IMG/VR virus record: IMGVR_UViG_2541047725_000010
Source: a virus
Lineage: Duplodnaviria > Heunggongvirae > Uroviricota > Caudoviricetes
Length of the DNA stretch: 41,240 nt
Direction: 5' to 3' (one strand)
The notes under the pieces are model-generated. The model was not told where the DNA came from. It searched no databases and worked only from the letters and a program-made list of their open reading frames with translations. Both the position numbers and the translations under genes were made by a program. Positions 1 through 41,240 of this stretch are shown piece by piece. How positions within the stretch are numbered: the first letter of the stretch is position 1; every line of letters begins with the position of its first letter.

Positions 1-516
1 ATGAAATTTAAAAAATGTCTTCTGCCTGTGGTAATGTTAGCGTCATTCACTCTGGCAGGATGCCAGTCAAATGCTGATGATCATGCCGCCGATGTTTATC
101 AAACCGATCAACTGAATACCAAACAAGAAACTAAAACCGTTAATATTATTTCCATTCTTCCCGCAAAAGTTGCCGTAGACAACTCCCAAAATAAACGAAA
201 CGCACAAGCCTTCGGCGCGCTTATTGGTGCAGTCGCTGGCGGTGTTATTGGCCACAACGTCGGGTCTGGCAGCAATTCCGGAACGACGGCAGGTGCAGTT
301 GGCGGCGGAGCTGTTGGCGCGGCAGCGGGTTCTATGGTGAATGATAAAACCTTAGTGGAAGGTGTTTCTCTAACGTATAAGGAAGGCACCAAAGTGTATA
401 CCTCCACCCAGGTGGGTAAAGAGTGCCAGTTTACGACAGGTTTAGCCGTTGTTATTACCACGACGTATAACGAAACGCGTATTCAGCCAAATACCAAATG
501 TCCTGAAAAGAGCTAA
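1..516 (+). CDS. Glycine-zipper outer-membrane lipoprotein (YcfJ-like); host flank or phage cargo
   Basis: ORF track 171 aa; lipoprotein signal with lipobox LAGC; Gly/Ala-rich zipper AVAGGVIGHNVG resembling YcfJ/OsmB-type lipoproteins (from memory); RBS-less start at window edge. Confidence 0.65.
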   Translation: MKFKKCLLPVVMLASFTLAGCQSNADDHAADVYQTDQLNTKQETKTVNIISILPAKVAVDNSQNKRNAQAFGALIGAVAGGVIGHNVGSGSNSGTTAGAVGGGAVGAAAGSMVNDKTLVEGVSLTYKEGTKVYTSTQVGKECQFTTGLAVVITTTYNETRIQPNTKCPEKS

Positions 517-531
517 TAATCAGGAGGAGTC

Positions 532-1071
532 ATGAAGAAAGTTTTTCTTTGCGCCATCTTAGCTTCCTTAAGCTATCCGGCTATCGCCTCATCATTGCAG
601 GATCAACTCTCTGCTGTCGCAGAAGCGGAACAGCAAGGTAAAAATGAAGAGCAAAGGCAGCATGACGAATGGGTCGCGGAGCGCAACAGGGAAATCCAGC
701 AAGAGAAGCAACGTCGCGCAAACGCCCAGGCCGCCGCTAACAAAAGAGCGACAACGGCAGCGGCAAATAAGAAAGCTCGTCAGGATAAACTGGACGCCGA
801 AGCCTCTGCGGACAAAAAACGCGATCAAAGTTATCAAGATGAGCTACGCAGCTTAGAGATTCAGAAACAAAAACTGGCGCTGGCGAAAGAAGAAGCCCGC
901 GTTAAGCGAGAAAACGAATTTATCGATCAGGAACTGAAGCACAAAGCTGCGCAAACCGATGTGGTGCAATCTGAAGCTGACGCAAACAGGAATATGACTG
1001 AGGGCGGTCGAGATCTGATGAAAAGCGTGGGCAAAGCAGAAGAGAACAAATCGGACAGCTGGTTTAATTAA
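532..1071 (+). CDS. Secreted Lys/Glu/Ala-rich coiled-coil protein, function unknown
   Basis: ORF track 179 aa; Sec-type signal peptide (MKKVFLCAILASLSYPAIAS); GGAGG RBS at 522-526; low-complexity charged repeats. Confidence 0.6.
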   Translation: MKKVFLCAILASLSYPAIASSLQDQLSAVAEAEQQGKNEEQRQHDEWVAERNREIQQEKQRRANAQAAANKRATTAAANKKARQDKLDAEASADKKRDQSYQDELRSLEIQKQKLALAKEEARVKRENEFIDQELKHKAAQTDVVQSEADANRNMTEGGRDLMKSVGKAEENKSDSWFN

Positions 1072-1114
1072 TCGATGTAAGTAACTTCAAGCCTATAATT
1101 CTTGAAGATAAAAA

Positions 1115-1140
1115 ACCCTCTGTAGTAACAGAGGGTTTTG
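1115..1140. terminator. Bidirectional intrinsic terminator at the left phage/host junction
   Basis: Hairpin ACCCTCTGT-agtaa-ACAGAGGGT flanked by AAAAA upstream and TTTTG downstream; lies between the convergent gene 532-1071 (+) and Rz (-). Confidence 0.6.
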
Positions 1141-1267
1141 TTCATTCATAGTGCAGGGATCAAAATCATTCCCACTCAATTATTTACGGATACCATAACC
1201 AATTGATTGATAACAACTTTCTGCAACATGATTTTCACCGTACCGTTTTATATACCGTCACCGGAAA

Positions 1268-1765
1268 TCAGTGCCACGATTTTTGCTTCTTCAGTGAATC
1301 GTATTGCTGTTCGCAGGATTCTCCTGCAATCCGATACTTTTCAGCCTCAGCTGCTGTTGCGTTGTAAACTCGATTGCTTTCTTCAAGCATGTCGGCGAGC
1401 ACACCGATGACCTTGCTGGCTGGCGTGCCAGTGGGGAAAGATCCGGTATAGTGTTCGGCGAGTCGCTTGGTTTTGTCAAGCTCGGCGCGCAGGCTGTCAG
1501 CAGCGGCATTAGCATGCTCAGCATCAACACGCGCCACATCGATACGGGATTGTGCTTCACGTTCAATTTGTGTTTTCTCCTGATCACGTTGTGACCTGGC
1601 CTTATCATCAGCCTGTTTCTGATCTTCCTGTGCCTGCGCATACCCGGCATCGTACTGGCGGCTGCCGTGCATATTCCAGGCAACCACTCCGACGATGAAC
1701 AGAGCAGCAAGCATCAACACGATAAGCAACTGTTTCCAGTATGCTTTTACGAATGCCCAGATCAT
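1268..1765 (-). CDS. Rz-like inner-membrane spanin (i-spanin)
   Basis: 165 aa; N-terminal transmembrane anchor then charged coiled coil; directly downstream of endolysin with ATGA start/stop overlap; contains an embedded +1-frame lipoprotein ORF. Confidence 0.6.
1291..1539 (-). CDS. Rz1-like outer-membrane lipoprotein spanin (o-spanin) embedded in Rz
   Basis: Alternate frame wholly inside Rz; start chosen at ATG 1539 giving [17 protein letters not shown] (lipobox LTAC) followed by a Pro-rich mature region; exact start uncertain. Confidence 0.45.
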   Translation of the reverse strand: MWRVLMLSMLMPLLTACAPSLTKPSDSPNTIPDLSPLARQPARSSVCSPTCLKKAIEFTTQQQLRLKSIGLQENPANSNTIH

Positions 1766-2391
1766 ACCGCCAGCACATTACTGGCAGTGATGTACCGCGC
1801 TCTCCGGTCGTCGATGCCGTTCCTGCCACCATTGATAATCAAAGTTACACGAGCAATATCGCCGGTATACTTCATGCAACCTTTGCTGGAGAAGAACCAC
1901 GCCGCGCTACGAGCCGCATATTCGTCCTGCGCTAACAGTTCAGGATTCTCCAGCAGGTCCACTTTCAGGCCGTTTCCGCAGTCACGATAGTTATTCAAAC
2001 CGGTAATCTGGATAAGTCCACGGCCTCGGTAATTCCAGCCGTCACCAGGGGAATTGTTCCCCATGCGTTTGCTGTACACCAGATTGGCGATCGCTCGCTG
2101 GCGCTCGAGTGGCAATGGTGGTTCACCAGCACGGCGACCCAGTGCATTAGCCTGCCCCTGAGTGAGACGCCCAGCCCGAACGAAGTTAGCCAGACCGCTG
2201 ACACTGTAGTTGAAATTCTCCTGCAATCTGGTGAAGCCCACAGATTCATGCCCGACCTGAGCAATAAACATTGCCTGATCCTCTGCTTTGCTGATACCAA
2301 ACTCTTTCATCGCAGAAGTTATATGCGAGAACCAGCGAGCGGCCAGCGCCTCTCTAATACCAGCAGCTCGCTGGAATTGTTTAATCTCCAT
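1762..2391 (-). CDS. Endolysin, glycoside hydrolase family 19 (chitinase-like lysozyme)
   Basis: 209 aa; motifs [12 protein letters not shown] and [12 protein letters not shown] match GH19 signature blocks (from memory); sits between holin-like genes and Rz. Confidence 0.8.
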
Positions 2392-2689
2392 GTTTAGACC
2401 TCGTTATTTTGAAAATCTGAACGACGTTACCGCGCGTTTTAATAACCGCAGCAAGCATGACAGCGTTGATAATGACCTCAGATAAATCCACAGCCATTGG
2501 CGTGCGTAACCAGATTGCATAAACGACACGAACAGGAATACTGGCCGCAGCAACAATCAGGAAATAAGCAATCCACCCACCCCATCTTCGGTGTTGAGAT
2601 CCGTTACGCTGGAAAGTGACAACGCGAATTGCTATGCCAGTACAAATAACTGCATTGGTGATAAGTAAAAACAGGTCATGCGTTACCAT
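2381..2689 (-). CDS. Holin/antiholin-like small membrane protein
   Basis: 102 aa, three hydrophobic segments and a charged C-terminus; overlaps endolysin start. Confidence 0.5.
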
Positions 2690-3092
2690 CGTCTTTTCTC
2701 CCCGGAATTAACTCGCGTGGATTATCGGAACGGTGATAGAGCCAGATACCAATTCGCACTGCGACAATTGCTGATACGAATGCGCCAGCAGAGAAAACAA
2801 TCCCTTTCTCGAACGAGTCCTGCGTGATGGTAGGGATCAGGCTGGCTATGCCGATAAGAATTGATGCTGCTGGTTTGTAAAAAAGAAGGCCGCAGAGAAA
2901 GCTGAGCATCGACAAGAATACGCGACGACGAATTGGATACTCTACCGCAGAGGTAACAAAAATTACCGCACCAGCAAGAGCACCGAGCGCCACCTCTGGC
3001 GGAACACCTACGATAACCGCAGCAAGAGAGCTCACACTAAGCCATTGATTTAAAGACTCAGTTGTTATGTTAACCGACATAGCACACACCAT
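2676..3092 (-). CDS. Holin-like membrane protein
   Basis: 138 aa, 3-4 predicted TM helices, charged C-terminal tail; first gene of the lysis cassette. Confidence 0.5.
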   Translation of the reverse strand: MVCAMSVNITTESLNQWLSVSSLAAVIVGVPPEVALGALAGAVIFVTSAVEYPIRRRVFLSMLSFLCGLLFYKPAASILIGIASLIPTITQDSFEKGIVFSAGAFVSAIVAVRIGIWLYHRSDNPRELIPGRKDDGNA

Positions 3093-3255
3093 TTTTTTTG
3101 TACATATCGAACCTCTTCACTTACAGGTCACCAAACACAATAAACCATATATGTTTAACCATCAGATATTCTGAAATAACTATCAATTCATTGGTTTTTG
3201 ATGACAATATTCATAAACAACCATAAATGTAAGGATGTTTATTAGTTGCCAAAAT

Positions 3256-5862
3256 TTATTTCCTGCAAACTCCAGATGATGTTAATCCATCAAAAATAAC
3301 CTGCACTCTGGCAATAACAACATCAACTCCAGAAGTCGTTTCACTTGCATAACCAAGTTTTATTTTAGATACAATATCCTGAGTAAGTTCAGATATTTCA
3401 GTTTCTGCAATGTTACCAGAGGCCATGTGATTATCGTATGCCATAGAATGAATTCCATTATTGACATCGATTGAACTAGTATGTTTGTGAAAAATAGATG
3501 GGTTTACCTGAAACGAATTTGAACCGATAAGATCAGAAGATACTCCATTCATCACTGCAGTACAGCGTGGAATATTATTATCGGTTATTGTCATATGCAG
3601 ACGGTTACCAGTTAACCCCTCACCAAGTGTGACATAATACGCCAATTCTCCACCTGCATATTGTTTCCCCTCAACAATAACAGTAATCCCTCTTAATTTC
3701 TGATTAGCTAGCAAAAACTTATTACTGTCTATATAGCATTTATTTGCGGAACCAAAAACAGCCCCTTCTAAAATATCTGATGAATAGGAATAAATAAGGT
3801 CACCAGAAACAAAGGAAAGAATATCAGATACGTTTCCTTTTTTAGATAAGTTGGGAGAATAGCTATTAACTATTTCATATTGTCCTGTGATAAAATCAAG
3901 GTAAACGCCATCAGTTTTCATCTCTTTAAAGAAAATGCTATTAAAGCATCCATCAAGAACCGGTGGATATATTCTAGAGCTTGCATAAGCTGTTGGGTGA
4001 TTCTTATTATTACCACTACCAGGCGAATAAACATCTTCGTTAGTCATTGACTTTTTAAGCTTAACAGGAATCATCGGCTGCATATCAATTTTGCAGTTCC
4101 CTGAACCACCGATGCGAGGATAAAATAAACCACCAAACCTTACAATATTACTACTGAATAGTATTTCGTTATCGTTAAGTGTTATCTCAACGAAGTTTCC
4201 AATAAGTTTAAATTCAACTGAAAACAAACCAAGTGGAGCAGATAATTTAACAATATTGCGCATAAAAACACCTACAGTCCCTGTTGATGCAGTATAGTGT
4301 GTGGTTTCAAAGGCAGAGCCTGTATATTTCAAGTTAATGAAATTATTATGGTATGAAGACAATTGGAATTGAATCCCAGAACTAAGGATTTCAATATCTA
4401 CAAATTGAATCCTTACGGAGTAAGAATATGATAAATCTTCATATTCATAAGGCAATGTAACATCTTTTGAAATAGTTGCCCTCACATAATTACCAGAAAC
4501 CACATCAACCCCATCACGTACTGCATTAAAGTAACGATTAAAATCAATAAGCCCAGCGCCAACATACTGCGCATATGAACGAGTCCATCCTGCCATTGCG
4601 TTTCGTCCATTCTGAGCTTCTAAACTGCTAAATTCAGAGTCACTTGTGGTACTTGATGGGAGGATATTTGTACAAAAAACAATTTCAGGCATTGAAGTAA
4701 TATCATTCAGTTCAGCCATCAATTTAAAAAAAGTTTTCTGCGGGAAGTTACCAACATCCCAACCATCTCCGTCATTCATGCCAAAAGCAATAATAACAAC
4801 ATCAGGGTTAATATCACGAATGTAATCAATCCAGCGTCTGTTCGTGTCTGAATACCATGGGTACTGTGAGTTATAAGAAGTAATTGCTGGTGTATCTTTT
4901 CCAAGGTCATAGTACCTCATTCCACCAATTGCTCTGTTAAATAAAGTAGAACTTGGGAATTTCTCTTGCAAAACTCTCTTAAGATGAGCGGCAAAAATGC
5001 TTGATCGATCCACTGTGCTTATATTATATGGGGCACTTAAGCTGTCACCAACTAACACTATTTTTGAGTTAGGCCTTGATAATCTCTCAAGTGTTTTAGA
5101 TGTGACTAAACTGCAGGAATTAATGAACTGAGTACTATTTAGCGTCTGTTCAAGTGTATCACCAAATCTGGTACCAACGTATGATGATCCGTTGACACTT
5201 GCTAGCTTAAGGCATAAATCAGCAGTATCTGTAATTGAAAAAATAGGAACAGGACGTCCTAAACTGTCATACCCCTGAATTGAGTTTGCCCTAGAAGATG
5301 CTGATGCCATTTCGCTTACTATCTCAGGGAAGCGGAGTGTTTTAGATATGTTGCTGTTAATAACTCCTTTGATAGATGAGTCTGTATATTTCTTCGTGGA
5401 AGCGTCCTGAGGAAATAATGGATCATCAAGGTTACGAATACGATTGCCGAGTGCATCGTAGTAAGTGGCACTAAATGATGGTTTACGAAGAGCCAGCCGA
5501 GCCATGCTTTTGACTAACTGGATCAGCATCGTTAGCTTATCAAAAGCATCCTCATGCACTTCCGCAAAGAACTTACCCTGATTGCGCAGATCAGTTTCCT
5601 GTGTAACCGGTAGCTCTCGTGATATAGAAATCTTATAGCCATTGGCCAACGCCTTCGACAATATTACATTTCCACCATTGTATCCTCCGGCCCCGGTAAC
5701 TATATAATCAGTATCAAGAGTCAGTACGGTGATATTTTCATGAATATCAACAACCTGCACAATCAAATCAGATTTATTGAAAACCCTAAAGGCATACGGA
5801 AACGATGTCGTAACGCCGTTACCGGTGTATTCGTTGTGGTCAACTTCGGTTGAGACCGTCAT
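3256..5862 (-). CDS. Tailspike / receptor-binding protein with internal GDSL/SGNH esterase domain
   Basis: 868 aa; conserved N-terminal anchor MTVSTEVDHNEYTGNGVTTSFPY; SGNH blocks VLVGDSLS (about 5040-5065), NRAIGG, FGMNDGDG (about 4761-4787); GGAG RBS; distal part visibly AT-richer. Confidence 0.8.
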   Translation of the reverse strand: MTVSTEVDHNEYTGNGVTTSFPYAFRVFNKSDLIVQVVDIHENITVLTLDTDYIVTGAGGYNGGNVILSKALANGYKISISRELPVTQETDLRNQGKFFAEVHEDAFDKLTMLIQLVKSMARLALRKPSFSATYYDALGNRIRNLDDPLFPQDASTKKYTDSSIKGVINSNISKTLRFPEIVSEMASASSRANSIQGYDSLGRPVPIFSITDTADLCLKLASVNGSSYVGTRFGDTLEQTLNSTQFINSCSLVTSKTLERLSRPNSKIVLVGDSLSAPYNISTVDRSSIFAAHLKRVLQEKFPSSTLFNRAIGGMRYYDLGKDTPAITSYNSQYPWYSDTNRRWIDYIRDINPDVVIIAFGMNDGDGWDVGNFPQKTFFKLMAELNDITSMPEIVFCTNILPSSTTSDSEFSSLEAQNGRNAMAGWTRSYAQYVGAGLIDFNRYFNAVRDGVDVVSGNYVRATISKDVTLPYEYEDLSYSYSVRIQFVDIEILSSGIQFQLSSYHNNFINLKYTGSAFETTHYTASTGTVGVFMRNIVKLSAPLGLFSVEFKLIGNFVEITLNDNEILFSSNIVRFGGLFYPRIGGSGNCKIDMQPMIPVKLKKSMTNEDVYSPGSGNNKNHPTAYASSRIYPPVLDGCFNSIFFKEMKTDGVYLDFITGQYEIVNSYSPNLSKKGNVSDILSFVSGDLIYSYSSDILEGAVFGSANKCYIDSNKFLLANQKLRGITVIVEGKQYAGGELAYYVTLGEGLTGNRLHMTITDNNIPRCTAVMNGVSSDLIGSNSFQVNPSIFHKHTSSIDVNNGIHSMAYDNHMASGNIAETEISELTQDIVSKIKLGYASETTSGVDVVIARVQVIFDGLTSSGVCRK

Positions 5863-5965
5863 GTTAAATCTCCAGATAGTCGCAGCACCCGTTGCGCCGC
5901 ATATCTGGTTATTCTATTACCTGAAAAACCATATATGTATAGAAAGACTATAAATACCAATAGAT

Positions 5966-5982
5966 ATTACCTTTATGGTAAT
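5966..5982. promoter_or_regulatory. Operator-like palindrome ATTACC-TTTAT-GGTAAT
   Basis: Perfect inverted half-sites 5 bp apart; one of at least 11 copies of the same motif in intergenic regions. Confidence 0.5.
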
Positions 5983-6018
5983 TTGCAAAACGTGCTGGAT
6001 AGCAAACAAATTATTTGA

Positions 6019-6038
6019 TACTGTATAAATATACAGTT
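6019..6038 (+). promoter_or_regulatory. LexA (SOS) box overlapping the -10 region upstream of gene 6058-6315
   Basis: TACTGTATAAATATACAGTT: CTGT-N8-ACAG, 18/20 to the TACTGTATATATATACAGTA consensus; 20 bp before the GGAG RBS and ATG at 6058. Confidence 0.7.
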
Positions 6039-6057
6039 ATTGCATGGAGAAGATAAG

Positions 6058-6315
6058 ATGCAGCGGTATCACTATCCACTGGAAGACGGATTTACCGAAA
6101 GGATTCACACGCCGGGAGGCGTCAGGTCACTGGTGGAGGGATCGCACTTGATGAAATTACTCCGGGATCTCGATAAGGATGGATTTAATGTCGATGGCCC
6201 ACTTGCCGAACTGACTGCACTGATTAACTACGTCACCAGCTCACAGATGTCTATGCGGGATCTGCAAACACATCTCGACTATTGTGCCGAACAATTACGA
6301 AAACAAACCAGATAA
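6058..6315 (+). CDS. Small protein paralogous to the antirepressor C-terminal domain (SOS-controlled)
   Basis: 85 aa from ATG 6058 (track ORF 6040-6315); aligns by eye at about 50% identity with residues about 160-240 of the adjacent antirepressor (e.g. LMKLLRDLDKDGFNVDGPLAELT vs LMNLLNQLQEDGHDVSGAAAELT). Confidence 0.6.
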   Translation: MQRYHYPLEDGFTERIHTPGGVRSLVEGSHLMKLLRDLDKDGFNVDGPLAELTALINYVTSSQMSMRDLQTHLDYCAEQLRKQTR

Positions 6316-6345
6316 GGTTTGCAATTACCAAGTGGAGTGCTTATA

Positions 6346-6362
6346 TTTACCTTTGAGGTAAA
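6346..6362. promoter_or_regulatory. Operator-like palindrome TTTACC-TTTGA-GGTAAA
   Basis: Same motif family as 5966-5982. Confidence 0.45.
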
Positions 6363-6455
6363 TTTACATCGCACTCCTCTTGTGCCATAGTAATCGGGCA
6401 CTGGCAAAATCCGGTGCCGGGATTGGTCTCCCGGATTACTACAGAGGCACATATG

Positions 6456-6475
6456 CCGCATAAGCGGTTTTTTTT
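6456..6475 (+). terminator. Putative intrinsic terminator after the LexA-controlled small gene
   Basis: Short GC stem CCGC-ataa-GCGG followed by an 8-T run; sits inside a 314-bp hairpin-rich noncoding gap. Confidence 0.4.
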
Positions 6476-6629
6476 ATGTGTAAAGCGCACCTATTCTATG
6501 GTGGGCTGTGTGGGGGCACCGAAAGGTGCGCCGGGTTCCTTTGTAGCCGGTAAGACCAACTCTGCACAGTTCACCACCATCTGATTGGTCTCAGCGGTGG
6601 TGATTAACCTAACTACAAAGGTGATCGCC

Positions 6630-7322
6630 ATGAATACCAAACCTTCCATCTTTTCCTTTGAGTCATCCTGCCAGATCCGTATGTTCATGATTGACGGAGA
6701 ACCTTGGTTTGTCACCAAAGATGTGTGCAATGCTTTGAATATTGATGTTACACAAGCGAGAAAACTTGATAAAAAAGGCTGGAACAAAAAGGGGCTGTAT
6801 TCAATACAGACCCCTGGTGGAATACAAGAACTATCCATCGTTTCAGAATCAGGTCTCTACATCCTTATTCTGCGTTGCAAAGAGGCAATGACTGAGGGAA
6901 CGAGAGCATTCAGATTTCTTGAATGGGTTACAGGCGAGGTTCTTCCTCAGATCCGCCGCACCGGAAGTTACATTAAAAACTCGCTACCGCAGGAAGAACG
7001 CATAAAGATGGTTGCCGACCAGGTAGCCAACGCCACGGCGTCAGCAGTAATGCAGGCGATGAAGATAGAGAACAAAACCTACAACGCCCCGCTGAAGCCC
7101 GGCTACCGCAGCCTGATTCATTCCCCGTCTGGTGTTCTCGGCCTGACGGAGAACTCACTGCTGATGAATCTGCTGAACCAGTTACAGGAAGACGGGCACG
7201 ACGTATCGGGCGCGGCGGCGGAGCTGACCACCATGTTCTGCTACATCGTCGGTGTGAGCAAATGCCTGCGTGATATCCAGACGCACGCGGAGTACATCAA
7301 CGACAAAGCAGGGTTCTTCTGA
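6630..7322 (+). CDS. Phage antirepressor, BRO-N N-terminal domain with KilA-C/Ant-type C-terminal domain
   Basis: 230 aa from ATG 6630 (AAGGTG RBS); N-terminal FSFESSCQIRMFMIDGEPWFVTKDVCNALNI is a BRO-N signature (from memory). Confidence 0.75.
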   Translation: MNTKPSIFSFESSCQIRMFMIDGEPWFVTKDVCNALNIDVTQARKLDKKGWNKKGLYSIQTPGGIQELSIVSESGLYILILRCKEAMTEGTRAFRFLEWVTGEVLPQIRRTGSYIKNSLPQEERIKMVADQVANATASAVMQAMKIENKTYNAPLKPGYRSLIHSPSGVLGLTENSLLMNLLNQLQEDGHDVSGAAAELTTMFCYIVGVSKCLRDIQTHAEYINDKAGFF

Positions 7323-7393
7323 CGGGCGGCGGCACAGGGATGTGCCTTTAAATAATTCTGTACAGATTGCAGACTGGGGGTGAATAGCGTACT

Positions 7394-7410
7394 ATTACCT
7401 TAAAGGTAAA
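7394..7410. promoter_or_regulatory. Operator-like palindrome ATTACC-TTAAA-GGTAAA
   Basis: 41 bp upstream of the ATG at 7452. Confidence 0.45.
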
Positions 7411-7451
7411 CCTGTTTTTATTTTATACCTGTAACTTACCGGAGATTAAAG

Positions 7452-7778
7452 ATGACAAAACTTGGATTCGTGATGAGAGGTCCGGTAAGAAGCGGAACTC
7501 ATGCAAAGCGTAGCAAGAGTCGTATTTTTACTGGTAAGGTTGTAGCACGTAAATCAGCTATTGGCTCGTTCAATAGTGAAAATGCGGCATTGCGCCATAT
7601 TTTTATCAGCACAAAGCCAAGAGCATCCGCTGATGTGCATACAATGACTATTCCTATCACAAAGAATATAAAGCGGATAAAAAAGCTCTCATCTGCAGAA
7701 TCAAAAGAGATATCTTTCCGCCAGCTTAACTCATTAGAAACGCATATGAAGGAAGAGGAATTCGATGTTTTTGAGTGA
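7452..7778 (+). CDS. Basic hypothetical protein, upstream partner of a toxin-like gene
   Basis: 108 aa; strong GGAG RBS; Lys/Arg-rich N-terminus; no family recognised; 14-bp overlap with the next gene. Confidence 0.5.
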   Translation: MTKLGFVMRGPVRSGTHAKRSKSRIFTGKVVARKSAIGSFNSENAALRHIFISTKPRASADVHTMTIPITKNIKRIKKLSSAESKEISFRQLNSLETHMKEEEFDVFE

Positions 7779-8277
7779 GTATAGCGGGAAGGTTATACCT
7801 ACTGGTGAGTTTAAAACTGATGACTTTCTGATTTCGCTAAAAGATGCTTTTAAACAACACTGGCGTCATGGTCATCATCCTGATCTGGGAAAAGATACTC
7901 TTTTTGAAAGACCAGACGAAGTATTAGGTTTCCATCTCAGAAAGGTTCATGTCAATATTGGTGAATATGCATCATATTCATACTCATGTACTGAACAGTG
8001 TTGGGATGAGTGGTCATATGGATTGATTGATGAACAAGGAAATTACAGGCCAAAACCAACCAGTAACGCATATCTCATATATGCAGTCAATGAAATAAGA
8101 GATGCAGCCTTACTAGCTTATTGGGACCCGCCCGCACACACCAAAGCTAACGCAAAAGTTTGGATGGATTCCGTATTGAATTTCACAAAATTATTTCATG
8201 AACGAACGAATACAGCTCCACTTAGTAGAAATGTTTATCCGTGGGATTATTCGTACAAATCCAAAAAGCCTGCATAG
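7765..8277 (+). CDS. YafO-like toxin-family protein (putative ribosome-dependent mRNA interferase)
   Basis: 170 aa; AAGGAAGAGG RBS inside the upstream gene; by-eye similarity to E. coli YafO recalled from memory (G[KR]D-x-L[FY], RKVHVNI vs ERVAHIHL, AYLIYAV vs AHLVYCQ); unverified. Confidence 0.45.
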   Translation: MFLSEYSGKVIPTGEFKTDDFLISLKDAFKQHWRHGHHPDLGKDTLFERPDEVLGFHLRKVHVNIGEYASYSYSCTEQCWDEWSYGLIDEQGNYRPKPTSNAYLIYAVNEIRDAALLAYWDPPAHTKANAKVWMDSVLNFTKLFHERTNTAPLSRNVYPWDYSYKSKKPA

Positions 8278-8358
8278 TAGTTTTTTATGGACGAAACAAA
8301 AGTCAGTGCTACACTCATTGACGCCACATTGAGGTGGATTATAGATGGAAATTTCACA

Positions 8359-8520
8359 ATGAAAAAAGCATTTGCTGCACTGTTCGTTTTGTTGTCTCTG
8401 GTAGCTTCAACTCAGGCCTTTGCCGGTCGTTGTCAGCACGACAGCGATACTGCCGCTGACGGCTCCCGCTGCGGTGGGCGTTCTGCGGATTCCCGCCCGG
8501 GCGGCGGTGGCATTCGTTAA
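8359..8520 (+). CDS. Small secreted Cys-containing peptide
   Basis: 53 aa from ATG 8359 (track ORF starts 8287); Sec signal MKKAFAALFVLLSLVASTQAFA then a Gly/Arg/Asp-rich mature peptide of about 31 aa with two Cys. Confidence 0.4.
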   Translation: MKKAFAALFVLLSLVASTQAFAGRCQHDSDTAADGSRCGGRSADSRPGGGGIR

Positions 8521-8525
8521 AAACA

Positions 8526-8543
8526 AGGCCGCGAAAGCGGCCT
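8526..8543 (-). terminator. Intrinsic terminator downstream of the minus-strand gene 8552-8848
   Basis: 7-bp GC stem AGGCCGC-gaaa-GCGGCCT; on the minus strand followed by TGTTTTT; the GTGACATGTCAC palindrome lies immediately beside it. Confidence 0.6.
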
Positions 8544-8555
8544 GTGACATGTCAC
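8544..8555. repeat. 12-bp perfect palindrome GTGACATGTCAC, copy 1
   Basis: Overlaps the TGA stop of gene 8552-8848; identical copy at 28897-28908. Confidence 0.6.
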
Positions 8556-8848
8556 GTCCCTTTTCTGAATGATAGCCATTCGAAAAATGATGACATTCCA
8601 CCGCAGACAATAGCAAAGATGATCCCACCAAAGAAGAGAAGGCCAGCCTGCCACCACTCCCACCGCCATACATCCACAGCGCCAACCATACCAACAATCG
8701 CTCCAACAAATGGAATATAGCTCACGATGAAAGCAATGGGGGCTGCAATTATCCAGTGCAATCCCCACCATGATTCAAGCCCAGCCATAATTGCTGCCAA
8801 CTGAAAAAGACCAACGACGATATAAACAATGAATCCTATAGCTTGCAT
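8552..8848 (-). CDS. Small integral membrane protein
   Basis: 98 aa, three hydrophobic helices, Trp-rich; follows the last internal virion protein gene. Confidence 0.55.
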   Translation of the reverse strand: MQAIGFIVYIVVGLFQLAAIMAGLESWWGLHWIIAAPIAFIVSYIPFVGAIVGMVGAVDVWRWEWWQAGLLFFGGIIFAIVCGGMSSFFEWLSFRKGT

Positions 8849-8860
8849 GTAGTCACCTAT

Positions 8861-9034
8861 TTACCCAGTAAAAATAAGAGGCCTCCCCTCAATAAGGCTT
8901 GCAACAAGAACTACTCCCTGCACAACAAAGATGAACCAGCAAATAGCTTGAGTCTGAGGGTTAAGAAAATATTTGTAGCGGTCAATAAATAACAATCCAC
9001 CAGAAATTATCACACTCAAAATAATTAAAAACAC
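8861..9034 (-). CDS. Possible small membrane protein (below ORF-track threshold, GTG start)
   Basis: 58 codons found by hand, almost wholly hydrophobic; no clear RBS; coordinates may be off by a base or two. Confidence 0.25.
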   Translation of the reverse strand: MFLIILSVIISGGLLFIDRYKYFLNPQTQAICWFIFVVQGVVLVASLIEGRPLIFTG

Positions 9035-9043
9035 AACACTTCC

Positions 9044-11518
9044 TTATTGCGGAGTGACATCCTGAGGTCGCCACCAGTATGTCTGGTTAAACTCTTTCTT
9101 CGAACGTTGCTCCATTTTACGCAAATAGCCTAGTGAAAAATACTCCTGCATCTGATTAAAGATCATGTGATCGAGAGCCGCCTTCAAGTACCAGAGATTC
9201 GCACCTGGCATCAAACCTTTCCCCAGCTTCACCAGATCACCACCAGTCTGCTCACTCTTCCCTTCCACAGCATTTAACGGTATGCCCTGAGCAATCTTCA
9301 CTACGTCATCAACCAGACCAGCTACCGGGCCAAGCATCGACGCCAGCGCGCCGCTTCCGTACCTAGTGTGATCTGACAATAAAAAGTCACCATAAAGGCC
9401 AAGACCACCACCTTTCAGTAGAGCACCAAGCCAGAATTTTGCGGCATCTTCTCCTGTCATCTCTCGAGGATTACGACCAGACGCAAGGTCGTTAAGTTGT
9501 TGCGACAAAGCGCCAAGAATGGTCGTACTGGCAATAAACGTCGCAATATATGCCGCACGCCCACCAGCAGACGGCATACCCATAGCGCGTGACCAGTGAC
9601 GCATAACAACCGAGATAGGGAACGATTTAAACAGGAAAACACTTCTCGTTAATTCACCTTTCCATGTTCCACGCTGAATACCAGAACCGGTTATCAGTTG
9701 CTCACGTGCTCCCGGTGTAATAACAGCCATATCAACTTCTTCAGTTACGGCACCGAGCAGTTTACGCATTGCCTCAAATTTCACGCGTTCAGGCTCACCA
9801 AGATGTTTAACTGCTGAATCAGGGATACGCATAATGCTTTCCGGTGTCAGCATCGTATTATTACCGTTCCCCCAGTCCTCCTGTTGCGCCAGCTTCCATA
9901 CGCTCCAGTCTGTGTCAGTAATCCCTTTGCTTTTCAGGATACGAAAATCAGAGTCATCGAGGCTACGAAGGTCTGGTGTTCGTGACACTACTTCTCCCAG
10001 GCTTCCCATCATGGTTACGCCATAGGCGCGCTTGTGCGCATCTGACCATGCTGTAAGCCCACTGGCACGCATTACCGCCGTTGCCGCCCAACGAGACACT
10101 GACGGCCCCATATTATCCATCGCCCAGCGGTTAACGCTGCCAAGTAGAGATTCCATCGCCAGACCAGCGCGGCGCGCCCGCGCAAGTTCTGTACGGTTCG
10201 TTGGGTCCATAGCTTCAAGCTGGTTGCGGAATAACTGGTTCATTGGAAGGTTGGTAACCTTCGCAGACAGATACATGGTTCCAAGATCAGAGAACGATGA
10301 CAGCAACGCGGATCCGAGTCTGCTGGCAACCAGCCAGTTGCGGATATTGTCAGACCATCGCGCGATGTGCGGATTCGCTACAGGCTGTGTCTTTCCGGAA
10401 ATAAAGTTGTACAGATTCTCTGTGTTGTTCGCTAGCCGCTCGACTTTACCGGTTTTACTCGGGTTAGCGGTTGCCGTTTCTGCCTTCACCTGATCAAGAA
10501 GAGAGCGGAAAACATGATCGGGGTTTGGGCCATATGTTTCCACCAGTGCAATATCTTTACTGATACCTTCCAGGTGACCGACCATGATTTCCCATAGAGA
10601 GCGATCGCCATAAAGTTGCTGATATTGCAGATAGGAATCTGCATCTTTGAAATGTATCTGTCGTGATGCATTACCACGGTTAGCACGTGCGCCGGAAATT
10701 CGCATTCCGGTATCAGTAAGCTTATTCAGCCCACCAGTAGCGATCGTGTTATAAGCCTCTCCAAGAAATGCAGACAACTCGGCATCGTTCATCAGTTGTC
10801 CATCGGCTCGGATATAATATTTGCGATCCAGCTTACCTATAACATCGCTAACCCACTTATCCTTTGATACCGCCCCAACCTTTTCCATAGAATGATGTTG
10901 AGGGATCCCCCAGTTTTCGAGATAGCCAATGTCCCCACCAGCATCATTAAACCGGCGGCGCAGCAGCTCTGTAACTTCTCTCCACGCCTTAGCACCTTTT
11001 CTTGCTTTAGCATTGCCAGTATTTTGCCCCCGCATTTCATATACCAAGTCACGTACGCCCGCTTCATCTTCAAACAGACCAAAAAAGCGAGGATCAACTG
11101 CTTCGAATGCCTCCTGCAATTGACTCAATGCATAATCACGGGTGGCTTTTGTTCTGGATTCAACAGAGAGGAAATTAGATTTACCGTCTGCATTAAAAGC
11201 TATAGTACGGTTAAGAGCGCCAAGTTTCCCATCAGCCCCTTGATAGCTATTGATAAATTTATCCAATCTCTGACGCGCGGCTATAGTGAGAGCCACACGA
11301 CGTTTCTTTAATGCCGCTTCTCGCTGTAATTCTTCAGATGCCAATTGTGCTGCTCGATATAGCCGCTCTGATTCGGAAAGTTGTCGCCACGACATCGGGT
11401 CATCACGAGCAATGGAGCGCATATTTCGATAAATGCGGTCTTCAATGTTCTGTATTTCTCGCGCCGTTAACGTGCGCTGCGCCGCCTGCTGGACCGCTTG
11501 TATACATTCCTGTCTCAT
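9044..11518 (-). CDS. Large virion internal/ejection protein (T7 gp16-like position)
   Basis: 824 aa; GAGAGG RBS; last of the large proteins following the tail-tube genes. Confidence 0.55.
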   Translation of the reverse strand: MRQECIQAVQQAAQRTLTAREIQNIEDRIYRNMRSIARDDPMSWRQLSESERLYRAAQLASEELQREAALKKRRVALTIAARQRLDKFINSYQGADGKLGALNRTIAFNADGKSNFLSVESRTKATRDYALSQLQEAFEAVDPRFFGLFEDEAGVRDLVYEMRGQNTGNAKARKGAKAWREVTELLRRRFNDAGGDIGYLENWGIPQHHSMEKVGAVSKDKWVSDVIGKLDRKYYIRADGQLMNDAELSAFLGEAYNTIATGGLNKLTDTGMRISGARANRGNASRQIHFKDADSYLQYQQLYGDRSLWEIMVGHLEGISKDIALVETYGPNPDHVFRSLLDQVKAETATANPSKTGKVERLANNTENLYNFISGKTQPVANPHIARWSDNIRNWLVASRLGSALLSSFSDLGTMYLSAKVTNLPMNQLFRNQLEAMDPTNRTELARARRAGLAMESLLGSVNRWAMDNMGPSVSRWAATAVMRASGLTAWSDAHKRAYGVTMMGSLGEVVSRTPDLRSLDDSDFRILKSKGITDTDWSVWKLAQQEDWGNGNNTMLTPESIMRIPDSAVKHLGEPERVKFEAMRKLLGAVTEEVDMAVITPGAREQLITGSGIQRGTWKGELTRSVFLFKSFPISVVMRHWSRAMGMPSAGGRAAYIATFIASTTILGALSQQLNDLASGRNPREMTGEDAAKFWLGALLKGGGLGLYGDFLLSDHTRYGSGALASMLGPVAGLVDDVVKIAQGIPLNAVEGKSEQTGGDLVKLGKGLMPGANLWYLKAALDHMIFNQMQEYFSLGYLRKMEQRSKKEFNQTYWWRPQDVTPQ

Positions 11519-11523
11519 TTAAT

Positions 11524-13326
11524 TTAACCTCTCAAGAAACACGCCACAGCGACATCAAACAGGCTGGAATCCTGTATTGCCTGCTCACTTTCCCTGTTCG
11601 CTTCATCCAGTACTTCACGCGCGCTGCGCGATTGTGGATTACCATCATCATCCAGCACGGTGATTATCATGTCAGGTGATTCAAGCAGCGAGTCTTCAGC
11701 TATGCGCAGATCAATATCTCCTGCCTGATCTGACATCATTTTTTGTTCTGCCTGTTGCAATATTTTATCAGGCTCAAAAGGAGCTACTTCGTCTGGCGTC
11801 CTGACCTCTGCTGTTTTATAGAATGAAACAGCCTGAGCATTAAGTTCACTTTCTGCCTGCTGTCTCCGAGCCAGTTCTGCTAGAGCTTCAAAAAACTGAC
11901 CGCCAGGCTCGTGCGGTGCCAACGCGTTACGGGAAAATTCCAGGCGTTCTTGTGCCTGCCGGATTCGTTGATCAATATCGCGAAGTCTGGCCTGTTTATC
12001 TGATCGAGCACGAGACAAAGCTTTACCGCTACCGGTTGGCTCTTCTGCAAGAATTTGTGCACGCTGTTCAGTGAGATTTTCAATAATTCGTTGGCTATTA
12101 GCGATTTCCGACTGGTAAACCTGTCTATCGCCACGCGGCAAAAGCTGCGCGGCCTGTTCTTCAAGCAACCGATTTTCTATAGCGCGCGCCGTTACTCCAT
12201 CATCTACAGATGACAGAGCCTCATTAACTGCCTGAGACAGCAGACTCTTGCGCCCAGGAATTTCACTGAAAGATGCAGACTCAACAATGCTGGCAACGTC
12301 TACAGGTCTCCCCTGGCTAACATCAGACATGGCTTTTCGCAGAGCCTGAATGTGAGAATTGCGCGAAAGCACGTTGATCGGCACGCCGGGAGCAATATCA
12401 ATTTCAGCATGATGAGCGGCATTCGCCGCCAGTGCAGCATCGACATCAACTGGTGAAAAATTTGGTGCGCTTGTAGACTCGCCGCGAGAGTTAATAAATC
12501 TGCCGACACCACCAAACGCCACTCCAAGAACAGCATCAATAGCAATTGCCTGTCGATCCAACACATCATACTGATTAGCCATTTCGCTATAGCCACCATC
12601 ACGAAGCGTTTTTGCAGTAAGCCCACGCTGTGCCATACCGAACGCAATATTTGTACCTGCGGCATAGGCAATATCTGGCGTTGCACGTACTGCTGTTGCT
12701 GCGGCGCGTCGCACTGAACTTTCACCCGTCCGCGCAAGCTGAGCCGCCACACCTTCCGCCAGCGCACCACCAGCACGTAACCCGAGGCTCATAGGGATCA
12801 GTGTTCCGGCACCAGCAGTAATACCCTGCACTAATCCCGCTTCCTGCGCCGTCCTGAAATCAACACCCTGTGCTGTCAGCCGTTCAAACTCAGAAAAACC
12901 CTGTAGCGAAGTTACCGCCGCAGCACCTCCGACCGGACCACCGAGCGTTGTACCGACAACAGCCTGCCCGCCCATATCGAACAACCCATAAAGGACCTGC
13001 CCGGCGGTTCCGGTTGTCGCGGCATCAGGCGTCAGCCGCTTAACCTGCTGCTCTGCTAGTTTTCTCTGCTCAGCAATGTATGAAACTGAAGTGTCATTGA
13101 ACGAGGTGTTTTCGTTAACAAACTGAGCAATCGGGGATACGATTTTATCCATCCCTGCCCATAGCAACTGATCTGGCTTTGCCACCAGCCCGGAGTACAA
13201 ACCAGACAATGCCGCTCCTACAGCATTGTCGAAAAAACCAACATCGCTGTTAAATCCAGCTGGATTTGATGCAGCTTCGTCAAGCTGCTGATTCTGGTTT
13301 ACTGGATTAAGGCCAAAGTAACTCAT
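11524..13326 (-). CDS. Virion internal/ejection protein
   Basis: 600 aa, Gly/Ala-rich; ATGA overlap with the upstream gene. Confidence 0.55.
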   Translation of the reverse strand: MSYFGLNPVNQNQQLDEAASNPAGFNSDVGFFDNAVGAALSGLYSGLVAKPDQLLWAGMDKIVSPIAQFVNENTSFNDTSVSYIAEQRKLAEQQVKRLTPDAATTGTAGQVLYGLFDMGGQAVVGTTLGGPVGGAAAVTSLQGFSEFERLTAQGVDFRTAQEAGLVQGITAGAGTLIPMSLGLRAGGALAEGVAAQLARTGESSVRRAAATAVRATPDIAYAAGTNIAFGMAQRGLTAKTLRDGGYSEMANQYDVLDRQAIAIDAVLGVAFGGVGRFINSRGESTSAPNFSPVDVDAALAANAAHHAEIDIAPGVPINVLSRNSHIQALRKAMSDVSQGRPVDVASIVESASFSEIPGRKSLLSQAVNEALSSVDDGVTARAIENRLLEEQAAQLLPRGDRQVYQSEIANSQRIIENLTEQRAQILAEEPTGSGKALSRARSDKQARLRDIDQRIRQAQERLEFSRNALAPHEPGGQFFEALAELARRQQAESELNAQAVSFYKTAEVRTPDEVAPFEPDKILQQAEQKMMSDQAGDIDLRIAEDSLLESPDMIITVLDDDGNPQSRSAREVLDEANRESEQAIQDSSLFDVAVACFLRG

Positions 13327-15836
13327 TGCGGAATATCTCCGGAGAATCTCTGGCGCTTCTGTGTCAGATTAAGAACAACGGGAGAACCATCATCTTTCAG
13401 CAGATAACCAGTACCAAGCTTCACCAGGTACTGACTATCGCCGTAACTTTGCAAACCATACTGACCAGGCGGTGTTTTTATCCCGGAGCCGACAACTTGT
13501 TCATTCCAAGCCTGATTAACCTGCTTATCGAATTGCTCTGCAGACATTCCCCACGGCAAAAGGACATTCCCCATTCCGTTATAGTCATGCACGCCACCTG
13601 TAGCTACGTTAACAGCCTGTTTCCAGACATCATTGTCAATTTCTCCTGATACCACGCCTTTTTTCGCCATCACACCAGCGTAATAATCCTTTGCGATCTC
13701 GTATGCCATTGATGCCCCATGAGCGTCACCAGCAAATGCATCCTTCACCATGTCAGAAAACTCAAGGCGAAGATCAGCATCTTTAGGCATCGGAATACCT
13801 TTCGCATCATCAGTACCTTTACGAGCCGCCGCGCCAGCAAGAATTGTCTGCGCAGCGGTTTCAGGAGACACGGAAACATCCGGATTAAACCAGTTTTTTT
13901 CTGCCAAAATACCACCAGGCTTATCCATCAGTATCCCGGCAACGGCAGCAGATGGAGCGTTGGCACTGATCTGCTGTAGTGCTGACATATACATCTGCCC
14001 ACCACCAGTGCTCTGCCTGATGGTATCGAGATATGCTGCCTGTTGGGAAACTGGAGCATCACGAAAGAAAACACCGATCTGATTGGCCTCGTCTTTGGAA
14101 AAGAACGTCAGTGGAGTGCCATATGACTTAGCAAGGTCACTGACCTGAGCGGCACGCAAGGCAACGCTCTGTCCAAAGTTATCCTTATTGCTCATGTCGA
14201 TAGGCTTTGCCTGTCCGGAGGCAAGAGAGAACTGCACAGGATCCGACTGCCGCTGCTTTATCACCTGATTTGCAGCCGAAACAACGTTGTCATAAAGAGC
14301 TGCGCGTGCCGCATACCCCTCCCCTGTATCACCAGTATCCGGGCGTAATTGCTCAACATATGCTGTAATGCTGCTTGTCGGCATGTTGCGGAAAGAGCCT
14401 ATATACTGTCCGGCGATCTGCGTATTCTTAAACTCGGTATATCGCAGGTTTCCTTCTCTGACTCCATAAGCTGCAATAAAATCATCCTCACCAGGTGGGT
14501 TAGGAAATTCAACGCCACGCATATACGCAGCCGTCGCATCGCGAACCCGGCTGTCGAGCATCGTTTTATATTCAGCCTGCTGCTGCCGACGCAGTTGATC
14601 CGCCTGTCGCATAAAACTTGCTTGCGCCTCAGGAGATGCCGCATCGAATGCTGCATTACCGGTATAGCGTTTGGTGTTGGTTGGAATTGTTGATAAACCA
14701 AGTGCTGCACTGACACCAGCAGTTAACTGCTGATCACTGTATGGCTGGCTACCGTTCTCATGATGGATAATGGCTGCACAAAGCGCCTTCAGGGTATCAG
14801 GATTAGATGCATCGAGAGGCTCATCAGCAGAAACGCCAAGTTGTTCGCACACTGCTTTGATATACGACATAGTGTCATTTTTATCAGTAGGCGGTGCCCA
14901 GCGATTAATTATCTCGCTGACGGTATCAATACCCTGCCTCTGATACGACATCAGGTTCCGCCCTAATGCACGAATCCCGTGTTCAGGTGTTTCGAATTTA
15001 GCAAATCGACCATCATCACCGGTCTGGCCTACCCACGGATTAGTTTTGCTGTATTCGAGATTTCCTGGGTTATTGTTGCGTATGCCACGGGCACGCTCGG
15101 AAGAGTCACTATCTGCTACAGCACGGCGAGCTCCAGCAGCAGTATCACTTAACTCGCCATTACTTTGGATGAATGCGGTCGCATTGTTTGCCGACCACTG
15201 GGACAATGCAGCATCAGCAACCTTCTCTTTAAACTCGATTTTCTTGGCCTGGATTTGCTCGTCACTCCAGCCATGTGCAATGCCGTAATCCTCAATTTGC
15301 TGGAAAGTTTGCTTATTAGCCAATACGTATGCGGCGTTGTCGCCATACAATGCTGCGGCATTTTTACCATTGTTCAGCAGCGTAGCCTGAAACTGGCCTT
15401 CTTCGTAGGCATTTATTTGCCCTATCTCGTGCCGCCCTGCCTGCGTAGTGAACTGAATGCGCTGCTGCTGCGCCTGCTGCATGAAAGCATTACGAGCCTG
15501 TTCATCCGGCAGCGACATAGCCAGTTGTTCGACCTGAGCATCAAACTGCTGCGTATACTCCTGACCTTTTCCAATAGCATTTTTCCCTTTCAGGTTAAGC
15601 AATCCTGTTTCAGGATTATTCAGCAGATCACTGCTTATCTGACTGAGGTTAAGAGATGCCTCCTGAGCCAGAGCGATATTGGCACGCTGTTTTGCCTGAC
15701 CAAAAACATCAATTGCCTCTGTCCCTGCCCGAACAAAAGCATCACCAATACCTGGCTGAGAAAACGTCTGCAAGCCTGCTGACTGAACTCCACGGCTCTG
15801 AACCTGACGGCCGGATACTGTTGGTACGACTGGCAT
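13323..15836 (-). CDS. Large virion internal protein (T7 gp15-like position)
   Basis: Start placed at ATG 15836 (GGAGG RBS, TAATG coupling) rather than the track start 15911; about 837 aa. Confidence 0.55.
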   Translation of the reverse strand: MPVVPTVSGRQVQSRGVQSAGLQTFSQPGIGDAFVRAGTEAIDVFGQAKQRANIALAQEASLNLSQISSDLLNNPETGLLNLKGKNAIGKGQEYTQQFDAQVEQLAMSLPDEQARNAFMQQAQQQRIQFTTQAGRHEIGQINAYEEGQFQATLLNNGKNAAALYGDNAAYVLANKQTFQQIEDYGIAHGWSDEQIQAKKIEFKEKVADAALSQWSANNATAFIQSNGELSDTAAGARRAVADSDSSERARGIRNNNPGNLEYSKTNPWVGQTGDDGRFAKFETPEHGIRALGRNLMSYQRQGIDTVSEIINRWAPPTDKNDTMSYIKAVCEQLGVSADEPLDASNPDTLKALCAAIIHHENGSQPYSDQQLTAGVSAALGLSTIPTNTKRYTGNAAFDAASPEAQASFMRQADQLRRQQQAEYKTMLDSRVRDATAAYMRGVEFPNPPGEDDFIAAYGVREGNLRYTEFKNTQIAGQYIGSFRNMPTSSITAYVEQLRPDTGDTGEGYAARAALYDNVVSAANQVIKQRQSDPVQFSLASGQAKPIDMSNKDNFGQSVALRAAQVSDLAKSYGTPLTFFSKDEANQIGVFFRDAPVSQQAAYLDTIRQSTGGGQMYMSALQQISANAPSAAVAGILMDKPGGILAEKNWFNPDVSVSPETAAQTILAGAAARKGTDDAKGIPMPKDADLRLEFSDMVKDAFAGDAHGASMAYEIAKDYYAGVMAKKGVVSGEIDNDVWKQAVNVATGGVHDYNGMGNVLLPWGMSAEQFDKQVNQAWNEQVVGSGIKTPPGQYGLQSYGDSQYLVKLGTGYLLKDDGSPVVLNLTQKRQRFSGDIPQ

Positions 15837-16381
15837 TATAATCCTCCGGGTAATCTGGTTCCTGCTGCTGACCCGATTGGCGCAGGGGTGCTTTGAGTAA
15901 ACGGACTCCACGTCCCACCAAACATCTGGTACGCACCGTATGCCTTCAGAGGCGCAGTGAGCAATGTTGTTGCTGCTCCCACATTCTCCTGTTTACGGGC
16001 TGAACTGGCTTCTGCTTTATAGTTGGCAGCCTGAACCTGATAACCGTAAGCCTCGCGTTGCGCGTTATTCACCGTCGTCAGCGAATCAAGAGCGCCAAAC
16101 TGGGCAGTGTCGCCAAATATATCCAGCGCGTTACCTGTAGATAAATCAGCGCCGGTAGCCCCCATTGTCGCCGCCTGTGTACCAAGCCGCTGTCGGGTCT
16201 CTCTGCGCCGTTGCTCAGCTTCAGCGTTACCTCTGTTTATTGCATCATTTGCCTGAGCTGTGGCTATATCTGCGTTCGCTTCTGCAACCTTCGAGGTATA
16301 CTTTCCCTGTTGGTACTGGGTGTATGCCTGAATGCCACTCATGGCGAGCATTGCGCCACCAGCAATAACCGGATCGCACAT
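15836..16381 (-). CDS. Small virion internal protein (T7 gp14-like position)
   Basis: 181 aa; N-terminal hydrophobic segment, Ala/Gln-rich; coupled to neighbours. Confidence 0.45.
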   Translation of the reverse strand: MCDPVIAGGAMLAMSGIQAYTQYQQGKYTSKVAEANADIATAQANDAINRGNAEAEQRRRETRQRLGTQAATMGATGADLSTGNALDIFGDTAQFGALDSLTTVNNAQREAYGYQVQAANYKAEASSARKQENVGAATTLLTAPLKAYGAYQMFGGTWSPFTQSTPAPIGSAAGTRLPGGL

Positions 16382-16845
16382 TATTTTCTCTCCATGTGAA
16401 ATCTGTGGAAATTAAGACCAAGAGCACCATAAGGCGCGGCTTCTTCAAGCCTGAATCCAAGCCAGTGCAGCCATGCTTTGGCAACATGGTTTCGCTCGTC
16501 GACATAGTTTTCCAGGCGCGGATAAACTGCCAGCATCTGCTGCAATACAGGGCGGCAGTGGCGAAGAAATGTCTTCTGATATTTTTCGATACGGCTGGTT
16601 CCGACCAGCCAGGGCGTACCATTGCCACCGATCATTGACGCCGGAGATACGCCAAACATGGTTACCAGTTCTCCGTTCGCAAATCCTGACCAGGACATAG
16701 TCGCAGTACGCAGACCAACACGCAGCGCATCTTCGGTAGTCATCAGTGATACCGCATACAGTTCGTCAATATCAGCCTGACGAACATCCGGCAAAATCAT
16801 CTGAAGATGCTCTTCGGTTGCGGGAATAATTTGAACATCGATCAT
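16381..16845 (-). CDS. Virion-associated protein (T7 gp13-like position)
   Basis: 154 aa; coupled to the tail-tube B-like gene. Confidence 0.45.
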   Translation of the reverse strand: MIDVQIIPATEEHLQMILPDVRQADIDELYAVSLMTTEDALRVGLRTATMSWSGFANGELVTMFGVSPASMIGGNGTPWLVGTSRIEKYQKTFLRHCRPVLQQMLAVYPRLENYVDERNHVAKAWLHWLGFRLEEAAPYGALGLNFHRFHMERK

Positions 16846-19316
16846 CAGAATCCCCCAACAGTAAGGCGAGGAATAACTGCAAGAACAGACAGCGGCAACG
16901 GATCAAGCTGACGGATTTTTACACGTCCGTTTTTGCCCCAGTTACTGTCCAGTTTCACTTCTACTTTTCCGGTAGCATCATCAACAGGATCATCGTAGAA
17001 CTCGAATTCACGCTGTGGATATTCGTACCATTTACCGCCGGGCGTAGTCGCCCAGATGCCGCGACTGGCATTCACAACCAGAGTAACGGACGGGATCACC
17101 TGTTTTTTGTCCAGCAGCGTTTCCTGTCCGTTAATGTTGATATCCAGTGTTTCGAATTCAGCAGTTATTGGCAGGCCGATGTGCACTACAGCCCCCGGAG
17201 ATTCCAGCGTGACGGCACCTCCGGAAACCACTTTCTGTGGTTCCACGTTCGCATCAGAGAGGATGTTTACGGTCTGGCCTTCAAGATGAGACAAGCCGCC
17301 AAATGTCCGGCGCGCCATCTGCCAGTTCGTGGTGGCCACATTCCTGAGGGATGGCGGGACGTTCCTGTTAGCACGAACCACTACAGCGGTATTGCTGGTT
17401 ACAGAAATAATGTCGCAACGTAATTCTTTTGACACTTCATCGCCAATATCAGGAACAGTTCCGGCATAAGGGAACTGTAGTTGCGCGCCGACATCACTAC
17501 TGGTGAAGTACGCACCACCAGAAATACTGATTGTATATTCCGCGCGGTAATCCCATTCACCAGAACCACCAGTGATGGTCATCGTTCTGTCAGACGTATT
17601 TCTTCCATCATAGCTAAGGCCAGAATCAACAAAGAAAGCATCTTCATCGCTGGTAAATAAACGGCTGGACAGTCGCTCTATGTATCTCACTGTTTGCCCG
17701 TTAACGGTTCGGTTAACGACGAAATACACCGCATCTTCATTGCCTTCGCTGATACTGCATGTGCTTTCATATTTCCCGGTACTGGATTGTGGTGCCCATG
17801 CAAAAACCTGCTGATCACGCAAATAGGTCATCACCAGTAATTTACCGTCATCACGAATGCAGAAGGCGCTGGAGTAAGGGACAATCGAGAAGCACCAGTC
17901 AACAATGCTGTGCTTCTGAAAAAGATGATTGGCAAGGATGGTCAGGTCGTTCCCCTGATAGCCGTCAACATCGAATGAGTAGGCCAGATCACGGACAACA
18001 CTGCCTTTCTCCTGGACGAACAGAGCAATATTCGCCACGGCAATTGGTGGGACATTGCTCGAGCCATTTGATCCCTGAGAGCTGAATGCAAATGATGATG
18101 GGGTTAACACTTTGTTCTGGTCGCCGGTGATGACGTACTCACCTCCGGAAGTCAGCGCCACCAGCGAACCAACATCAATCAGGTGACGGATCTCATTAAC
18201 CTGACGCCCGGCATAGGTGTAGATAATTCTGTCGTCATCCTGCGTAGGATTGCTTTTGCCAAAATCCTTATAATCCCCGGTACGGCTGGCCCAGATAGTC
18301 TGAGGGAACGCAGTCGATGCGGCGAAGTAAAGACGTTGTTGATAATAAACAACAGTGCCAGGATAACCATTAACTCTGTTCCAGGCATATTTAGCCCATT
18401 TATAGCTGGCATTATCCTCGCCAACGACCTGCGAAGGGATATAGGAAATCACCTGGGCAGTTGCAGTAGTGCCATTTGCAACAGTGATACGGGCAATGCC
18501 AAAACCACTGTGCAGATATTCCCACTCAATGCCAGTATCATCATCTCCGGATCCGCCCCAGCCATCCCATGATGTGCCTTCTGTATGCGAAGGGCGCAAA
18601 GTGCCTGTTTTACCTGCCGTAACAGCACGATAGTAGTTACTGTCTGCACGGCGAATATCGCCAATCGACGTACTCTTACTGGTTTCCCATACCGGTACTG
18701 AATCCACTGCTGGCTGTTCCAGATAGAACAATTTGCCTACCTGTTCCGCGCCAAAAATAGAGGCGTTTGCCGTTAACGTAATTGTCCCGGTGCTGGCGCT
18801 GGCATAAACCGTCACTGACTCGTCAATATTGATATCTTCAAATGGCCCGTTCTTCGTTACCACATCAACCAGTTGCCAGTTGTCATGCGCATAGCGGCGC
18901 AACTCTTTCGGCGGGTATGCCGGGTGAACCAGCGTAAGCACGTCGGCGCTTTGCGTGAATTTAATTCGGAACAGATCGGCTTCAGTATATGGCGTGGCAA
19001 TTTCATAAATAACATTGCTGCTGTTCAGCACCAACGCACCATCTTTGATAACGCGCATGTACTGGTGTCCGAACTCCAGAGCATAGGTCTGAACCGTCGA
19101 GAACTGGAACGGGATCAGACGGCATTTCCGATTTGGGTATTTGGCGGCACCGACAAAACGCGTACCAGGTCGATTCTCAACGCCGCCATACTGCCGCACG
19201 ATAAAATTATCGCACTTGCGCAATGCCACCTGGTACTTCGCCATGTCGATACGTCCGAACAACGACGGTCCAATCTCACCACCGGCAAAGCTGGGCTGGA
19301 TCCAACTGATAGCCAT
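16845..19316 (-). CDS. Tail tubular protein B-like (nozzle)
   Basis: 823 aa; size and position after a gp11-like gene match the podovirus tail-tube arrangement. Confidence 0.55.
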   Translation of the reverse strand: MAISWIQPSFAGGEIGPSLFGRIDMAKYQVALRKCDNFIVRQYGGVENRPGTRFVGAAKYPNRKCRLIPFQFSTVQTYALEFGHQYMRVIKDGALVLNSSNVIYEIATPYTEADLFRIKFTQSADVLTLVHPAYPPKELRRYAHDNWQLVDVVTKNGPFEDINIDESVTVYASASTGTITLTANASIFGAEQVGKLFYLEQPAVDSVPVWETSKSTSIGDIRRADSNYYRAVTAGKTGTLRPSHTEGTSWDGWGGSGDDDTGIEWEYLHSGFGIARITVANGTTATAQVISYIPSQVVGEDNASYKWAKYAWNRVNGYPGTVVYYQQRLYFAASTAFPQTIWASRTGDYKDFGKSNPTQDDDRIIYTYAGRQVNEIRHLIDVGSLVALTSGGEYVITGDQNKVLTPSSFAFSSQGSNGSSNVPPIAVANIALFVQEKGSVVRDLAYSFDVDGYQGNDLTILANHLFQKHSIVDWCFSIVPYSSAFCIRDDGKLLVMTYLRDQQVFAWAPQSSTGKYESTCSISEGNEDAVYFVVNRTVNGQTVRYIERLSSRLFTSDEDAFFVDSGLSYDGRNTSDRTMTITGGSGEWDYRAEYTISISGGAYFTSSDVGAQLQFPYAGTVPDIGDEVSKELRCDIISVTSNTAVVVRANRNVPPSLRNVATTNWQMARRTFGGLSHLEGQTVNILSDANVEPQKVVSGGAVTLESPGAVVHIGLPITAEFETLDININGQETLLDKKQVIPSVTLVVNASRGIWATTPGGKWYEYPQREFEFYDDPVDDATGKVEVKLDSNWGKNGRVKIRQLDPLPLSVLAVIPRLTVGGF

Positions 19317-19924
19317 CAGGACAACCTCGCAATGGTAAACTCATCAACCGGTGGCTGTGGTTCCTGTGATTCATTCTGGCTATGCGAGCCAGCACTAAGA
19401 ATCACGCGATTGTACATATTGAGGGCAAACGTACCGAGGTCTGCATTCCCAGTCAGCGCCATGTTAATAGCTGCCGCAAGACGCCAGGCCAACGCCTCCA
19501 TAAAAATGGCATCAAACATGTTCACATCTGTAACGCGAGAGACATACTTGAGCCATGCCTGAGGCTGGTCTGTGTAGATCAACTTTCCTGTTCCGTTGGT
19601 GTCTGCACCAACTTCGTACTGAACGCGCATTGATGCTGTTGGATTGCGTACACCAGGAAGCATAATTTCAGTAATGCGCAGACAATCTGACGGGTACTGG
19701 TACGCATATTCCCAGTCAGGCGGTGGATTGCTCGTATCTGCAAGCGCCACGCGTTTGGTAGCAAAGTTCCAGTCAAAATCAGAAAGCACAGCATCACGGC
19801 AGGCCTCAAAGTGCAGCGAACATTCCCCCGCTTCCTTGCTGGCTTCCGTCAGGCTGTTAATGCTGCGGCTGTTGCCAATATTGGACAGCGCACGATTGCA
19901 GATCTCTACTACAGAGGCCATCAC
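19316..19924 (-). CDS. Tail tubular protein A-like (adaptor)
   Basis: 202 aa; N-terminus EICNRALSNIGNSRSINSL resembles T7 gp11-type N-termini (from memory). Confidence 0.5.
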   Translation of the reverse strand: MMASVVEICNRALSNIGNSRSINSLTEASKEAGECSLHFEACRDAVLSDFDWNFATKRVALADTSNPPPDWEYAYQYPSDCLRITEIMLPGVRNPTASMRVQYEVGADTNGTGKLIYTDQPQAWLKYVSRVTDVNMFDAIFMEALAWRLAAAINMALTGNADLGTFALNMYNRVILSAGSHSQNESQEPQPPVDEFTIARLS

Positions 19925-20244
19925 TCACCTCCGTTACCGTACAGAGTTTCAGCCGCTGATTTTTCTACATCCCCGGAAACAGGAGCGATCGCCATATCAG
20001 TGATCTGCAGATCGGCGCTGCGATTAACGCCATCGTCAGTTTCTCTGGCAGACAGGCCTCGAATAACAGCCTTTGCAGTTATCATCACTTCTGTTCCGAC
20101 GCCCTGAGGTTGCGCCTTCAGCTTATTCAATGTGTCGTTATTCAGCGTGATGCACAGCCCCCACGGGTATTCATCGCGAGTTCTGGTTTCTCCGCTCTCA
20201 TCCTGGTAGCTGTCAGTGCCGGTTTTGAGGTTTACGAGTTCCAT
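19921..20244 (-). CDS. Hypothetical virion protein
   Basis: Start placed at ATG 20244 with AGGAG RBS (track start 20250 is GTG); about 107 aa. Confidence 0.45.
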   Translation of the reverse strand: MELVNLKTGTDSYQDESGETRTRDEYPWGLCITLNNDTLNKLKAQPQGVGTEVMITAKAVIRGLSARETDDGVNRSADLQITDMAIAPVSGDVEKSAAETLYGNGGE

Positions 20245-20256
20245 ATACACTCCTGC

Positions 20257-20276
20257 AATAAAGGGGCCGAAGCCCC
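20257..20276 (-). terminator. Intrinsic terminator between head and tail modules
   Basis: On the minus strand GGGGC-UUCG-GCCCC followed by TTTATT; lies between genes 20295-20639 and 19921-20244. Confidence 0.5.
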
Positions 20277-20294
20277 TTGTCTCATCCGCGAGGC

Positions 20295-20639
20295 TTACAC
20301 GCCCAGTTCTTTACGCTTATCTGCGATCTTCTCGCGGAGCGTTTCTGCTTTGGCGTTATGGTGTGGCTTCTCGTTAAAGAGCAATTCGTACTCTTCACGG
20401 AGCTTATCCAGTTCACCATCATCTGACACATCGTTGATGATTTTGGTGCTGGTTGCTGCCATAGACACCTTTCCTGCTACCTTTGCTTTTGCCTGTCTGG
20501 CTGCATCGTTAACAGGTTCCAGTGCGCTACCAGGCTCACCTTCGTATTCGATTTCTGCCCCCTCCTGCCACAGTGTGTTATGGATATGAGAGAGGCGCAG
20601 AACGCGGTATCTTGGTTTCTCACCTGACATCGATATCAC
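20295..20639 (-). CDS. Hypothetical head-module protein
   Basis: 114 aa, charged. Confidence 0.45.
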   Translation of the reverse strand: MISMSGEKPRYRVLRLSHIHNTLWQEGAEIEYEGEPGSALEPVNDAARQAKAKVAGKVSMAATSTKIINDVSDDGELDKLREEYELLFNEKPHHNAKAETLREKIADKRKELGV

Positions 20640-20640
20640 C

Positions 20641-21078
20641 TTAACCAGTTACTTTTGAGCGGATCGGGTACGGTGTATTGGCATCAACATCCAGACTGAT
20701 ACCCGCAGTGAATTTGCCGGCCGTTAGTGGGCCAGTTGCGACGGAGTAGTTAACACGCAGATATCGCTGAACACCGGCAGGCACCTTTGCAGAAACAACT
20801 CGTTTACCTGCTTTCAGGGTAGCCTTTGCCAGTTCGCCACTATCATAAATAGTGGACCATGAGCTGTTATTCTCACTCGTCTGCAACTGGATGTTTACAG
20901 TTGCCTCACCACTTGCCGTGGCGGCTTCGTTAACCAGCGCCCAAAACTCAAGCGGGTAACCCACGCCGATATCGCGACGATTTCCATCAATTGGACCGAG
21001 ATCGATTACGTCAGTAGAAGCCGCGGTATTCGTAACCGCCTGAGCTTCGGAGAACATCAACAGTTTGTCGGTGATCAT
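20641..21078 (-). CDS. Possible capsid decoration protein
   Basis: 145 aa immediately downstream of the major capsid gene; beta-rich composition. Confidence 0.4.
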   Translation of the reverse strand: MITDKLLMFSEAQAVTNTAASTDVIDLGPIDGNRRDIGVGYPLEFWALVNEAATASGEATVNIQLQTSENNSSWSTIYDSGELAKATLKAGKRVVSAKVPAGVQRYLRVNYSVATGPLTAGKFTAGISLDVDANTPYPIRSKVTG

Positions 21079-21129
21079 CTTCTTTCTCCATTAGTGGGTC
21101 TGTTACGACCAACAGGTTAATAACAGGCG

Positions 21130-22122
21130 TTACACCACGCGGGCTTCTGTTTCCAGAAGCGCATCAGTTTCACGGATTGGTACACCACGGAATGAAGTCC
21201 ACCACTCGCCTTCAGTCTCTTTTACGCTGATAGCCAGAGATGTTTTCTCCAGAGACTGCAGATCAAGAGCCTGGCCTACAGTGCGGTTCATGTAGAACAC
21301 CGGGCGGCCCATGCCACGGTTTGGAATGCGATGCAGTGCTTTAACCATCAACTTCGCAATATTTGCGGCAGAGGAAGGTTCTGAAAGATTGCTGACATCG
21401 ATGTTTGCAATGCGAACAACATAACGCCAGTCACGCAGAGCAAGTCCGTTGTCCCATTTGTAATGGGTACGGTAGCCTTCGTACTTGCCGCCATTAACAT
21501 CTTCCAGTGTCACCTGGCCTTTATCTTCCATCTGGATGCCAGCCTTCTGCCCTTTCGGGAAGATGCCATGCACGGTGTTTTCGCCCCACACCACTAACCA
21601 GATTGAGGTGTTATCTGTACCCGTGCCACCAGCATCAATGATGTTCTGAGCATTACCCGCAGACAGGCTGGAATAGCGGGAGGACAGTCCCATAAACTGC
21701 TGAGGGTTAACGCTGGAATCACCATAAAACAACGTCTGCGCCATCTGCTGATTCATCGCTTCAATAAATGCGCGGTCTTCAGACAGGCGGAATTCGGCGG
21801 TATTACCGTTCAGATCAGCCAGTGACTTATCGACTTCAGCATAGGTTTCCAGCATTCCAACGGAATCGGTGACCTGCACTGTGGTTGATTTGCTTGGCTG
21901 TACGCCATAGTTCAGCAAACGCCAGGTGGCCGAAGGTAAACCAGAACGAATGGTGGTTCGGTGTCCGGTAGGAAGGTTCCCTTCGACAAAAGGCATATCC
22001 TGAAGGATCGGGTTAGTTTGACCGAGAAGCTCGATAATCTTATCGACTTTCCCGTTTGGATCGACGCGCTTACCCCAGTCAGCCAGCGTTAGCGCAGTTA
22101 AGCCTTTAACAGACATTGTCAT
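21130..22122 (-). CDS. Major capsid protein
   Basis: 330 aa directly after the scaffold-like gene with AGAGAGGAAA RBS; true start may be the second ATG (MSVKGL). Confidence 0.65.
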   Translation of the reverse strand: MTMSVKGLTALTLADWGKRVDPNGKVDKIIELLGQTNPILQDMPFVEGNLPTGHRTTIRSGLPSATWRLLNYGVQPSKSTTVQVTDSVGMLETYAEVDKSLADLNGNTAEFRLSEDRAFIEAMNQQMAQTLFYGDSSVNPQQFMGLSSRYSSLSAGNAQNIIDAGGTGTDNTSIWLVVWGENTVHGIFPKGQKAGIQMEDKGQVTLEDVNGGKYEGYRTHYKWDNGLALRDWRYVVRIANIDVSNLSEPSSAANIAKLMVKALHRIPNRGMGRPVFYMNRTVGQALDLQSLEKTSLAISVKETEGEWWTSFRGVPIRETDALLETEARVV

Positions 22123-22130
22123 TTCCTCTC

Positions 22131-22832
22131 TTATTTGCCATAGAGCACTTCGGCCGCACTACGCTGGCCTTCATTACCACCGGTGACCATGCCATCTTCA
22201 GACATCGCCTTTCCGATTTTCACGAACGTTTTGACCAGATCAGGGTGATTACCCAGCCCGGTGGTGTTCAGATATTCTTTGAGCTCAGGTGTCCCGAACT
22301 GGTCAAGCGCACGCTGTGCGGCGCTAAGGTTAGAAATCAACTTGTCGCCACCGATTTCTTTGTCAGCTTTTACATCCGCAGCCCACTGCTCGGTTGTTTT
22401 CTGCCAGGCTTCTGCCTGGCGCTGCTGAACACCTGCCAGAATCTTCGGATAAGCATCAACCAGCTTTTGCGCTTGCTCGTTGGTCAGGTTAAGTTCTCGC
22501 GCCACAGGCTCGAATTCCTTCAACGCTTCTGTATCCAGCTCTACGCCTTCGGCAGCCTGAAACTCGTACTTCTCAGGCGCACCCTCTGGTTTATTGCCGT
22601 CCTTTTTTTCATCCTGCTTATCGTTTTCAGGCTTTTTGTCATCAGCAGGTTTATCGCCATCAGCAACAGGTTGTGGCTTATCACCTTCCTGTTGTGATGG
22701 ATCACCAACTGGAGCAGGGTTATCACCTGCAGGCGCTGACGGTTCTGACGCAGCCGGAGCTGCTCCACCATCGACTGGTTGCTCATTGCAAAGACGGCGA
22801 TACAGCAAACGCTCAAATAAATTCATGATCAC
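22131..22832 (-). CDS. Scaffolding protein
   Basis: 233 aa, acidic with a low-complexity Pro/Asp/Lys segment; between portal and capsid. Confidence 0.55.
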   Translation of the reverse strand: MIMNLFERLLYRRLCNEQPVDGGAAPAASEPSAPAGDNPAPVGDPSQQEGDKPQPVADGDKPADDKKPENDKQDEKKDGNKPEGAPEKYEFQAAEGVELDTEALKEFEPVARELNLTNEQAQKLVDAYPKILAGVQQRQAEAWQKTTEQWAADVKADKEIGGDKLISNLSAAQRALDQFGTPELKEYLNTTGLGNHPDLVKTFVKIGKAMSEDGMVTGGNEGQRSAAEVLYGK

Positions 22833-23125
22833 TCCTGTTCACTGGCCTCTTTGGCCATCTTCAAATACTGTTCAGGGCAATGCGCCATAACGCGCTGAAA
22901 CAGTTCCAGCGCCAGATTGCGTTGCCCCTCATTAAACGCCATTGCCATAGCGTCCATCGGTGAGATAGCGGAAAACACACGGCCTTTCTCCAGCACCGAC
23001 CAGACAACGCGACGCCCCTGTTCACTGCTCATGACAAAGCGAATGTCATCAATTTCACGCTGCGCCATGTCACGTTGCTTACGGGCGTTTTCTTCTTTCA
23101 GTTGATCGTCTTCGTAATCTGTCAT
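22829..23125 (-). CDS. Hypothetical head-module protein
   Basis: 98 aa; ATGA overlaps with both neighbours. Confidence 0.45.
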   Translation of the reverse strand: MTDYEDDQLKEENARKQRDMAQREIDDIRFVMSSEQGRRVVWSVLEKGRVFSAISPMDAMAMAFNEGQRNLALELFQRVMAHCPEQYLKMAKEASEQE

Positions 23126-24801
23126 TGTGATTGCCCACCCTGACCACTAACTGCATTCGCCATAGCTGACAACACACTCGGATCCGAAGTTTTAGCTTCG
23201 CTTAGCGTCTTGGCACCCTGTGCCGCAGCCATCCCCATCGCCATCATTTGTTGCTGCTGTTGCTGCTGTGCCCGTTGCTGGCGAGCCTGCTCAACCTGTT
23301 CCTGCGGAACAATGACGGTTGGAGACACTCCAGACATATCAGCGAATGCATCGATCGCCTGATCAACGTTGAGTTTGTCGAGAGCTTCTGGTTTCGCTTG
23401 CGCAAGTTGACCAATGAAGTTGACCGTGGATGCCAGACTGGACAGGCCGATAGACTTCTGCGCCTGAGCCATGACGGAAATGTATTCGACCTTCAGGGGC
23501 ATACCTTCCATCGCGTCAGGCGGTGGCGGCAGCATGTTTTTACGCACCATCATCGAGAAAGCGCGGTCAATGAGAGGATTAAGACATTCGTCGTTCAGAC
23601 GCTCCAGAACCGGCCCCAACATCAGAAGTTTTTCTTCTTTCATTTCGATCACCGCTTCAACAGGCATCGAGCGGGTATTGATGTTCTGCAACATCATGAA
23701 CAGATCGACAAAGTAGGCGCTGTTAATGATTTGCCGAGTGTCCTGAATGTCTGCTACCAGATCTGCTGTACTGGGGTTAACCAGATAAGCAGGCCTGAAA
23801 CCATCCTGACCAGTAATCTGATCGATATACGTGATGTCGCCAGGAAGAAGGGAGGCACGCTGATTCTTGAGGGAAGTCGGAGCAACCATCGGCGGATTGG
23901 TGGCTTTATCAATCAACTGCGACTTGCGCTTCTGAAGAAGCTGCAATGCCTTAACAGGTCCAAGCGCCAGCATACCCGGGCATGATGATCCATAAACATC
24001 TTCGCCGTTAACTTCCCAGCGCGGAGCCATAATTGGAAACTCATCGAATCCGGACTCACGCAACAACTTGTCGTTATCGCCACCAACCTCGTAATAAACC
24101 GATTTGAATGGCTTGTTCTTGCTATCCAGCTTCGATGTATCGCGGTCAATGTTCGGGTAAACCGAATGCATCACTTCAATCCACTTCTCGTAGGTGCCGC
24201 TTTCCCACATGCTTTTTACGGATTCGCTGACGTTATTTAGCCCGAACTCCTGAACAAGCTGACGAACAGTCATAGCGAACTTGCGAAAACAGGTGTCCAC
24301 ACTGCCACGAGGTGAGTTAGCTAGGTAGTAACTGCCTATCGGGAATGGCATTGTGCGAATGATGTCCTCGTCATCTTCCAGCACTGCCATTGCACCAGTG
24401 CTGTATGTGCCGAGGCTTCCGTATAACTGCGGCAGCGACTGATAGAGATTCGACTTATTGAACATATCGTTCATGCGGTTCTGCACCGCCTCAAGCCACA
24501 ACTTAACAGGGCCATAATCCATCATTTCAGGATCTGGCGTAGCCAGGCGAAACCACGGACGCGCGGGGCTTGTGATGCCTGACATCATGCCGCTGGCGAG
24601 AGTGCGCGCCGCCATAGTCCCGGTCGAATCAATAATGCGTGTATTGCGTCGATCGTTACGGTTGACCTCAGAAGTCAGAAAGCGGGAACCACGCGGGTTG
24701 ATGTAATCACTCAACTCGCGCCAGTGCGGCTCGAACGACTGACGCTCGCTTTCAAGTTGTGCGAACTGTTTGTTCAATCGCTCTTTAGTTGTTTCCGCCA
24801 T
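23122..24801 (-). CDS. Portal protein
   Basis: 559 aa; position between terminase and scaffold; Gln/Ala-rich C-terminus; GGAG RBS. Confidence 0.75.
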   Translation of the reverse strand: MAETTKERLNKQFAQLESERQSFEPHWRELSDYINPRGSRFLTSEVNRNDRRNTRIIDSTGTMAARTLASGMMSGITSPARPWFRLATPDPEMMDYGPVKLWLEAVQNRMNDMFNKSNLYQSLPQLYGSLGTYSTGAMAVLEDDEDIIRTMPFPIGSYYLANSPRGSVDTCFRKFAMTVRQLVQEFGLNNVSESVKSMWESGTYEKWIEVMHSVYPNIDRDTSKLDSKNKPFKSVYYEVGGDNDKLLRESGFDEFPIMAPRWEVNGEDVYGSSCPGMLALGPVKALQLLQKRKSQLIDKATNPPMVAPTSLKNQRASLLPGDITYIDQITGQDGFRPAYLVNPSTADLVADIQDTRQIINSAYFVDLFMMLQNINTRSMPVEAVIEMKEEKLLMLGPVLERLNDECLNPLIDRAFSMMVRKNMLPPPPDAMEGMPLKVEYISVMAQAQKSIGLSSLASTVNFIGQLAQAKPEALDKLNVDQAIDAFADMSGVSPTVIVPQEQVEQARQQRAQQQQQQQMMAMGMAAAQGAKTLSEAKTSDPSVLSAMANAVSGQGGQSQ

Positions 24802-24815
24802 TTCAATGACTCCGG

Positions 24816-25022
24816 TTACTGACCAAGCAGCGTTTTACCGCTGGTATTAGCGGTTGATGTGTCGCCCTGAGAACCGGTAAGCAGCGTAGAACTACGACCA
24901 GCAGCAGCGCGACGGCGACGAGTTTCTTCGTCGCGGGCATCAACAACGGCGGCATCCTGCTCCTGTGGTGCTGCCTGAACTTCTGGTGTTGCAGGCACTG
25001 ATGGTGAGCTACCCATGCACAT
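24816..25022 (-). CDS. Small hydrophilic protein upstream of portal
   Basis: 68 aa; GGAG RBS; its initiation region CGGAGTCATTGA-N-ATG is nearly identical to that of the portal gene. Confidence 0.4.
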   Translation of the reverse strand: MCMGSSPSVPATPEVQAAPQEQDAAVVDARDEETRRRRAAAGRSSTLLTGSQGDTSTANTSGKTLLGQ

Positions 25023-25111
25023 ATCAATGACTCCGTACGCAATTAAATTATTACCAATTTAACCACATATGATTTATTTATCGTAGATAGTTGACATTTA
25101 ACGCACGAATT

Positions 25112-25128
25112 ATTACCTTTCAGGTAAC
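25112..25128. promoter_or_regulatory. Operator-like palindrome ATTACC-TTTCA-GGTAAC
   Basis: Upstream of the head operon; a TTGACA hexamer lies at 25091-25096. Confidence 0.45.
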
Positions 25129-25449
25129 CAAAGAGTTCATTCCGGTTACTAACCTGACTGGCTTGTCGTTAAATTGAACAGGTGGAGTGAGCTTTTATTT
25201 TGAGCAGTACGGCGTATGGCACATGCGCCGATAGCGGTCTGGATACGTTTAAGGGGCACCCTCCCTTGCTCGGGCAAACGAACCAGGTAGCCGGAATGTG
25301 CAAGTCGAGCGGTTTTATTCCGCGCACGGGGATTCACCATCCCGGCGATTCGGTGTGACGCCTCGGAAGAGACGAGGGTACAACGATGAGAGCATTTATG
25401 GAGCCGCGACAAAGTGTGGCGCCTTAACAGGCTAAGTGCTCTCAGCGTT

Positions 25450-25526
25450 GTGGCATTAGCTCAGTTGGACAGAGCAACCGCCTTCTAAGCGGTTGGTCGC
25501 AGGTTCGAATCCTGCATGCCACGCCA
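25450..25526 (+). tRNA. tRNA-Arg, anticodon UCU (phage-encoded)
   Basis: Hand-folded cloverleaf: 7-bp acceptor GTGGCAT/ATGCCAC, D-stem GCTC/GAGC, anticodon stem ACCGC/GCGGT with loop CTTCTAA, T-stem GCAGG/CCTGC with GGTTCGAATCC, discriminator G and encoded CCA. Confidence 0.85.
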
Positions 25527-25569
25527 GAATCACGCCTAAGGACCGTGATGCCAGAAGTTCCAGGTGCTT

Positions 25570-25611
25570 GGCGGTGATGCTTTCCCTTGAAGGACTATCA
25601 CCGCCCTTTTT
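25570..25611 (+). terminator. Hairpin plus T-run downstream of the tRNA
   Basis: GGCGGTGAT...ATCACCGCC 9-bp stem with large loop, then CTTTTTA. Confidence 0.35.
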
Positions 25612-25689
25612 ACAGCAGGACGCCATTGCGATGACTTCATGCTGTAAACCAGTACAGCCACGGAAGGCATAACTCATTGCTTCCAGTTC

Positions 25690-25712
25690 GCCCACTTCAG
25701 TGGGCTTTTTTT
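25690..25712 (+). terminator. Intrinsic terminator
   Basis: GCCCAC-TTCA-GTGGGC followed by TTTTTTT. Confidence 0.6.
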
Positions 25713-25725
25713 CTAGTGACTACTG

Positions 25726-25742
25726 ATTACCTTATGGGTAAT
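25726..25742. promoter_or_regulatory. Operator-like palindrome ATTACC-TTATG-GGTAAT overlapping a candidate promoter
   Basis: 32 bp upstream of ATG 25774; TAATAT -10-like hexamer at 25739-25744. Confidence 0.5.
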
Positions 25743-25773
25743 ATACTGCAAACTAATAACACAAGGCCGTGAC

Positions 25774-26664
25774 ATGCTTGACTTCATCCGTGACATTTAC
25801 TCCTCTTTCCGCCAAGCATCTCTTGAGCGGGTGAAAAGCCCGTTCCTTGGGGCATTTGTTTTTTCCTGGCTTTGCTTTAATTGGCAGATGTTAGCAATTC
25901 TATTTTTTAGTTCTAAGGATATTGAAAAGCGCCTTGCTATTATTAATGGCTCTTTCGGCATCGTCAGCTTTTTAATTGCGCCAATATGCACTACAGCATT
26001 GATAGTTATCCTTTTACCGCAAATTAATAAATTGATTACAATAATACAAGATAAACCTAACTCAGACACAATTGAAATGAGCCTTGCATCTAAAATAAAG
26101 ATCGCCGAACTGCAGCAACTATTAGCAGAAAATGAAGCAAGAAAGAAACTTGCTGATAAAAAAGAAGAACGCTTCATTGAAGAGAATATTATTTCAATAA
26201 AAAAAGACCATGAAAAAGCAATAGATAACCTTAAAGACAAAGAAAGTAAAATCTCAAATCTCACGGACACAATAACTGAACTTCAGAGCAAACTGGTTAA
26301 AGCTGAGGCCACTCTCAAAGTTGAACAGGAGTCAAGATCCCAAGTGCAGAATGAATTGATTATTGAAAAAGAGAACAAGCGGAAATTAGAAGACAACATT
26401 CTGCACCTTAATTTAAGTTTAAAAAAAAACCAATCAGAATTGGCCATTGCAAAAGAAGCCTATGATAATACCTTGATGGCTTATAATGAACTTAACACAA
26501 CATTAAAAAAAGCAGAAAGCTCAATAATAAACTTCAATGCTAACTTTCCTTTTTTAACTGACATAAATAACAGCACCCCAAATACATACTTAAAAATAAA
26601 TAAAAATGCATGGGAGCATTTAGTTAGTTTAAATTTAAGTCTAAAGGAGAAAATACAAAAATAA
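25774..26664 (+). CDS. Membrane-anchored coiled-coil protein (cargo gene, function unknown)
   Basis: 296 aa; two N-terminal TM helices then about 200 aa of heptad-like Lys/Glu/Leu-rich sequence; very AT-rich; opposite strand to the flanking late genes. Confidence 0.6.
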   Translation: MLDFIRDIYSSFRQASLERVKSPFLGAFVFSWLCFNWQMLAILFFSSKDIEKRLAIINGSFGIVSFLIAPICTTALIVILLPQINKLITIIQDKPNSDTIEMSLASKIKIAELQQLLAENEARKKLADKKEERFIEENIISIKKDHEKAIDNLKDKESKISNLTDTITELQSKLVKAEATLKVEQESRSQVQNELIIEKENKRKLEDNILHLNLSLKKNQSELAIAKEAYDNTLMAYNELNTTLKKAESSIINFNANFPFLTDINNSTPNTYLKINKNAWEHLVSLNLSLKEKIQK

Positions 26665-26687
26665 ATAACCAATCCACTATGGCATAT

Positions 26688-28157
26688 TTACTCATACGGG
26701 TCATAATCTATTATAGCCCTGCCCTGCTGCTGCCGTGGGTCATTAGTTTTCTTGGCTACCGGGAACGCAAACGTCAGCAGTAGCGCATCGCCTTTACCAG
26801 GTGAACGCCCAAGTCGTTCTTTGATATCTTCCTTCGGTTCGATAACGATTTTACCGTCCACGCGAACTTTGTACTCTGCCGCAGACAGATCGTCCGCTGT
26901 TTCCTGGTCATCCAGCATCCCGCCCAACCTCAGCCATGTCTTGCATGAGTTGAACATCTCCCCGCGCTTGTTGAGCATCTGAGGGTCAGTAGACGCGCCG
27001 CCGAACGGAACAAGTTGCCAAGTACGCCCCCAGCCATCACCGATTGACTTCAAACCGGTTCCGTAACCGAAGTCGATGAACACCGCGTCAGCCTGATACT
27101 GGTCTTCAAAGTCAGCGATACGCTTCGCCATAATCAGATCGTCAGTGGTCTTGTTGCCAGTCCACAGCACCTTACTGTGCAGCCCCTGCCGCAGGTATAT
27201 CACAGCGTCATCAACACCGGAGTATGCCGGGTCAACGCCGATTATCACCGGAGCATGTGCCACCTGCGCAGCGGTTACCACCCGTTTCATTGCCTCGTCA
27301 GTAAGACCGGTAGGGATAAACTGCAATTCAGATGCATCCGGGAATATGCCGCGCACACGGATTTTAACGAAGTCGCTGTCTTCCCCGTAGTCATCAACCC
27401 ATTTCTGCAACTGCTGTTTGTTAGTGCCTTCCACCGTCCGGCTGTCAATCTGCGCAGTTTTCCAGCGGTGTTTATATTTGCGGAAACATTCGCGGAAACG
27501 CCCGGTATTACGCGTCGGGTTCCCGAACGCCACCCAGATGATTTCGGTGTCTTCGTCCGTCAGCGCACCCTCTGCTACATCCCACACCAGATCGGCAATG
27601 TTGGATGCTTCGTCGAAAACCACGATGATGCGTTTGCGCTCGTTGTGTAGTCCGGCGAATGCCTCAGTGTTGTGCTCAGACCAGGGGATTGCGTCAGCTC
27701 GCCACCGCTTGTCGTGCCCAGGATCATTGCTGTACATCGCGGTAGCGGTACAGGTAAACCAGTCTTTCGTGATGGCAAGGTTCGACCACTTGATAATTTC
27801 CGGCCAGGTCTTCGTTCGTAGCTGGTTGTCGGTGTTGGCGGTCACCACGACCTTACAATCCTCGCAAGTGGACATGCCCCAGTTGATCAGCATTGAGATG
27901 AATGCGGATTTACCAATACCGTGACCAGAAGCGCGTGCCAGCATAAGCGGCTGATAGCGCGTCTCTGGATTCTGCAGGTGATCACGTATCTCTCGGAACG
28001 CATCGGCCTGCCACTGACGTGGACCGGTAGCATGTGCCAGTTCAGTCCCCTCTTCCCCCCAAGGGAACGCATAGAGGGCATAGCCAAGCGGATCGTGAGT
28101 GAACCCTGCAATATCTTCGATTAACTGCTCTTCAGGAGATAACGCTGCATCTGTCAC
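26688..28157 (-). CDS. Terminase large subunit
   Basis: 489 aa; ATPase then nuclease domain order; upstream of portal; overlaps terminase small. Confidence 0.8.
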   Translation of the reverse strand: MTDAALSPEEQLIEDIAGFTHDPLGYALYAFPWGEEGTELAHATGPRQWQADAFREIRDHLQNPETRYQPLMLARASGHGIGKSAFISMLINWGMSTCEDCKVVVTANTDNQLRTKTWPEIIKWSNLAITKDWFTCTATAMYSNDPGHDKRWRADAIPWSEHNTEAFAGLHNERKRIIVVFDEASNIADLVWDVAEGALTDEDTEIIWVAFGNPTRNTGRFRECFRKYKHRWKTAQIDSRTVEGTNKQQLQKWVDDYGEDSDFVKIRVRGIFPDASELQFIPTGLTDEAMKRVVTAAQVAHAPVIIGVDPAYSGVDDAVIYLRQGLHSKVLWTGNKTTDDLIMAKRIADFEDQYQADAVFIDFGYGTGLKSIGDGWGRTWQLVPFGGASTDPQMLNKRGEMFNSCKTWLRLGGMLDDQETADDLSAAEYKVRVDGKIVIEPKEDIKERLGRSPGKGDALLLTFAFPVAKKTNDPRQQQGRAIIDYDPYE

Positions 28158-28786
28158 TGATTACCATCCTGACGTTCTTTGAGTCGCTTCCTGGCTGCCG
28201 CTATGCGATCAGCAATTGTCACATTCACATTAACATCCAGGCGCTCTTTGAACGCGTTAACGTCGACGTGCTTACCGATGAGCTCGAGGTTTTTCACCTT
28301 GTCGGGCCATTTCACCTTCTTCAGGATATGCTCGACATCCTCAACAGAGAGATCCGCCTCGCCATTCTCTTTTTGCAGAGAAGCCTGGGTCGTCTTGATG
28401 GTAGCGATATCCATAGCACTGAGAGAGGTACGCCAGACCTTCGGCCATTCAGCGATCGGCTTCATCCCGCCGTCATCGTTCAGGATATCCAGCACGTCCA
28501 TCTGGTCGATTTCCACCAGGCGCATGAGAACGTAATCAGCACTGACGCGCATTCGTTTGTTGCGCTCCTCCATCAACTCGGCAATCCGTTTTTGAATGCG
28601 TTCATCGCGCATCATGACACTGGCTTTAACTGCCGCTGTATTTGGGGAGAATCCTGCGTTAATCGCTGCCTGAGTCTGGTTTTCAGGCGTTTTGATGTAT
28701 GACTGGCAATAAGCCTCCTGCATTGCTGTTAGTGGCTTAAATTGCGTTGATTTGCGTTTATAGGTTTTAGGTTCAGCAGGCATCAT
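28154..28786 (-). CDS. Terminase small subunit
   Basis: Start placed at ATG 28786 (GGTGG RBS), about 210 aa; the track start 28864 would put a terminator hairpin inside the ORF. Confidence 0.65.
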   Translation of the reverse strand: MMPAEPKTYKRKSTQFKPLTAMQEAYCQSYIKTPENQTQAAINAGFSPNTAAVKASVMMRDERIQKRIAELMEERNKRMRVSADYVLMRLVEIDQMDVLDILNDDGGMKPIAEWPKVWRTSLSAMDIATIKTTQASLQKENGEADLSVEDVEHILKKVKWPDKVKNLELIGKHVDVNAFKERLDVNVNVTIADRIAAARKRLKERQDGNQ

Positions 28787-28828
28787 AACCACCGTGGTAA
28801 TAGTTACCGTTGTGGTAATAGTACCATG

Positions 28829-28855
28829 CAAAATAAAGCCGCCATAGTTGGCGGC
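28829..28855 (-). terminator. Putative terminator in the late-operon leader
   Basis: On the minus strand GCCGCC-aactat-GGCGGC followed by TTTATTTTG. Confidence 0.45.
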
Positions 28856-28896
28856 AGTATTCAAAACCCATCAAATTCATCATGCATAACCCACTC

Positions 28897-28908
28897 GTGA
28901 CATGTCAC
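28897..28908. repeat. 12-bp perfect palindrome GTGACATGTCAC, copy 2
   Basis: Overlaps the TGA stop of gene 28905-29252 in the same register as copy 1; just upstream of the late-operon leader. Confidence 0.6.
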
Positions 28909-29252
28909 AATATTAATTTCGTTTCATGCCAGCCTTTAGTCACCCAGCATTGCGAGTCACCATTACACGGGCATGAATTCACAGGAACTCTCTCGCCGCA
29001 CTTACCGCAACATTTTCTGCTGATCGATTTTATACGCCCGAGCACGCGTGCATCATCCTGGCGGATCAGTAACGCTATATACTCACCAAATTCGTAAGGC
29101 GCACGCCCGGGGCGACGCGTGGCACAGTTACGCTCCAGCATTTCAATTTCCTGAGCATCAAGCACAATTTCCAGCTTACGCACACCAGATGCAGCTTGTC
29201 TGGCTCTCTGAGCGGCTTTGCGCTCTGCGGGGGATTTAGCCACGAATCGCAC
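28905..29252 (-). CDS. Zinc-ribbon protein, possible late-gene regulator
   Basis: 115 aa; basic N-terminus; C-terminal Cys cluster CCGKCG...CPCNGDSQC; last early gene before the terminase operon; role inferred from position only. Confidence 0.4.
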   Translation of the reverse strand: MRFVAKSPAERKAAQRARQAASGVRKLEIVLDAQEIEMLERNCATRRPGRAPYEFGEYIALLIRQDDARVLGRIKSISRKCCGKCGERVPVNSCPCNGDSQCWVTKGWHETKLIL

Positions 29253-29357
29253 TCCACGCCAGATTGATTAATGACTCCCAGGCAATATAAACCCGGATAC
29301 CAGCAGCCAGGCCGAAACCAATCACCATGGCATAAAGCAGAGCGTTGCACTTGTTCA

Positions 29358-30017
29358 TTACTTCACCTCCTGCGGCGGTTCTGGCAGCGGCATCCAGTGG
29401 GTTACTTTTGATGCAGGTTCTTCTCCAATGTCAGTTACTGCCCACCATTTGTTTCTCGACCAATCGTAATACCCTTCGAAGGTATTGCACTCAGTCCAGC
29501 CGTAAGACTTACCCCAACACCAAACATACTGTTTATCGTTCGGCATTCTCTCACTACAGCTTATCCAACCATCCGGAATTACCGGAGAGTTGCCGGGTTC
29601 TTTAATGTGCAAGCGAGGCTCACCATCTTTTGGCTCAGGCCACTGGCGCTCCATGTTAATCTTCAATTTATCTTCCATAGCAACGGTAATTTCAGCATCA
29701 CTGATACCAGCACGGCGCTGTGCATCCCACAACAGAAACTGCATATCAGCCCACTCGCTAAGATCGTCTGGTTCGGCTGCGGCTTCCAGTGCCTCTTTTG
29801 AGAGATGTTTCAGCGGACCAATGGGGCCAACGCAGCCAAATGTGGAGTCAGACCATTTGGCATGCTCGTGGCGAATCTGTTCGCGTTCCAGTGATGCCAG
29901 CGCAATCCGTGCCAGTTCTTCCGCTTCTTCTGCTGGCAGTACAACGTTGCTACCAGGTCCGTATGTTTCGCGCCACTGCTTGATTGTCAGCAGTCGCTCT
30001 TTGGTAATAGTGGTCAT
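29358..30017 (-). CDS. DUF550/DUF551-like phage protein (MazG-like N-terminal, Trp-rich C-terminal domain)
   Basis: 219 aa; C-terminal Trp-rich segment typical of DUF551-type prophage proteins (from memory). Confidence 0.5.
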   Translation of the reverse strand: MTTITKERLLTIKQWRETYGPGSNVVLPAEEAEELARIALASLEREQIRHEHAKWSDSTFGCVGPIGPLKHLSKEALEAAAEPDDLSEWADMQFLLWDAQRRAGISDAEITVAMEDKLKINMERQWPEPKDGEPRLHIKEPGNSPVIPDGWISCSERMPNDKQYVWCWGKSYGWTECNTFEGYYDWSRNKWWAVTDIGEEPASKVTHWMPLPEPPQEVK

Positions 30018-30027
30018 TTGTTAGTCC

Positions 30028-30783
30028 TTAAACTGCTAGTTGCAATTGCATTTCAAAACGGTCGCGTTGTTCACAATACGCAAGAGAACCAGGGCTATTG
30101 TGTGCCTCAATCCGTTCTACCATTAATGCTGCGCGTGTCTCTTTACTTGCAGGTGCATAAGCCCCAGACCAGGCTTTATCAATACCGATGTTTCGAGCGA
30201 CGTTCGTACTATCTGCGCTGGCTAAGGGTAATTTTGTGAATATCAGCGGATTTAACATGCGCAATCCATGTAGTTTCGTAACCGGCTGACCATGCCCATC
30301 AACAATGTGACGAATCAGGTCTTTCATTCTGGCTACCGCAAGAGTTGGGCGCTTTACGTCATAGTCGCCACAACTACCGATAGCCACTCGCGGAAACTCA
30401 TTGCACAAATGAATAAATCGCTCGTCACTTTCATTCATGTGCCACACTGGAACGCCAACTAGTTTTCCGTGAGGCCACTCATTCAGAAGCGCATCATTTT
30501 CCTCCTCTCCGCCATCAATAACATCCGGGATAATGGCAAAATCGAATCCTGGGTGATTCTTCCAGCGAGCAACAAACTCGTAGTAATCGCTCCAGTCGAT
30601 TTTGTTTTTGCCAGCTGCTTTCCAGGCGGTGAATGCACCGTTGTCCAGCGCGAACGACTGACAGTATTCAGCCGCGAGATTGATCTGGCCTGAATGCGCA
30701 AAACTGATAAACGCATGTCGCCCTTTCCATGCTCTCATTGCGCACGTATCAGGAGTAATAGGCCCACCGTGGTAGTGAATCAT
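30028..30783 (-). CDS. Hypothetical protein, possible enzyme
   Basis: Start placed at ATG 30783 (AAAGGAGAG RBS), about 251 aa; begins MIHYHGGPITPD; no family recognised. Confidence 0.5.
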   Translation of the reverse strand: MIHYHGGPITPDTCAMRAWKGRHAFISFAHSGQINLAAEYCQSFALDNGAFTAWKAAGKNKIDWSDYYEFVARWKNHPGFDFAIIPDVIDGGEEENDALLNEWPHGKLVGVPVWHMNESDERFIHLCNEFPRVAIGSCGDYDVKRPTLAVARMKDLIRHIVDGHGQPVTKLHGLRMLNPLIFTKLPLASADSTNVARNIGIDKAWSGAYAPASKETRAALMVERIEAHNSPGSLAYCEQRDRFEMQLQLAV

Positions 30784-30784
30784 C

Positions 30785-31681
30785 TCACTCTCCTTTGATG
30801 CGAATGCCAGCAAGCCAGTTTCTTATGCCGATATATTCAGCGTTCCTGAAACCGCTTTTTACATATATAAATGGCAAGCGAAGATTGTGACCATTGGCTG
30901 CCAGGTAGTCTTTACAACCCTGTTCGGTGAAACAGCAGGTAACGAATTCATCAATATCTTTCACAGCAACGCGCCGCCATTTTTCTGGTGGCTCTCGAAA
31001 GTTTTCGTGAAGTAGTTCGAGACGACGACTTTGGCGTTTATTGGCTTCATTGCCATCTTCATCAACCCAGACAATCCGGTCATAGTCATAATCAGCATCA
31101 ACAACGATTTCGCGCTTTTGATACACACAAAACATAGGGTCTGACGTTATTCGATTATCCTGTGTTCGAATATTTTCACCGATGATGCCAAACGAATCTG
31201 GTGCAGATTTTGTCTGCAACTCTTCGATACGTTCAGCCATCGCAGCACACTCTTCAAAGTTGCTTAATGCTTTTCGCTCCCATTCGGCGCATTGTTTTCC
31301 AAGCTCTGCAATCAGCTTGTCTTTGCCTTCCAGCTCAACACGCAGCTTCCCTACCGTTAACGCAATCTCCTCGTTCTCCTGGTCACGGCGTTTGATGTAT
31401 TGCTGGTTTCTTTCCAGCTCATCCAGCAGCGCCAAGACGGTAGCTGGATTTGCTGCGGCGATGAATTCAGCATTGGCCTGCTGTTCTATTTGGAAATCTT
31501 CATCGAAACCGCTTTCAGGATGCGCTCCTTCAATTCTGCAAATGGGAATATATCCAGCAGCCTCGCGATGAATTAGTGCATCATCACCATCAAATCGGCC
31601 ATCTCCATATTCGAGCGACCACTCGCCACACGTTGCTTTTTCTGCCTTAGCACGCAGTGCCTGATAGTCAATCTTGCTCAC
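30785..31681 (-). CDS. Ead/Ea22-like prophage protein
   Basis: GTG start 31681 overlapping the upstream stop (GTGA); central coiled coil; N-terminal region resembles Ea22-type proteins (from memory). Confidence 0.45.
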   Translation of the reverse strand: MSKIDYQALRAKAEKATCGEWSLEYGDGRFDGDDALIHREAAGYIPICRIEGAHPESGFDEDFQIEQQANAEFIAAANPATVLALLDELERNQQYIKRRDQENEEIALTVGKLRVELEGKDKLIAELGKQCAEWERKALSNFEECAAMAERIEELQTKSAPDSFGIIGENIRTQDNRITSDPMFCVYQKREIVVDADYDYDRIVWVDEDGNEANKRQSRRLELLHENFREPPEKWRRVAVKDIDEFVTCCFTEQGCKDYLAANGHNLRLPFIYVKSGFRNAEYIGIRNWLAGIRIKGE

Positions 31682-32154
31682 TGGTTGCCTCCTTTGCGAA
31701 GCTGCTCCGCACAATGCAGCAGGGCGTCCGTCGCTTCTTTCACCGTAACGATGTCGCCATCGTCCAGCCCGGCAACCGTCGCGTCCTTAACGAACACCGA
31801 GCAAAGGTCATTAAACGCCTGCGCCCGTACTTCAGCCAAGAAAGCGTCGGTGGCTGGCATATTTCCTGTTGCCTTCATGGCATCCAAAATAACCAGAACG
31901 CCATCTCTCCCAACCGCCTCACAGATAACCTCAGTGTTGTCGCCAACAACATCGCAGAATGCCTGAACTGCTTTACGAGCCAGCTCATTCTCCGCCGCCA
32001 GCGCATTAGCACGCACCAGTTGCACTTCCAGTTGCGTTGCCAAATCGCTGATCAGCTTTGCCACACTGCGCATATCAACGGCACCACATTCTGCTTTCAG
32101 TTCCGAAGCCATCTCATGCCCGGCGGCAACTAACCCTTTGATATTACTTTCCAT
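31678..32154 (-). CDS. Hypothetical early protein
   Basis: 158 aa, Ala-rich, acidic. Confidence 0.45.
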   Translation of the reverse strand: MESNIKGLVAAGHEMASELKAECGAVDMRSVAKLISDLATQLEVQLVRANALAAENELARKAVQAFCDVVGDNTEVICEAVGRDGVLVILDAMKATGNMPATDAFLAEVRAQAFNDLCSVFVKDATVAGLDDGDIVTVKEATDALLHCAEQLRKGGNQ

Positions 32155-32215
32155 CCTTACCCTCGCTTATCCACATAACTTATTGATTACATTGATAACT
32201 AAAAAGATCGTCGAT

Positions 32216-32560
32216 TCAGAACTCTTCGATGTTCCAGCCACCACCTGCTTTCTTTGGCTTAACCGTTACCCCGATGATTCGGAACGGATACTGATCTGCG
32301 GCGACTTTGGTTTTCACCCTGGCGTCGTCGGTCCAGAAACCTTTCACTTCGTGCAGTTCCATCTCTCCGGTGGCGAGCATCACAGCGAAATCTGGCGTAT
32401 AGAACGTGTTGTCAGCTAACCGCAGCTTGATACCCTCAAATCGATACCAGACGATTTCTCCTGCACGTTTACGCATCTCAAGGTGCTGACAATACGCAGA
32501 TTCTGTTTTGTTCATCTGGCCTGTTTTGAGTCGACCAAGAGCCTGTATCTGTTTTCTCAT
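32216..32560 (-). CDS. DUF1064-like protein (putative nuclease/resolvase-like)
   Basis: 114 aa; AGEIVWYRFEGIKLRL...YTPDFAV...HEVKG pattern recalled for DUF1064; two operator-like palindromes in its leader. Confidence 0.5.
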   Translation of the reverse strand: MRKQIQALGRLKTGQMNKTESAYCQHLEMRKRAGEIVWYRFEGIKLRLADNTFYTPDFAVMLATGEMELHEVKGFWTDDARVKTKVAADQYPFRIIGVTVKPKKAGGGWNIEEF

Positions 32561-32562
32561 GA

Positions 32563-32579
32563 TTTACCCCTGAGGTAAT
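32563..32579. promoter_or_regulatory. Operator-like palindrome TTTACC-CCTGA-GGTAAT overlapping the RBS of gene 32216-32560
   Basis: Same motif family; 3 bp from the start codon. Confidence 0.45.
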
Positions 32580-32624
32580 TAAAAACCACATAAGACACGA
32601 GATCAATAGATTTTAGAATATTTT

Positions 32625-32641
32625 ATTACCTAATAGGTAAT
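32625..32641. promoter_or_regulatory. Operator-like palindrome ATTACC-TAATA-GGTAAT
   Basis: Perfect half-sites; between the P-like gene terminator and gene 32216-32560. Confidence 0.5.
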
Positions 32642-32677
32642 TATTGAGACGTAAAAAAATGCGCTATCGCGCTGGTA

Positions 32678-33478
32678 TTACTTGATAAATCCTGCCGCCT
32701 TTCCCCGCCTGTATTCCTCCATCAGCCACTGCGCCGGTGTTATTCCCCCCAAGGTGGCGGCGTTAGGCATGCACCCGAAACTTCGCCCTGGCGGGTGGTA
32801 AACGTCTCTCCCTGTGTCCGGAGGCGTACTCATGGGTTCTGGCTTTGCCTGTATGCTGATCACCGGATCGGGTATCTGCTGTCCGGAAGCCACCTTTTTC
32901 GCCCAATCATCGAGCAGCCTACGCGCGTGTTTCTCAACCTCAATCTCGCTAAGCTGGCGCTGATACATTGCACGGCGGGTATCACATACGACCCAATACA
33001 TAACCGGATGTCGCCACGGGAATCTTTCGGGACCACCAGGATATAAACTTTTTTCCTTGCTGTACCGGTGAAACTCCGCCATCACATCGTCAATGGTGAC
33101 GCCAAGAACCATCTTGCTGTCTTTGCACCACTTGATAAATTGCCCTGGCGACGGCCAGAACGGAGATTCGCTGGCGCGGGCGTGGCGCATACCAGCAGAA
33201 ACCTGTTCACGGGTTCGGATCCCCCCTTCGGCAAACGCAGCAATCCACTGCTGTTTTGCAGCAACTTCCTGCTCTGGCGTCTTCAGGTTGGTTACCACTG
33301 CCGCCGGAAACAGTTGTTTCAGCTGTTTGAAAAGGGCATCAACAAGCCTCTCTGCTGACATGTTCACCACGTTGTCATTGTTGGTGTACTGATGCTCATA
33401 ACCTGACATGCGAGAAAGGGCTTCTCCGTCACGGTTTTGTATCGCGGTAAAAACGTTGTTCACAAGAAATCCTCCCAT
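32678..33478 (-). CDS. Replication protein P-like (helicase loader)
   Basis: 266 aa; QQWIAAFAEGGIRTREQVSAGMRHARASESPFWPSPGQFIKWCKD closely parallels lambda P as recalled. Confidence 0.75.
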   Translation of the reverse strand: MGGFLVNNVFTAIQNRDGEALSRMSGYEHQYTNNDNVVNMSAERLVDALFKQLKQLFPAAVVTNLKTPEQEVAAKQQWIAAFAEGGIRTREQVSAGMRHARASESPFWPSPGQFIKWCKDSKMVLGVTIDDVMAEFHRYSKEKSLYPGGPERFPWRHPVMYWVVCDTRRAMYQRQLSEIEVEKHARRLLDDWAKKVASGQQIPDPVISIQAKPEPMSTPPDTGRDVYHPPGRSFGCMPNAATLGGITPAQWLMEEYRRGKAAGFIK

Positions 33479-34275
33479 GCTTCAGGGCTGTTCCAGTGCG
33501 GAACGTTGTTATCAGGTAATGTTGATTGCTTCTGTCTGCTAATCTGCAGCCGCCTTGCCAGCTTCTGCTCCCACTGTGCCTGATGGTATGCCTTACCCTC
33601 AGCCATCCAGTAAATTCTGAACTCTGCAAGTTCCTGTGCCGTTGGCAGACTGTCTAGGTAGATCCCCTGCAATGAGCTTTTCCGAAGAAAATCATCTGAT
33701 GGTTGCCATTGTTCATGCATGACAAATTTGCCTAATTGCCCTGGCCCACCAGGAGGAACAAAGTTATTCATCACGGCGTTGTTTGCGCCGGGGTCATGAG
33801 GCACAGAATCCCCGGTTTTTGTCCTGCTCTCCCTCTCTTGGTTAAATGACTGGTTATATGACTGGTTCTGGATCCCGTTTTTGGGATCATTCAATATCCC
33901 GTTTTTGGGATCATTCAACATCCCGTTTTTGGGTATATTCCCGTTTTCGGTAACATTACCGTTTTCGGGTTCATTGCCCCCCTCCCGGTTGCCTTTAATG
34001 TTCCCGTTTTTGGTTATATTAAGAGAGAAAACCCGCACTCTTTTTGTCGCTCCCTTTCTCTCTCCGGTATCTGAAATAAGCCCCATTTTCATGAGCGATA
34101 TAAGCCCGGCCTGCACGGTTTTTTTATTCAGGCAAGTGTCTTTAACGAGGCGTTCTATGCTGGGGTAGCAGAGGTTATATTCATCGGCTCTGTCAGCCAT
34201 CGAGAGCAGTATGAGCTTTAATGACGAGCTACCTGGATCTGTCTCCCAGGCCCAATCTGTTGCATGTCTGCTCAT
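33460..34275 (-). CDS. Replication initiator O-like (replisome organiser) containing the origin iterons
   Basis: 271 aa; N-terminal winged-helix-like region resembles the lambda O N-terminus; central repetitive peptide encoded by DNA iterons. Confidence 0.65.
   Translation of the reverse strand: MSRHATDWAWETDPGSSSLKLILLSMADRADEYNLCYPSIERLVKDTCLNKKTVQAGLISLMKMGLISDTGERKGATKRVRVFSLNITKNGNIKGNREGGNEPENGNVTENGNIPKNGMLNDPKNGILNDPKNGIQNQSYNQSFNQERESRTKTGDSVPHDPGANNAVMNNFVPPGGPGQLGKFVMHEQWQPSDDFLRKSSLQGIYLDSLPTAQELAEFRIYWMAEGKAYHQAQWEQKLARRLQISRQKQSTLPDNNVPHWNSPEAWEDFL
33872..34017. repeat. Origin-of-replication iterons (6 copies of CCCGTTTT(T/C)GGG-like core)
   Basis: Cores at about 33874, 33898, 33922, 33940, 33958 and 34003; first two units are perfect 24-bp repeats; inside the O-like gene as in lambda ori. 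Confidence 0.65.
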
Positions 34276-34290
34276 GATTAATCTCCGCTA

Positions 34291-34491
34291 TCAGCTTGAA
34301 TGTTGTGGGGAGGAATTAATCATGATCTGCTTAATCTCTGCCCTGATACGACGGTTTGATTCCATGGTGCACTCAACACAGTGTCCGTTGTAAACCCAGC
34401 GTTCACTGTCATGTCCGTGCTTACATGTTTTTCCGGTGTAGTAGCGTTTAAGTCCGCGCTTTGCGGCATCAATACGTGTAATGATTTCCAT
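34291..34491 (-). CDS. Small Cys/His-rich protein at the cII position
   Basis: Start placed at ATG 34491 (track ORF begins with TTG at 34554); motif CKHGH...CVEC; function unknown. Confidence 0.4.
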   Translation of the reverse strand: MEIITRIDAAKRGLKRYYTGKTCKHGHDSERWVYNGHCVECTMESNRRIRAEIKQIMINSSPQHSS

Positions 34492-34570
34492 GGTAAGCCC
34501 TGTTATTAGTATTGGGATTACGGTCATTTTGTGCTGACACAAAAAAAAGATCAACCAGATTTGGTTTTTT

Positions 34571-34587
34571 ATTACCTTTGAGGTGCG
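34571..34587. promoter_or_regulatory. Degenerate operator-like site ATTACC-TTTGA-GGTGCG
   Basis: One perfect and one degenerate half-site upstream of gene 34291-34554. Confidence 0.3.
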
Positions 34588-34641
34588 AATAGATATGAAA
34601 AGACCGCCGGGTGGCGGTCTACAGAGGGTTGTGGCTGGATA

Positions 34642-34872
34642 TCATGAGTAGAAGAAGTATGCCAGTTCTGCTTTTGAGCGCAGCCATTGTCTTGTTTTAC
34701 AGGCTTTAAAAAGCCCATTCATCAATACTTTACCTGGCATTTTGCGCTTACCTGTTAAGTGAGTCTGGATATAGTGACTCGTCGTTCCGGCTTCCTGTGC
34801 GAAGGCTTCACGCTCATCCGGAGTAAGTGCAAGCCAGTGCTTTTTGAAATCGAAATGTCCGTTATCGCTCAT
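34642..34872 (-). CDS. Cro-like HTH transcriptional regulator
   Basis: 76 aa; first gene of the minus-strand early operon, divergent from the repressor-like gene; HTH-like segment. Confidence 0.55.
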   Translation of the reverse strand: MSDNGHFDFKKHWLALTPDEREAFAQEAGTTSHYIQTHLTGKRKMPGKVLMNGLFKACKTRQWLRSKAELAYFFYS

Positions 34873-34955
34873 AGCTATTGCCTGATATTTATTTCAGATA
34901 ATAAATATTCACCCATAAGGTAACAAAAATCAAGGATAGTTACCTATGGGGTGCA

Positions 34956-34972
34956 TTTACCTGTTGGGTAAT
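34956..34972. promoter_or_regulatory. Operator-like palindrome TTTACC-TGTTG-GGTAAT in the divergent immunity region
   Basis: Within the 154-bp gap between the cro-like and repressor-like genes; a second inverted pair GGTAAC...GTTACC lies at 34919-34944. Confidence 0.5.
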
Positions 34973-35026
34973 ATTGCTTTAAATTGAATCATCTACTGAT
35001 TCATATACGAGGCGATTTTCCAGAAA

Positions 35027-35611
35027 ATGAAAAGTATCCAGGACGTCCGCAGGCAAAATCTCAACGACTTGATCGACCGTGAATTCAATGGTGTTCAGAC
35101 GCGGATGGCAGAAAAACTTGGAACTCAGGCAAATCTGGTAAACCGCTGGGCTCTTGGCAAGAAGGTTATCGGCGACCAGGTTGCGCGAAAAATTGAAGCT
35201 GCCGCCAATAAACCCCGTAACTGGCTTGATATCGATCGCTCGCTTTCTCAGGAAGGTTTTCAGCCTGTCGGCCCAAGCGACATTGGTCAGCTGGCGGCTC
35301 ACAACCTGGAACGCTGGATGAGCGAAAGCCGCGACCTTTCAACACAGGGAAAACTTCACCGCGCATCCGGCGTCGCCCAGGTGACAATCAGCCGCCTGTT
35401 AAACAATGAGGTCAGCGTTTCCATTTCCACCCTGGAGAATGTTGCATCCGCATTCGGGCGTCACGGCTATGAATTACTGATTCACCCGCACGACCCTGCG
35501 ACCATCAACTATGACCGCTCGCGCTACGCATTGTTACCCGAAACCGAGAAAGCAAAGATCGAAAGTTACATTGAATTTGTCATCAACCAGAACGAAAAAA
35601 ACAAACAATAA
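35027..35611 (+). CDS. Repressor-like regulator with two HTH domains, no recognisable S24 peptidase domain
   Basis: 194 aa; two HTH-like segments (GVQTRMAEKLGTQANLVNRW and ASGVAQVTISRLLNNEVSVS); divergent from the cro-like gene. Confidence 0.6.
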   Translation: MKSIQDVRRQNLNDLIDREFNGVQTRMAEKLGTQANLVNRWALGKKVIGDQVARKIEAAANKPRNWLDIDRSLSQEGFQPVGPSDIGQLAAHNLERWMSESRDLSTQGKLHRASGVAQVTISRLLNNEVSVSISTLENVASAFGRHGYELLIHPHDPATINYDRSRYALLPETEKAKIESYIEFVINQNEKNKQ

Positions 35612-35631
35612 AATCATATTTTTCAGTAAGT

Positions 35632-35656
35632 AAGCCGCCTTCTGGCGGCTTTTTTA
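35632..35656 (+). terminator. Intrinsic terminator after the repressor-like gene
   Basis: AAGCCGCC-ttct-GGCGGCTT followed by a T-run. Confidence 0.7.
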
Positions 35657-35667
35657 TTGTCTACACA

Positions 35668-35684
35668 ATTACCTTAAGGGTAAT
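35668..35684. promoter_or_regulatory. Operator-like palindrome ATTACC-TTAAG-GGTAAT
   Basis: Perfect half-sites just downstream of the terminator. Confidence 0.5.
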
Positions 35685-35702
35685 TTTTTTAACTCATATC
35701 TA

Positions 35703-35746
35703 TTGACACCAAACCAAATACGCATAATCATTACCTCAACGGTAAC
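35703..35746 (+). promoter_or_regulatory. Candidate early promoter (TTGACA ... CATAAT) with operator ATTACC-TCAAC-GGTAAC at its start region
   Basis: TTGACA at 35703-35708, CATAAT at 35723-35728 (short spacer of about 14 bp), palindrome at 35730-35746; drives the plus-strand operon from 35765. Confidence 0.4.
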
Positions 35747-35764
35747 AGACCGAGGTAACAAGTT

Positions 35765-35917
35765 ATGCAGTGGAAAATCATCAACGGTTGGTACTGCGTT
35801 ACTGCATGCGGATTCATGAGCTGGAAGTTCCGCACCTTACAGGAAGGCATTAAGTGGGCTTTCGTCAGCAAAGAAGCTCGCGATGTGGCCAACGATAACG
35901 AGATATGGGAGGGCTGA
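35765..35917 (+). CDS. Possible small protein (50 aa)
   Basis: Below track threshold; GAGGT RBS; Trp/Cys-containing. Confidence 0.3.
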   Translation: MQWKIINGWYCVTACGFMSWKFRTLQEGIKWAFVSKEARDVANDNEIWEG

Positions 35918-35919
35918 TA

Positions 35920-36219
35920 ATGAACGTTAATCAGCAGAAAAATCTTCAAAAAATCATGCTGGCATTCGACAAGGACTACCGCCTGTCAGAACAGCTATAT
36001 GACCGACAAGTCGAACTGATTGAGAGTATCCGGCTTCATCAACTGGCCTCAACTTTTGACGTTGTAACAGGCAAAGGCGTTCGTCAGGAAGTGCTGGAGG
36101 CCGCTAAAGACAGCCCTGAGTTCGAAGAACTAATGGATGCCTACCGGCGAGAGGCAATGGCAATTATCGCCCGCTGGGATCTGGCGGATCAGCTTGATGG
36201 ACAGAAGGACGCGGCATGA
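35920..36219 (+). CDS. Hypothetical early protein
   Basis: 99 aa from ATG 35920; ATGA overlap with the exonuclease gene. Confidence 0.45.
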   Translation: MNVNQQKNLQKIMLAFDKDYRLSEQLYDRQVELIESIRLHQLASTFDVVTGKGVRQEVLEAAKDSPEFEELMDAYRREAMAIIARWDLADQLDGQKDAA

Positions 36220-37037
36220 AACCGGGAATTTATTTCGGCATCAGCAACGAAGACTACCACGCCGGTGACGGCGTGAGTAAGTCGCAACTTGACATGGTTG
36301 CCAAGAATCCGGCGCTTCTTAAATGGGTTCAGGCAGCACCAGAAGACGAAGAGAAAAAGTCTGCACTGGATATGGGAACCGCATTGCACTGTCTGCTTCT
36401 GGAACCTGGAGAATTCGACAAACGCTTCATCGTTTCACCGAAATTCGATCGTCGGACAAAACAAGGTAAAGCTGACGAAGAAGCATTTCTTCGTGATGTG
36501 GCGGATATGGGTATTACGGTACTTGATGTCGAGCAGTGGCGAAAACTGGAGCTGATGCGTGATAGCACAATGGCTCACCCGGCTGCACGCTGGATGTTGG
36601 AAGCACCTGGTTACTGCGAAGCGTCAATGTACTGGAACGATGAAGAGACGGGTGAGTTGTGCCGAATTCGTCCAGACAAATGGCTGAACGAGCACAACGT
36701 GATCGTCGACGTGAAAAAGGTTGCAGATATGGACCGTTTTGCACGCCACATCGAGGAATTCCGCTACCACGTGCAGGACGCAATGTACCGCGAAGGCGCA
36801 ATGAGGGTTACTGGTCAGCCGCATGGTTTTTTCTTTCTTGCCGTGAGCGAAAGCATTGATTGTGGTCGGTATCCGGTACGCGTGTTCGAGCTGGATGCGC
36901 AGGATGTCGATGCCGGGCACGCTCTGTTCCGCCGGGATCTGAATACCTATCACGAATGCCGCATCAATGATGAATGGGGCGGTGTGGAAATCATTAAACG
37001 CCCTGAGTGGGCACGCAAACAGGATATGTACATATGA
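36216..37037 (+). CDS. PD-(D/E)XK exonuclease (RecE C-terminal domain-like)
   Basis: 273 aa immediately upstream of and coupled to the annealing-protein gene; N-terminal pattern recalled for exonuclease VIII-type domains. Confidence 0.6.
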   Translation: MKPGIYFGISNEDYHAGDGVSKSQLDMVAKNPALLKWVQAAPEDEEKKSALDMGTALHCLLLEPGEFDKRFIVSPKFDRRTKQGKADEEAFLRDVADMGITVLDVEQWRKLELMRDSTMAHPAARWMLEAPGYCEASMYWNDEETGELCRIRPDKWLNEHNVIVDVKKVADMDRFARHIEEFRYHVQDAMYREGAMRVTGQPHGFFFLAVSESIDCGRYPVRVFELDAQDVDAGHALFRRDLNTYHECRINDEWGGVEIIKRPEWARKQDMYI

Positions 37038-37975
37038 GCAACGACATCGCAAACATCAACGCACCAGTAGACACAGCAATCGCTGGAACTGCTGCAACTA
37101 TTTTCAGCCCAGACGGCTTGAACCAACTGATGAAATTCGCCGAGGTAATGGCGCAAAGCCGCGTAACGGTACCGGCGCACCTCGCCGGGAAACCAGCTGA
37201 TTGCATGGCCGTGGCAATGCAGGCTGCGCAGTGGGGAATGAACCCGTTTGCCGTGGCTCAGAAAACCCATGTTGTGAACGGCACGCTAGGTTATGAAGCC
37301 CAATTAGTAAACGCAGTTATCTCAACGATGTCGCCAACAAAAGATCGCATCAACTACGAGTGGTTCGGGCCGTGGGAACGCGTGATCGGTAAGTTTGTTG
37401 AGAAAACATCCAAAAACGGCAATCCATATATCGCACCAGGCTGGACTCTAAAAGACGAAGAAGGCTGCGGTGTTCGCGTATGGGCAACCATGAAGGGCGA
37501 GGATCAACCTCGAGTGCTTGAGTTAATGCTGTCTCAAGCACAGGTAAGAAACTCCACACTTTGGGCCAGTGATCCGAAACAACAACTCGCATACCTTGCG
37601 ACAAAACGCTGGTCTCGCTTGCACTGTCCTGACGTAATCATGGGCGTCTACACCCCTGACGAATTACAGGAAACGGCACCGCGCGTTGAGCGAGACATTA
37701 CTCCGCAAACGACCACTGCTGCGGGAATGAACAGTCTGATCAACGCTAAACCAGTGAAAAAGCCTGATGAGCAAACGCGTAAAGCGGATAGCCGTGATCC
37801 AGAAGAAATGCTGATGGCCTTTACCAGCGCAGCGATGAATTACAGCACTGTCTCCGAACTGGATAAGGCTTACAAATACATTGAACAGAAACTTTCAGAT
37901 GATGACGAACTGCTGGCAAAAGCCACCGACGTTTACAGCGTTCGTCGGGAAGAATTAAACGAAACATCTATGTAA
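37034..37975 (+). CDS. Single-strand annealing protein, RecT/Redbeta family
   Basis: 313 aa from ATG 37034; contains ERDITP as in lambda Bet (from memory); paired with an exonuclease. Confidence 0.7.
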   Translation: MSNDIANINAPVDTAIAGTAATIFSPDGLNQLMKFAEVMAQSRVTVPAHLAGKPADCMAVAMQAAQWGMNPFAVAQKTHVVNGTLGYEAQLVNAVISTMSPTKDRINYEWFGPWERVIGKFVEKTSKNGNPYIAPGWTLKDEEGCGVRVWATMKGEDQPRVLELMLSQAQVRNSTLWASDPKQQLAYLATKRWSRLHCPDVIMGVYTPDELQETAPRVERDITPQTTTAAGMNSLINAKPVKKPDEQTRKADSRDPEEMLMAFTSAAMNYSTVSELDKAYKYIEQKLSDDDELLAKATDVYSVRREELNETSM

Positions 37976-38024
37976 CCACCACCGCGGCGCCACGCGCGCC
38001 GCACTGCAACCAAGAGAGGTATTT

Positions 38025-38273
38025 ATGAAAGGTGCATTAGGTAAGAAGGAACTCCTGGCGGTGGTGCCACTGTCATGGAGCACTATCGACCGTATGGAGC
38101 GCGCAGGGGAATTTCCTAAACGCTGGTATATCACCGATAAACGCTGCGCATGGAACCGTGATGAAGTTGAGCGTTGGCTTGATGAACGTCAGGCAGCAAG
38201 CCCGGCAGAGTTCCAGGGTAAAAAACCTCCTGTTCAGCAACGTGTATATCGTCCTGTGAGCAACGCTGCATGA
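38025..38273 (+). CDS. AlpA-family phage regulator / excisionase-like HTH protein
   Basis: 82 aa; AGAGAGG RBS; motif LSWSTIDRMERAGEFPKRWYITDKRCAWNRDEVERWL typical of AlpA/Xis HTH proteins. Confidence 0.7.
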   Translation: MKGALGKKELLAVVPLSWSTIDRMERAGEFPKRWYITDKRCAWNRDEVERWLDERQAASPAEFQGKKPPVQQRVYRPVSNAA

Positions 38274-38415
38274 GTGCGCTGCTAAGGCACTGGAGCAAAT
38301 GGTCAGGATGGTACTTATTCCTGGCCTCTGTTTCAGCATGGCTTTATCTGCTGGCATTAATTTTCAGAGAGGGTTGGATTAAGTGAGAAAGTTAGGCCGA
38401 CTTGAAAAATATCAC

Positions 38416-38682
38416 ATGAACAAGGTTTCAATGCGCAGCCCTTCAAAGGTTGTTGCCGTTACTCCTGCGGCGATAGAGATCGAAAAACGCGCGATTGAAA
38501 GAGAGAAAAAAGGGCAGTTCCGCATTGCCGCCCACCTTTGGCTTCAGTGCATGGATGTTGCTTCTGGTGATGTTGAGCGTGCAAGGATCGCGGTTCGCAG
38601 GGACCAATGTATCACAAAAGGTAACGGCCTTCGCCGTGGCGACTATAGCGGCATAGGATGTTGTGGGGTGGTTTATGACTAA
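38416..38682 (+). CDS. PerC/ANR-like small transcriptional regulator (tentative)
   Basis: About 88 aa from ATG 38416; pattern KKGQFRIAAHLWLQCMDVA...ERARIAVRRDQC resembles PerC-family activators (low-confidence recollection). Confidence 0.4.
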   Translation: MNKVSMRSPSKVVAVTPAAIEIEKRAIEREKKGQFRIAAHLWLQCMDVASGDVERARIAVRRDQCITKGNGLRRGDYSGIGCCGVVYD

Positions 38683-39325
38683 GAAATACACACTAATCTA
38701 TGCAGATCCACCTTGGGTATACCGGGACAAAGCCGCAGATGGTAATCGCGGTGCCGGTTTTAAATATCCGGTTATGAGTGTGCTGGATATCTGCCGCCTT
38801 CCTGTGTGGGATTTGGCCGATGAAAACTGTCTGTTGGCCATGTGGTGGGTGCCAACACAACCACTCGAAGCACTAAAAGTTGTTGAAGCCTGGGGATTTC
38901 GTCTGATGACGATGAAGGGCTTCACGTGGATAAAATGTGGTAGTCGACAACCAGATAAACTGGTTATGGGTATGGGACACATGACTCGCGCCAATAGTGA
39001 AGATTGCCTGTTTGCAGTAAAGGGAAAACTACCTCCACGCATTAATGCAGGGATCGTTCAGGCATTTACCGCACCGCGGCTTGAGCATTCAAGAAAACCA
39101 GATGTCGTTCGTGAAAAACTTGTGCAATTGTTAGGCGATGTTTCTCGCATTGAACTGTTCGCCCGCCAGACGTCTCATGGCTTCGATGTTTGGGGTAATC
39201 AGTGCGAAGACCCGGTAGTGCAACTACACCCTGGATACGCGTTGGATATTGGCGGATTAACAAATGCATTCAGCAATGCTCCGGTGTCACCAATAGACAA
39301 CCAGGGGCGGGAGCGTGCAGCATGA
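38675..39325 (+). CDS. DNA N6-adenine methyltransferase (MT-A70/Dam-like)
   Basis: 216 aa; catalytic DPPW motif in [10 protein letters not shown]. Confidence 0.8.
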
Positions 39326-39981
39326 ACCTATATCAACGCATCAATGGTGCTGACTGGTGCAATATCTTCGTCGTCGGCGATCTGCATGGGTGCTACACGC
39401 TGCTGATGAACGAACTCGACAAAGTTTCATTCGACCCGGCGCGCGATTTACTTATTTCCGTTGGTGACCTTGTTGACCGCGGCGCTGAAAACGTCGAATG
39501 CCTGGATTTGATTACTATGCCGTGGTTCCGAGCTGTTCGTGGCAACCATGAGCAGATGATGCTGGATGCACTGGTCAACGGCGGAAGTTTCGGACATTGG
39601 ATGTCAAACGGCGGTGGATGGTGGCACCAACTTGATTCTGAGCAGGATGTGCAACTCAAATACCTTCTGCCAAAGATTACCAACCTCCCGATGATTATCG
39701 AACTGGTTACCGGCAATAAGAAGGTCGTCATCTGTCACGCAGACTACCCGCACAACGAATACGCATTCGATAAGCCAGTACCAGAAGAAATGGTGATATG
39801 GAATCGTGAGCGGGTTAGCGACGCGCAGGACGGTATTGTCTCGGAGATAACCGGTGCCGATTTGTTCATCTTCGGTCATACGCCAGCACATCACCCACTG
39901 GTGTATGCAAACCAGATGTACATCGACACCGGCGCAGTGTTCTGCGGAAATCTGACGCTTACCAAAGTCCAGGAAGGATAG
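39322..39981 (+). CDS. Serine/threonine protein phosphatase, lambda PPase-like
   Basis: 219 aa from ATG 39322; [29 protein letters not shown] and FGHTP motifs. Confidence 0.85.
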
Positions 39982-39983
39982 AA

Positions 39984-41240
39984 TTATTTATTACTGTCTT
40001 CCATCCACCTCTCAAACTTCGACGGGGAGAACGGAATCAGATCCGTATGCTCCCCGTTAATCCAGGAATCAATCATATCGGCCCACTGCTGCAACATCCA
40101 GGCGCGCTGTCTGGCGTATTCCGCTTTGTTATATACGGCGCGCACACCTTTCTGCTCATGTGCCAGCGCCTTTTCAATCCAGTCTGAAGGATAACCAGCC
40201 TCATGCAACAACGTACTGGCTGTACGGCGCATATCGTGTACGGTGAAGCCCTGAATATGCTCACCATCTTCATTTATTATTTTCACCGTTCTGTCGATCA
40301 GAGAGTTCAGCGCGGCATTAGATAATGGCTTCCGGAAATTGTAACGACCAGGAACCAGATATTCACTTCCACCAGCGCACATCTGCAACCCAACCAATAT
40401 ATCCTGTGCCTGTTTAGGCAGGTAAATAACGTGCGCCCGGCTTCCCTTCATGCGGTCTGAAGGAATTGTCCATGTCCATTTTTTAAAATCTATTTCATCC
40501 CACGTTGCATTGGTGAATTCGCCTTTACGAACCATAGTGATAAGCACCAGCTTTAAAGCCATTTTCATAGTGCCCATAGCACCAATGGCATCCAGCGTGC
40601 GGAAGAACAGGCCAATTTCTTCTGGTGTCAGTGTTCGCTCTCGTGGTTTAAATATGGCGATAGACGAAGGTTTAATGTCAGCCGCAGGATTAAACAAACC
40701 ATGACCACGGTCATTGGCGTGACGGTATACGCTGCTGATGATCTCCCTGGCCTGTACTGCTGTTGCCCGACCACCGCGTTCGACAATCCGGTCACACAAA
40801 TCACGAACCATCGATGTGGTAATTTCAGCCATCATTTTGTTGCCAAGAACCGGAAGTATGTCACGGTCGATCACCGCCTGCTTCATTGCGCGGGTACTGT
40901 CAGCCAGGATGACGTGTTTCATATAACTGTCGGTATGTACCGCAAACGTCTCGGCACCACGAATCTTTTTGATACCGTCACGTTTAGCCGCAGCCGGTGA
41001 CTGGCCTGCTTTAAGCAGCTTCTTTGCAGCAATCAGTTCTTCTCGCGCTTCTGCCAGGCTGATACCGTCACGCCCATACTGCCCGATTACCAGTGTTTCG
41101 CGGCGACCGTTGATACGGTAGTCATAGCGAAACGAGACCGTGCCTGACGTAAGCACAGCTACATACAGCCCGTCACGGTCGGAGACCTTGTACAGTTTGT
41201 CCTGCGGCTTGAGGTTTTTTAATTTTGTATCGGTAAGCAC
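39984..41240 (-). CDS. int: Tyrosine site-specific integrase (P4/IntS-like)
   Basis: 418 aa; N-terminal arm-binding-like region and C-terminal HxxR...Y catalytic region; GTG start sits exactly at the window edge, so the true 5' end and att site are not visible. Confidence 0.85.
   Translation of the reverse strand: MLTDTKLKNLKPQDKLYKVSDRDGLYVAVLTSGTVSFRYDYRINGRRETLVIGQYGRDGISLAEAREELIAAKKLLKAGQSPAAAKRDGIKKIRGAETFAVHTDSYMKHVILADSTRAMKQAVIDRDILPVLGNKMMAEITTSMVRDLCDRIVERGGRATAVQAREIISSVYRHANDRGHGLFNPAADIKPSSIAIFKPRERTLTPEEIGLFFRTLDAIGAMGTMKMALKLVLITMVRKGEFTNATWDEIDFKKWTWTIPSDRMKGSRAHVIYLPKQAQDILVGLQMCAGGSEYLVPGRYNFRKPLSNAALNSLIDRTVKIINEDGEHIQGFTVHDMRRTASTLLHEAGYPSDWIEKALAHEQKGVRAVYNKAEYARQRAWMLQQWADMIDSWINGEHTDLIPFSPSKFERWMEDSNK

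Follow-up and report, generated by a model that had tools for sequence, protein, structure and literature searches.

A palindrome conserved on the stop codon of a small phage gene: a candidate recognition site for the encoded ribbon-helix-helix-like protein

The palindrome GTGAC-NN-GTCAC is found on, or directly after, the stop codon of one family of small genes in many otherwise unrelated phages, where it is deeply conserved and where selection acts on its DNA sequence. In the window, by which the whole analysed stretch of 41,240 nucleotides is meant, it reads GTGACATGTCAC and is associated with the ORF 28905-29252. The reading that is preferred here, with a probability of roughly 60%, is that the protein encoded by this ORF, a predicted binder, recognises the palindrome as its cognate site in double-stranded DNA, and that gene and site form a cassette moving among temperate phages. 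It is based on the linkage between gene and site, on the invariant arms and variable centre of the palindrome, and on the model of the protein as a ribbon-helix-helix (RHH)-like domain with a four-cysteine (Cys4) module. From the same data we infer the protein to be the binder and propose below what its binding may do.

The window belongs to an epsilon15/phiV10-like (Uetakevirus) phage. The original prediction had described two identical copies of the palindrome, each over the TGA stop codon of a minus-strand gene in the same register, each near a terminator, with copy 2 at the early-to-late boundary, and these observations were reproduced (Table 1). GTGACATGTCAC is present exactly twice in the window; no further copy with up to one mismatch and no meaningfully placed third copy with up to three mismatches was found in its whole length. 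The TGA codons of both ORFs occupy palindrome positions 9-11 of the plus strand, and the minus strand reads G-TGA-CATGTCAC at both copies, though overlap with a stop codon is partly automatic since TGA occurs in both strands of the motif. Terminator-like hairpins of the minus strand follow 0 nt (8543-8526) and 41 nt (28855-28838) downstream, and copy 2 is located between the last early-right gene and terS. The early-right and the late structural units are the two long transcription units of the minus strand, and each has a site at its 3' end, a short way before the terminator. As the copies share only 14 bp, in opposite orientation, it was concluded that they do not stem from a longer duplication.

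Table 1. Features of the window that are discussed in the text
Feature	Position	Strand	Remarks
Palindrome copy 1, GTGACATGTCAC	8544-8555		Contains the stop codon TGA (8552-8554) with which the last late-operon gene ends; abuts the terminator stem
Palindrome copy 2, GTGACATGTCAC	28897-28908		Located where the early-right operon ends (3' end); contains the stop codon TGA (28905-28907) of the RHH-like/Cys4 gene
Intrinsic terminator of the late structural operon, AGGCCGCTTTCGCGGCCT then T-run	8526-8543	-	Immediately 3' of copy 1
Last late-operon gene, 98-aa membrane-like protein, phrog_3075	8552-8848	-	Stop inside copy 1
Two repressor-type operators, ATTACC-N5-GGTAAT-like	28785-28819		Directly upstream of the terS start (ATG 28786-28784); repressor binding sites in the epsilon15 annotation
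Intrinsic terminator closing the early-right operon	28838-28855	-	41 nt 3' of copy 2; annotated terminator in epsilon15
Remnant ORF, 8 codons, MHDEFDGF*	28861-28887	-	Between copy 2 and the terminator at 28838-28855
Proposed palindrome binder, 115 aa	28905-29252	-	Last early-right operon gene; predicted N-terminal basic helix, RHH-like core and C-terminal Cys4 module

The short ORF behind copy 2 is the deletion remnant of a gene of about 70 aa, which about one third of the relatives have at this place; the L028 ORF shares its start ATG with the remnant and ends in ...YDEFDGL. Operators of the ATTACC-N5-GGTAAT type are abundant in the window (14, against 1.2 expected), and the position of the pair at terS, downstream of the terminator, suggests that a repressor-controlled promoter of its own serves the late operon.

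Several readings of the palindrome were considered and rejected. As part of the terminator hairpin it fails, since the predicted structure keeps the GC-rich stem apart and folds the palindrome, if at all, into a separate weak hairpin, and copy 2 is 41 nt away. It is not the operator of the prophage repressor, for which the separate motif of epsilon15 described above is annotated. A cos or pac site, or a genome end, was suggested by the phiV10 GenBank record, which breaks inside the palindrome, but the break merely follows the stop codon of the last gene, and a motif with three copies per genome is hard to reconcile with a unique packaging site. The sites of CRP and SlmA are look-alikes that differ from the palindrome in spacing or inner bases.

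The original prediction had held two copies to be unlikely by chance. For the specific 12-mer, with one mismatch allowed, 0.08 copies were expected and none of 100 shuffled sequences had at least two. Repetition of any 12-bp palindrome was seen in 2.3% of 1000 first-order Markov simulations of the window, so that rarity within the window is modest and only suggestive. Nor are palindromes enriched in general, since nine perfect 12-bp palindromes were counted against a simulated mean of 11.1. The significance of the palindrome comes instead from conservation, for which the comparative evidence is much stronger.

Conservation at the same boundaries, which the original prediction had proposed to look for, was found in close relatives; the absence from them that would have refuted it was not seen. 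Among 78 loci of IMG/VR relatives, copy 2 is exact in 74 and copy 1 in 71, and the remainder differ by single substitutions. A point mutation in an arm is carried by 5-9% of prophage copies, which counts against the preferred reading. The Salmonella phage epsilon15 keeps the same 12-mer at 39612 (copy 2) and 19517 (copy 1), its flanking genes being only about 82% identical to those of the window. Both copies are situated exactly at mosaic junctions. On each side of copy 1 about three unrelated sequence classes occur among the relatives, and between them copy 1 and its terminator are conserved jointly as a constant island of about 30 bp. A further site of epsilon15, phiV10 and SPC32N, distal to terL, is absent from the window, which has a larger convergent gene there (25774-26664, 296 aa).

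The association with the gene extends far beyond these relatives and persists down to about 30% protein identity. Carriers include epsilon15, phiV10, SPC32N and Klebsiella ST512phi13.3, the N15-like telomere phages (49 of 49 loci) and Kpn74, Pectobacterium ZF40, Pantoea AH07, and Vibrio phages of the 10N.237-like and P0200-like types. At Aeromonas-type loci (P2-like Aeromonas phages), a site with at most one mismatch was present within 1.5 kb of the gene in 25 of 30 cases. YenM_42.18, a further point against the reading, had no site across the 6.3 kb examined. All complete genomes examined have two or three sites, namely two in the window, AH07 and 10N.237 and three in epsilon15, SPC32N, phiV10, ZF40, N15, K233 and A051; about 0.02-0.04 occurrences of GTGAC-NN-GTCAC are expected per genome (0.02 per 41 kb).

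Each genome thus adds one or two sites to the copy at the stop codon. In ZF40, N15, AH07 and others, these extra sites are inside repA, a cII-like, Q-like or terminase gene, near attP, or upstream of parA, as for the second site of Vibrio 10N.237. Thirteen of 19 sites are non-coding or on a stop codon, in annotated genomes consisting mostly of coding sequence. The arms do not vary, unlike the 2-bp centre, which depends on the lineage (AT, TG, AG/CT, AC/GC or CG). This is the pattern expected for DNA recognition by a symmetric dimer through half-sites and not that of an RNA stem. The site inside N15 repA is invariant in 19 haplotypes, its four wobble positions included, and neighbouring wobble positions vary. 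From these fixed positions and from the constancy of the island of copy 1 and terminator between unrelated flanks, it was concluded that selection acts on the DNA itself.

The zinc-ribbon protein at 28905-29252, which the original prediction had named as a conceivable binder, is by far the best candidate, given the linkage at the stop codon in unrelated phages. Its true start is probably a few codons inside the ORF, its homologues having about 112 aa. The Cys4 module consists of C82, C85, C94 and C102 and is followed by a short helix (103-111). The protein is outside every characterised family: searches of Pfam, NCBIfam, PADLOC, PDB (sequence and profile) and BFVD (fold) gave nothing above threshold except PHROG 536. 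The window protein did not match PF10723 (RepB/CopB replication regulators), for which the best family member had an E-value of 0.034 and precomputed matches exist on two Vibrio homologues. The family comprises about 240 clusters at 50% identity, is present in N15, epsilon15, ZF40 and many prophages of E. coli, Salmonella, Klebsiella and Vibrio, and is currently labelled only as 'hypothetical' or, by similarity, as 'transcriptional regulator'. No co-variation of the near-invariant E10 with the arms of the site was seen, since H and Q variants still pair with GTGAC arms. No description of the 12-mers, of N15 gp46 or of the epsilon15 protein was found in the literature, and no published study of the gene-plus-site pair was found.

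According to the proposed mechanism, the site would be composed of two inverted GTGAC half-sites, 2 bp apart, and a symmetric dimer of the 28905-29252 protein would presumably bind to it. Together with the site on its stop codon, the gene would be a compact cassette that moves between temperate phages which are otherwise unrelated and have enterobacteria, Vibrio or Aeromonas as hosts. The bound protein may mark and insulate operon boundaries and act as a barrier supporting the terminators, and two sites could be paired, bridging the structural module of about 20 kb; its role would not be to switch on late genes. The barrier or bridging role is an extrapolation from epsilon15-like genomes only, because the extra sites have no obvious positional logic across phage types.

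Among the closest known systems are small RHH repressors. P22 Arc and Mnt, CopG, the TacA, KacA and ParD antitoxins and IncFII CopB/RepA2 (PF10723) have operators upstream, in their own promoters, for autoregulation. In contrast, the palindrome is found over the stop codon, at the 3' end, with other copies at operon ends or inside genes; the protein carries a conserved Cys4 module in addition, its gene is not paired with one for a toxin, and it scores below every curated family threshold. A small protein of predicted RHH type, a linked specific palindrome and few dispersed copies are also reminiscent of type Ib partition systems of the ParG/omega kind, as is the second site of Vibrio 10N.237 in front of a parA gene. 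The centromeres of N15 SopB are dispersed as well. Unlike partition systems, most carriers have no adjacent ParA and most integrate, with integrases present, and the sites are single 12-mers rather than iterated arrays. From the comparisons made, no other protein family, RNA structure or published motif explains the palindrome.

The original prediction had placed the palindrome in late gene control, as the target of an activator or antiterminator, possibly the 28905-29252 protein. Transcription would then be allowed through the terminator towards terS, or a late promoter would be activated. The order of a regulator as the last early gene, a terminator-containing short leader and finally the late genes is like that of lambda Q with QBE and tR', and the protein has a zinc module. 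Copy 2 is about 110 bp upstream of terS, the K233 site is 20 nt upstream of the terS ATG, and two sites flank terS-terL in epsilon15, SPC32N and phiV10. No recognisable Q exists in epsilon15-like phages, and antiterminators, Q-like or other, are missing from the epsilon15 annotation, in which the genes named 'transcriptional activator/regulator' are unrelated. With GTGACA as -35, a weak sigma-70-like promoter can also be drawn at copy 2, with the terminator 41 nt downstream, but the match of 9/12 (GTGACA-18-CATGAT) is no better than shuffled expectation, and no late promoter can be demonstrated around the site. Further evidence points away from this role. The protein has no match among the antiterminator families of Pfam, NCBIfam and PHROG, including the Pfam Q families, and in ZF40, N15 and AH07 gene and sites coexist with another, distinct regulator, a Q-like antiterminator or late activator. 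Copy 1 lies where the late operon ends, and the extra sites in the coding regions of early genes and terminase, near attP and upstream of parA are away from late-operon heads. At the head of the late operon of the window, the repressor operators are downstream of the terminator, and in about a third of relatives the 70-aa gene separates site and terminator. A late activator in the position of 186 B/Ogr of P2-like phages was rejected, as the divergent late promoter region of Aeromonas A051 has no site. Late-gene activation is hence regarded as unlikely.

Equally improbable is a phage-borne DNA-organising system of the MatP/matS kind, in which the protein would pair the two or three sites, or load or exclude MukBEF, MatP or the divisome, and so affect genome topology, replication and packaging, or segregation, in those bacterial groups in which MatP/matS is used; as a variant, it might also target matS-type sites of the host and perturb Ter organisation or cell division. 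The consensus of matS is GTGAC-R-N-Y-GTCAC, with 13 bp and a 3-bp spacer (PMC3603311). The half-sites of the palindrome are those of matS, from which it differs by the loss of one central base (12 bp instead of 13, spacer of 2 bp instead of 3). Further differences are the linkage of the site with the stop codon of its gene and the occurrence of the element in phages. Beside its RHH DNA-binding core, MatP has an N-terminal four-helix bundle and a C-terminal coiled coil, which mediates the bridging of two sites by a tetramer; the 28905-29252 protein lacks the bundle and the coiled coil, having the Cys4 module instead. Profile comparison of the family with E. coli MatP, whose sequence was checked against PDB 4d8j, gave no significant similarity (hhalign E 0.41, probability 0.14), and MatP was not returned by a PDB profile search with the family.

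A host protein, such as MatP tolerating a 12-bp matS-like site or some other factor, could read the palindrome, the phage gene being a mere neighbour or cofactor. All hosts seen belong, we assume, to groups that have MatP, and the half-sites agree with GTGAC[AG]N[TC]GTCAC. In SPN1S/SPC32N-type phages all three sites are kept although the N-terminal basic segment of the gene has been replaced; the alternatives are continued binding by the recombinant protein and a different reader of the site. Against a host reader, all spacers found have 2 bp and none has 3, and GTGAC-N3-GTCAC was absent from ZF40 and from the N15, AH07 and YenM_42.18 regions, in which spacers of 0-4 bp were checked. None of the 500 prophages in PMC3603311 has true matS, which argues for avoidance of MatP binding by phages. 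The linkage with one gene family at the level of the stop codon, in unrelated phages, would also be left unexplained, and this account is considered distinctly improbable.

That the palindrome acts in RNA, as a mini-hairpin over the stop codon affecting 3'-end stability, processing, translational coupling or the terminator, is very improbable. All sites are transcribed, many of them around stop codons, where a terminator stem (copy 1) or the ribosome-binding site of the next gene follows directly on the 3' side, and the arms give GUGAC..GUCAC from either strand. The predicted hairpin, in turn, is weak (-4.2 kcal/mol, z -0.73), and only 4-6 bp can pair because a 2-nt loop is impossible. The stem is invariant without compensatory changes and the 'loop' varies, the opposite of usual RNA-hairpin recognition; the orientation relative to transcription is inconsistent, and the modelled fold of the candidate protein is one that binds double-stranded DNA. 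The absence of any function of its own, as a chance repeat or a 'boundary' patch kept by homologous recombination between mosaic phages, would agree with the modest significance within the window and the position at mosaic junctions, but it is already strongly disfavoured by the same ten specified bases being tied to one gene family from E. coli to Vibrio and Aeromonas in phages without other nucleotide similarity, by two or three copies per genome where about 0.03 are expected, and by the conserved wobble positions in repA.

If the preferred reading, recognition of the palindrome by the 28905-29252 protein, is true, a concrete DNA target would be assigned to a family of small phage proteins, and GTG(A/T)C-NN-G(T/A)CAC beside the gene could be used as a signature in annotation. 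The layout is unusual, with a site on the regulator's own stop codon, a few further copies that lie inside key early genes or where operons end, and half-sites identical to those of host matS. Such a layout points away from classical promoter-operator control and toward operon insulation, roadblocking or site bridging, and would account for the recurrent mosaic junction in epsilon15-like genomes.

The palindrome GTGACATGTCAC is a real and strongly conserved feature. A window search that allowed up to one mismatch found it only at 8544-8555 (copy 1) and 28897-28908 (copy 2), and the ORFs 8552-8848(-) and 28905-29252(-) both stop with a TGA inside it, in identical register. The original prediction had described two identical copies at minus-strand stops, in the same register and near terminators, and both coordinates and hairpins agree with this. 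It had also considered two copies improbable by chance; this stands for a feature conserved across phages, but the window alone makes a modest case. Simulation gives a mean of 11.1 perfect 12-bp palindromes, and the window contains 9; a repeated one arises in 2.3% of Markov simulations; taken alone, the within-window repeat is only modestly surprising. The copies share just 14 bp and therefore no longer duplication lies behind them.

The window derives from an E. coli podovirus of the epsilon15/phiV10-like kind (Uetakevirus). Its early-right operon, on the minus strand, comprises the cro-like gene, an O-like initiator, a P-like loader, RusA and other genes, and ends with 28905-29252, after which come the palindrome, a remnant ORF (28887-28861), a terminator, two operators (28819-28785) and terS. 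The structural operon extends from terS, likewise on the minus strand, as far as 8552; given this gene order, the early-right operon is closed by copy 2 and the late operon by copy 1. The remnant ORF derives by deletion from a gene of about 70 aa (MPKIRYDLED...YDEFDGL), which is retained at this position in about one third of the relatives (e.g. locus L028, 1860-2072). The early gene 30028-30813(-) matches PHROG 887 'queuine tRNA-ribosyltransferase' (E 9e-104); we take its product to be a DpdA/TGT-like enzyme, and such enzymes have been linked to the 7-deazaguanine modification of phage DNA. A cluster of plus-strand genes converges with the end of the late operon; it encodes a Bro-N/Ant-like antirepressor (6585-7322(+)) and, at 7765-8277(+), a product whose match to the YafO toxin scores below threshold (E 9.5e-4; 19.7 bits, cutoff 25). 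A further perfect 12-bp palindrome, CCGCCCGGGCGG (8493-8504), occurs some 40 bp away from copy 1 within the small plus-strand ORF 8287-8520 (PHROG 3117/14503, membrane-associated moron-like). The near-site GTGACCAGTGAC at 9589-9600, with one arm mismatch, lies inside the gene of an 824-aa virion protein; it is kept in relatives, as GTCACTGGTCAC in locus L158 and others, and is probably coding-constrained chance.

In related genomes the 12-mer was kept at both positions, as had been asked of it. Of the 78 IMG/VR relatives, 74 have an exact copy 2, and the remaining 4 differ by one substitution, like phiV10; copy 1 is exact in 71 of the 78 loci, with single substitutions in 7. In the lineage with the 70-aa gene, the DNA downstream of copy 2 becomes unrelated about 14-25 nt past the palindrome start. 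Together with its terminator stem, copy 1 makes up an island of some 30 bp that stays constant, flanked upstream by three unrelated classes of last gene and downstream by three unrelated flank classes. Three copies each are found in the Salmonella phages epsilon15 and SPC32N and in E. coli phiV10, the third adjoining the terminator that separates terL from a convergent gene. In the window this terL-distal position is without a copy and is occupied by a larger convergent gene, 25774-26664. The phiV10 record NC_007804.2 (L001/L002) is linearised within the palindrome, between ...GTGTGA and CATGTTAC..., right after the last gene's stop; this copy carries a C-to-T change (GTGACATGTTAC), and the third copy lies at 2262, past the terL terminator. 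In SPN1S/SPC32-type Salmonella phages, unrelated sequence replaces the N-terminal basic segment of the 28905-29252 homologue (L228, SPC32N KC911857.1 38179-38632); the L228 ORF restarts at MATTTTRRQNLLELELVLDEQ..., and all three palindromes are still present in these phages.

The 28905-29252 protein had no sequence match in Pfam, NCBIfam, PADLOC or PDB; its sole match was PHROG 536, labelled 'transcriptional regulator'. In an alignment of 32 sequences, R11 and R16 (N-terminal basic helix), C43, C82, C85 and C94 are among the residues that never vary, and C102 is nearly invariant; among 61 representatives at 50% identity, C82 and C85 still show no change, and conservation reaches 90% or more for R11, R16 and C102. 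Helices in the AF2 model (pLDDT 83.8) span 8-22, 33-45, 55-77 and 103-111. The family comprises 769 clusters at 90% identity (237 at 50%), and homologues were found in 154 phage records from Vibrio, Escherichia, Salmonella, Klebsiella, Yersinia, Aeromonas and others. Sites accompany these homologues in unrelated phages (see table), against an expected frequency of GTGACNNGTCAC of about 0.02-0.04 per genome; of the 19 sites in annotated genomes, 13 lie in non-coding DNA or overlap a stop. Among P2-like Aeromonas loci, one site overlaps the stop, five loci have paired inverted copies at +22/+46, and more copies lie a few kb off.

Features of the window, and sites near homologues of the 28905-29252 gene in other phages
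Feature or phage	Position	Strand	Remark
Terminator-like hairpin	8543-8526	-	abuts copy 1
Terminator-like hairpin	28855-28838	-	41 nt from copy 2
Eight-codon ORF MHDEFDGF*	28861-28887	-	between copy 2 and terminator
terS start	ATG at 28786	-	
ATTACC-N5-GGTAAT-type operators	28785-28801, 28803-28819		directly upstream of terS
Other ATTACC-N5-GGTAAT-type repeats listed	5966, 7394, 25112, 25726, 32563, 32625, 34956, 35668, 35730		
cro-like gene	34642-34872	-	early-right operon
Repressor	35027-35611	+	
Pectobacterium myovirus ZF40 (65% identity)	2 nt past gp22 stop		TGTGACATGTCACA; additional copies 5125, 7622
N15 (34% identity)	across gp46 stop		CGTGACTGGTCACG; additional copies 28550 and 33237 (within repA)
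N15-like IMG/VR loci	at stop codon in 49/49		repA site wherever upstream DNA is long enough
Klebsiella Kpn74, ST512phi13.3; Pantoea AH07; Vibrio 10N.237; P0200-like phages	overlaps stop		same register
AH07, second site	within own antiterminator gene		
Vibrio 10N.237, second site	137 nt upstream of parA		
Vibrio K233	226 nt downstream of gene; 20 nt upstream of terS		three sites in all
P2-like Aeromonas phages	up to 1.5 kb downstream		GTGACCGGTCAC or GTGTCCGGTCAC, 25/30 loci (two P0200-like loci included)

Most simply, the palindrome would serve the 28905-29252 protein as its cognate site. The original prediction had named this protein as candidate binder, and the stop-codon linkage of the site to its homologues makes it very probably so. 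Against this reading, support from the protein's fold is weak, SPC32N-type phages retain all three sites despite the replaced basic segment, and sites are point-mutated in a minority of prophages.

The late activator or antiterminator role that the prediction had suggested for the site is weakened, and it probably does not hold, because ZF40, N15 and AH07 encode Q-type regulators or late activators separately, the extra sites are not located at late-operon heads, A051 lacks a site in its divergent late promoter region, and the window's late operon has repressor operators of its own. The epsilon15 annotation places a repressor site, ATTACC-N5-GGTAAT, at each late operon head; the window has 14 matching inverted repeats against 1.2 expected (up to 2 mismatches), some preceding apparent operon starts and others falling in the immunity region around 35027-35611, which suggests that the late operons are under direct repressor control.

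An RNA stem element would predict compensatory changes and a conserved loop, whereas the arms GTG(A/T)C are unchanged from E. coli to Vibrio and Aeromonas and the 2-bp centre varies by lineage (AT, TG/CA, AG/CT, AC/GC, CG), with the outer base pair alternating between T..A and C..G. The predicted hairpin is also weak (-4.2 kcal/mol, z -0.73), and the sites have no consistent orientation relative to transcription. Fixed arms around a variable centre are the expected signature of a symmetric dimer on two duplex-DNA half-sites. Every N15-like locus that extends far enough upstream has a perfectly conserved GTGACTGGTCAC some 620 nt into the coding sequence of N15-type repA (33237 in L095, which is N15; L096-L144). 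In N15-type repA the 12-mer and its flanks, four wobble positions included, are invariant in 19 haplotypes while neighbouring wobble positions vary; selection is therefore read as acting on the DNA itself, and the frozen positions suggest a cis-acting site within the replication gene.

MatP is an RHH protein, and the hosts of the carrier phages are MatP-bearing gamma-proteobacteria. MatP and the 28905-29252 family did not align significantly in hhalign (E 0.41), although the putative RHH segment of the family falls in register with that of MatP. The palindrome equals the matS consensus GTGAC-RNY-GTCAC minus one central base (PMC3603311); membership of the MatP/matS system was rejected on spacer length, protein homology and domain architecture, and true matS was reported in 0 of 500 prophages (PMC3603311). 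A prophage repressor operator was also rejected, the operator motif ATTACC-N5-GGTAAT being distinct.

If the protein binds its cognate site, gene and site would form a cassette, with the stop-codon overlap keeping both joined through mosaic recombination. A role as operon-boundary barrier is suggested in epsilon15-like phages, because all sites there are 3'-terminal in their transcription units and precede a terminator by 0-41 nt. The regular two or three sites per genome suggest pairing or bridging, and sites within repA (N15), a cII-like gene (ZF40), a Q-like gene (AH07) and terminase (A051) would fit roadblocking of selected genes. RHH repressor/operator pairs would work similarly, but here the site is at the gene's 3' end and not in a promoter. 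In the literature, no paper with any of the 12-mers and no functional description of N15 gp46 or the epsilon15 protein was found. Gene and site would represent a protein/operator module in a variant not described before, unusual in layout, with a matS-like site and predicted binding of the protein to it.

Follow-up and report, generated by a model that had tools for sequence, protein, structure and literature searches.

Complex RNAs of phages and prophages, such as GOLLD, ROOL and the T4 stable RNAs 'species 1 and 2', are often encoded beside co-expressed tRNA genes. RNase P processes the 5′ leaders of all pre-tRNAs and also matures the C4 RNA of phages P1 and P7, and a tRNA-like fold serves as a 3′-end processing handle in MALAT1/mascRNA. 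The RNA described here resembles GOLLD, ROOL and the T4 species in being a complex, tRNA-adjacent RNA of phages and prophages. Unlike GOLLD and ROOL, it is much smaller, belongs to phages of Gammaproteobacteria and is placed under an operator-controlled early promoter; no Rfam match to either RNA was obtained at E ≤ 10 (positions 24700–26000) or at the gathering score (the window and 12 loci).

A second system for comparison is put of phages HK022 and HK639. In both cases a structured RNA follows a repressor-controlled early promoter in phages without an annotated N gene, a terminator comes after it and there is no dedicated protein partner. The put RNAs are ~70–126 nt long with two stem-loops and occur in 21 phage records, whereas the present element is ~245 nt long, folds into six helices plus one pseudoknot and is carried by at least 88 phage records as well as by about 20% of the E. 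coli genomes. HK022 carries both putL and putR, whereas the element is single-copy and, unlike put, is fused to a tRNA (or to a domain in its place) and to sRNA-like modules, forming a stand-alone unit in the window. N-less lambdoid phages have been acknowledged and their antitermination is unexplained (PMC12315714).

The window analysed here is a 41,240-nucleotide stretch of DNA from a phiV10/epsilon15-like phage. Its sequence features delineate 25091–25712 (+ strand) as a putative repressor-controlled, early and purely non-coding transcription unit, in the order promoter/operator, leader hairpin, ~245-nt RNA with helices P1–P6, tRNA-Arg(UCU) and two sRNA-like trailers. Within it, 25205–25450 (+) is not spacer DNA: it encodes a conserved RNA whose structure comprises a pseudoknot and six helices. 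The tRNA was already known; the upstream RNA family is not annotated as RNA and has no Rfam match.

Layout of the transcription unit

The early promoter and operator occupy 25091–25127 (+). The −35 hexamer TTGACA (25091–25096) and the −10 hexamer TACCTT (25114–25119) are separated by a 17-nt spacer, the operator palindrome TTACCTTTCAGGTAA (25113–25127) overlaps the −10 hexamer and transcription probably starts near 25127. Sites matching TTACCT-N3-AGGTAA with up to two mismatches number 17 in the window against 0.96 expected, a count reached by none of 100 shuffles, and are grouped at regulatory regions; in epsilon15 the equivalent site is annotated as a repressor-binding site. The TTGACA-17-TACCTT module also precedes the element by 13–131 nt at unrelated loci, and across most contexts repressor-controlled TTGACA promoters with operators lie 6–130 nt upstream of the element, which begins essentially at +1 in L037, L117 and L138. 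The palindrome that the initial annotation had called operator-like is thus a real operator, and the TTGACA hexamer noted with it is part of a promoter. The accompanying proposal of a head-operon promoter fails on orientation: the promoter faces the + strand toward the tRNA and the portal and head genes lie on the − strand; a consensus scan found no − strand promoter there. The leader contains a hairpin, P0 (25131–25196, +), in the predicted fold of 25127–25209. P0 is similar to P6 in sequence and matches a stretch labelled 'RNaseIII' in epsilon15.

ARAGORN finds a single tRNA in the window, a tRNA-Arg with anticodon tct at 25450–25526 (+), and the same segment scores 73.3 bits against Rfam tRNA (RF00005; gathering score 29). 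The acceptor, anticodon and T arms are all in place, the acceptor stem is GUGGCAU/AUGCCAC with discriminator G, CCA is encoded and, by sequence reading, the ArgRS identity elements A20 (in GGACA) and C35/U36 (within the UCU anticodon) are present; the clean fold reported earlier for a phage tRNA-Arg(UCU) is borne out. This tRNA is 85.9% identical to a chromosomal tRNA-Arg found in all 5426 E. coli genomes, and tRNA-Arg(UCU) is already annotated in O157 typing phages 9 and 10, phiv142-3, SPN9TCW and SPC32H/N, as well as in RefSeq E. coli genomes. Like other argU-like genes of phages, it is canonical and decodes host-rare codons; compared with them the tRNA itself is ordinary, and what is unusual is its embedding in a conserved non-coding unit. 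In 46 phage ORFs, AGA and AGG account for 10.8% and 7.9% of Arg codons (6.5 and 4.8 per 1000 codons). Established codon tables put the averages for E. coli K-12 at roughly 2 and roughly 1.2 per 1000, so the predicted enrichment of AGA/AGG in phage genes amounts to ∼3-fold relative to these tabulated host values. The early and accessory genes exceed the late structural genes (7.6 AGA/AGG per 1000) in this enrichment.

Two sRNA-like trailers follow the tRNA, each ending in an intrinsic terminator. Trailer 1 (25527–25611, +), delineated from sequence and fold, consists of a conserved hairpin formed by AUCACG (25529–25534) and CGUGAU (25544–25549), a single-stranded stretch and a terminator formed by GGCGGUGAU (25570–25578) and AUCACCGCC (25597–25605) with a CUUUUU tail. 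Trailer 2 (25613–25712, +), delineated from a RyhB local alignment, a terminator scan and its fold (z = −2.9), contains an exact 13-nt match to the RyhB seed (CAUUGCUUCCAGU, 25675–25687) in that alignment, followed by the terminator GCCCAC-UUCA-GUGGGC-UUUUUUU (25690–25712). The succession of hairpin, single strand and terminator after a tRNA is like that in 3′ETS-leuZ, RyhB, RprA and RybB. Unlike RyhB and RprA themselves, the modules score below the Rfam gathering thresholds, with 16.7 bits (E 5.1) against 55 for trailer 2 and RyhB (RF00057) and 37.4 bits (E 0.006) against 70 for the RprA-like 3′ module of another unit (L077), and share only seed and terminator; a further unit ends in a string like the RybB 5′ end. 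Beyond trailer 2 the next ORF has its own operator, a second copy with one mismatch (TTACCTTATGGGTAA, 25727–25741, no strand assigned). By sequence reading, this copy falls within GTGACT-17-TAATAT, a putative promoter of the cargo ORF 25774–26664; it marks where the non-coding unit ends downstream.

A tRNA directly adjoins the element in 47 of 152 copies and is missing from the other 105; phiV10-like phages have it immediately 3′ of the element, P1-like phages immediately 5′. In tRNA-less phages it is replaced by a 40–200-nt domain closed by GUUGUGG/CCACAAC, here called the slot. Under strict Watson–Crick pairing the closing stem is found in 49 of 73 tRNA-less tails against 1.0 in shuffles; with G·U pairs allowed, the test gives no better than chance. 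The AUCACG...CGUGAU hairpin follows the tRNA in the window and the slot in tRNA-less units. The tRNA is one exchangeable occupant of this stem-closed position. ARAGORN recognizes no tRNA in most slot domains, and some retain a T-arm beside a 3′ acceptor-like strand (L141 and L077/L132). Phage P1 keeps the core without P6, slot or sRNA cargo, and 'type C' copies likewise have no slot.

Fold and covariation of the structured RNA

The conserved core (25205–25377, +) was delineated from the alignment, pair counts, the covariance model CM R1 and homologues; the coordinates of its parts all refer to the + strand. Helix P1 (25210–25218/25222–25230) is closed by a GCA triloop. P2a (25235–25238/25290–25293) is continued by P2b (25239–25242/25283–25286), which carries a variable distal hairpin. 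The 19-mer GGUAGCCGGAAUGUGCAAG (25286–25304) forms an unpaired/bulge block that hardly varies among more than 150 copies, and is followed by the variable hairpin P3 (about 25306–25325). P4 (25329–25332/25340–25343) presents the loop sequence CACC (25335–25338), which forms a pseudoknot with GGUG (25352–25355), and P5 (25361–25365/25373–25377) has the loop GAAGAGA. Outside the core, P6 is a long hairpin (25381–25450, +; 5′ strand 25381–25396, 3′ strand 25435–25450), supported by pair counts, whose tip is hypervariable between phages and whose last pair uses nucleotide +1 of the tRNA. The window element matches CM R1 with 192 bits (E 2e-62).

Covariation was assessed on 30 non-redundant copies, with L036, L065 and L144 left out. 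The 46 modelled pairs are able to pair in 96.2% of alignment cells, a share that drops to 30–44% when the partners are slid; both sides have changed in 19 pairs, compared with 1–6 for slid partners. Shuffles give 9.7 ± 1.6 both-side changes and none of 500 reaches 19, a control that ignores phylogeny, a weakness from which the slid-partner control is free. P6 alone contributes 16 pairs, eight of them changed on both sides, with 94% of cells paired. One pseudoknot pair changes from C–G to A–U in four of the 30 rows, with no unpaired cells. The RNA strand is the + strand, because conserved U·G pairs in P1, P2a and P6 would be A·C on the other strand. The element is also co-oriented with the tRNA in the window, with trnI and ban in phage P1 and with cI in cdtI.

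The same data bear on whether the conservation might instead reflect a protein-coding gene, in either sense, or a DNA-level site. Hypothetical proteins are annotated over the element in several phages (mEp460 gp37, mEp390 gp36, Ayreon and JL22), and the window has an 87-residue antisense ORF with a TTG start (25149–25412), one of the short overlapping frames that are all that 25043–25449 contains. No frame is kept: variable segments of 30 diverse homologues differ in length by non-multiples of three, falling into all three classes, and therefore have no conserved frame. The variable hairpins are free to change length, and compensatory changes keep the pairing, including strand-specific G·U pairs. 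The coding or DNA-site reading is already contradicted by these pair counts and by the frame analysis, and we give it almost no weight. The stretch upstream of the tRNA accordingly has no convincing ORF, as first described, and the antisense ORF, described then as weak, is an artefact. The suggestion that the stretch might hold a small RNA is right in that an RNA is present; it does not belong with the small regulatory RNAs, however, being a pseudoknotted domain of ~245 nt from a family that is widespread. A small basic peptide starting at GUGGUGAAU in lambdoid copies was also considered and is actually a covarying RNA hairpin, with the variants GCGCA-GGCUGA-UGCGC, GGCGG-GGCUGA-CCGCC and GCACA-GGCUGA-UGUGC.

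Known motifs were sought within the fold. At the permissive threshold of E ≤ 10, Rfam returned only the tRNA in 24700–26000, the remainder being noise, and at the gathering score it returned only tRNA, C4 and isrK across the window and the 12 loci. Three candidate motifs were rejected. A K-turn at the GUA bulge has canonical flanking pairs without tandem G·A; for RfaH ops, the string CG(N)UAGCGGU is only loosely like GGCGGTAGCGTG, and the critical position varies; and the boxA/nut-like string in the 3′ strand of P6 (UGCUCUC/UGCUCUUU) covaries with its partner and corresponds to unrelated sequence in L157.

The combination of a pseudoknot with conserved strands that join a multi-helix junction is a typical mark of aptamers and ribozymes, and an early leader of this kind could be a riboswitch that senses a metabolite or second messenger, or a self-cleaving ribozyme that cuts itself. 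A possible alternative pairing of GCACAU (apex of helix P1) with AUGUGC (J2/3), both strings being invariant, would suit such a switch. There is no expression platform in the window, which has no U-tract after P6 and no sequestered start codon; the tRNA comes directly after the element, the downstream context varies among phages and neither a riboswitch nor a ribozyme was matched in Rfam at E ≤ 10. We regard this reading as very improbable.

Distribution and genomic contexts

The core recurs in P1/P7, SfV-like lambdoid, Stx2, Klebsiella and Stenotrophomonas phages, so that the family spans temperate podo-, sipho- and myoviruses of Enterobacterales together with phages isolated on Stenotrophomonas. 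It is present in 88 phage records, in at least 120 IMG/VR contigs, in 1064 of 5426 complete E. coli genomes (about one in five) and, as true matches, in 23 species genomes; copies were gathered by conserved-block patterns or BLAST, and breadth beyond Enterobacterales is poorly sampled in these counts. Four 18-mer matches among genome contigs (L136, L140, L146 and L156) proved to be chance occurrences in unrelated sequence. All contexts examined are phage or prophage, with one copy per genome, and epsilon15 has lost the core together with the tRNA. For the 1064 E. coli genomes no feature is annotated under the element among the matches listed; a few phage records carry only hypothetical-protein CDSs over it, and none of the records examined annotates it as RNA. 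Its conserved strings did not occur in the literature searched, and the vB_EcoP_ZX5 paper does not discuss the region. The Pas sRNAs (bioRxiv 10.64898/2026.05.13.724894) come from a different locus, in the late region.

In the SfV-like lambdoid phages cdtI, mEp460, 2H10 and Stx2a_1447 the unit does not stand alone; P_L precedes it and the first early-left ORF comes after it. The arrangement runs from cI through a terminator and P_L/operator to the unit, which has a strong terminator, and on to the first early-left ORF; no promoter was seen between unit and early-left ORF in these four phages, and no N gene is annotated in them. This layout suits a cis-acting role and, by analogy with put, raises the main rival to the explanation that we prefer below: the nascent RNA could act in cis as a processive antiterminator that makes its own RNA polymerase terminator-resistant, which would give N-less temperate phages delayed-early expression. 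The element is placed like putL of HK022 and HK639, just after a repressor-controlled early promoter (HK639 annotation; PMC9378689), and HK022 putL, by its sequence, is likewise directly followed by a terminator-like hairpin. The near-invariance of unpaired nucleotides across hosts is consistent with contact to machinery that is universal, for instance RNA polymerase, and the literature already contains N-less lambdoid phages whose antitermination lacks an explanation, although the absence of N rests on annotation.

Homology to put is nevertheless undetectable with a profile HMM and a covariance model against the HK022 and HK639 put regions at E ≤ 10. An nhmmer search with the element profile did not match HK639 putL even at E ≤ 100, CM R1 gave no match in the HK022 (L004) or HK639 (L158) regions at E ≤ 10, and BLAST with HK022 putL returned 21 records, none of which contains the element. 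Short strings in common with putL (CGGCG...CAUGCGYCG and GG(C)AAUG(C)UGC) are an unproven resemblance, the HMM and covariance model finding no put. The element is also about three times larger than put and has no putR-like second copy in any genome. The window unit ends in two terminators and a separate operator-controlled promoter serves the gene that follows; transcription past the terminators would enter the terminase gene in antisense, and the sRNA-like 3′ modules need termination for their 3′ ends. In phage P1 the element and the ban promoters are 2.3 kb apart, with no terminator detected before ban. Taking both sides together, we consider put-like antitermination unlikely, though the most probable of the rivals.

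Proposed function and significance

Our best guess, held with a little less than even confidence, is that the structured RNA is a stable RNA that is made early and set free when the tRNA is processed. Host RNA polymerase would transcribe the unit once the phage repressor is inactivated. As in the mascRNA handle and C4 RNA, a tRNA or tRNA-like fold abuts the upstream RNA, and RNase P would cut at the 5′ end of the tRNA, as in all pre-tRNAs, setting the 3′ end of the structured RNA and releasing it. RNase E or 3′ exonucleases would liberate the tRNA and the trailers, and RNase III may cleave the long hairpins P0 and P6. The tRNA would supplement decoding of AGA and, less well, of AGG, and the trailers would be Hfq-type sRNAs bearing host sRNA seeds. 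The structured RNA would persist and act in trans on a putative partner common to all these hosts, which is suggested by the near-invariance of the RNA's unpaired nucleotides and by the lack of a co-conserved phage protein. Unlike the mascRNA handle, most slot domains are not recognizable tRNAs, and the P1 and 'type C' copies have no slot at all; since P1 lacks both P6 and the slot, tRNA-mediated release cannot be universal.

There is also a more passive reading, in which the fold has no function of its own and serves as a leader or scaffold that shields a long untranslated transcript from Rho and RNases and supplies the sites at which RNase III, RNase P and RNase E mature the tRNA and sRNA cargo. 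The core is flanked by the long hairpins P0 and P6, the epsilon15 annotation marks the P0 region as a site for RNase III, P6-like hairpins also score beside tRNA-Thr in phage P1, and the scaffold is constant while its cargo (tRNA, slot and sRNA seeds) varies. A conserved pseudoknot and a 19-nt block that barely changes in more than 150 copies amount to far more constraint than processing or protection from Rho requires; the P1 core persists without P6, slot or sRNA cargo, and epsilon15 lost its core along with the tRNA. We judge this passive role to be improbable, if less so than a riboswitch or ribozyme.

Whichever function applies, a pseudoknotted ~245-nt RNA lies under repressor control in heavily studied phages, including P1 and Shiga-toxin phages, and several of the 'hypothetical proteins' annotated over the region are probably spurious. 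In its boldest form, which we advance as a doubtful prospect on a par with put-like action, the RNA would found an abundant new class of phage RNA that, as lytic growth begins, reprograms by itself some conserved machinery of the host and, concretely, a second and structurally unrelated family of RNA-only processive antiterminators. Such a family would explain delayed-early expression in N-less lambdoid phages, with a tRNA or tRNA mimic and mimics of host sRNA seeds as built-in cargo of the antiterminator. If the element is put-like, early antitermination in these phages becomes directly testable; they include Stx2c and some Stx2a phages, in which early transcription bears on toxin production. 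If it is instead a stable trans-acting RNA, phages would have in it a new means of acting on a host target that is conserved. In both cases the modular unit illustrates compactly how phages package non-coding cargo, combining a structured RNA, a tRNA or its mimic and trailers with RyhB-, RprA- and RybB-like seeds.

The locus and its tRNA-Arg(UCU)

The window derives from a phiV10/epsilon15-like podovirus (Uetakevirus) and shares 98.7% identity with phiV10 over 24800–25712. Between the portal (23122–24801, −) and large terminase (26688–28157, −) genes, beyond a gp3-like small gene (24816–25022, −), lies an insert of opposite orientation that consists of the tRNA, all of the DNA upstream of it and a 296-aa ORF (25774–26664, +). 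This ORF matches phrog_13369 (unknown function) and gives no Pfam match; by eye, it has a hydrophobic N-terminal stretch followed by a long Lys/Glu-rich coiled-coil-like region. The terminase–portal gap is a variable cargo position, with other ORFs there in epsilon15 and in a Klebsiella phage.

The initial annotation proposed a cleanly folding phage tRNA-Arg(UCU). ARAGORN places the sole tRNA of the window at 25450–25526 (+) with anticodon tct, and its score under the Rfam tRNA model is 73.3 bits (threshold 29). The gene encodes its CCA end, and folding of the single sequence yields the acceptor, anticodon and T arms. This tRNA is already annotated in several phage relatives, and RefSeq contains identical or near-identical annotated copies in ∼500 E. 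coli genomes; it is therefore genuine but previously known, and this part of the initial annotation holds but is unremarkable. Every E. coli genome has a chromosomal tRNA-Arg with which the phage tRNA shares 85.9% identity. In 46 greedily chosen phage ORFs (12 274 codons), AGA occurs at 6.5 per 1000 codons (10.8% of Arg codons) and AGG at 4.8 per 1000 (7.9%), while E. coli K-12 averages ∼2 and ∼1.2 per 1000, respectively, in established codon tables. The predicted AGA/AGG enrichment is thus roughly threefold over these averages and fits translational supplementation, with a weaker enrichment in the late structural genes (AGA and AGG together 7.6 per 1000) than in early/accessory genes.

A pseudoknotted RNA upstream of the tRNA

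The DNA preceding the tRNA lacks a convincing ORF, as first noted, and contains only short overlapping ones, including an antisense 87-aa TTG-start ORF (25149–25412). Among the aligned homologs no reading frame is conserved, since the variable segments of helices P2 and P3 take lengths in all mod 3 classes. Instead, window 25205–25450 is a covariation-supported pseudoknotted RNA on the + strand. We aligned 30 non-redundant copies (<97% identity), masking the hypervariable P6 tip by N, under a pair model comprising P1, P2a, P2b, P4, P5, P6 and a pseudoknot that joins the P4 loop to GGUG further downstream. Standard pairs occupy 96.2% of the cells (29.9–43.8% with slid partners and 89.5% in shuffles) and 19 pairs are changed on both sides (1–6 and 9.7 ± 1.6, respectively); for all five pairing measures, none of 500 shuffles reaches the observed value. 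Compensatory variants are found in P5 (CCUCG/CGAGG, CCUGG/CCAGG and GCCGG/CCGGC) and P6 (GAGAGCGCACU/AGUGCGCUC and GAUGAUGGCU/AGUCAUCUUC), P2b switches from U-A to C-G (12 versus 18 rows), and one C-G pair of the pseudoknot, which has zero unpaired cells, becomes A-U in four rows (loop AACC, partner GGUU). Conserved U·G pairs, which would be A·C if read on the opposite strand, fix the strand as +; the fold scores z = −3.0 against shuffles for the + strand and −1.9 for the − strand. With a covariance model built from the alignment, the window reaches 192 bits (E = 2e-62).

Family members were collected by conserved motifs and BLAST. In a sensitive BLAST search with 25043–25449, nearly all matches fell in DNA without an annotated feature. 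Segment 25209–25449 is ∼82% identical to the lambdoid phages cdtI, mEp460 and 2H10, Stx2c phages and Stx2a_1447, and 25209–25371 is ∼80% identical to P1, P7, D6, SJ46 and RCS47; Klebsiella phage SopranoGao, Stenotrophomonas phages and mEp390 match over shorter stretches. The element directly follows tRNA-Ile (trnI) and precedes ban in phage P1, and lies just downstream of a cI-like repressor gene in cdtI, mEp390, Stx2a_1447 and a Stenotrophomonas phage; in every case it is oriented as these neighbors are, as it is with the tRNA in the window. The covariance model finds one copy each in cdtI, SopranoGao and phage P1.

Exact scans with the invariant 19-mer GGTAGCCGGAATGTGCAAG identified at least 120 IMG/VR contigs. 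The 19-mer variants are few and all single changes, three of which convert a P2a U·G to U-A, indicating strong purifying selection on this block. A scan with a second conserved block returned an almost identical set of loci. An 18-mer matched 27 species genomes, giving 23 true copies, all in Enterobacterales; the other four matches were rejected as chance. The element is also present in 1064 of 5426 complete E. coli genomes, with no annotated feature beneath it among the matches listed. 'Hypothetical protein' CDSs do overlie it in mEp460 (L173 4443–4811), mEp390 (L007 2511–2753), Ayreon, JL22 and phiSTEC1575-Stx2k, in some cases on the other strand; in view of the covariation, and because no frame is conserved, such gene calls are probably spurious. 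The RNA upstream of the tRNA is thus a widespread family that is not annotated as RNA.

Several loci depart from the common arrangement. One IMG/VR contig (L027) has two tandem copies on the same strand ∼800 nt apart (3940–4159 and 4778–4964), the upstream of which appears to carry a large insertion in P6. Epsilon15 retains only a 56-nt 5′ remnant (P1 plus the beginning of P2; L003 2291–2346) and no tRNA, so both core and tRNA were lost there. In SopranoGao (L006 2432–2900) the core lies downstream of lysis genes near a genome end and is followed by a stem-closed domain and then a 'type C' module (CCCAGACGAUAUCUGAGUGG...GCCGGUGGAAUCCCGGC); the examined stretch has neither a repressor nor an integrase annotation. 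This suggests cassette-like shuffling of the RNA modules. The P6 part of the covariance model also scores two long hairpins of phage P1 (L001 980–1065 and 1207–1298; E = 4e-4 and 3e-3) just after the tRNA-Thr gene of the ban operon. Hairpins of the P6 type may recur as a module beside phage tRNAs, or these matches may be generic hairpins.

A repressor-controlled, modular transcription unit

The TTGACA hexamer (25091–25096) and the palindrome TTACCTTTCAGGTAA (25113–25127) are both present as initially described, and the suspected operator character of the latter is borne out by a scan of the window for TTACCT-N3-AGGTAA with up to two mismatches, which gave 17 occurrences against 0.96 expected, a count that no shuffle reached. 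Sites include 5967, 6347, 7395, 25113, 25727, 32564, 32626, 34572–34971, 35669 and 35731, and they concentrate at four locations. Two of these are the surroundings of an HTH_3 repressor-like gene (35027–35611; candidate repressor) and an immI-like region that holds C4 and isrK RNAs. The third, at 25113, overlaps the −10 of TTGACA-17-TACCTT, and the fourth, at 25727, is immediately upstream of the 296-aa ORF, which lies under its own putative operator-overlapped promoter. The palindrome is evidently a phage repressor operator that marks at least five regulatory regions, two of them in the studied locus; the depositors of epsilon15 annotated a repressor site at the position equivalent to 25113. 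The isrK (6398–6474, +; 73.7 bits) and C4 antisense (6494–6581, +; 78.6 bits) RNAs are adjacent, as in a P1/P22-type immI module, and the pair also occurs in cdtI-type loci (L002 and L018).

The suggestion that this promoter serves the head operon fails: it reads rightwards into the tRNA, away from the head genes, and a promoter scan found no − strand promoter near the TTGACA site. Most distinct upstream contexts have a TTGACA or near-TTGACA −35 and a plausible −10, 6–130 nt before helix P1, with the −10 overlapped by operators of differing immunity types. In three loci (L037, L117 and L138) the −10 ends 6–8 nt before P1, so that the RNA there essentially begins with P1. The promoter criterion is permissive, being satisfied by 59 of 101 shuffles as well, and what counts is therefore the recurrence of a perfect TTGACA together with the overlapping operators.

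On the 3′ side of P6, 24 of 97 distinct tails contain a true tRNA-Arg. Exact CCACAAC, the complement of the conserved GUUGUGG, lies within 40–215 nt in 49 of the 73 tRNA-less tails (1.0 expected from shuffles), and this closing stem places a slot domain in the position taken in the window by the tRNA acceptor stem GUGGCAU/AUGCCAC. In L141 and L077/L132 the slot retains a T-arm immediately before the 3′ strand. The trailer following the window tRNA (25527–25611, +) has sRNA architecture, with a conserved hairpin (AUCACG...CGUGAU), a single strand and a terminator (GGCGGUGAU...AUCACCGCC-CUUUUU); in some units that lack a tRNA, the slot is likewise followed by this hairpin and a GGCGG...CCGCC-U5 terminator. 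A second terminator-ended trailer (25613–25712, +) matches the RyhB seed exactly over 13 nt (CAUUGCUUCCAGU, 25675–25687), with a terminator directly 3′ of the match (GCCCAC-UUCA-GUGGGC-U7); Rfam RyhB scores it at only 16.7 bits (E = 5.1). On its sequence, this trailer is a candidate RyhB seed mimic encoded by the phage, and L168 has a similar module.

Other units end differently. In L077 (5260–5370; Rfam RprA 37.4 bits, E = 0.006, gathering score 70), L005, L014, L016, L038, L097, L110 and L151, the terminal module has almost the same sequence as host RprA in its 3′ half (UUGCUGUGUGUAGUCUUUGCCC...terminator; RprA sequence from PMC7311995). The cdtI/Stx2c-type unit (L002 2853–2911) ends in GCCACUGCUUUGG and a terminator; this module starts RybB-like (GCCACUGCUUU), its first 11 nt being the RybB 5′ seed end, and has no Rfam match. 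None of the RyhB-, RprA- and RybB-like modules reaches the Rfam threshold. Together, the promoter, structured RNA, tRNA and terminator-ended trailers make window 25091–25712 one promoter-to-terminator non-coding unit. It is repressor-controlled, lies on the + strand and combines the pseudoknotted RNA with a tRNA-Arg(UCU) that looks functional and two trailers, each ending in a terminator.

Relation to known RNAs and possible roles

No known family matched the upstream element in Rfam at E ≤ 10, its conserved strings are absent from the open-access papers searched, and it goes unmentioned in the vB_EcoP_ZX5 paper; no prior description was found in Rfam 15 or in those papers. The Pas sRNAs were rejected as its identity because they occupy a different locus. 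We rate the element as akin to known kinds, namely early-leader and tRNA-linked phage RNAs.

RNase P cleaves all pre-tRNAs at the 5′ end. Such a cut at the tRNA-Arg would separate the upstream RNA from the tRNA, and the long hairpins P0 (25131–25196, +) and P6 (25381–25450) would be possible RNase III sites; the epsilon15 annotators placed an RNase III site in the stretch adjoining the RNA remnant, which corresponds to P0. We tentatively favor a released, stable early RNA, at somewhat short of an even chance. The window unit is self-contained, with two terminators, a next gene that has its own operator and a convergent terminase gene. The unpaired nucleotides are near-invariant and no phage protein is co-conserved with the RNA, which together point to a partner shared by all hosts.

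The main rival, which we consider rather unlikely, is a cis-acting antiterminator like the put RNAs. The putL of HK022/HK639 has the same position as the element, but no relationship between the two is detectable, and put RNAs are much rarer. The SfV-like lambdoid layout speaks for antitermination, with PL/operator, the unit with its terminator and then early-left genes, no intervening promoter and no annotated N; antitermination in N-less lambdoid phages is acknowledged as unexplained (PMC12315714). The stable-RNA and antiterminator roles are not mutually exclusive across the contexts in which the element occurs.

What the first reader, a model, noticed from the sequence alone, without database searches (positions are those of the whole stretch)
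25690..26664. AT-rich membrane-anchored coiled-coil gene inserted antisense within the late operon
Gene 25774-26664 is on the opposite strand to all flanking structural genes, is much more AT-rich than them, is preceded by a terminator and an operator-like palindrome overlapping a candidate promoter, and encodes two TM helices followed by about 200 residues of coiled coil. Independently transcribed, compositionally foreign cargo genes of this kind often encode superinfection-exclusion or abortive-infection functions.
Basis: partly seen in the sequence, partly recalled or inferred. Interest (0 to 1): 0.62.

Follow-up and report, generated by a model that had tools for sequence, protein, structure and literature searches.

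The report
Repressor-gated membrane coiled-coil cargo gene
A foreign-looking, AT-rich gene wedged backwards between the DNA-packaging and portal genes of an E. coli prophage encodes a membrane-anchored coiled-coil protein of a large, uncharacterised phage family, and its promoter carries the prophage's own repressor-binding site, so it is probably switched on when the virus wakes up rather than while it sleeps.

Summary
ORF 25774-26664 (+, 296 aa) is a real, conserved gene in the lowest-GC stretch of the window. It lies antisense between terL and portal of a phiV10/epsilon15-like (Uetakevirus) prophage. It encodes two TM helices, a roughly 160-residue single helix and a small C-terminal domain.

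It is a mobile single-gene cargo cassette. The slot holds unrelated cargo in phiV10, ZX5 and TL-2011b. Family members also sit in lambdoid nin regions, next to a lambdoid integrase, and in a Vibrio inovirus.

The family (phrog_13369/35327/4780) has 2290 representative clusters and no Pfam, NCBIfam, PADLOC or structural match. Its N-terminal membrane module is conserved and its coiled coil is hypervariable.

The new finding concerns the "operator-like palindrome". TTACC-N5-GGTAA occurs 14 times in the window against 0.64 expected, including at OR and OL, so it is the prophage's CI/Cro operator. It sits in the promoter spacer, as it does at PR. The gene is therefore probably repressed in the lysogen and fired with the early genes. 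Copies moved into lambdoid phages keep the -35 and -10 but have lost the palindrome.

The function is untested. This exact protein is a published machine-learning "predicted novel defense gene". My best guess is phage-versus-phage exclusion or abortive infection at the inner membrane.

The parts
25091..25127 (+). Upstream promoter of the + strand island: -35 TTGACA (25091-25096) with operator TTACCTTTCAGGTAA (25113-25127) over the -10 region. It probably drives tRNA-Arg and any read-through into the cassette.
   Evidence: The site is conserved at the same position in phiV10, TL-2011b, BUCT711, EC.W1-9 and ZX5.
25450..25526 (+). tRNA-Arg (anticodon TCT), on the same strand as the cargo gene.
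   Evidence: ARAGORN; Rfam tRNA 73 bits.
25527..25689 (+). Conserved non-coding spacer of the slot's left flank. It contains an invariant inverted repeat TTTACAGCA...TGCTGTAAA and CTGTAAACCAGTACAG (25642-25657). Function unknown.
   Evidence: Alignment of 7 loci. It has no Rfam match.
25690..25712 (+). Intrinsic terminator (GCCCACTTCAGTGGGC plus T7) ending the tRNA unit. It marks the left boundary of the variable cassette.
   Evidence: Similarity to phages with other cargo stops here.
25716..25744 (+). Cassette promoter: -35 GTGACT (25716-25721), 17-nt spacer, -10 TAATAT (25739-25744).
   Evidence: Conserved in register in homologous cassettes from E. coli, Klebsiella, Cronobacter, Hafnia and lambdoid phages. 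The upstream 60 nt are 73-97% identical, against 45-58% at third codon positions.
25727..25741 (.). Operator TTACCTTATGGGTAA (prophage CI/Cro operator) inside the promoter spacer and overlapping the -10.
   Evidence: 14 sites in the window against 0.64 expected. It has the same geometry and almost the same sequence as the PR operator TTACCTTATGGGTGA. It is the top palindrome in three complete Uetakevirus genomes. It is present in 15 of 18 cassettes in operator-rich phages and in 3 of 24 elsewhere.
25763..25766 (+). Shine-Dalgarno-like AAGG, 7 nt before the ATG.
   Evidence: Read from the sequence.
25774..26664 (+). Cargo gene, 296 aa (RefSeq WP_021523210.1, annotated 'hypothetical protein').
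   Evidence: There are 176 homologues at E<=1e-3. phrog_13369 matches at E=9e-143.
25774..26193 (+). Conserved N-terminal membrane module (aa 1-140): amphipathic helix 2-19, TM1 24-46 (motif FSWxxFNW), short loop, TM2 60-82, and a juxtamembrane helix.
   Evidence: Mean pairwise identity 0.72. dN/dS is 0.05-0.08. A profile of this module finds 2290 representative clusters. R19, P23, G26, N36, W37, P70 and P82 are nearly invariant across distant members. Positive-inside counts favour N-in/C-in topology.
26194..26661 (+). Hypervariable C-terminal part (aa 141-296): the remainder of the 98-257 single helix, then a beta-hairpin and helix (258-296).
   Evidence: Mean pairwise identity 0.28, forming 38 clusters at 50% identity. 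22% of pairs with N-terminal identity >=80% have C-terminal identity below 30%. AlphaFold2 pLDDT is above 90 for residues 120-250.
34909..34971 (.). OR: three operators (34909, 34940 with 2 mismatches, 34957) between the cro-like gene (34642-34872, -) and the repressor gene.
35027..35611 (+). Prophage repressor (194 aa, HTH_3). It is the presumed protein that binds the operator in the cassette promoter.
   Evidence: Pfam. It is 100% identical to the vB_EcoP_ZX5 ORF21 repressor, whose overexpression abolishes lytic transcription (PMC9782041).
35669..35745 (.). OL: two operators flanking the TTGACA-N16-TAATCA promoter of the + strand recombination operon.

Best explanation
Region 25713-26687 is a self-contained, horizontally mobile accessory ('moron'-type) cassette. 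It occupies the variable terL-portal slot of a phiV10/epsilon15-like (Uetakevirus) prophage integrated at guaA.

The protein (anatomy shown; topology inferred):
- It is an inner-membrane protein with a cytoplasmic N-terminus, a two-helix TM hairpin, and then a cytoplasmic single helix/coiled coil of about 160 residues ending in a small beta-hairpin/helix domain.
- It belongs to a large uncharacterised phage family in which the membrane module is strongly conserved and the coiled coil is hypervariable.

Regulation (sites shown; binding inferred):
- Transcription starts from a sigma-70 promoter, GTGACT-N17-TAATAT.
- The promoter spacer contains the prophage repressor's operator, arranged as at PR.
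- In this prophage the gene should therefore be shut off or strongly damped in the stable lysogen, and fired with the early genes and the neighbouring tRNA-Arg when the repressor is inactivated or on fresh infection.

Function (inferred, untested):
- The most likely role is phage-versus-phage conflict at the inner membrane, either exclusion or abortive infection of competing phages.
- In this model the conserved TM module is the effector or membrane-partner binder, and the variable cytoplasmic coil determines specificity.
- Gating by the repressor would supply protection in the window when repressor-based immunity is off.
- Where the cassette has moved into lambdoid phages the operator has decayed, so there it probably behaves as an ordinary constitutively expressed prophage gene.
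For: Real gene under selection:
- 176 close homologues.
- N-terminal dN/dS of 0.05-0.08.
- The N-terminal profile finds 2290 representative clusters.

Cargo status:
- Lowest-GC 975-nt window in the 41 kb.
- The same slot holds a Gp49/Sf6-gene-66 gene in phiV10 and ZX5, a different ORF in TL-2011b, and divergent family alleles in EC.W1-9, BUCT711 and Cronobacter prophages.
- The slot's left flank is present in 501 of 5426 E. coli genomes, but this allele is present in only 30-31.
- Other insertion contexts are lambdoid nin regions, a site next to int/xis in a Hafnia prophage, and a Vibrio inovirus. In every case it is a single gene.

Operator:
- 14 sites against 0.64 expected.
- 11 of the 13 sites within the prophage lie in the 7.8% of its DNA that is non-coding.
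- Sites occur at OR and OL and at homologous positions in three complete Uetakevirus genomes.
- The PR operator, TTACCTTATGGGTGA, sits in the PR spacer just as the cassette operator does.
- The repressor is identical to one shown experimentally to shut down lytic transcription.

Natural experiment:
- The operator is present in 15 of 18 cassettes in operator-rich loci and in 3 of 24 elsewhere (Fisher p=5e-6, not corrected for phylogeny).
- Lambdoid copies keep the -35 and -10 but have lost the palindrome arms.

Topology: K+R counts over 105 homologues are N-tail 3.7, loop 2.0 and post-TM2 2.8.

Conflict-type evolution: N-terminal identity 0.72 against C-terminal 0.28, with mosaic pairs.

Independent prediction: DefensePredictor log-odds 5.9-6.05 for this exact protein.
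Against: - No experiment exists for any family member that I could find.
- No homology or fold match to any characterised exclusion, abortive-infection or defence protein.
- The DefensePredictor score leans on low GC and on neighbourhood features, so it is not independent of the AT-richness. Its overall validation rate was 45%.
- Repressor binding to this operator has not been shown. A single isolated operator may be only partly occupied, so some expression in the lysogen cannot be excluded.
- The TM region of the model has low confidence (pLDDT 50-60), and the topology rests only on charge counts.
- Synonymous sites are saturated, so the C-terminal variability could reflect relaxed constraint typical of coiled coils rather than diversifying selection.
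- An early-expressed membrane protein could equally serve the phage's own lytic cycle.
Confidence: 0.5

Rival explanations
1. This is the first reader's model: a classical lysogen-expressed moron. The promoter fires constitutively from the prophage, and the protein gives the lysogen superinfection exclusion or abortive infection against incoming phages.
For: - AT-rich single-gene cassette with its own promoter, in a variable slot.
- In lambdoid and Hafnia contexts there is no cognate repressor regulon. The locus has 0-1 operator sites, and most copies have lost the palindrome, so expression there is probably constitutive.
- DefensePredictor flags the protein.
- One isolated operator may be weakly occupied.
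Against: - In this prophage, and in 15 of 18 operator-rich loci, the operator is intact, sits in the promoter spacer, and overlaps the -10, as at PR. PR must be off in a lysogen.
- The upstream 60 nt are more conserved than synonymous sites, which argues that the regulatory arrangement is maintained by selection.
Confidence: 0.2
2. The protein is a dispensable helper of the phage's own lytic cycle and has nothing to do with defence. Possible roles are host takeover or cell-division block, control of lysis timing, or tethering of replication or packaging to the membrane. The last would resemble phi29 p16.7, an early membrane-anchored coiled-coil protein (recalled from memory).
For: - Operator wiring predicts co-expression with the early lytic genes and the tRNA.
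- The architecture is membrane anchor plus cytoplasmic coil.
- The conserved membrane module suggests a fixed host or phage partner.
Against: - The gene is sporadic. It is replaced by unrelated genes in close relatives with otherwise syntenic genomes.
- It moves between unrelated phage types, including an inovirus.
- In lambdoid phages it sits antisense, without the operator.
- Hypervariability of the C-terminal half is unusual for a housekeeping helper.
- No DNA-binding, holin, spanin or division-inhibitor family matched.
Confidence: 0.2
3. The protein is a lysogenic-conversion factor that changes the host envelope or virulence, with no role in phage biology.
For: - It is a membrane protein carried by prophages of clinical E. 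coli (ST405-type O102:H6 and others).
- Several carriers are urinary or blood isolates.
Against: - Predicted repression in the lysogen.
- The predicted bulk of the protein is cytoplasmic.
- The family is spread across environmental Enterobacterales and Vibrio phages.
- A related Uetakevirus lysogen showed no change in growth, biofilm, stress response, adherence or virulence (PMC9782041). That phage carries different cargo in this slot.
Confidence: 0.05
4. The ORF is a virion or assembly protein of the late operon, or it is a spurious ORF.
For: - It is located between terL and portal.
- Weak coiled-coil matches to scaffold, tape-measure and tail-needle entries.
Against: - It is on the opposite strand to the late operon and has its own promoter.
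- It has a TM hairpin.
- It is absent from close relatives that make virions.
- All the structural-protein matches fall in the coiled-coil part only and below family thresholds.
- Strong purifying selection rules out a spurious ORF.
Confidence: 0.02

Closest known systems
Phage-encoded inner-membrane superinfection-exclusion proteins: P22 SieA, HK97 gp15, T4 Imm (properties recalled from the literature; SieA from PMC10883804, abstract seen)
   Same: - Single accessory genes of phages that encode inner-membrane proteins.
- Often carried as morons in variable slots.
- T4 Imm is expressed early in the lytic cycle, as is predicted here.
   Different: - No sequence or profile similarity; the Pfam scan at E<=1 returns no Sie or Imm family.
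- This protein is larger, and most of its mass is a predicted cytoplasmic coiled coil rather than membrane or periplasmic segments.
- Expression here is tied to the repressor operator.
Abortive-infection or defence proteins with membrane effectors and long helical sensor or transmission domains: lambda RexB, Zorya ZorA
   Same: - Membrane anchor plus an extended cytoplasmic helical domain.
- A conserved membrane part with a variable distal part fits effector/sensor logic.
   Different: - The ZorA model matches only the coiled-coil part, at E=0.015 and 14 bits against a cutoff of 250.
- There is no ZorB-like or RexA-like partner gene; the cassette is always a single gene.
- No PADLOC model matches beyond coiled-coil noise.
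Moron elements of temperate phages, in the sense used for the HK97 and lambda families
   Same: - Extra gene between genes that are adjacent or differently filled in relatives.
- Own promoter.
- Deviant base composition.
- Antisense to its neighbours.
   Different: - No terminator of its own downstream.
- The promoter is under the prophage repressor's operator, whereas morons are typically described as expressed from the repressed prophage.
Gp49 / Sf6 gene 66 family (PF13876), the cargo in the same slot in phiV10 and ZX5
   Same: - Occupies exactly the same terL-portal slot, on the same strand, after the same tRNA, spacer and terminator flank.
- Also of unknown function.
   Different: - Unrelated, soluble protein of about 120 aa.
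- No promoter or operator of its own, so it must depend on read-through from the upstream operator-controlled promoter.
DefensePredictor 'predicted novel defense genes' (Science 2026, PMC13092281)
   Same: The identical protein WP_021523210.1 is in that list, as a single-gene unit with log-odds 5.9-6.05.
   Different: - It is a prediction only. The protein is not among the 94 cloned units.
- The validated TM-containing systems DS-13, DS-40 and DS-43 are not homologous to it.

Membership tests
Phage moron (accessory cassette) | Inserted between genes that are adjacent or differently occupied in related phages | tested here: met
   The terL-portal slot holds Gp49-type, TL-2011b-type or family genes in related phages. 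Similarity of the flanks stops at 25712 and resumes at the terL stop.
Phage moron (accessory cassette) | Base composition different from the surrounding genome | tested here: met
   GC 0.338 against 0.484 +/- 0.043; lowest window in the 41 kb.
Phage moron (accessory cassette) | Own promoter and own terminator | tested here: inconclusive
   The promoter GTGACT-N17-TAATAT is conserved with the gene. No terminator-like site lies between the stop codon (26664) and terL (26688).
Phage moron (accessory cassette) | Expressed from the repressed prophage | not testable with these tools
   No transcript data were available. The sequence predicts the opposite here, because the repressor operator lies in the promoter spacer.
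Superinfection exclusion families in Pfam (SieB PF14163, Imm_superinfect) | Match to the family profile | tested here: not met
   The Pfam scan at E<=1 lists only LemA (E=0.09) and two DUFs. None of 105 distant members matches these families.
Known or candidate defence systems (PADLOC-DB 2.0) | Match to a system protein model outside low-complexity or coiled-coil regions | tested here: not met
   Only JetC, LmuB and DndD coiled-coil segments match, at E of 1e-2 to 1e-7.
Zorya ZorA | ZorA profile above cutoff, plus an adjacent ZorB | tested here: not met
   NF033916 scores 14 bits against a cutoff of 250. There is no partner gene in any context examined.
phrog_13369 / 35327 / 4780 superfamily (function unknown) | Full-length match to the family profile | tested here: met
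   phrog_13369 at E=9e-143 over residues 2-296; phrog_35327 at 9e-75; phrog_4780 at 6e-26. Distant members in EC.W1-9, BUCT711, KO-TP1 and vB_VipaK match the same three PHROGs.
Uetakevirus CI/Cro regulon | Operator TTACC-N5-GGTAA overlapping a sigma-70-like promoter | tested here: met
   A perfect site at 25727-25741 lies inside the spacer and over the -10. The same motif is at OR, at OL and at homologous sites in four related genomes.
Uetakevirus CI/Cro regulon | Repressor binds the site and represses transcription | not testable with these tools
   The repressor is identical to ZX5 ORF21, which shuts down lytic transcription when overexpressed. Operator binding was not mapped there.
Virion structural proteins | Homology to a structural family, or a position within the co-directional late operon | tested here: not met
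   Opposite strand. Only coiled-coil-level matches were found.

The most novel reading that the evidence does not exclude
The family is a new class of single-protein, membrane-acting anti-phage effector. A conserved TM hairpin would disrupt or block the inner membrane when a hypervariable cytoplasmic coiled coil recognises a competitor's product. In Uetakeviruses it has been placed under the prophage repressor's operator, so that it switches on exactly when repressor immunity collapses. That would be a 'hand-over' from immunity to exclusion during induction. The wiring is lost when the cassette moves into phages with other repressors.
Probability: 0.2. Interest if true: 0.72.

Novelty: new variant of a known kind. 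Interest (0 to 1): 0.5.

Why it matters
- Prophage cargo genes are usually assumed to be expressed from the silent prophage for the benefit of the host. Here the sequence suggests a cargo gene deliberately tied to the lysis-lysogeny switch. Comparative data show that this tie is kept only where the matching repressor exists.
- If the protein excludes or aborts competing phages, it would protect the inducing phage's own burst rather than the lysogen. That phase of phage-phage competition has been little explored.
- The family is large: 2290 clusters at 50% identity. It has no annotation anywhere and contains a sharply conserved membrane motif, so one experiment would annotate thousands of genes.
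- As a by-product, the analysis defines the previously unmapped operator of the phiV10/ZX5-type repressor and its whole regulon. This is directly testable.

Tried and rejected
Homology and fold searches that found nothing useful:
- Pfam, NCBIfam and PADLOC on the protein and on 105 distant relatives gave only coiled-coil noise from SMC, JetC, LmuB, myosin and similar.
- A PDB profile search matched only coiled coils.
- Foldseek against PDB and BFVD gave nothing below E=1. I did not run afdb50, because the model is essentially one long helix and its TM part has low confidence.

Ideas tested and dropped:
- Link to the neighbouring tRNA-Arg(UCU): the gene has only 2 AGA codons, so I dropped the idea of codon supply.
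- dN/dS test for diversifying selection in the C-terminal half: synonymous sites are saturated even for the closest non-identical homologue, so the test is not interpretable.
- A second, different palindrome upstream of family genes in another phage lineage (loci L053-L056): it is not conserved in L054 and L057 and is not repeated elsewhere in those loci. Dropped.
- Validated TM/coiled-coil defence proteins DS-13, DS-40 and DS-43 from DefensePredictor: not homologous.

Searches that failed or were uninformative:
- The search for related loci with the diverse alignment A4 failed because it has no conserved stretch. I redid it with A3.
- The GTDB species-representative scan returned only 2 loci.
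- Papers on SPC32H antirepression and on the epsilon15 genome were not held. What I say about them is from memory.
- Rfam found nothing but the tRNA.
Full report
**1. What is there**

The window is an E. coli prophage of the phiV10/epsilon15 type (genus Uetakevirus) integrated next to guaA. The flanks of the finding match phiV10, TL-2011b, ZX5 and related phages at 92-97% identity. A RefSeq genome identical over the region is annotated terS, terL, the gene, tRNA-Arg, a small ORF, portal, and so on.

ORF 25774-26664 (+) encodes 296 aa. It is RefSeq WP_021523210.1, annotated 'hypothetical protein'. With the ORF's own base composition, an open frame of 296 codons has a chance probability of about 7e-11.

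The cassette 25713-26687 has GC 0.338. That is the lowest of all 975-nt windows in the 41 kb, where the mean is 0.484 and the sd 0.043.

terL (26688-28157) and portal (23122-24801) are on the - strand. The gene is not alone on the + strand, however. A tRNA-Arg(TCT) lies at 25450-25526. It is followed by a conserved 160-nt spacer and the hairpin-plus-T7 terminator at 25690-25712. That terminator therefore ends the tRNA unit. It is part of the conserved left flank of the slot. Nothing terminator-like follows the gene's own stop codon.

**2. The protein**

- Hydropathy gives two hydrophobic segments, at residues 24-46 and 60-82.
- An AlphaFold2 model built on 60 homologues has mean pLDDT 79.5. 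It has short helices through the membrane region (pLDDT only 50-60), then one uninterrupted helix over residues 98-257 (pLDDT above 90), a beta-hairpin at 262-275 and a final helix at 277-295.
- Over 105 diverse homologues, mean K+R counts are 3.7 in the N-tail, 2.0 in the inter-TM loop (net charge -0.7) and 2.8 in the 18 residues after TM2. By the positive-inside rule this favours N-in, loop-out, C-in, which makes the coil cytoplasmic. This is an inference, not a measurement.

**3. The family**

- The gene has 176 homologues at E<=1e-3 across Escherichia, Citrobacter, Leclercia, Hafnia, Cronobacter, Klebsiella and Enterobacter. All are annotated hypothetical.
- It matches phrog_13369 (E=9e-143), phrog_35327 and phrog_4780, all of unknown function.
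- Residues 1-140 are conserved, with mean pairwise identity 0.72 and minimum 0.56. The rest is not, with mean 0.28 and 38 clusters at 50% identity. 22% of pairs that are at least 80% identical in the N-terminal part fall below 30% in the C-terminal part.
- Against the closest non-identical homologues the N-terminal dN/dS is 0.05-0.08 and the C-terminal 0.2-0.5. Synonymous sites are saturated, so positive selection cannot be claimed.
- A profile of the N-terminal module finds 2290 representative clusters at E<=1e-3 in 1.84 billion representatives, and 347 at E<=1e-10. The match is nearly always at the N-terminus of proteins of 230-350 aa.
- Across distant members R19, P23, G26, N36, W37, P70 and P82 are nearly invariant.
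- Neither the protein nor any of 105 distant relatives matches a Pfam, NCBIfam or PADLOC family outside coiled-coil noise.
- The PDB profile search and Foldseek against PDB and BFVD give nothing specific.

**4. It is mobile cargo**

The same slot holds different genes in related phages:
- a Gp49/Sf6-gene-66 family gene in phiV10 and ZX5;
- an unrelated 115-aa ORF in TL-2011b;
- family alleles only 27-31% identical to this one in EC.W1-9 and Klebsiella phage BUCT711;
- closer alleles in E. coli and Cronobacter prophages.

In 5426 complete E. coli genomes the slot's left flank occurs in 501. This 296-aa allele occurs in 30-31, the 201-aa allele in 25, and the TL-2011b cargo in 11. Gp49-type genes occur in 243-445, though not all of those are necessarily in this slot.

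Outside Uetakeviruses the family gene sits:
- antisense in the nin region of lambdoid phages, between a DnaC-like gene and NinG/Q;
- between int/xis/methylase and the early-left operon of a Hafnia lambdoid prophage;
- in the accessory region of a Vibrio inovirus.

It is always a single gene with no conserved partner.

**5. The palindrome is the prophage operator**

This is the main new result.

TTACC-N5-GGTAA occurs 14 times in the window at up to 1 mismatch, against 0.64 expected. None of 100 shuffles reaches 14. Of the 13 sites within the prophage, 11 lie in the 7.8% of its DNA that is non-coding. The other two lie in a probably over-extended 5' end of the terS annotation.

The sites are located as follows:
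- Three sites (one with 2 mismatches) lie between the cro-like gene and the repressor gene. This is OR.
- Two sites bracket a TTGACA-N16-TAATCA promoter just downstream of the repressor gene. This is OL/PL.
- The others precede terS, the DUF1064 gene, tRNA-Arg, and the + strand genes beside the tailspike.

It is the most frequent palindrome in three complete Uetakevirus genomes, at homologous places, and ZX5 carries the same set of sites.

The repressor encoded at 35027-35611 is 100% identical to vB_EcoP_ZX5 ORF21. Overexpression of ORF21 reduced endolysin and holin transcripts by 99.97-99.99% and abolished free phage (PMC9782041). That paper did not map operators.

At PR the arrangement is TTGATT, then a 17-nt spacer containing TTACCTTATGGGTGA, then GAATAT. 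At the cassette it is GTGACT (25716-25721), then a 17-nt spacer containing TTACCTTATGGGTAA (25727-25741), then TAATAT (25739-25744). The geometry is the same, the central five bases are the same, and the cassette site is the closer match to consensus. PR must be silent in a lysogen, so this promoter should be too, at least largely. Binding itself is inferred.

**6. A natural experiment supports function of the operator**

I examined 42 non-redundant family loci. Of the 18 loci that contain at least 2 other perfect operator sites, 15 have the operator (up to 1 mismatch) at -47/-48 from the family gene's ATG. Of the 24 loci lacking other sites, only 3 do (Fisher p=5e-6; the loci are not phylogenetically independent).

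The lambdoid nin-region copies (L023, L024, L005, L052) retain GTGACT and TAAnAT in register but have mutated palindrome arms. The Hafnia copy still has an intact but orphan site, which looks like a recent transfer.

The 60 nt upstream of the ATG are 73-97% identical between loci whose third codon positions are only 45-58% identical. The regulatory region is therefore under selection.

**7. Function**

Nothing experimental exists for the family in the literature I could search.

The identical protein appears in the DefensePredictor supplement (Science 2026, PMC13092281) as a single-gene 'Predicted novel defense gene', with mean log-odds 5.88 and 6.05 against a strict threshold of 4. It is not in the table of 94 cloned units. 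That study validated 45% of its units overall, and low GC is its strongest non-embedding feature. The prediction is therefore modest support that is not independent of the AT-richness. The TM-containing systems it did validate (DS-13, DS-40, DS-43) are not homologues.

The following observations bear on function:
- sporadic distribution in hot-spot slots of unrelated phages;
- a conserved membrane module joined to a hypervariable cytoplasmic coil;
- single-gene organisation;
- constitutive-looking promoters after transfer to other phages.

Taken together, these make a role in phage-versus-phage conflict at the inner membrane (exclusion or abortive infection) the most likely explanation. In this prophage, operator gating would turn the gene on when repressor immunity is lost.

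A dispensable role in the phage's own lytic cycle is the main rival. Candidates are host takeover, lysis timing or membrane tethering.

**8. Verdict**

The gene is cargo and a defence role is plausible, but it is not independent of the prophage switch.
- It is not a member of any characterised family.
- It is best described as a new variant of a known kind: a phage accessory membrane gene wired to the repressor operator.
- Interest is moderate. The function is unknown, the family is large and entirely unannotated, the regulatory twist is unusual and cleanly testable, and the operator regulon of this repressor type appears not to have been described in the papers I could access.

Noticed in passing
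window 2942-35745 (sites at 2942, 5967, 6347, 7395, 25113, 25727, 28786, 28804, 32564, 32626, 34909, 34940, 34957, 35669, 35731): There is a genome-wide regulon of the palindromic operator TTACC-N5-GGTAA. Besides OR and OL it precedes tRNA-Arg, terS, the DUF1064 gene, and all the + strand accessory genes beside the tailspike: an 85-aa ORF, a Bro-N gene, and a YafO toxin module. The same layout occurs in BUCT711, EC.W1-9 and ZX5. Nearly every sigma-70-like promoter of this phage type seems to be under the one repressor.
   Followed up: partly
window 6019-6038, upstream of ORF 6058-6315 (+): A near-consensus LexA box, TACTGTATAAATATACAGTT, lies 20 nt upstream of an 85-aa ORF, with an operator at 5967 as well. 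This looks like the LexA-controlled small antirepressor described for the related Salmonella phage SPC32H (recalled from memory; that paper was not held).
   Followed up: partly
window 25527-25689: A 160-nt non-coding stretch between the tRNA and the terminator is conserved even in relatives that lack the tRNA. It includes an invariant run, CCCTTTTTACAGCAGGACGCCATTGCGATGACTTCATGCTGTAAACC (an inverted repeat), and a CTGT-N8-ACAG motif at 25642-25657. It has no Rfam match. phiV10 annotates a - strand ORF here (PhiV10p04) that overlaps the tRNA and is probably spurious.
   Followed up: partly
window 28780-28870 (- strand): Two adjacent operators (28786 and 28804) sit directly upstream of the likely true terS start (MPAEPKTYKRK...). 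A terminator-like hairpin (GCCGCCAACTATGGCGGC plus T-run) precedes them on the - strand. This suggests repressor control and/or a terminator-antiterminator checkpoint at the entry to the packaging and late genes. The annotated TTG start at 28864 is probably too far upstream.
   Followed up: no
window 35027-35611: The 194-aa repressor appears to contain two helix-turn-helix regions: a YdaS/Cro-like region at residues 21-61 (E=3e-4) and HTH_3 at 106-147 (E=1e-9). This is unusual for a CI-type repressor that binds a simple 5-N5-5 palindrome.
   Followed up: no
window 3001-6000: A second low-GC block (GC 0.34-0.41) lies at the tailspike end of the prophage. I did not examine it. It may hold further cargo or a serotype-specific tailspike module.
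   Followed up: no
L005 (Klebsiella phage KO-TP1) 3800-4000: Upstream of the lambdoid nin-region copy of the family gene there is a degenerate remnant of the Uetakevirus slot's conserved spacer (...aacgccattg...catgctctaaaccctgtgacatcc...). The cassette therefore reached the lambdoid phage by recombination out of a Uetakevirus, carrying flank DNA with it.
   Followed up: partly
L053-L056 (IMG/VR contigs), about 20-50 nt upstream of the family gene: In another phage lineage the family gene is preceded by a different inverted repeat, for example GGTAACATTCATTAAAAAATGTTACC. It is not conserved in the closest relatives (L054, L057) and is not repeated elsewhere in those loci, so its meaning is unclear.
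   Followed up: partly

Follow-up and report, generated by a model that had tools for sequence, protein, structure and literature searches.

The stretch ahead of the terminase genes in the window (the whole 41,240-nt stretch of viral DNA that was analysed) is probably the boundary between two transcription units, composed of an intrinsic terminator, an extended -10 promoter controlled by the prophage repressor Rep, and the genes for the small (TerS) and large (TerL) terminase subunits. The terminator would close the upstream unit, and an extended -10 sigma-70 promoter (TGgTACTAT), located immediately past the T-run, would start the TerS–TerL transcript near position 28811. Two putative operators would govern this promoter: site A would cover the end of the -10 element and the start point, and the weaker site B would cover the ribosome-binding site. 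In a lysogen, Rep on both operators would shut the terminase promoter, and the terminator would halt the transcription arriving from upstream. Once Rep is inactivated, the promoter would fire, with no need for read-through of the terminator. In phage SPC32H, Rep is reportedly inactivated by a LexA-controlled antirepressor. The feature is an ordinary one and essentially already known, orthologous features being annotated in phage epsilon15.

Judging from its nucleotide identity to phages phiv142-3, TL-2011b, phiV10, and Tyrion, the window is a member of the genus Uetakevirus (epsilon15/phiV10 type). The 800 bp around the locus share 92–98% identity with the Escherichia phages phiv142-3, TL-2011b, phiV10, and others, the TerS part shares 84–88% identity with Enterobacter phage Tyrion and with a Salmonella epsilon15-type phage, and the gene order agrees with that of phiv142-3. 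All genes of the region are on the minus strand in the list of open reading frames (ORFs); their order from 5′ to 3′ on that strand is a 115-aa ORF, the palindrome GTGACATGTCAC, an 8-codon ORF, the hairpin, the T-run TTTATTTT, the stretch GCATGGTACTATTACCACAACGGTAACTATTACCACGGTGGTTATGATG, TerS, and TerL, the two terminase genes overlapping by 4 nt (Table 1). The comparison set comprised 80 close relatives (viral contigs), 10 prophages of other genera (Klebsiella, Scandinavium, Pseudocitrobacter, Citrobacter, Erwinia, Superficieibacter, Kluyvera, Pseudescherichia, and Buttiauxella), and phages epsilon15, 66FD, BUCT554, and Kp4865-1. In the literature on phages ZX5 and Tyrion, permuted ends are all that turns up on the region upstream of TerS. 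An Rfam scan of the whole window gave no match in that region, the only matches being C4, isrK, and a tRNA, all of them elsewhere; the P1-like C4 antisense RNA adjoins an antirepressor gene.

Table 1. Features of the terminase boundary and related elements of the window (a dot marks features without strand).
Feature	Position	Strand	Basis and remarks
TerL, large terminase	26688–28157	-	ORF list; relatives annotate terminase large subunit
TerS, small terminase	28154–28783	-	PF03592 at 5e-28; start-codon conservation
Predicted operator site B, weaker	28785–28801	.	ATTACCACGGTGGTTAT on minus strand; 1 mismatch; 8.4 bits
Predicted operator site A	28803–28819	.	ATTACCACAACGGTAAC on minus strand; 1 mismatch; 17.1 bits; orthologous to epsilon15 protein_bind 12..27
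Predicted extended -10 element TGgTACTAT	28818–28826	-	TG 28826–28825, hexamer 28823–28818
Predicted intrinsic (rho-independent) terminator	28830–28855	-	7-bp stem 28855–28849/28844–28838, loop ACTA, T-run 28837–28830
8-codon mini-ORF MHDEFDGF*	28861–28887	-	ATG CAT GAT GAA TTT GAT GGG TTT TGA
Perfect 12-bp palindrome GTGACATGTCAC	28897–28908	.	Overlaps TGA stop of 115-aa gene
115-aa gene, epsilon15 gp49-like	28905–29252	-	PHROG 536 at 1e-53; last gene of upstream unit
Putative operator pair	32563–32641	.	Precedes 114-aa ORF (32216–32560, minus strand)
Rep, prophage repressor	35027–35611	+	Matches SPC32H Rep (PDB 5D50), E = 4e-42, residues 1–190
Putative operator pair downstream of rep	35668–35746	.	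35730 site 1 nt past near-consensus promoter TTGACA-17-CATAAT; reference promoter–operator layout
Good motif sites	5966, 6346, 7394, 25112, 25726, 28785, 28803, 32563, 32625, 34908, 34956, 35668, 35730

The preliminary description of this DNA had placed a hairpin-plus-T-run terminator ahead of TerS, and this element holds up. Its sequence, GCCGCCA-ACTA-TGGCGGC (28855–28838), forms a GC-rich stem-loop, with six of the seven stem pairs being G–C, directly before the U-tract on the transcribed strand. It ranks first among the terminator-like matches in a scan from 27.5 to 30.5 kb, and an orthologue is annotated in epsilon15. Its folding energy is about -14.4 kcal/mol (RNAfold), and values from -13 to -16 kcal/mol are found in nearly all hairpin-bearing relatives. 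Among these relatives, the stem changes only by single substitutions that preserve pairing as G·U (A–U to G·U, C–G to U·G), with no double compensatory change found. There are, on the other hand, four relatives with no terminator before TerS (BUCT554, Kp4865-1, L093, and L095), in which a LexA-box-driven UmuD-like gene replaces the mini-ORF and the terminator. When these four are aligned with the terminator-bearing relatives, similarity resumes at about the TG of the -10 element; therefore, what stays constant appears to be the promoter–operator block, and the terminator seems to belong to the upstream module as an optional component. The predicted terminator would probably end an upstream unit formed by the 115-aa gene and a variable accessory slot.

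The tandem repeats that had been noticed in the leader are also real. An exact 11-nt direct repeat, GTGGTAATAGT, is present in two copies only, at 28794–28804 and 28812–28822, 18 nt apart, and we put the probability that a region of 120 nt would by chance hold two identical 11-mers no more than 40 nt apart at about 1e-3. Two 17-bp palindromes of the form ATTACC-N5-GGTAAT (sites A and B in Table 1) are a better description of these repeats, the direct repeat arising because two palindromic sites are adjacent, with their centres 18 bp apart. This palindrome is not restricted to the leader: allowing up to two mismatches, it is found 14 times in the window against 1.2 expected (none of 100 shuffles attains 14), and its core, TTACC-N5-GGTAA, is found 14 times with at most one mismatch against 0.64 expected. 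In total the motif amounts to about 12 sites genome-wide, mostly clustered around the repressor gene and also placed ahead of other transcription units. With a PWM trained on 10 sites only, all of them outside the TerS leader, site A is the best non-training match in the 41-kb window, a score that 1 of 20 shuffled genomes attains; this site runs into the end of the -10 element and takes in the predicted start. The score of site B falls within the range of chance matches and is not significant by itself. This second site overlaps the Shine–Dalgarno sequence GGTGG (28793–28789) and the first ATG, and in the relatives its half-sites are kept and its spacer varies.

Conservation and arrangement both point to a repressor operator. 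The half-sites before TerS are kept in all relatives compared, spanning Klebsiella, Scandinavium, Pseudocitrobacter, Citrobacter, Erwinia, Superficieibacter, Kluyvera, Pseudescherichia, Buttiauxella, Enterobacter, and Salmonella relatives, and the 5-nt spacers within them differ (ACAAC, AAAAC, ATAAC, AAATG, TGCAT, TAAAA, ATATT, and others). In fact, every Uetakevirus relative retrieved shares the ATTACC/GGTAAT half-sites, with no heteroimmune operator variant among them. The cognate repressor is encoded in the same genome, and operator clusters flank rep on both sides, at 34908–34972 (sites 34908 and 34956) and at 35668–35746 (sites 35668 and 35730). Abutting pairs at 17–18 bp are not peculiar to the TerS leader: epsilon15 and other relatives have them, as does the operator region beside rep, and a distance of about 62 bp within a pair is common as well. 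One of the pairs, at 32563–32641, is placed so that its second site abuts the Shine–Dalgarno sequence and ATG of the 114-aa ORF, like site B at TerS, and the operators at 35668 and 25726 are directly 3′ of a terminator, like those of the TerS leader. The suggestion that the repeats could be a regulator site agrees with these observations, since the same palindrome is annotated as a repressor site in epsilon15 and is dispersed around rep. Sites A and B are thus putative operators of the prophage repressor, to which Rep would probably bind.

The predicted promoter is located directly 5′ of site A, where TGnTAnTAT is invariant in 14 of 14 diverged sequences from about 10 genera, including the four without terminator. 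This element fits the extended -10 promoter TGnTATAAT, in which one base separates the TG from a TAnnnT hexamer, although TGnTAnnnT alone would be met by chance in a 70-nt spacer in about 7% of cases. The flanks of the other operators in the window, unlike TGnTAnTAT before TerS, are not conserved. Polymorphism among close relatives tells the same positions apart. In 81 loci that align without indels, there are 10 polymorphic positions, 8 of them between the T-run and the ATG. The operator spacers, the gap between the sites, the n of TGn, the third (non-consensus) base of the -10 hexamer, and the first ATG account for all eight; the half-sites (24 positions), the TG, and the key positions of the -10 hexamer (T1, A2, A5, T6) show none. 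A hypergeometric estimate for all 8 falling in the 17 free positions of 46 is about 1e-4. Another indication is the recurrence of a -10 hexamer ending 0–1 nt before an operator, at 7394 (TTGCAG-17-TACTAT followed directly by TACC, a TACTAT/TACC junction identical to that of the TerS leader), at 6346 (TTGCAA-17-TATATT, again followed directly by TACC), and at 35730 (TTGACA-17-CATAAT-c-ATTACC). There is no usable -35 before the TerS -10 hexamer, TATGGC matching the consensus at one of six positions by our own count, and a consensus promoter scan did not report the TGgTACTAT element. We infer that transcription starts at this predicted promoter and that the TerS–TerL transcript probably includes further structural genes. 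Control by Rep alone would turn the terminase on immediately at induction, with no obvious early/late timing; therefore, an additional factor is possible.

The closest known counterpart is found in epsilon15 (GenBank AY150271.2). In this record a rho-independent terminator is annotated at 39646–39672, the last 27 bases; a feature labelled "protein_bind: repressor, lysogeny" at 12..27 corresponds to TTACCAAAACGGTAAT, and TerS begins at 47. Read across the joined ends of the record, GTGACATGTCAC comes first, further on GGCCGCCGACTATGGCGGCTTTGTTTT reaches the junction, and GCGTGTTACTATTACCAAAACGGTAATTATTACTTCGGTGGTAACAATG follows it. All seven annotated epsilon15 repressor sites have the form ATTACC-N5-GGTAAT, although these protein_bind features may themselves be predictions. 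The hairpin GCCGCCGACTATGGCGGC with its T-run, the operator palindrome, the distance to TerS, and the upstream gp49-like gene with GTGACATGTCAC are all as in the window. The two differ in that the window alone has an 8-codon remnant between GTGACATGTCAC and the terminator, in their spacers, and in that the epsilon15 record annotates one site only, with neither the second weaker site nor a promoter. As for the repressor, that of the window is homologous to SPC32H Rep (PDB 5D50 and 5D4Z) over its full length and has a conserved helix region (...NLVNRW...), although about 45% of the residues differ between the two. Rep reportedly binds palindromic sites in the form of a tetramer (PMC9638917). A tetrameric Rep would fit the paired operators of the window, whether 17–18 bp or about 62 bp apart. 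By analogy, the predicted arrangement also resembles those of P1 C1 and of gp71 of mycobacteriophage L5, in which a single lysogeny repressor has many scattered sites beyond the immunity region. The P1 operators are asymmetric 17-mers, and the P1 late genes need the activator Lpa; the L5 stoperators are asymmetric and oriented, and block elongation. The sites of the window differ from both in being symmetric and in being located at (predicted) promoters.

The start of TerS has a bearing on which elements are intergenic. The preliminary description set it at the ATG at 28786; the relatives place it elsewhere, because the ATG conserved among them is the second one, at 28783. In epsilon15-type relatives only the equivalent of 28783 is an ATG, and in one E. 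coli variant the first ATG is lost, so that 28786 is better regarded as an in-frame alternative. A still longer TerS, read from the TTG at 28864 and taking in the hairpin and the repeats as intragenic sequences, is scarcely conceivable. The open frame does run on from this TTG, and the phiV10 RefSeq record annotates an equivalent start; on the other hand, in the relatives the 28864 stretch shows 1–2 nt indels and complete sequence replacement, the Pfam TerS domain starts at residue 19 as counted from the ATG at 28786, a good Shine–Dalgarno sequence (GGTGG) stands ahead of the conserved ATG, and the short form of TerS is annotated in TL-2011b, epsilon15, and others. The TTG start was rejected as a longest-ORF artefact, and the phiV10 TerS annotation is, on this comparison, an over-extension that takes in the terminator and the operators.

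Other explanations of the locus can be weighed against a Rep-controlled promoter. A fair though unlikely alternative is that TerS has no promoter and is transcribed by polymerase that arrives from upstream and passes a leaky or anti-terminated terminator, with Rep on sites A and B acting in the manner of stoperators to block elongation into the late genes in the lysogen. Such a roadblock would account for the missing -35 and for the silence of the consensus scan, the sites are in a workable position between the terminator and the ATG, and dispersed repressor sites acting on elongation are known from L5 gp71. However, it would leave unexplained why TG-n-TAnTAT is invariant in 14 diverged relatives when the flanks of other operators are not, and why the register of -10 and operator is shared by three other sites with good -35 hexamers; besides, the sites are palindromic and have no orientation. 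The preliminary description favoured yet another arrangement, in which late expression depends on antitermination or a dedicated activator, that is, an upstream late promoter with an antiterminator, perhaps the 115-aa protein, comparable to lambda Q at pR′-tR′. The likeness to lambda consists of a terminator, and a strong one, between the last early gene (here that for the 115-aa protein) and the late genes; in addition, PHROG 536 carries the label "transcriptional regulator", and the conserved palindrome GTGACATGTCAC, just upstream of the TerS-proximal and other terminators, could be a factor-loading site. A promoter-like sequence, GTGACA-18-CATGAT, even overlaps this palindrome, but it scores 9/12, a level reached twice in the window against 3.1 expected in shuffles, and its -10 falls in DNA that is replaced in the relatives; with a chance-level score and a non-conserved -10, it was rejected as a pR′-like promoter. 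Unlike lambda, the window has neither a Q-family protein nor a conserved promoter upstream of the terminator: its conserved promoter-like element is downstream, and the terminator is dispensable, the four relatives without it keeping the promoter–operator block. Moreover, the 115-aa protein matches no Q, N, or Ogr/Delta family and its structure model is unreliable, and phiES15, which does have a Q-like gene, shows (by annotation only) a lambda-like gene order with a related TerS placed after the lysis genes, a different arrangement. With a conserved -10 element downstream of the terminator and abutting the Rep sites, this dependence was not borne out, and the arrangement is very unlikely; antitermination at the hairpin would not be required because TerS and TerL appear to have their own promoter downstream of it.

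The same description had also considered the repeats as a terminase recognition element, and this role fared no better. The repeats would then be a pac element, recognised by the small terminase subunit at the start of headful packaging. They adjoin the TerS gene, a frequent location for pac, the virion DNA of Tyrion is terminally redundant and circularly permuted, and several GenBank records start near the repeats. Because of the state of Tyrion DNA, headful packaging from some pac site is to be expected in the group; for the same reason, however, record starts near TerS are to be taken as conventions, and in fact the phiV10 record begins directly past the stop codon of the last gene. The dispersal of the motif over the genome, with about 12 sites that are densest around the repressor gene, leaves a pac role of the repeats themselves unsupported, and epsilon15 annotates the motif as a repressor site. 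Aeromonas phage 56, whose TerS is 54% identical, has a terminator and TGgTATATT before TerS and shows no dispersed copies of the motif. The pac explanation is accordingly highly improbable, and a promoter under Rep control is the preferred reading of the block.

The unit upstream of this predicted promoter ends in a region of variable content. Searches of Pfam, NCBIfam, and PDB gave no match for the 115-aa protein, whether to a Q-type or to another known regulator family, and its AlphaFold model, built with 20 homologues, has a pLDDT of 55.6. The mini-ORF that follows is a deletion remnant of an accessory gene of about 70 aa (PHROG 1541); of the 80 close relatives, more than 20 retain this gene intact (e.g., L029, L036, and L041). 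A leader peptide controlling the terminator was rejected as the main reading of the mini-ORF, the latter being absent in epsilon15, L096, and L099, and frameshifted or altered in several E. coli variants. The slot between palindrome and terminator can be empty, as in epsilon15, or hold the mini-ORF, other small ORFs, or the LexA-controlled UmuD-like gene. As for the palindrome, a second exact copy of GTGACATGTCAC is present in the window at 8544–8555, where it again overlaps a stop codon and a terminator follows 2 nt further on. There are three copies in epsilon15, and in the prophages of other genera the sequence is invariant after both the gp49-like gene and TerL, each copy adjoining a terminator and the variable DNA. 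With two to three copies per genome just upstream of unit-end terminators, GTGACATGTCAC may be a functional site, although this is rather doubtful. A phage factor that tunes termination, possibly the 115-aa zinc-cysteine protein, may load at this palindrome or recognise it; or else the palindrome may be a target or junction sequence directing the insertion and exchange of accessory genes. If the former were true, the idea of regulated termination ahead of the late genes would hold in part, alongside the repressor-controlled promoter.

In phages of the Uetakevirus type, then, antitermination does not follow from the presence of a terminator ahead of the structural genes, since a separate promoter, controlled directly by the lysogeny repressor, appears to serve the terminase genes. 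The repeats, for their part, belong to a genome-wide set of putative operators and are not private to the TerS leader. This is of use for annotating very common prophages of E. coli, Salmonella, and Klebsiella, the over-extended TerS of phiV10 being an example, and also for the engineering of phiV10-type reporter phages and the reading of experiments on the Rep/Ant switch.

The perfect 12-bp palindrome GTGACATGTCAC is present in the window as two exact copies, the chance expectation for a second one in 41 kb being about 0.005, and has also been found in epsilon15 (L090) and in prophages of other genera (L091–L100). Its recurrent place in all of these is the end of transcription units, where it overlaps a stop codon or lies just after one and is followed shortly downstream by an intrinsic terminator. 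DNA that varies among phages, in the form of accessory-gene slots, adjoins the palindrome.

In the slot ahead of the small terminase gene (TerS), the 8-codon ORF MHDEFDGF* is what remains of a gene of about 70 aa (PHROG 1541), which is intact in many relatives. The form MxDEFDGF* has been found in four further genera, with only synonymous changes apart from the variable codon 2; the E. coli versions include missense and frameshift variants. This slot can instead hold a UmuD-like gene, which has a promoter of its own together with a perfect LexA box (TACTGT-N8-ACAGTA) and is carried by BUCT554 (L004 3330–3400), two of the prophages of other genera (L093 and L095) and the relative L085; the terminator before TerS is absent in these four carriers.

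The annotated TTG start of TerS in phiV10 (RefSeq NC_007804.2; L002 41–715) lies upstream of the terminator and operators, and is probably over-extended. A distant TerS homologue (54% identity) is that of Aeromonas phage 56, in which, as in the window, a terminator and then an extended -10-like element, in this phage TGGTATATT, precede the gene (L101 11860–11995). The half-sites ATTACC and GGTAAC are also found there before TerS, but spaced 14 nt, and no further copies of this half-site motif occur elsewhere in 24 kb of that phage.

Features in the window, with palindrome positions in epsilon15
Feature	Position	Strand	Remark
Palindrome GTGACATGTCAC	28897–28908; 8544–8555		
Palindrome, epsilon15 (L090)	2142; 19517; 39612		
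MHDEFDGF* ORF	28861–28887	minus	
Block between TerL and portal gene	25090–26664	plus	
TTGACA promoter	operator 25112		overlapped by predicted Rep operator; first in block
tRNA-Arg(TCT)	25450–25526		second in block
Terminator	25690–25705		after tRNA
Second predicted Rep operator of block	25726		after terminator
296-aa ORF			PHROG 13369; last in block
Terminator-like hairpin	34601–34620	minus	8 bp, 6 G-C, T-run
Immunity module	5966–8277	plus	
Predicted Rep operators	5966; 6346; 7394		in module
isrK RNA	6398–6474		Rfam; upstream of 245-aa ORF
C4 antisense RNA	6494–6581		Rfam; upstream of 245-aa ORF
Antirepressor-like ORF, 245 aa	6585–7322	plus	

Predicted operators of the lysogeny repressor Rep also lie in the block between the large terminase (TerL) and portal genes, which is antisense to the structural genes and whose 296-aa ORF is not in phiv142-3. 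In the early part of the rightward early unit, 3' of the divergent promoter region adjoining the repressor gene, a strong terminator-like hairpin recalls lambda tR1. Finally, three more predicted operators belong to what is a P1-like secondary immunity module.

Follow-up and report, generated by a model that had tools for sequence, protein, structure and literature searches.

The stretch of DNA analysed here, referred to as the window, comprises 41,240 nucleotides and belongs to a phage that is 97-99% identical to the temperate phage phiV10 (Uetakevirus). The genes around its replication initiator occur in the order repressor, divergent cro-like gene, small ORF, initiator and P-family loader, a layout that matches lambda. 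The initiator and loader genes and the coding regions of the initiator domains are located as follows:

33460..34275, minus strand: initiator gene, 271 aa, with a winged-helix (wHTH) N-domain, a repeat-encoded linker and a DnaT-like C-domain
34021..34275, minus strand: coding region of the N-terminal wHTH (aa 1-85), the presumed iteron-binding domain
33520..33726, minus strand: coding region of the DnaT-like C-domain (aa 184-252, Pfam PF17948)
32678..33478, minus strand: helicase-loader gene of the lambda P family (Pfam Phage_lambda_P, 1.5e-56; PHROG 109 "P-like helicase loader")

In the phiV10 annotation the loader gene starts with the GTG at 33463, overlapping the stop codon of the initiator gene, and the encoded protein is 29% identical to lambda P. 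The initiator gene shares 97-99% DNA identity with p43 of phiV10 and relatives.

Domain structure of the initiator

The initiator matched the Pfam families HTH_36 (aa 18-67, 1.8e-10) and DnaT DNA-binding domain (aa 184-252, 1.1e-15) and was assigned to PHROG 1032, "replication initiation protein" (3.3e-108). An AlphaFold2 model of the N-domain (pLDDT 91.5) has the topology H-H-H-H-beta-beta, and its best PDB folds are dimeric wHTH DNA binders of the MarR/Fur/ArsR type (TM 0.55-0.60). The domain is found at the N terminus of 3732 cluster representatives (50% identity clusters, E<=1e-3), which span several classes of Pseudomonadota plus Desulfovibrio.

Residues 180-265 match residues 85-170 of E. 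coli DnaT (E 7e-21), and the corresponding PDB entries are the DnaT C-terminal chains 4ou6, 6aep and 9zbt (E 1e-19 to 1e-21). This domain is presumed to be a partner of the P-type loader and/or a binder of single-stranded DNA (ssDNA). The N-terminal two thirds of the initiator are unrelated to DnaT. An identification as a primosomal DnaT equivalog was ruled out, since the protein scores 85 bits against NCBIfam PRK02854/NF002770, for which the equivalog cut-off is 201 bits, and only residues 181-264 align. The database names "primosomal protein" and "DnaT" therefore cover one domain only and mask the initiator role.

An earlier note on this DNA, likewise made from the sequence, had called the gene O-like. 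This holds for its O-type position and its P-family neighbour, but not for homology to lambda O: the initiator had no match to Pfam PF04492 (Phage_rep_O) at E<=0.01, an hhalign comparison of the N-domain profile with lambda O residues 1-115 gave a probability of 3.2% (E 0.014), and the "O-like" families of PHROG matched weakly (1.9e-18 to 3.7e-07, against 3e-108 for phrog_1032). The P-interacting C-domain of the lambda O type, present in phage GF-2, is absent and the DnaT DNA-binding domain stands in its place. The initiator thus appears to be a functional analogue of lambda O and not a demonstrable homologue. Homology of the N-domain to lambda O cannot be demonstrated, so the analogy with lambda is functional and not phylogenetic.

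The iteron array and the adjoining elements

The core CCGTTTTYGG has seven exact matches in the window, of which six are clustered (plus-strand starts 33875, 33899, 33923, 33941, 33959 and 34004, with the cores at about 33874-34014), where 0.20 were expected from shuffled sequences. All six lie within the minus-strand ORF 33460-34275, as the earlier note had proposed. A repeat search returned them as one family with start-to-start spacings of 24, 24, 18, 18 and 45 bp, and TRF reported a 24-bp array of 2.6 copies (97% matches) and an 18-bp array of 3.1 copies. The first two units, previously described as perfect 24-mers, turned out to be identical at 23 of 24 positions, with a perfect shared stretch of 23 nt. 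The array and the elements beside it consist of:

33872..33887: iteron 1, ATCCCGTTTTTGGGAT, arms ATCCC/GGGAT and A5/T5 centre, nearest to the 12-mers
33896..33911: iteron 2, ATCCCGTTTTTGGGAT
33920..33935: iteron 3, ATCCCGTTTTTGGGTA
33938..33953: iteron 4, TTCCCGTTTTCGGTAA, 18-bp spacing
33956..33971: iteron 5, TTACCGTTTTCGGGTT, 18-bp spacing
34001..34016: iteron 6 (distal), TTCCCGTTTTTGGTTA, 45-bp gap to iteron 5
33833..33868, minus (coding) strand: tandem 12-mers GAACCAGTCATA, TAACCAGTCATT and TAACCAAGAGAG, consensus GAACCAGTCAWW
33807..33842, minus (coding) strand: polypurine tract CAAGAGAGGGAGAGCAGGACAAAAA, ending in a degenerate half-iteron AAAAACCGGGGATT

The array spans codons 87-135 of the 271-codon gene, between HTH_36 and the DnaT domain. 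Its copies share one reading frame and are translated as ...ITKNGNIKGNREGGNEPENGNVTENGNIPKNGMLNDPKNGILNDPKNGIQ..., each iteron encoding a unit xPKNGx, so that the co-translation into an Asn/Gly/Pro/Lys peptide described earlier was borne out. A plus-strand ORF of 95 aa (33881-34168) was discarded as an antisense by-product of the repeat. Polymorphism within the array is highest in the 45-bp gap between iterons 5 and 6, where a decayed iteron copy may be present. Motif and repeat scans revealed no second cluster of iteron type elsewhere in the window.

The 12-mers begin two bases past iteron 1, on the downstream side of the array in the coding direction, and form a second conserved DNA element, which lies outside the interval covered by the earlier note. 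TRF detected them as a 12-bp period of 2.4 copies, the sole such tandem in the window; phiV10 has one additional 12-mer unit. They are a candidate unwinding or ssDNA-contact element. With about 36% GC they are not strongly AT-rich, and composition and nearest-neighbour stability gave only a weak minimum beside the iterons and no AT-rich block of lambda grade: the least stable 30 bp (33834-33863) reach z=1.66, whereas the AT-rich block of lambda reaches z=3.5 and is the top site in the same scan. The polypurine tract, whose degenerate half-iteron reads AATCCCCGGTTTTTG on the plus strand (33807-33821), may be likened to the purine-rich AT block of lambda and to SPN1S. A search for DnaA boxes (TTWTNCACA) was negative up to 1.2 kb from the array, the closest match being at 32167.

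Conservation of the repeats in homologous initiators

Searches with the full-length initiator protein returned near-identical E. coli alleles only, and those with the 88-aa N-domain mostly truncated or frameshifted fragments. The comparison was based on 29 full-length distant homologues of the N-domain with 33-87% identity, from Escherichia, Edwardsiella, Vibrio, Acinetobacter, Burkholderia, Pseudoalteromonas, Proteus, Desulfovibrio, Sphingobium and other genera. All 29 carry related dyad repeats directly after the N-domain, in 3-10 tandem copies each; shuffled controls usually contained one or two copies, and four copies in 1 of 84 cases. The orientation is constant across the homologues. Spacing is 17-18 bp among the distal iterons and 22-24 bp among the proximal ones, where a TTGAAT spacer is conserved; the tandem 12/13-mers GAACCAGTCAWW come next. 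In 22 of the 29 homologues, two to five of these GAAYCnnnCA units follow the last iteron, and their frames differ; Bcep176 is a 23rd in which the anchor is present and the repeat is variant. Third-codon-position identity amounts to 0.67 in the 12-mers compared with 0.38 in the N-domain.

Representatives with 33-57% identity in the same N-domain are GF-2 (Edwardsiella), H20 (Vibrio), AP22 and Ab105-2phi (both Acinetobacter), Bcep176 (Burkholderia) and the PPompW prophage. The array occupies the same position in all of them, with the core CC(A/G)AAA(A/T)(C/T)GG and with 12/13-mers following (in Bcep176 the variant repeat). They differ in their arms (ATCCC, GTACC, GTCCC, ACCC, CCCCC), copy number and frames as well as in their C-domains and helicase or loader partners.

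The six copies of the window share one frame, so that the window alone cannot separate selection at the DNA level from selection at the peptide level. Among the homologues, 20 of 29 have copies in two or three reading frames. In GF-2, for example, ACC CAA AAA CGG GAT is read as TQKRD and GAT CCC AAA ATT GGG as DPKIG. Within 120 representative proteins the PKNG, TQKR and PKTE frame translations number 326, 71 and 32 in residues 81-210 and 0, 3 and 0 outside them, and at least two repeat frames are used by 67 of them. The arms covary across the homologues in such a way that the dyad is kept (ATC..GAT, GTA..TAC, GTC..GAC, CCC..GGG), with ATCCCAAAATTGGGAT in GF-2 and GTACCGAAATTGGTAC in Ab105-2phi. 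Complementary bases occupy flank position 2 in 56 and flank position 3 in 49 of the 107 copies, compared with 37.6 and 28.3 in shuffles, and none of 2000 shuffles reached these values. Watson-Crick pairs are enriched in the arms and G:T-type pairs are depleted (8 observed, 18 expected), which is more in keeping with a dimer binding to duplex DNA than with an RNA hairpin. What is conserved in the homologues' repeats is thus the DNA and not the peptide.

The repeats follow the N-domain also where the C-domain is exchanged. They are kept in GF-2, in which a lambda-O-like C-domain occurs together with P, and in AP22 and Ab105-2phi, in which DnaB-like helicases follow. SPN1S, Tyrion and TL-2011b, in contrast, share the DnaT-like C-domain alone and are without the repeats. 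Inheritance of the repeats is thus linked to the N-domain rather than to the C-domain.

Copy-number polymorphism was drawn from near-identical relatives in viral contigs. Natural alleles have 4-9 iterons, and changes always comprise whole 18- or 24-bp units. In 45 aligned alleles (one misaligned allele of 816 nt had been removed), the proximal three iterons and the 12-mers were the least polymorphic part of the gene: 1 of 33 third positions was variable, against 17 of 85 in the N-domain and 14 of 91 in the C-domain. Concerted evolution between the proximal repeats could account for part of this low variability.

The array as a probable replication origin

Taken together, the array at 33872-34016 very probably forms the iterons of the replication origin in a temperate, phiV10-like E. 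coli phage, situated inside the gene of its own initiator. The comparison with the lambda ori inside O drawn in the earlier note is supported by the dyads in the middle of the gene, the adjacent P-family gene, the repeats in all 29 homologues and their linkage to the N-domain. This arrangement is already known from lambda, and the initiator found here is from another protein family. Two circular records, pHL15EC-2 (41 kb) and pZ1323HEC0067-2 (8.5 kb, with a PPompW-type allele), have the module as their sole recognisable replication genes. The literature searched yielded no binding or replication experiment with an HTH_36-type initiator and no description of the origin of such an initiator.

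The following course of initiation would be consistent with these features. Each 16-bp dyad (coding strand ATCCC-A5C-GGGAT) would serve as the binding site for dimers of the N-terminal winged helix, presumably the domain that recognises the repeats, and the three perfect proximal sites at 24-bp spacing together with the distal sites at 18-bp spacing would, by analogy with lambda, build an O-some-like complex. In the weakest step of this model, the nucleoprotein complex would destabilise the adjoining 12-mers and the polypurine tract (33807-33868). Judging from the domain families and the gene order, the DnaT-like C-domain would recruit the P-type loader with the host DnaB. Since the sites fall within the interdomain linker, translation turns them into a spacer rich in Asn/Gly/Pro/Lys, which tolerates the gain or loss of whole 18- or 24-bp units.

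In lambda, iterons and an AT-rich tract lie in the middle of O, and in vitro only the iterons beside the AT-rich tract are needed (PMC7466680); the O protein tolerates in-frame deletions of ori (PMC6022878). Like the array described here, ori-lambda and the six-iteron origins of the Stx phages 933W and P27 consist of initiator-binding dyad repeats located mid-gene, where they separate the DNA-binding N-domain from the loader-recruiting C-domain of the initiator, with arms ATCCC/GGGA(T), an A-rich centre, a spacing of 18-24 bp, 4-6 copies and a translated linker. They also share the P-family loader directly downstream and the operon type cro, cII-like gene, O and P. The lambda iteron ATCCCTCAAAACGAGGGA, defined by experiment as a binding site of O, resembles the coding-strand iteron ATCCCAAAAACGGGAT in having identical arms and an A-rich centre, and the frame of the window's iterons is also that in which lambda iteron 1 is translated. 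Differences concern the domains (HTH_36 and DnaT-like in the present initiator), the length of the iteron (18-19 bp in lambda, 16 bp here, with a centre 3 bp shorter and half-sites 11 bp apart instead of about 14 bp) and the frames (three in lambda, one here). At the position of lambda's AT-rich block, 12-mers and a G-containing polypurine tract are found (z 1.66 versus 3.5).

Iteron plasmids (RK2 TrfA, F RepE, R6K pi, pPS10 RepA) likewise combine a winged-helix initiator with arrays spaced at about 17-24 bp. Plasmid iterons are usually asymmetric direct repeats which are bound by monomers and lie outside the rep gene, and the DNA unwinding elements (DUEs) of plasmids are AT-rich and in most cases have DnaA boxes beside them. 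The present array differs in having dyads inside the gene and 12-mers that are not AT-rich, and there is no DnaA box nearby, so it departs from the iteron-plasmid type of origin. Short tandem repeats beside the iterons are nevertheless a common element: a plasmid Rep protein is reported to contact such repeats, the 13-mers of the DUE, as ssDNA (PMC4081077). We regard it as plausible rather than probable that HTH_36-type phage initiators share a distinct, undescribed origin grammar, in which the two to four tandem 12/13-mers would be recognised by the initiator in a sequence-specific manner, for unwinding or for contact with ssDNA, and would not be a passive AT-rich melt site. Read in this way, the 12/13-mers would be comparable to DnaA-trios or to the Rep-bound strand of a plasmid DUE.

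Methylation was considered as an additional level of control. The arms GATCCC...GGGATC had been described as carrying GATC, which is true of both arms in the first copy (GATCCCGTTTTTGGGATC) but not of the other copies; in total the array has three GATC sites, at 33871, 33885 and 33909. The phage encodes an N6-adenine methyltransferase:

38663-39325, plus strand: methyltransferase gene, Pfam MT-A70 with DPPW motif

The proposed link to a Dam-like enzyme is unsupported, as the protein belongs to the MT-A70 family and not to the Dam (D12) family and had no NCBIfam match that would point to a GATC specificity, and GATC is not conserved in the homologues' repeats. That adenine methylation of the arms, by the phage enzyme or by host Dam with SeqA, modulates origin firing is therefore unlikely. 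The three sites fall within 39 bp, a density of three per 50 bp that is reached at only one other place in the window, and GATCCC arms also occur in GF-2, L093 and L097. However, the density arises because one unit is repeated, the GATC total of the window is as expected (154 versus 160), and most homologues, including those from Dam-positive Vibrio, have iterons without GATC, which is consequently not part of the conserved site.

Less probable still is binding of the initiator to the repeats solely for control (autoregulation, a transcription roadblock, or copy number and handcuffing as in plasmid iterons) with replication starting elsewhere. The sites do lie within a transcribed gene, dyads for winged-helix dimers are typical operators, the fold matches being to MarR/Fur/ArsR repressors, and no strongly AT-rich unwinding element adjoins them. 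Yet the conserved grammar, with its two spacing classes (17-18 bp distal, 22-24 bp proximal), the 12/13-mers and the fixed orientation, is hard to explain as an operator, the same layout is an origin in lambda, and the window contains no other such cluster. Control and origin functions of the repeats are not mutually exclusive.

Very improbable is a slippage-prone, low-complexity Asn/Gly/Pro/Lys linker devoid of any DNA function. Although the in-frame xPKNGx units of the window and the variable copy number of the alleles would be expected of a tolerant linker, this explanation predicts none of the comparative features and is, as far as sequences can tell, already contradicted by them: the homologues translate the motif in two or three frames, with unrelated peptides as the result, covariation keeps Watson-Crick dyads, third codon positions are kept with CCC and GGG throughout, and the spacing classes are conserved across phyla.

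Least credible are hairpins in mRNA or ssDNA (translational pausing, mRNA stability, antisense termination), for the folding of the mRNA 33830-34030 beyond shuffles (-57 kcal/mol, z=-3.85) follows automatically from any dyad repeat, the stems measure only 5-6 bp around a "loop" that is a conserved A-tract, the depletion of G:U-type pairs (8 versus 18) speaks against an RNA stem, the plus-strand DNA fold is not significant (z=-1.1), and an Rfam scan of 32000-36000 gave chance-level matches only and no family. A pattern scan called two weak terminator-like sites (33882-33901 and 33906-33925) in the antisense strand, which might be taken to favour hairpins; they lie inside iterons and were dismissed as by-products of dyads followed by T-runs.

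With the origin as the preferred reading, neither the array nor the homologues nor the 12/13-mers overturn the current understanding. The conserved 12/13-mers suggest opening at a specific element that is not AT-rich and, if this is true, would extend the lambda paradigm to a modest degree. The reading-frame argument separates DNA-level from peptide-level selection in a sequence of dual use. Phages of the phiV10/Uetakevirus type serve as reporter and typing phages for O157. The analysis supplies a concrete, testable origin both for these phages and for a large number of prophage initiators, whose database labels go no further than "primosomal protein", "DnaT-like" or "HTH domain protein".

Initiator gene and repeat array

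The core CCGTTTTYGG occurs six times within 33872-34017 (+ strand), at 33875, 33899, 33923, 33941, 33959 and 34004, against 0.20 matches expected on average from dinucleotide-preserving shuffles of the window, which bears out the cluster of six copies described in the earlier note. Outside the array there is a single further match in 41 kb, at 37410. The six copies form one repeat family with a start-to-start spacing of 24, 24, 18, 18 and 45 bp, in which TRF detected one 24-bp and one 18-bp array, and each unit is a 16-bp dyad. The first two units, previously called perfect 24-mers, are identical at 23 of 24 positions; GATC, said to lie in the dyad arms, is present three times in the array and occupies both arms only in the first dyad. 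All six units share one reading frame and are translated as ...ITKNGN...EPENGNVTENGNIPKNGMLNDPKNGILNDPKNGIQ.

Features of the replication region and the methyltransferase gene
32678-33478, minus: lambda-P-family loader gene, next after the initiator on its strand
33460-34275, minus: initiator ORF, 271 aa, containing the array
33807-33842: polypurine tract and degenerate half-iteron, beyond the 12-mers
33833-33868, minus: tandem 12-mers GAACCAGTCATA, TAACCAGTCATT and TAACCAAGAGAG, outside the interval of the earlier note
Iterons 1-3 (lowest coordinates; proximal, nearest the 12-mers): ATCCCGTTTTTGGGAT/TA
Iterons 4-6 (distal): degenerate, TTCCCGTTTTCGGTAA, TTACCGTTTTCGGGTT and TTCCCGTTTTTGGTTA
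34620-34601, minus: predicted terminator-like site
34926-34898, minus: predicted sigma-70-like promoter
38663-39325, plus: MT-A70-family N6-adenine methyltransferase with DPPW motif

The initiator contains the Pfam domains HTH_36 (aa 18-67) and DnaT DNA-binding domain (aa 184-252), no Phage_rep_O domain was found by Pfam, and the protein belongs to PHROG 1032 ‘replication initiation protein’. Solved structures of the DnaT C-terminal domain match its C-terminus (E about 1e-20), and the protein scores far under the DnaT equivalog cut-off. The AlphaFold2 model of the N-domain (aa 1-85) is a confident winged helix (pLDDT 91.5), whose best PDB matches are dimeric DNA binders of the MarR/Fur/ArsR type with only E about 4e-3 and TM 0.55-0.60. 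Upstream, the minus strand carries a small ORF plus a cro-like gene; the gene for a two-HTH repressor runs in the divergent direction. With Escherichia phage phiV10 and relatives (Uetakevirus) the region shares 97-99% identity; annotations there call the initiator gene ‘primosomal protein’ or ‘replication initiation protein’.

There is no DnaA box near the array. The window contains two DnaA-box matches, fewer than the 3.9 expected by chance; a perfect consensus (TTATCCACA) is located at 32167-32175, about 1.7 kb from the iterons, in a short gap just past a DUF1064 gene (32216-32560).

The methyltransferase had been taken for a Dam-like enzyme; by Pfam it is MT-A70 and not of the Dam (D12) family, NCBIfam gave no assignment, and the equivalent phiV10 gene is annotated only as ‘DNA methyltransferase’. 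GATC lies outside the conserved core in homologues and is as frequent across the window as expected, and a role of methylation at the array is possible but unsupported. A calcineurin-like phosphoesterase ORF (39202-39981, +), in place of which phiV10 has a DUF1382 gene, overlaps the end of the methyltransferase gene and adjoins the integrase gene (39984-41240).

Selection on DNA or on peptide

Because all copies share one frame, selection on DNA is not separable from selection on the peptide within the window. We therefore compared 29 homologues: the window gene, six phages of the annotated collection (PPompW, Edwardsiella GF-2, Vibrio H20, Acinetobacter AP22, Ab105-2phi and Burkholderia Bcep176) and 22 usable full-length loci from one-genome-per-species contigs, selected as N-domain homologues. 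A de novo 12-mer repeat finder detected 3-10 tandem copies directly 3' of the N-domain in all 29 genes and at most two in the part encoding the N-domain; shuffled controls gave one or two copies as a rule, three in 15/84 and four in 1/84. A common core, CC(A/G)AAA(A/T)(C/T)GG, was found in 28 homologues (127 copies), and 20 of the 29 have copies in two or three reading frames, as in GF-2, where the motif is translated once as TQKRD and three times as DPKIG. Lambda’s four iterons likewise occupy three frames. Among 120 representative proteins of the initiator family, the tetrapeptides that the core would encode in each of its three frames were counted 326, 71 and 32 times at residues 81-210 and 0, 3 and 0 times elsewhere; two or more frames are in use in 67 of the proteins. 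Such multi-frame use is what a DNA site, and not a peptide linker, would predict.

Many database ‘proteins’ of the family are truncated or frameshifted at the array, among them the public protein clusters P0005, P0009, P0025 and P0031 (within or just before it), and the array seems to be a hotspot of frameshifts, assembly errors or pseudogenisation.

Between lineages, the bases flanking the core vary yet remain complementary (ATC..GAT, GTA..TAC, GTC..GAC, CCC..GGG). Of 107 distinct copies, 56 show complementarity at flank position 2 and 49 at position 3; shuffling of the right flanks gives 37.6 and 28.3, and the observed value was reached in 0/2000 shuffles. These counts are indicative only, since relatedness of the copies inflates them. 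As Watson-Crick pairs are enriched (105 vs 66) and G:T-type pairs depleted (8 vs 18), the flanks favour a duplex site for a symmetric dimer over an RNA hairpin. Adjacent iterons are able to pair mutually at 33882-33925 (+; TGGGATCATTCAATATCCCG followed by TTTTT), which accounts for two weak terminator-like calls there, antisense to the initiator gene; most likely these calls are a side effect of the dyad symmetry.

The repeats are inherited together with the N-domain. They are kept in homologues of this domain whose C-domains and partners are quite different: GF-2 combines them with a lambda-O-type C-domain plus P, and in AP22 and Ab105-2phi DnaB-type helicases lie next. SPN1S, Tyrion and TL-2011b (Uetakevirus-type) keep the DnaT-like C-domain with another N-domain, and the iteron repeats are absent in all three. 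Dyads of another kind and a polypurine run occupy the equivalent mid-gene position in SPN1S, which suggests a different origin at the same place in the gene of SPN1S and TL-2011b. The dyads of SPN1S (L010, gene nt about 335-420) and TL-2011b (L012) read GTCCGCAAAGCGTCCGC / GCGGACAAAAAGCGGAC, followed by the polypurine run AGAGAAGAGAAGAGAAGAGAAG and a shared AAAACCCCACACATAG.

The exact core is present in 4-9 copies (mode 6) in 78 near-identical genes taken from viral contigs, whose lengths always differ by whole 18- or 24-bp units; one 24-bp unit is missing from the BP9 record, and phiV10 carries an additional 12-bp unit. This natural variation fits the finding that O proteins retain complementing activity when ori is deleted in frame (PMC6022878). 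In 45 aligned alleles, polymorphism is lowest across the three proximal iterons and the 12-mers (gene nt 343-441), where 1/33 third positions vary; the corresponding values are 17/85 for the N-domain, 14/91 for the C-domain and 8/29 for the distal array. Concerted evolution may be part of the reason for the low proximal value.

The circular E. coli ‘plasmid’ pZ1323HEC0067-2 (L122, NZ_CP148379.1; 8,461 bp), for which plasmid replicon typing gave none, encodes a repressor, cro-like, ydaT, O-like (DnaT-type, PPompW allele), truncated P, hokD and rem, and resembles a natural lambda-dv. The circular ‘plasmid’ pHL15EC-2 (L123, NZ_CP079771.1; 41,027 bp) is a whole phiV10-like phage. ‘Escherichia phage BP9’ (L003, PP488543.1), a 138-kb Vequintavirus record, ends in a phiV10-like repressor/cro/O-like/P module (133-138 kb; 96% identical), probably an assembly chimera or contamination.

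Comparison with lambda and the 12/13-mer element

The lambda replication origin consists of iterons and an AT-rich tract in the middle of O; lambda O bends the iterons and binds AT-rich single-stranded DNA, and in vitro only the iterons adjoining the AT-rich tract are needed (PMC7466680, summary of the experimental model). Compared with the annotated lambda iterons (ATCCCTCAAAACGAGGGA and variants, coding strand), the window unit ATCCCAAAAACGGGAT has the same arms, an A-rich centre shorter by 3 bp and the frame of lambda iteron 1. The main difference is that the window is without a strongly AT-rich block: in a stability scan the lambda block reached z=3.5 and 33834-33863 of the window only z=1.66.

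At this position the window carries the tandem 12-mers, which follow the last iteron in coding direction across a 2-bp gap. In homologues, 12/13-mers stand directly after the last iteron and are conserved at synonymous positions. The anchor CAGAAC... follows it in 23 of the 29, and 22 of these contain GAAYCnnnCAww chains of 2-5 tandem copies; spacing is 12 or 13 bp, so that the reading frame differs between successive copies (QNQS, then EPVI). The 23rd, Bcep176, has four copies of a variant repeat (AGAACAGTAG) missed by the chaining pattern. In Bcep176, L111 and L113 even the first copy stands in another frame. Third-position identity of the first unit is 0.67 vs 0.38 in the N-domain (homologue pairs with at most 75% N-domain identity). 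The consensus GAACCAGTCAWW is shared by the window and loci L005, L006, L008, L009 and L093-L115, from many genera; no such tandem was found elsewhere in the window, in lambda or in relatives with another N-domain. The 12/13-mers are a candidate sequence-specific unwinding or ssDNA-contact element. The half-iteron at 33807-33821 is degenerate (AATCCCCGGTTTTTG; AAAAAACGGGGAT in phiV10 and BP9) and lies on the far side, so that 12-mers and polypurine tract are bracketed by iteron-like sequence. Iteron spacing is also conserved, with 17-18 bp between distal and 22-24 bp between proximal iterons, the latter separated by a TTGAAT spacer.

The proposal that the array represents origin iterons lying inside the gene of their initiator is well supported by comparative evidence; initiator binding, unwinding and replicator activity are inferred. 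The likeness to lambda’s ori inside O holds for a functionally lambdoid ori-in-initiator arrangement and not for the initiator family, which combines an HTH_36 winged helix with a DnaT-like domain. A literature search yielded no published description of, or experiment on, this origin type. What remains of most interest is the conserved 12/13-mer element, which is not AT-rich, together with the conserved spacing grammar.
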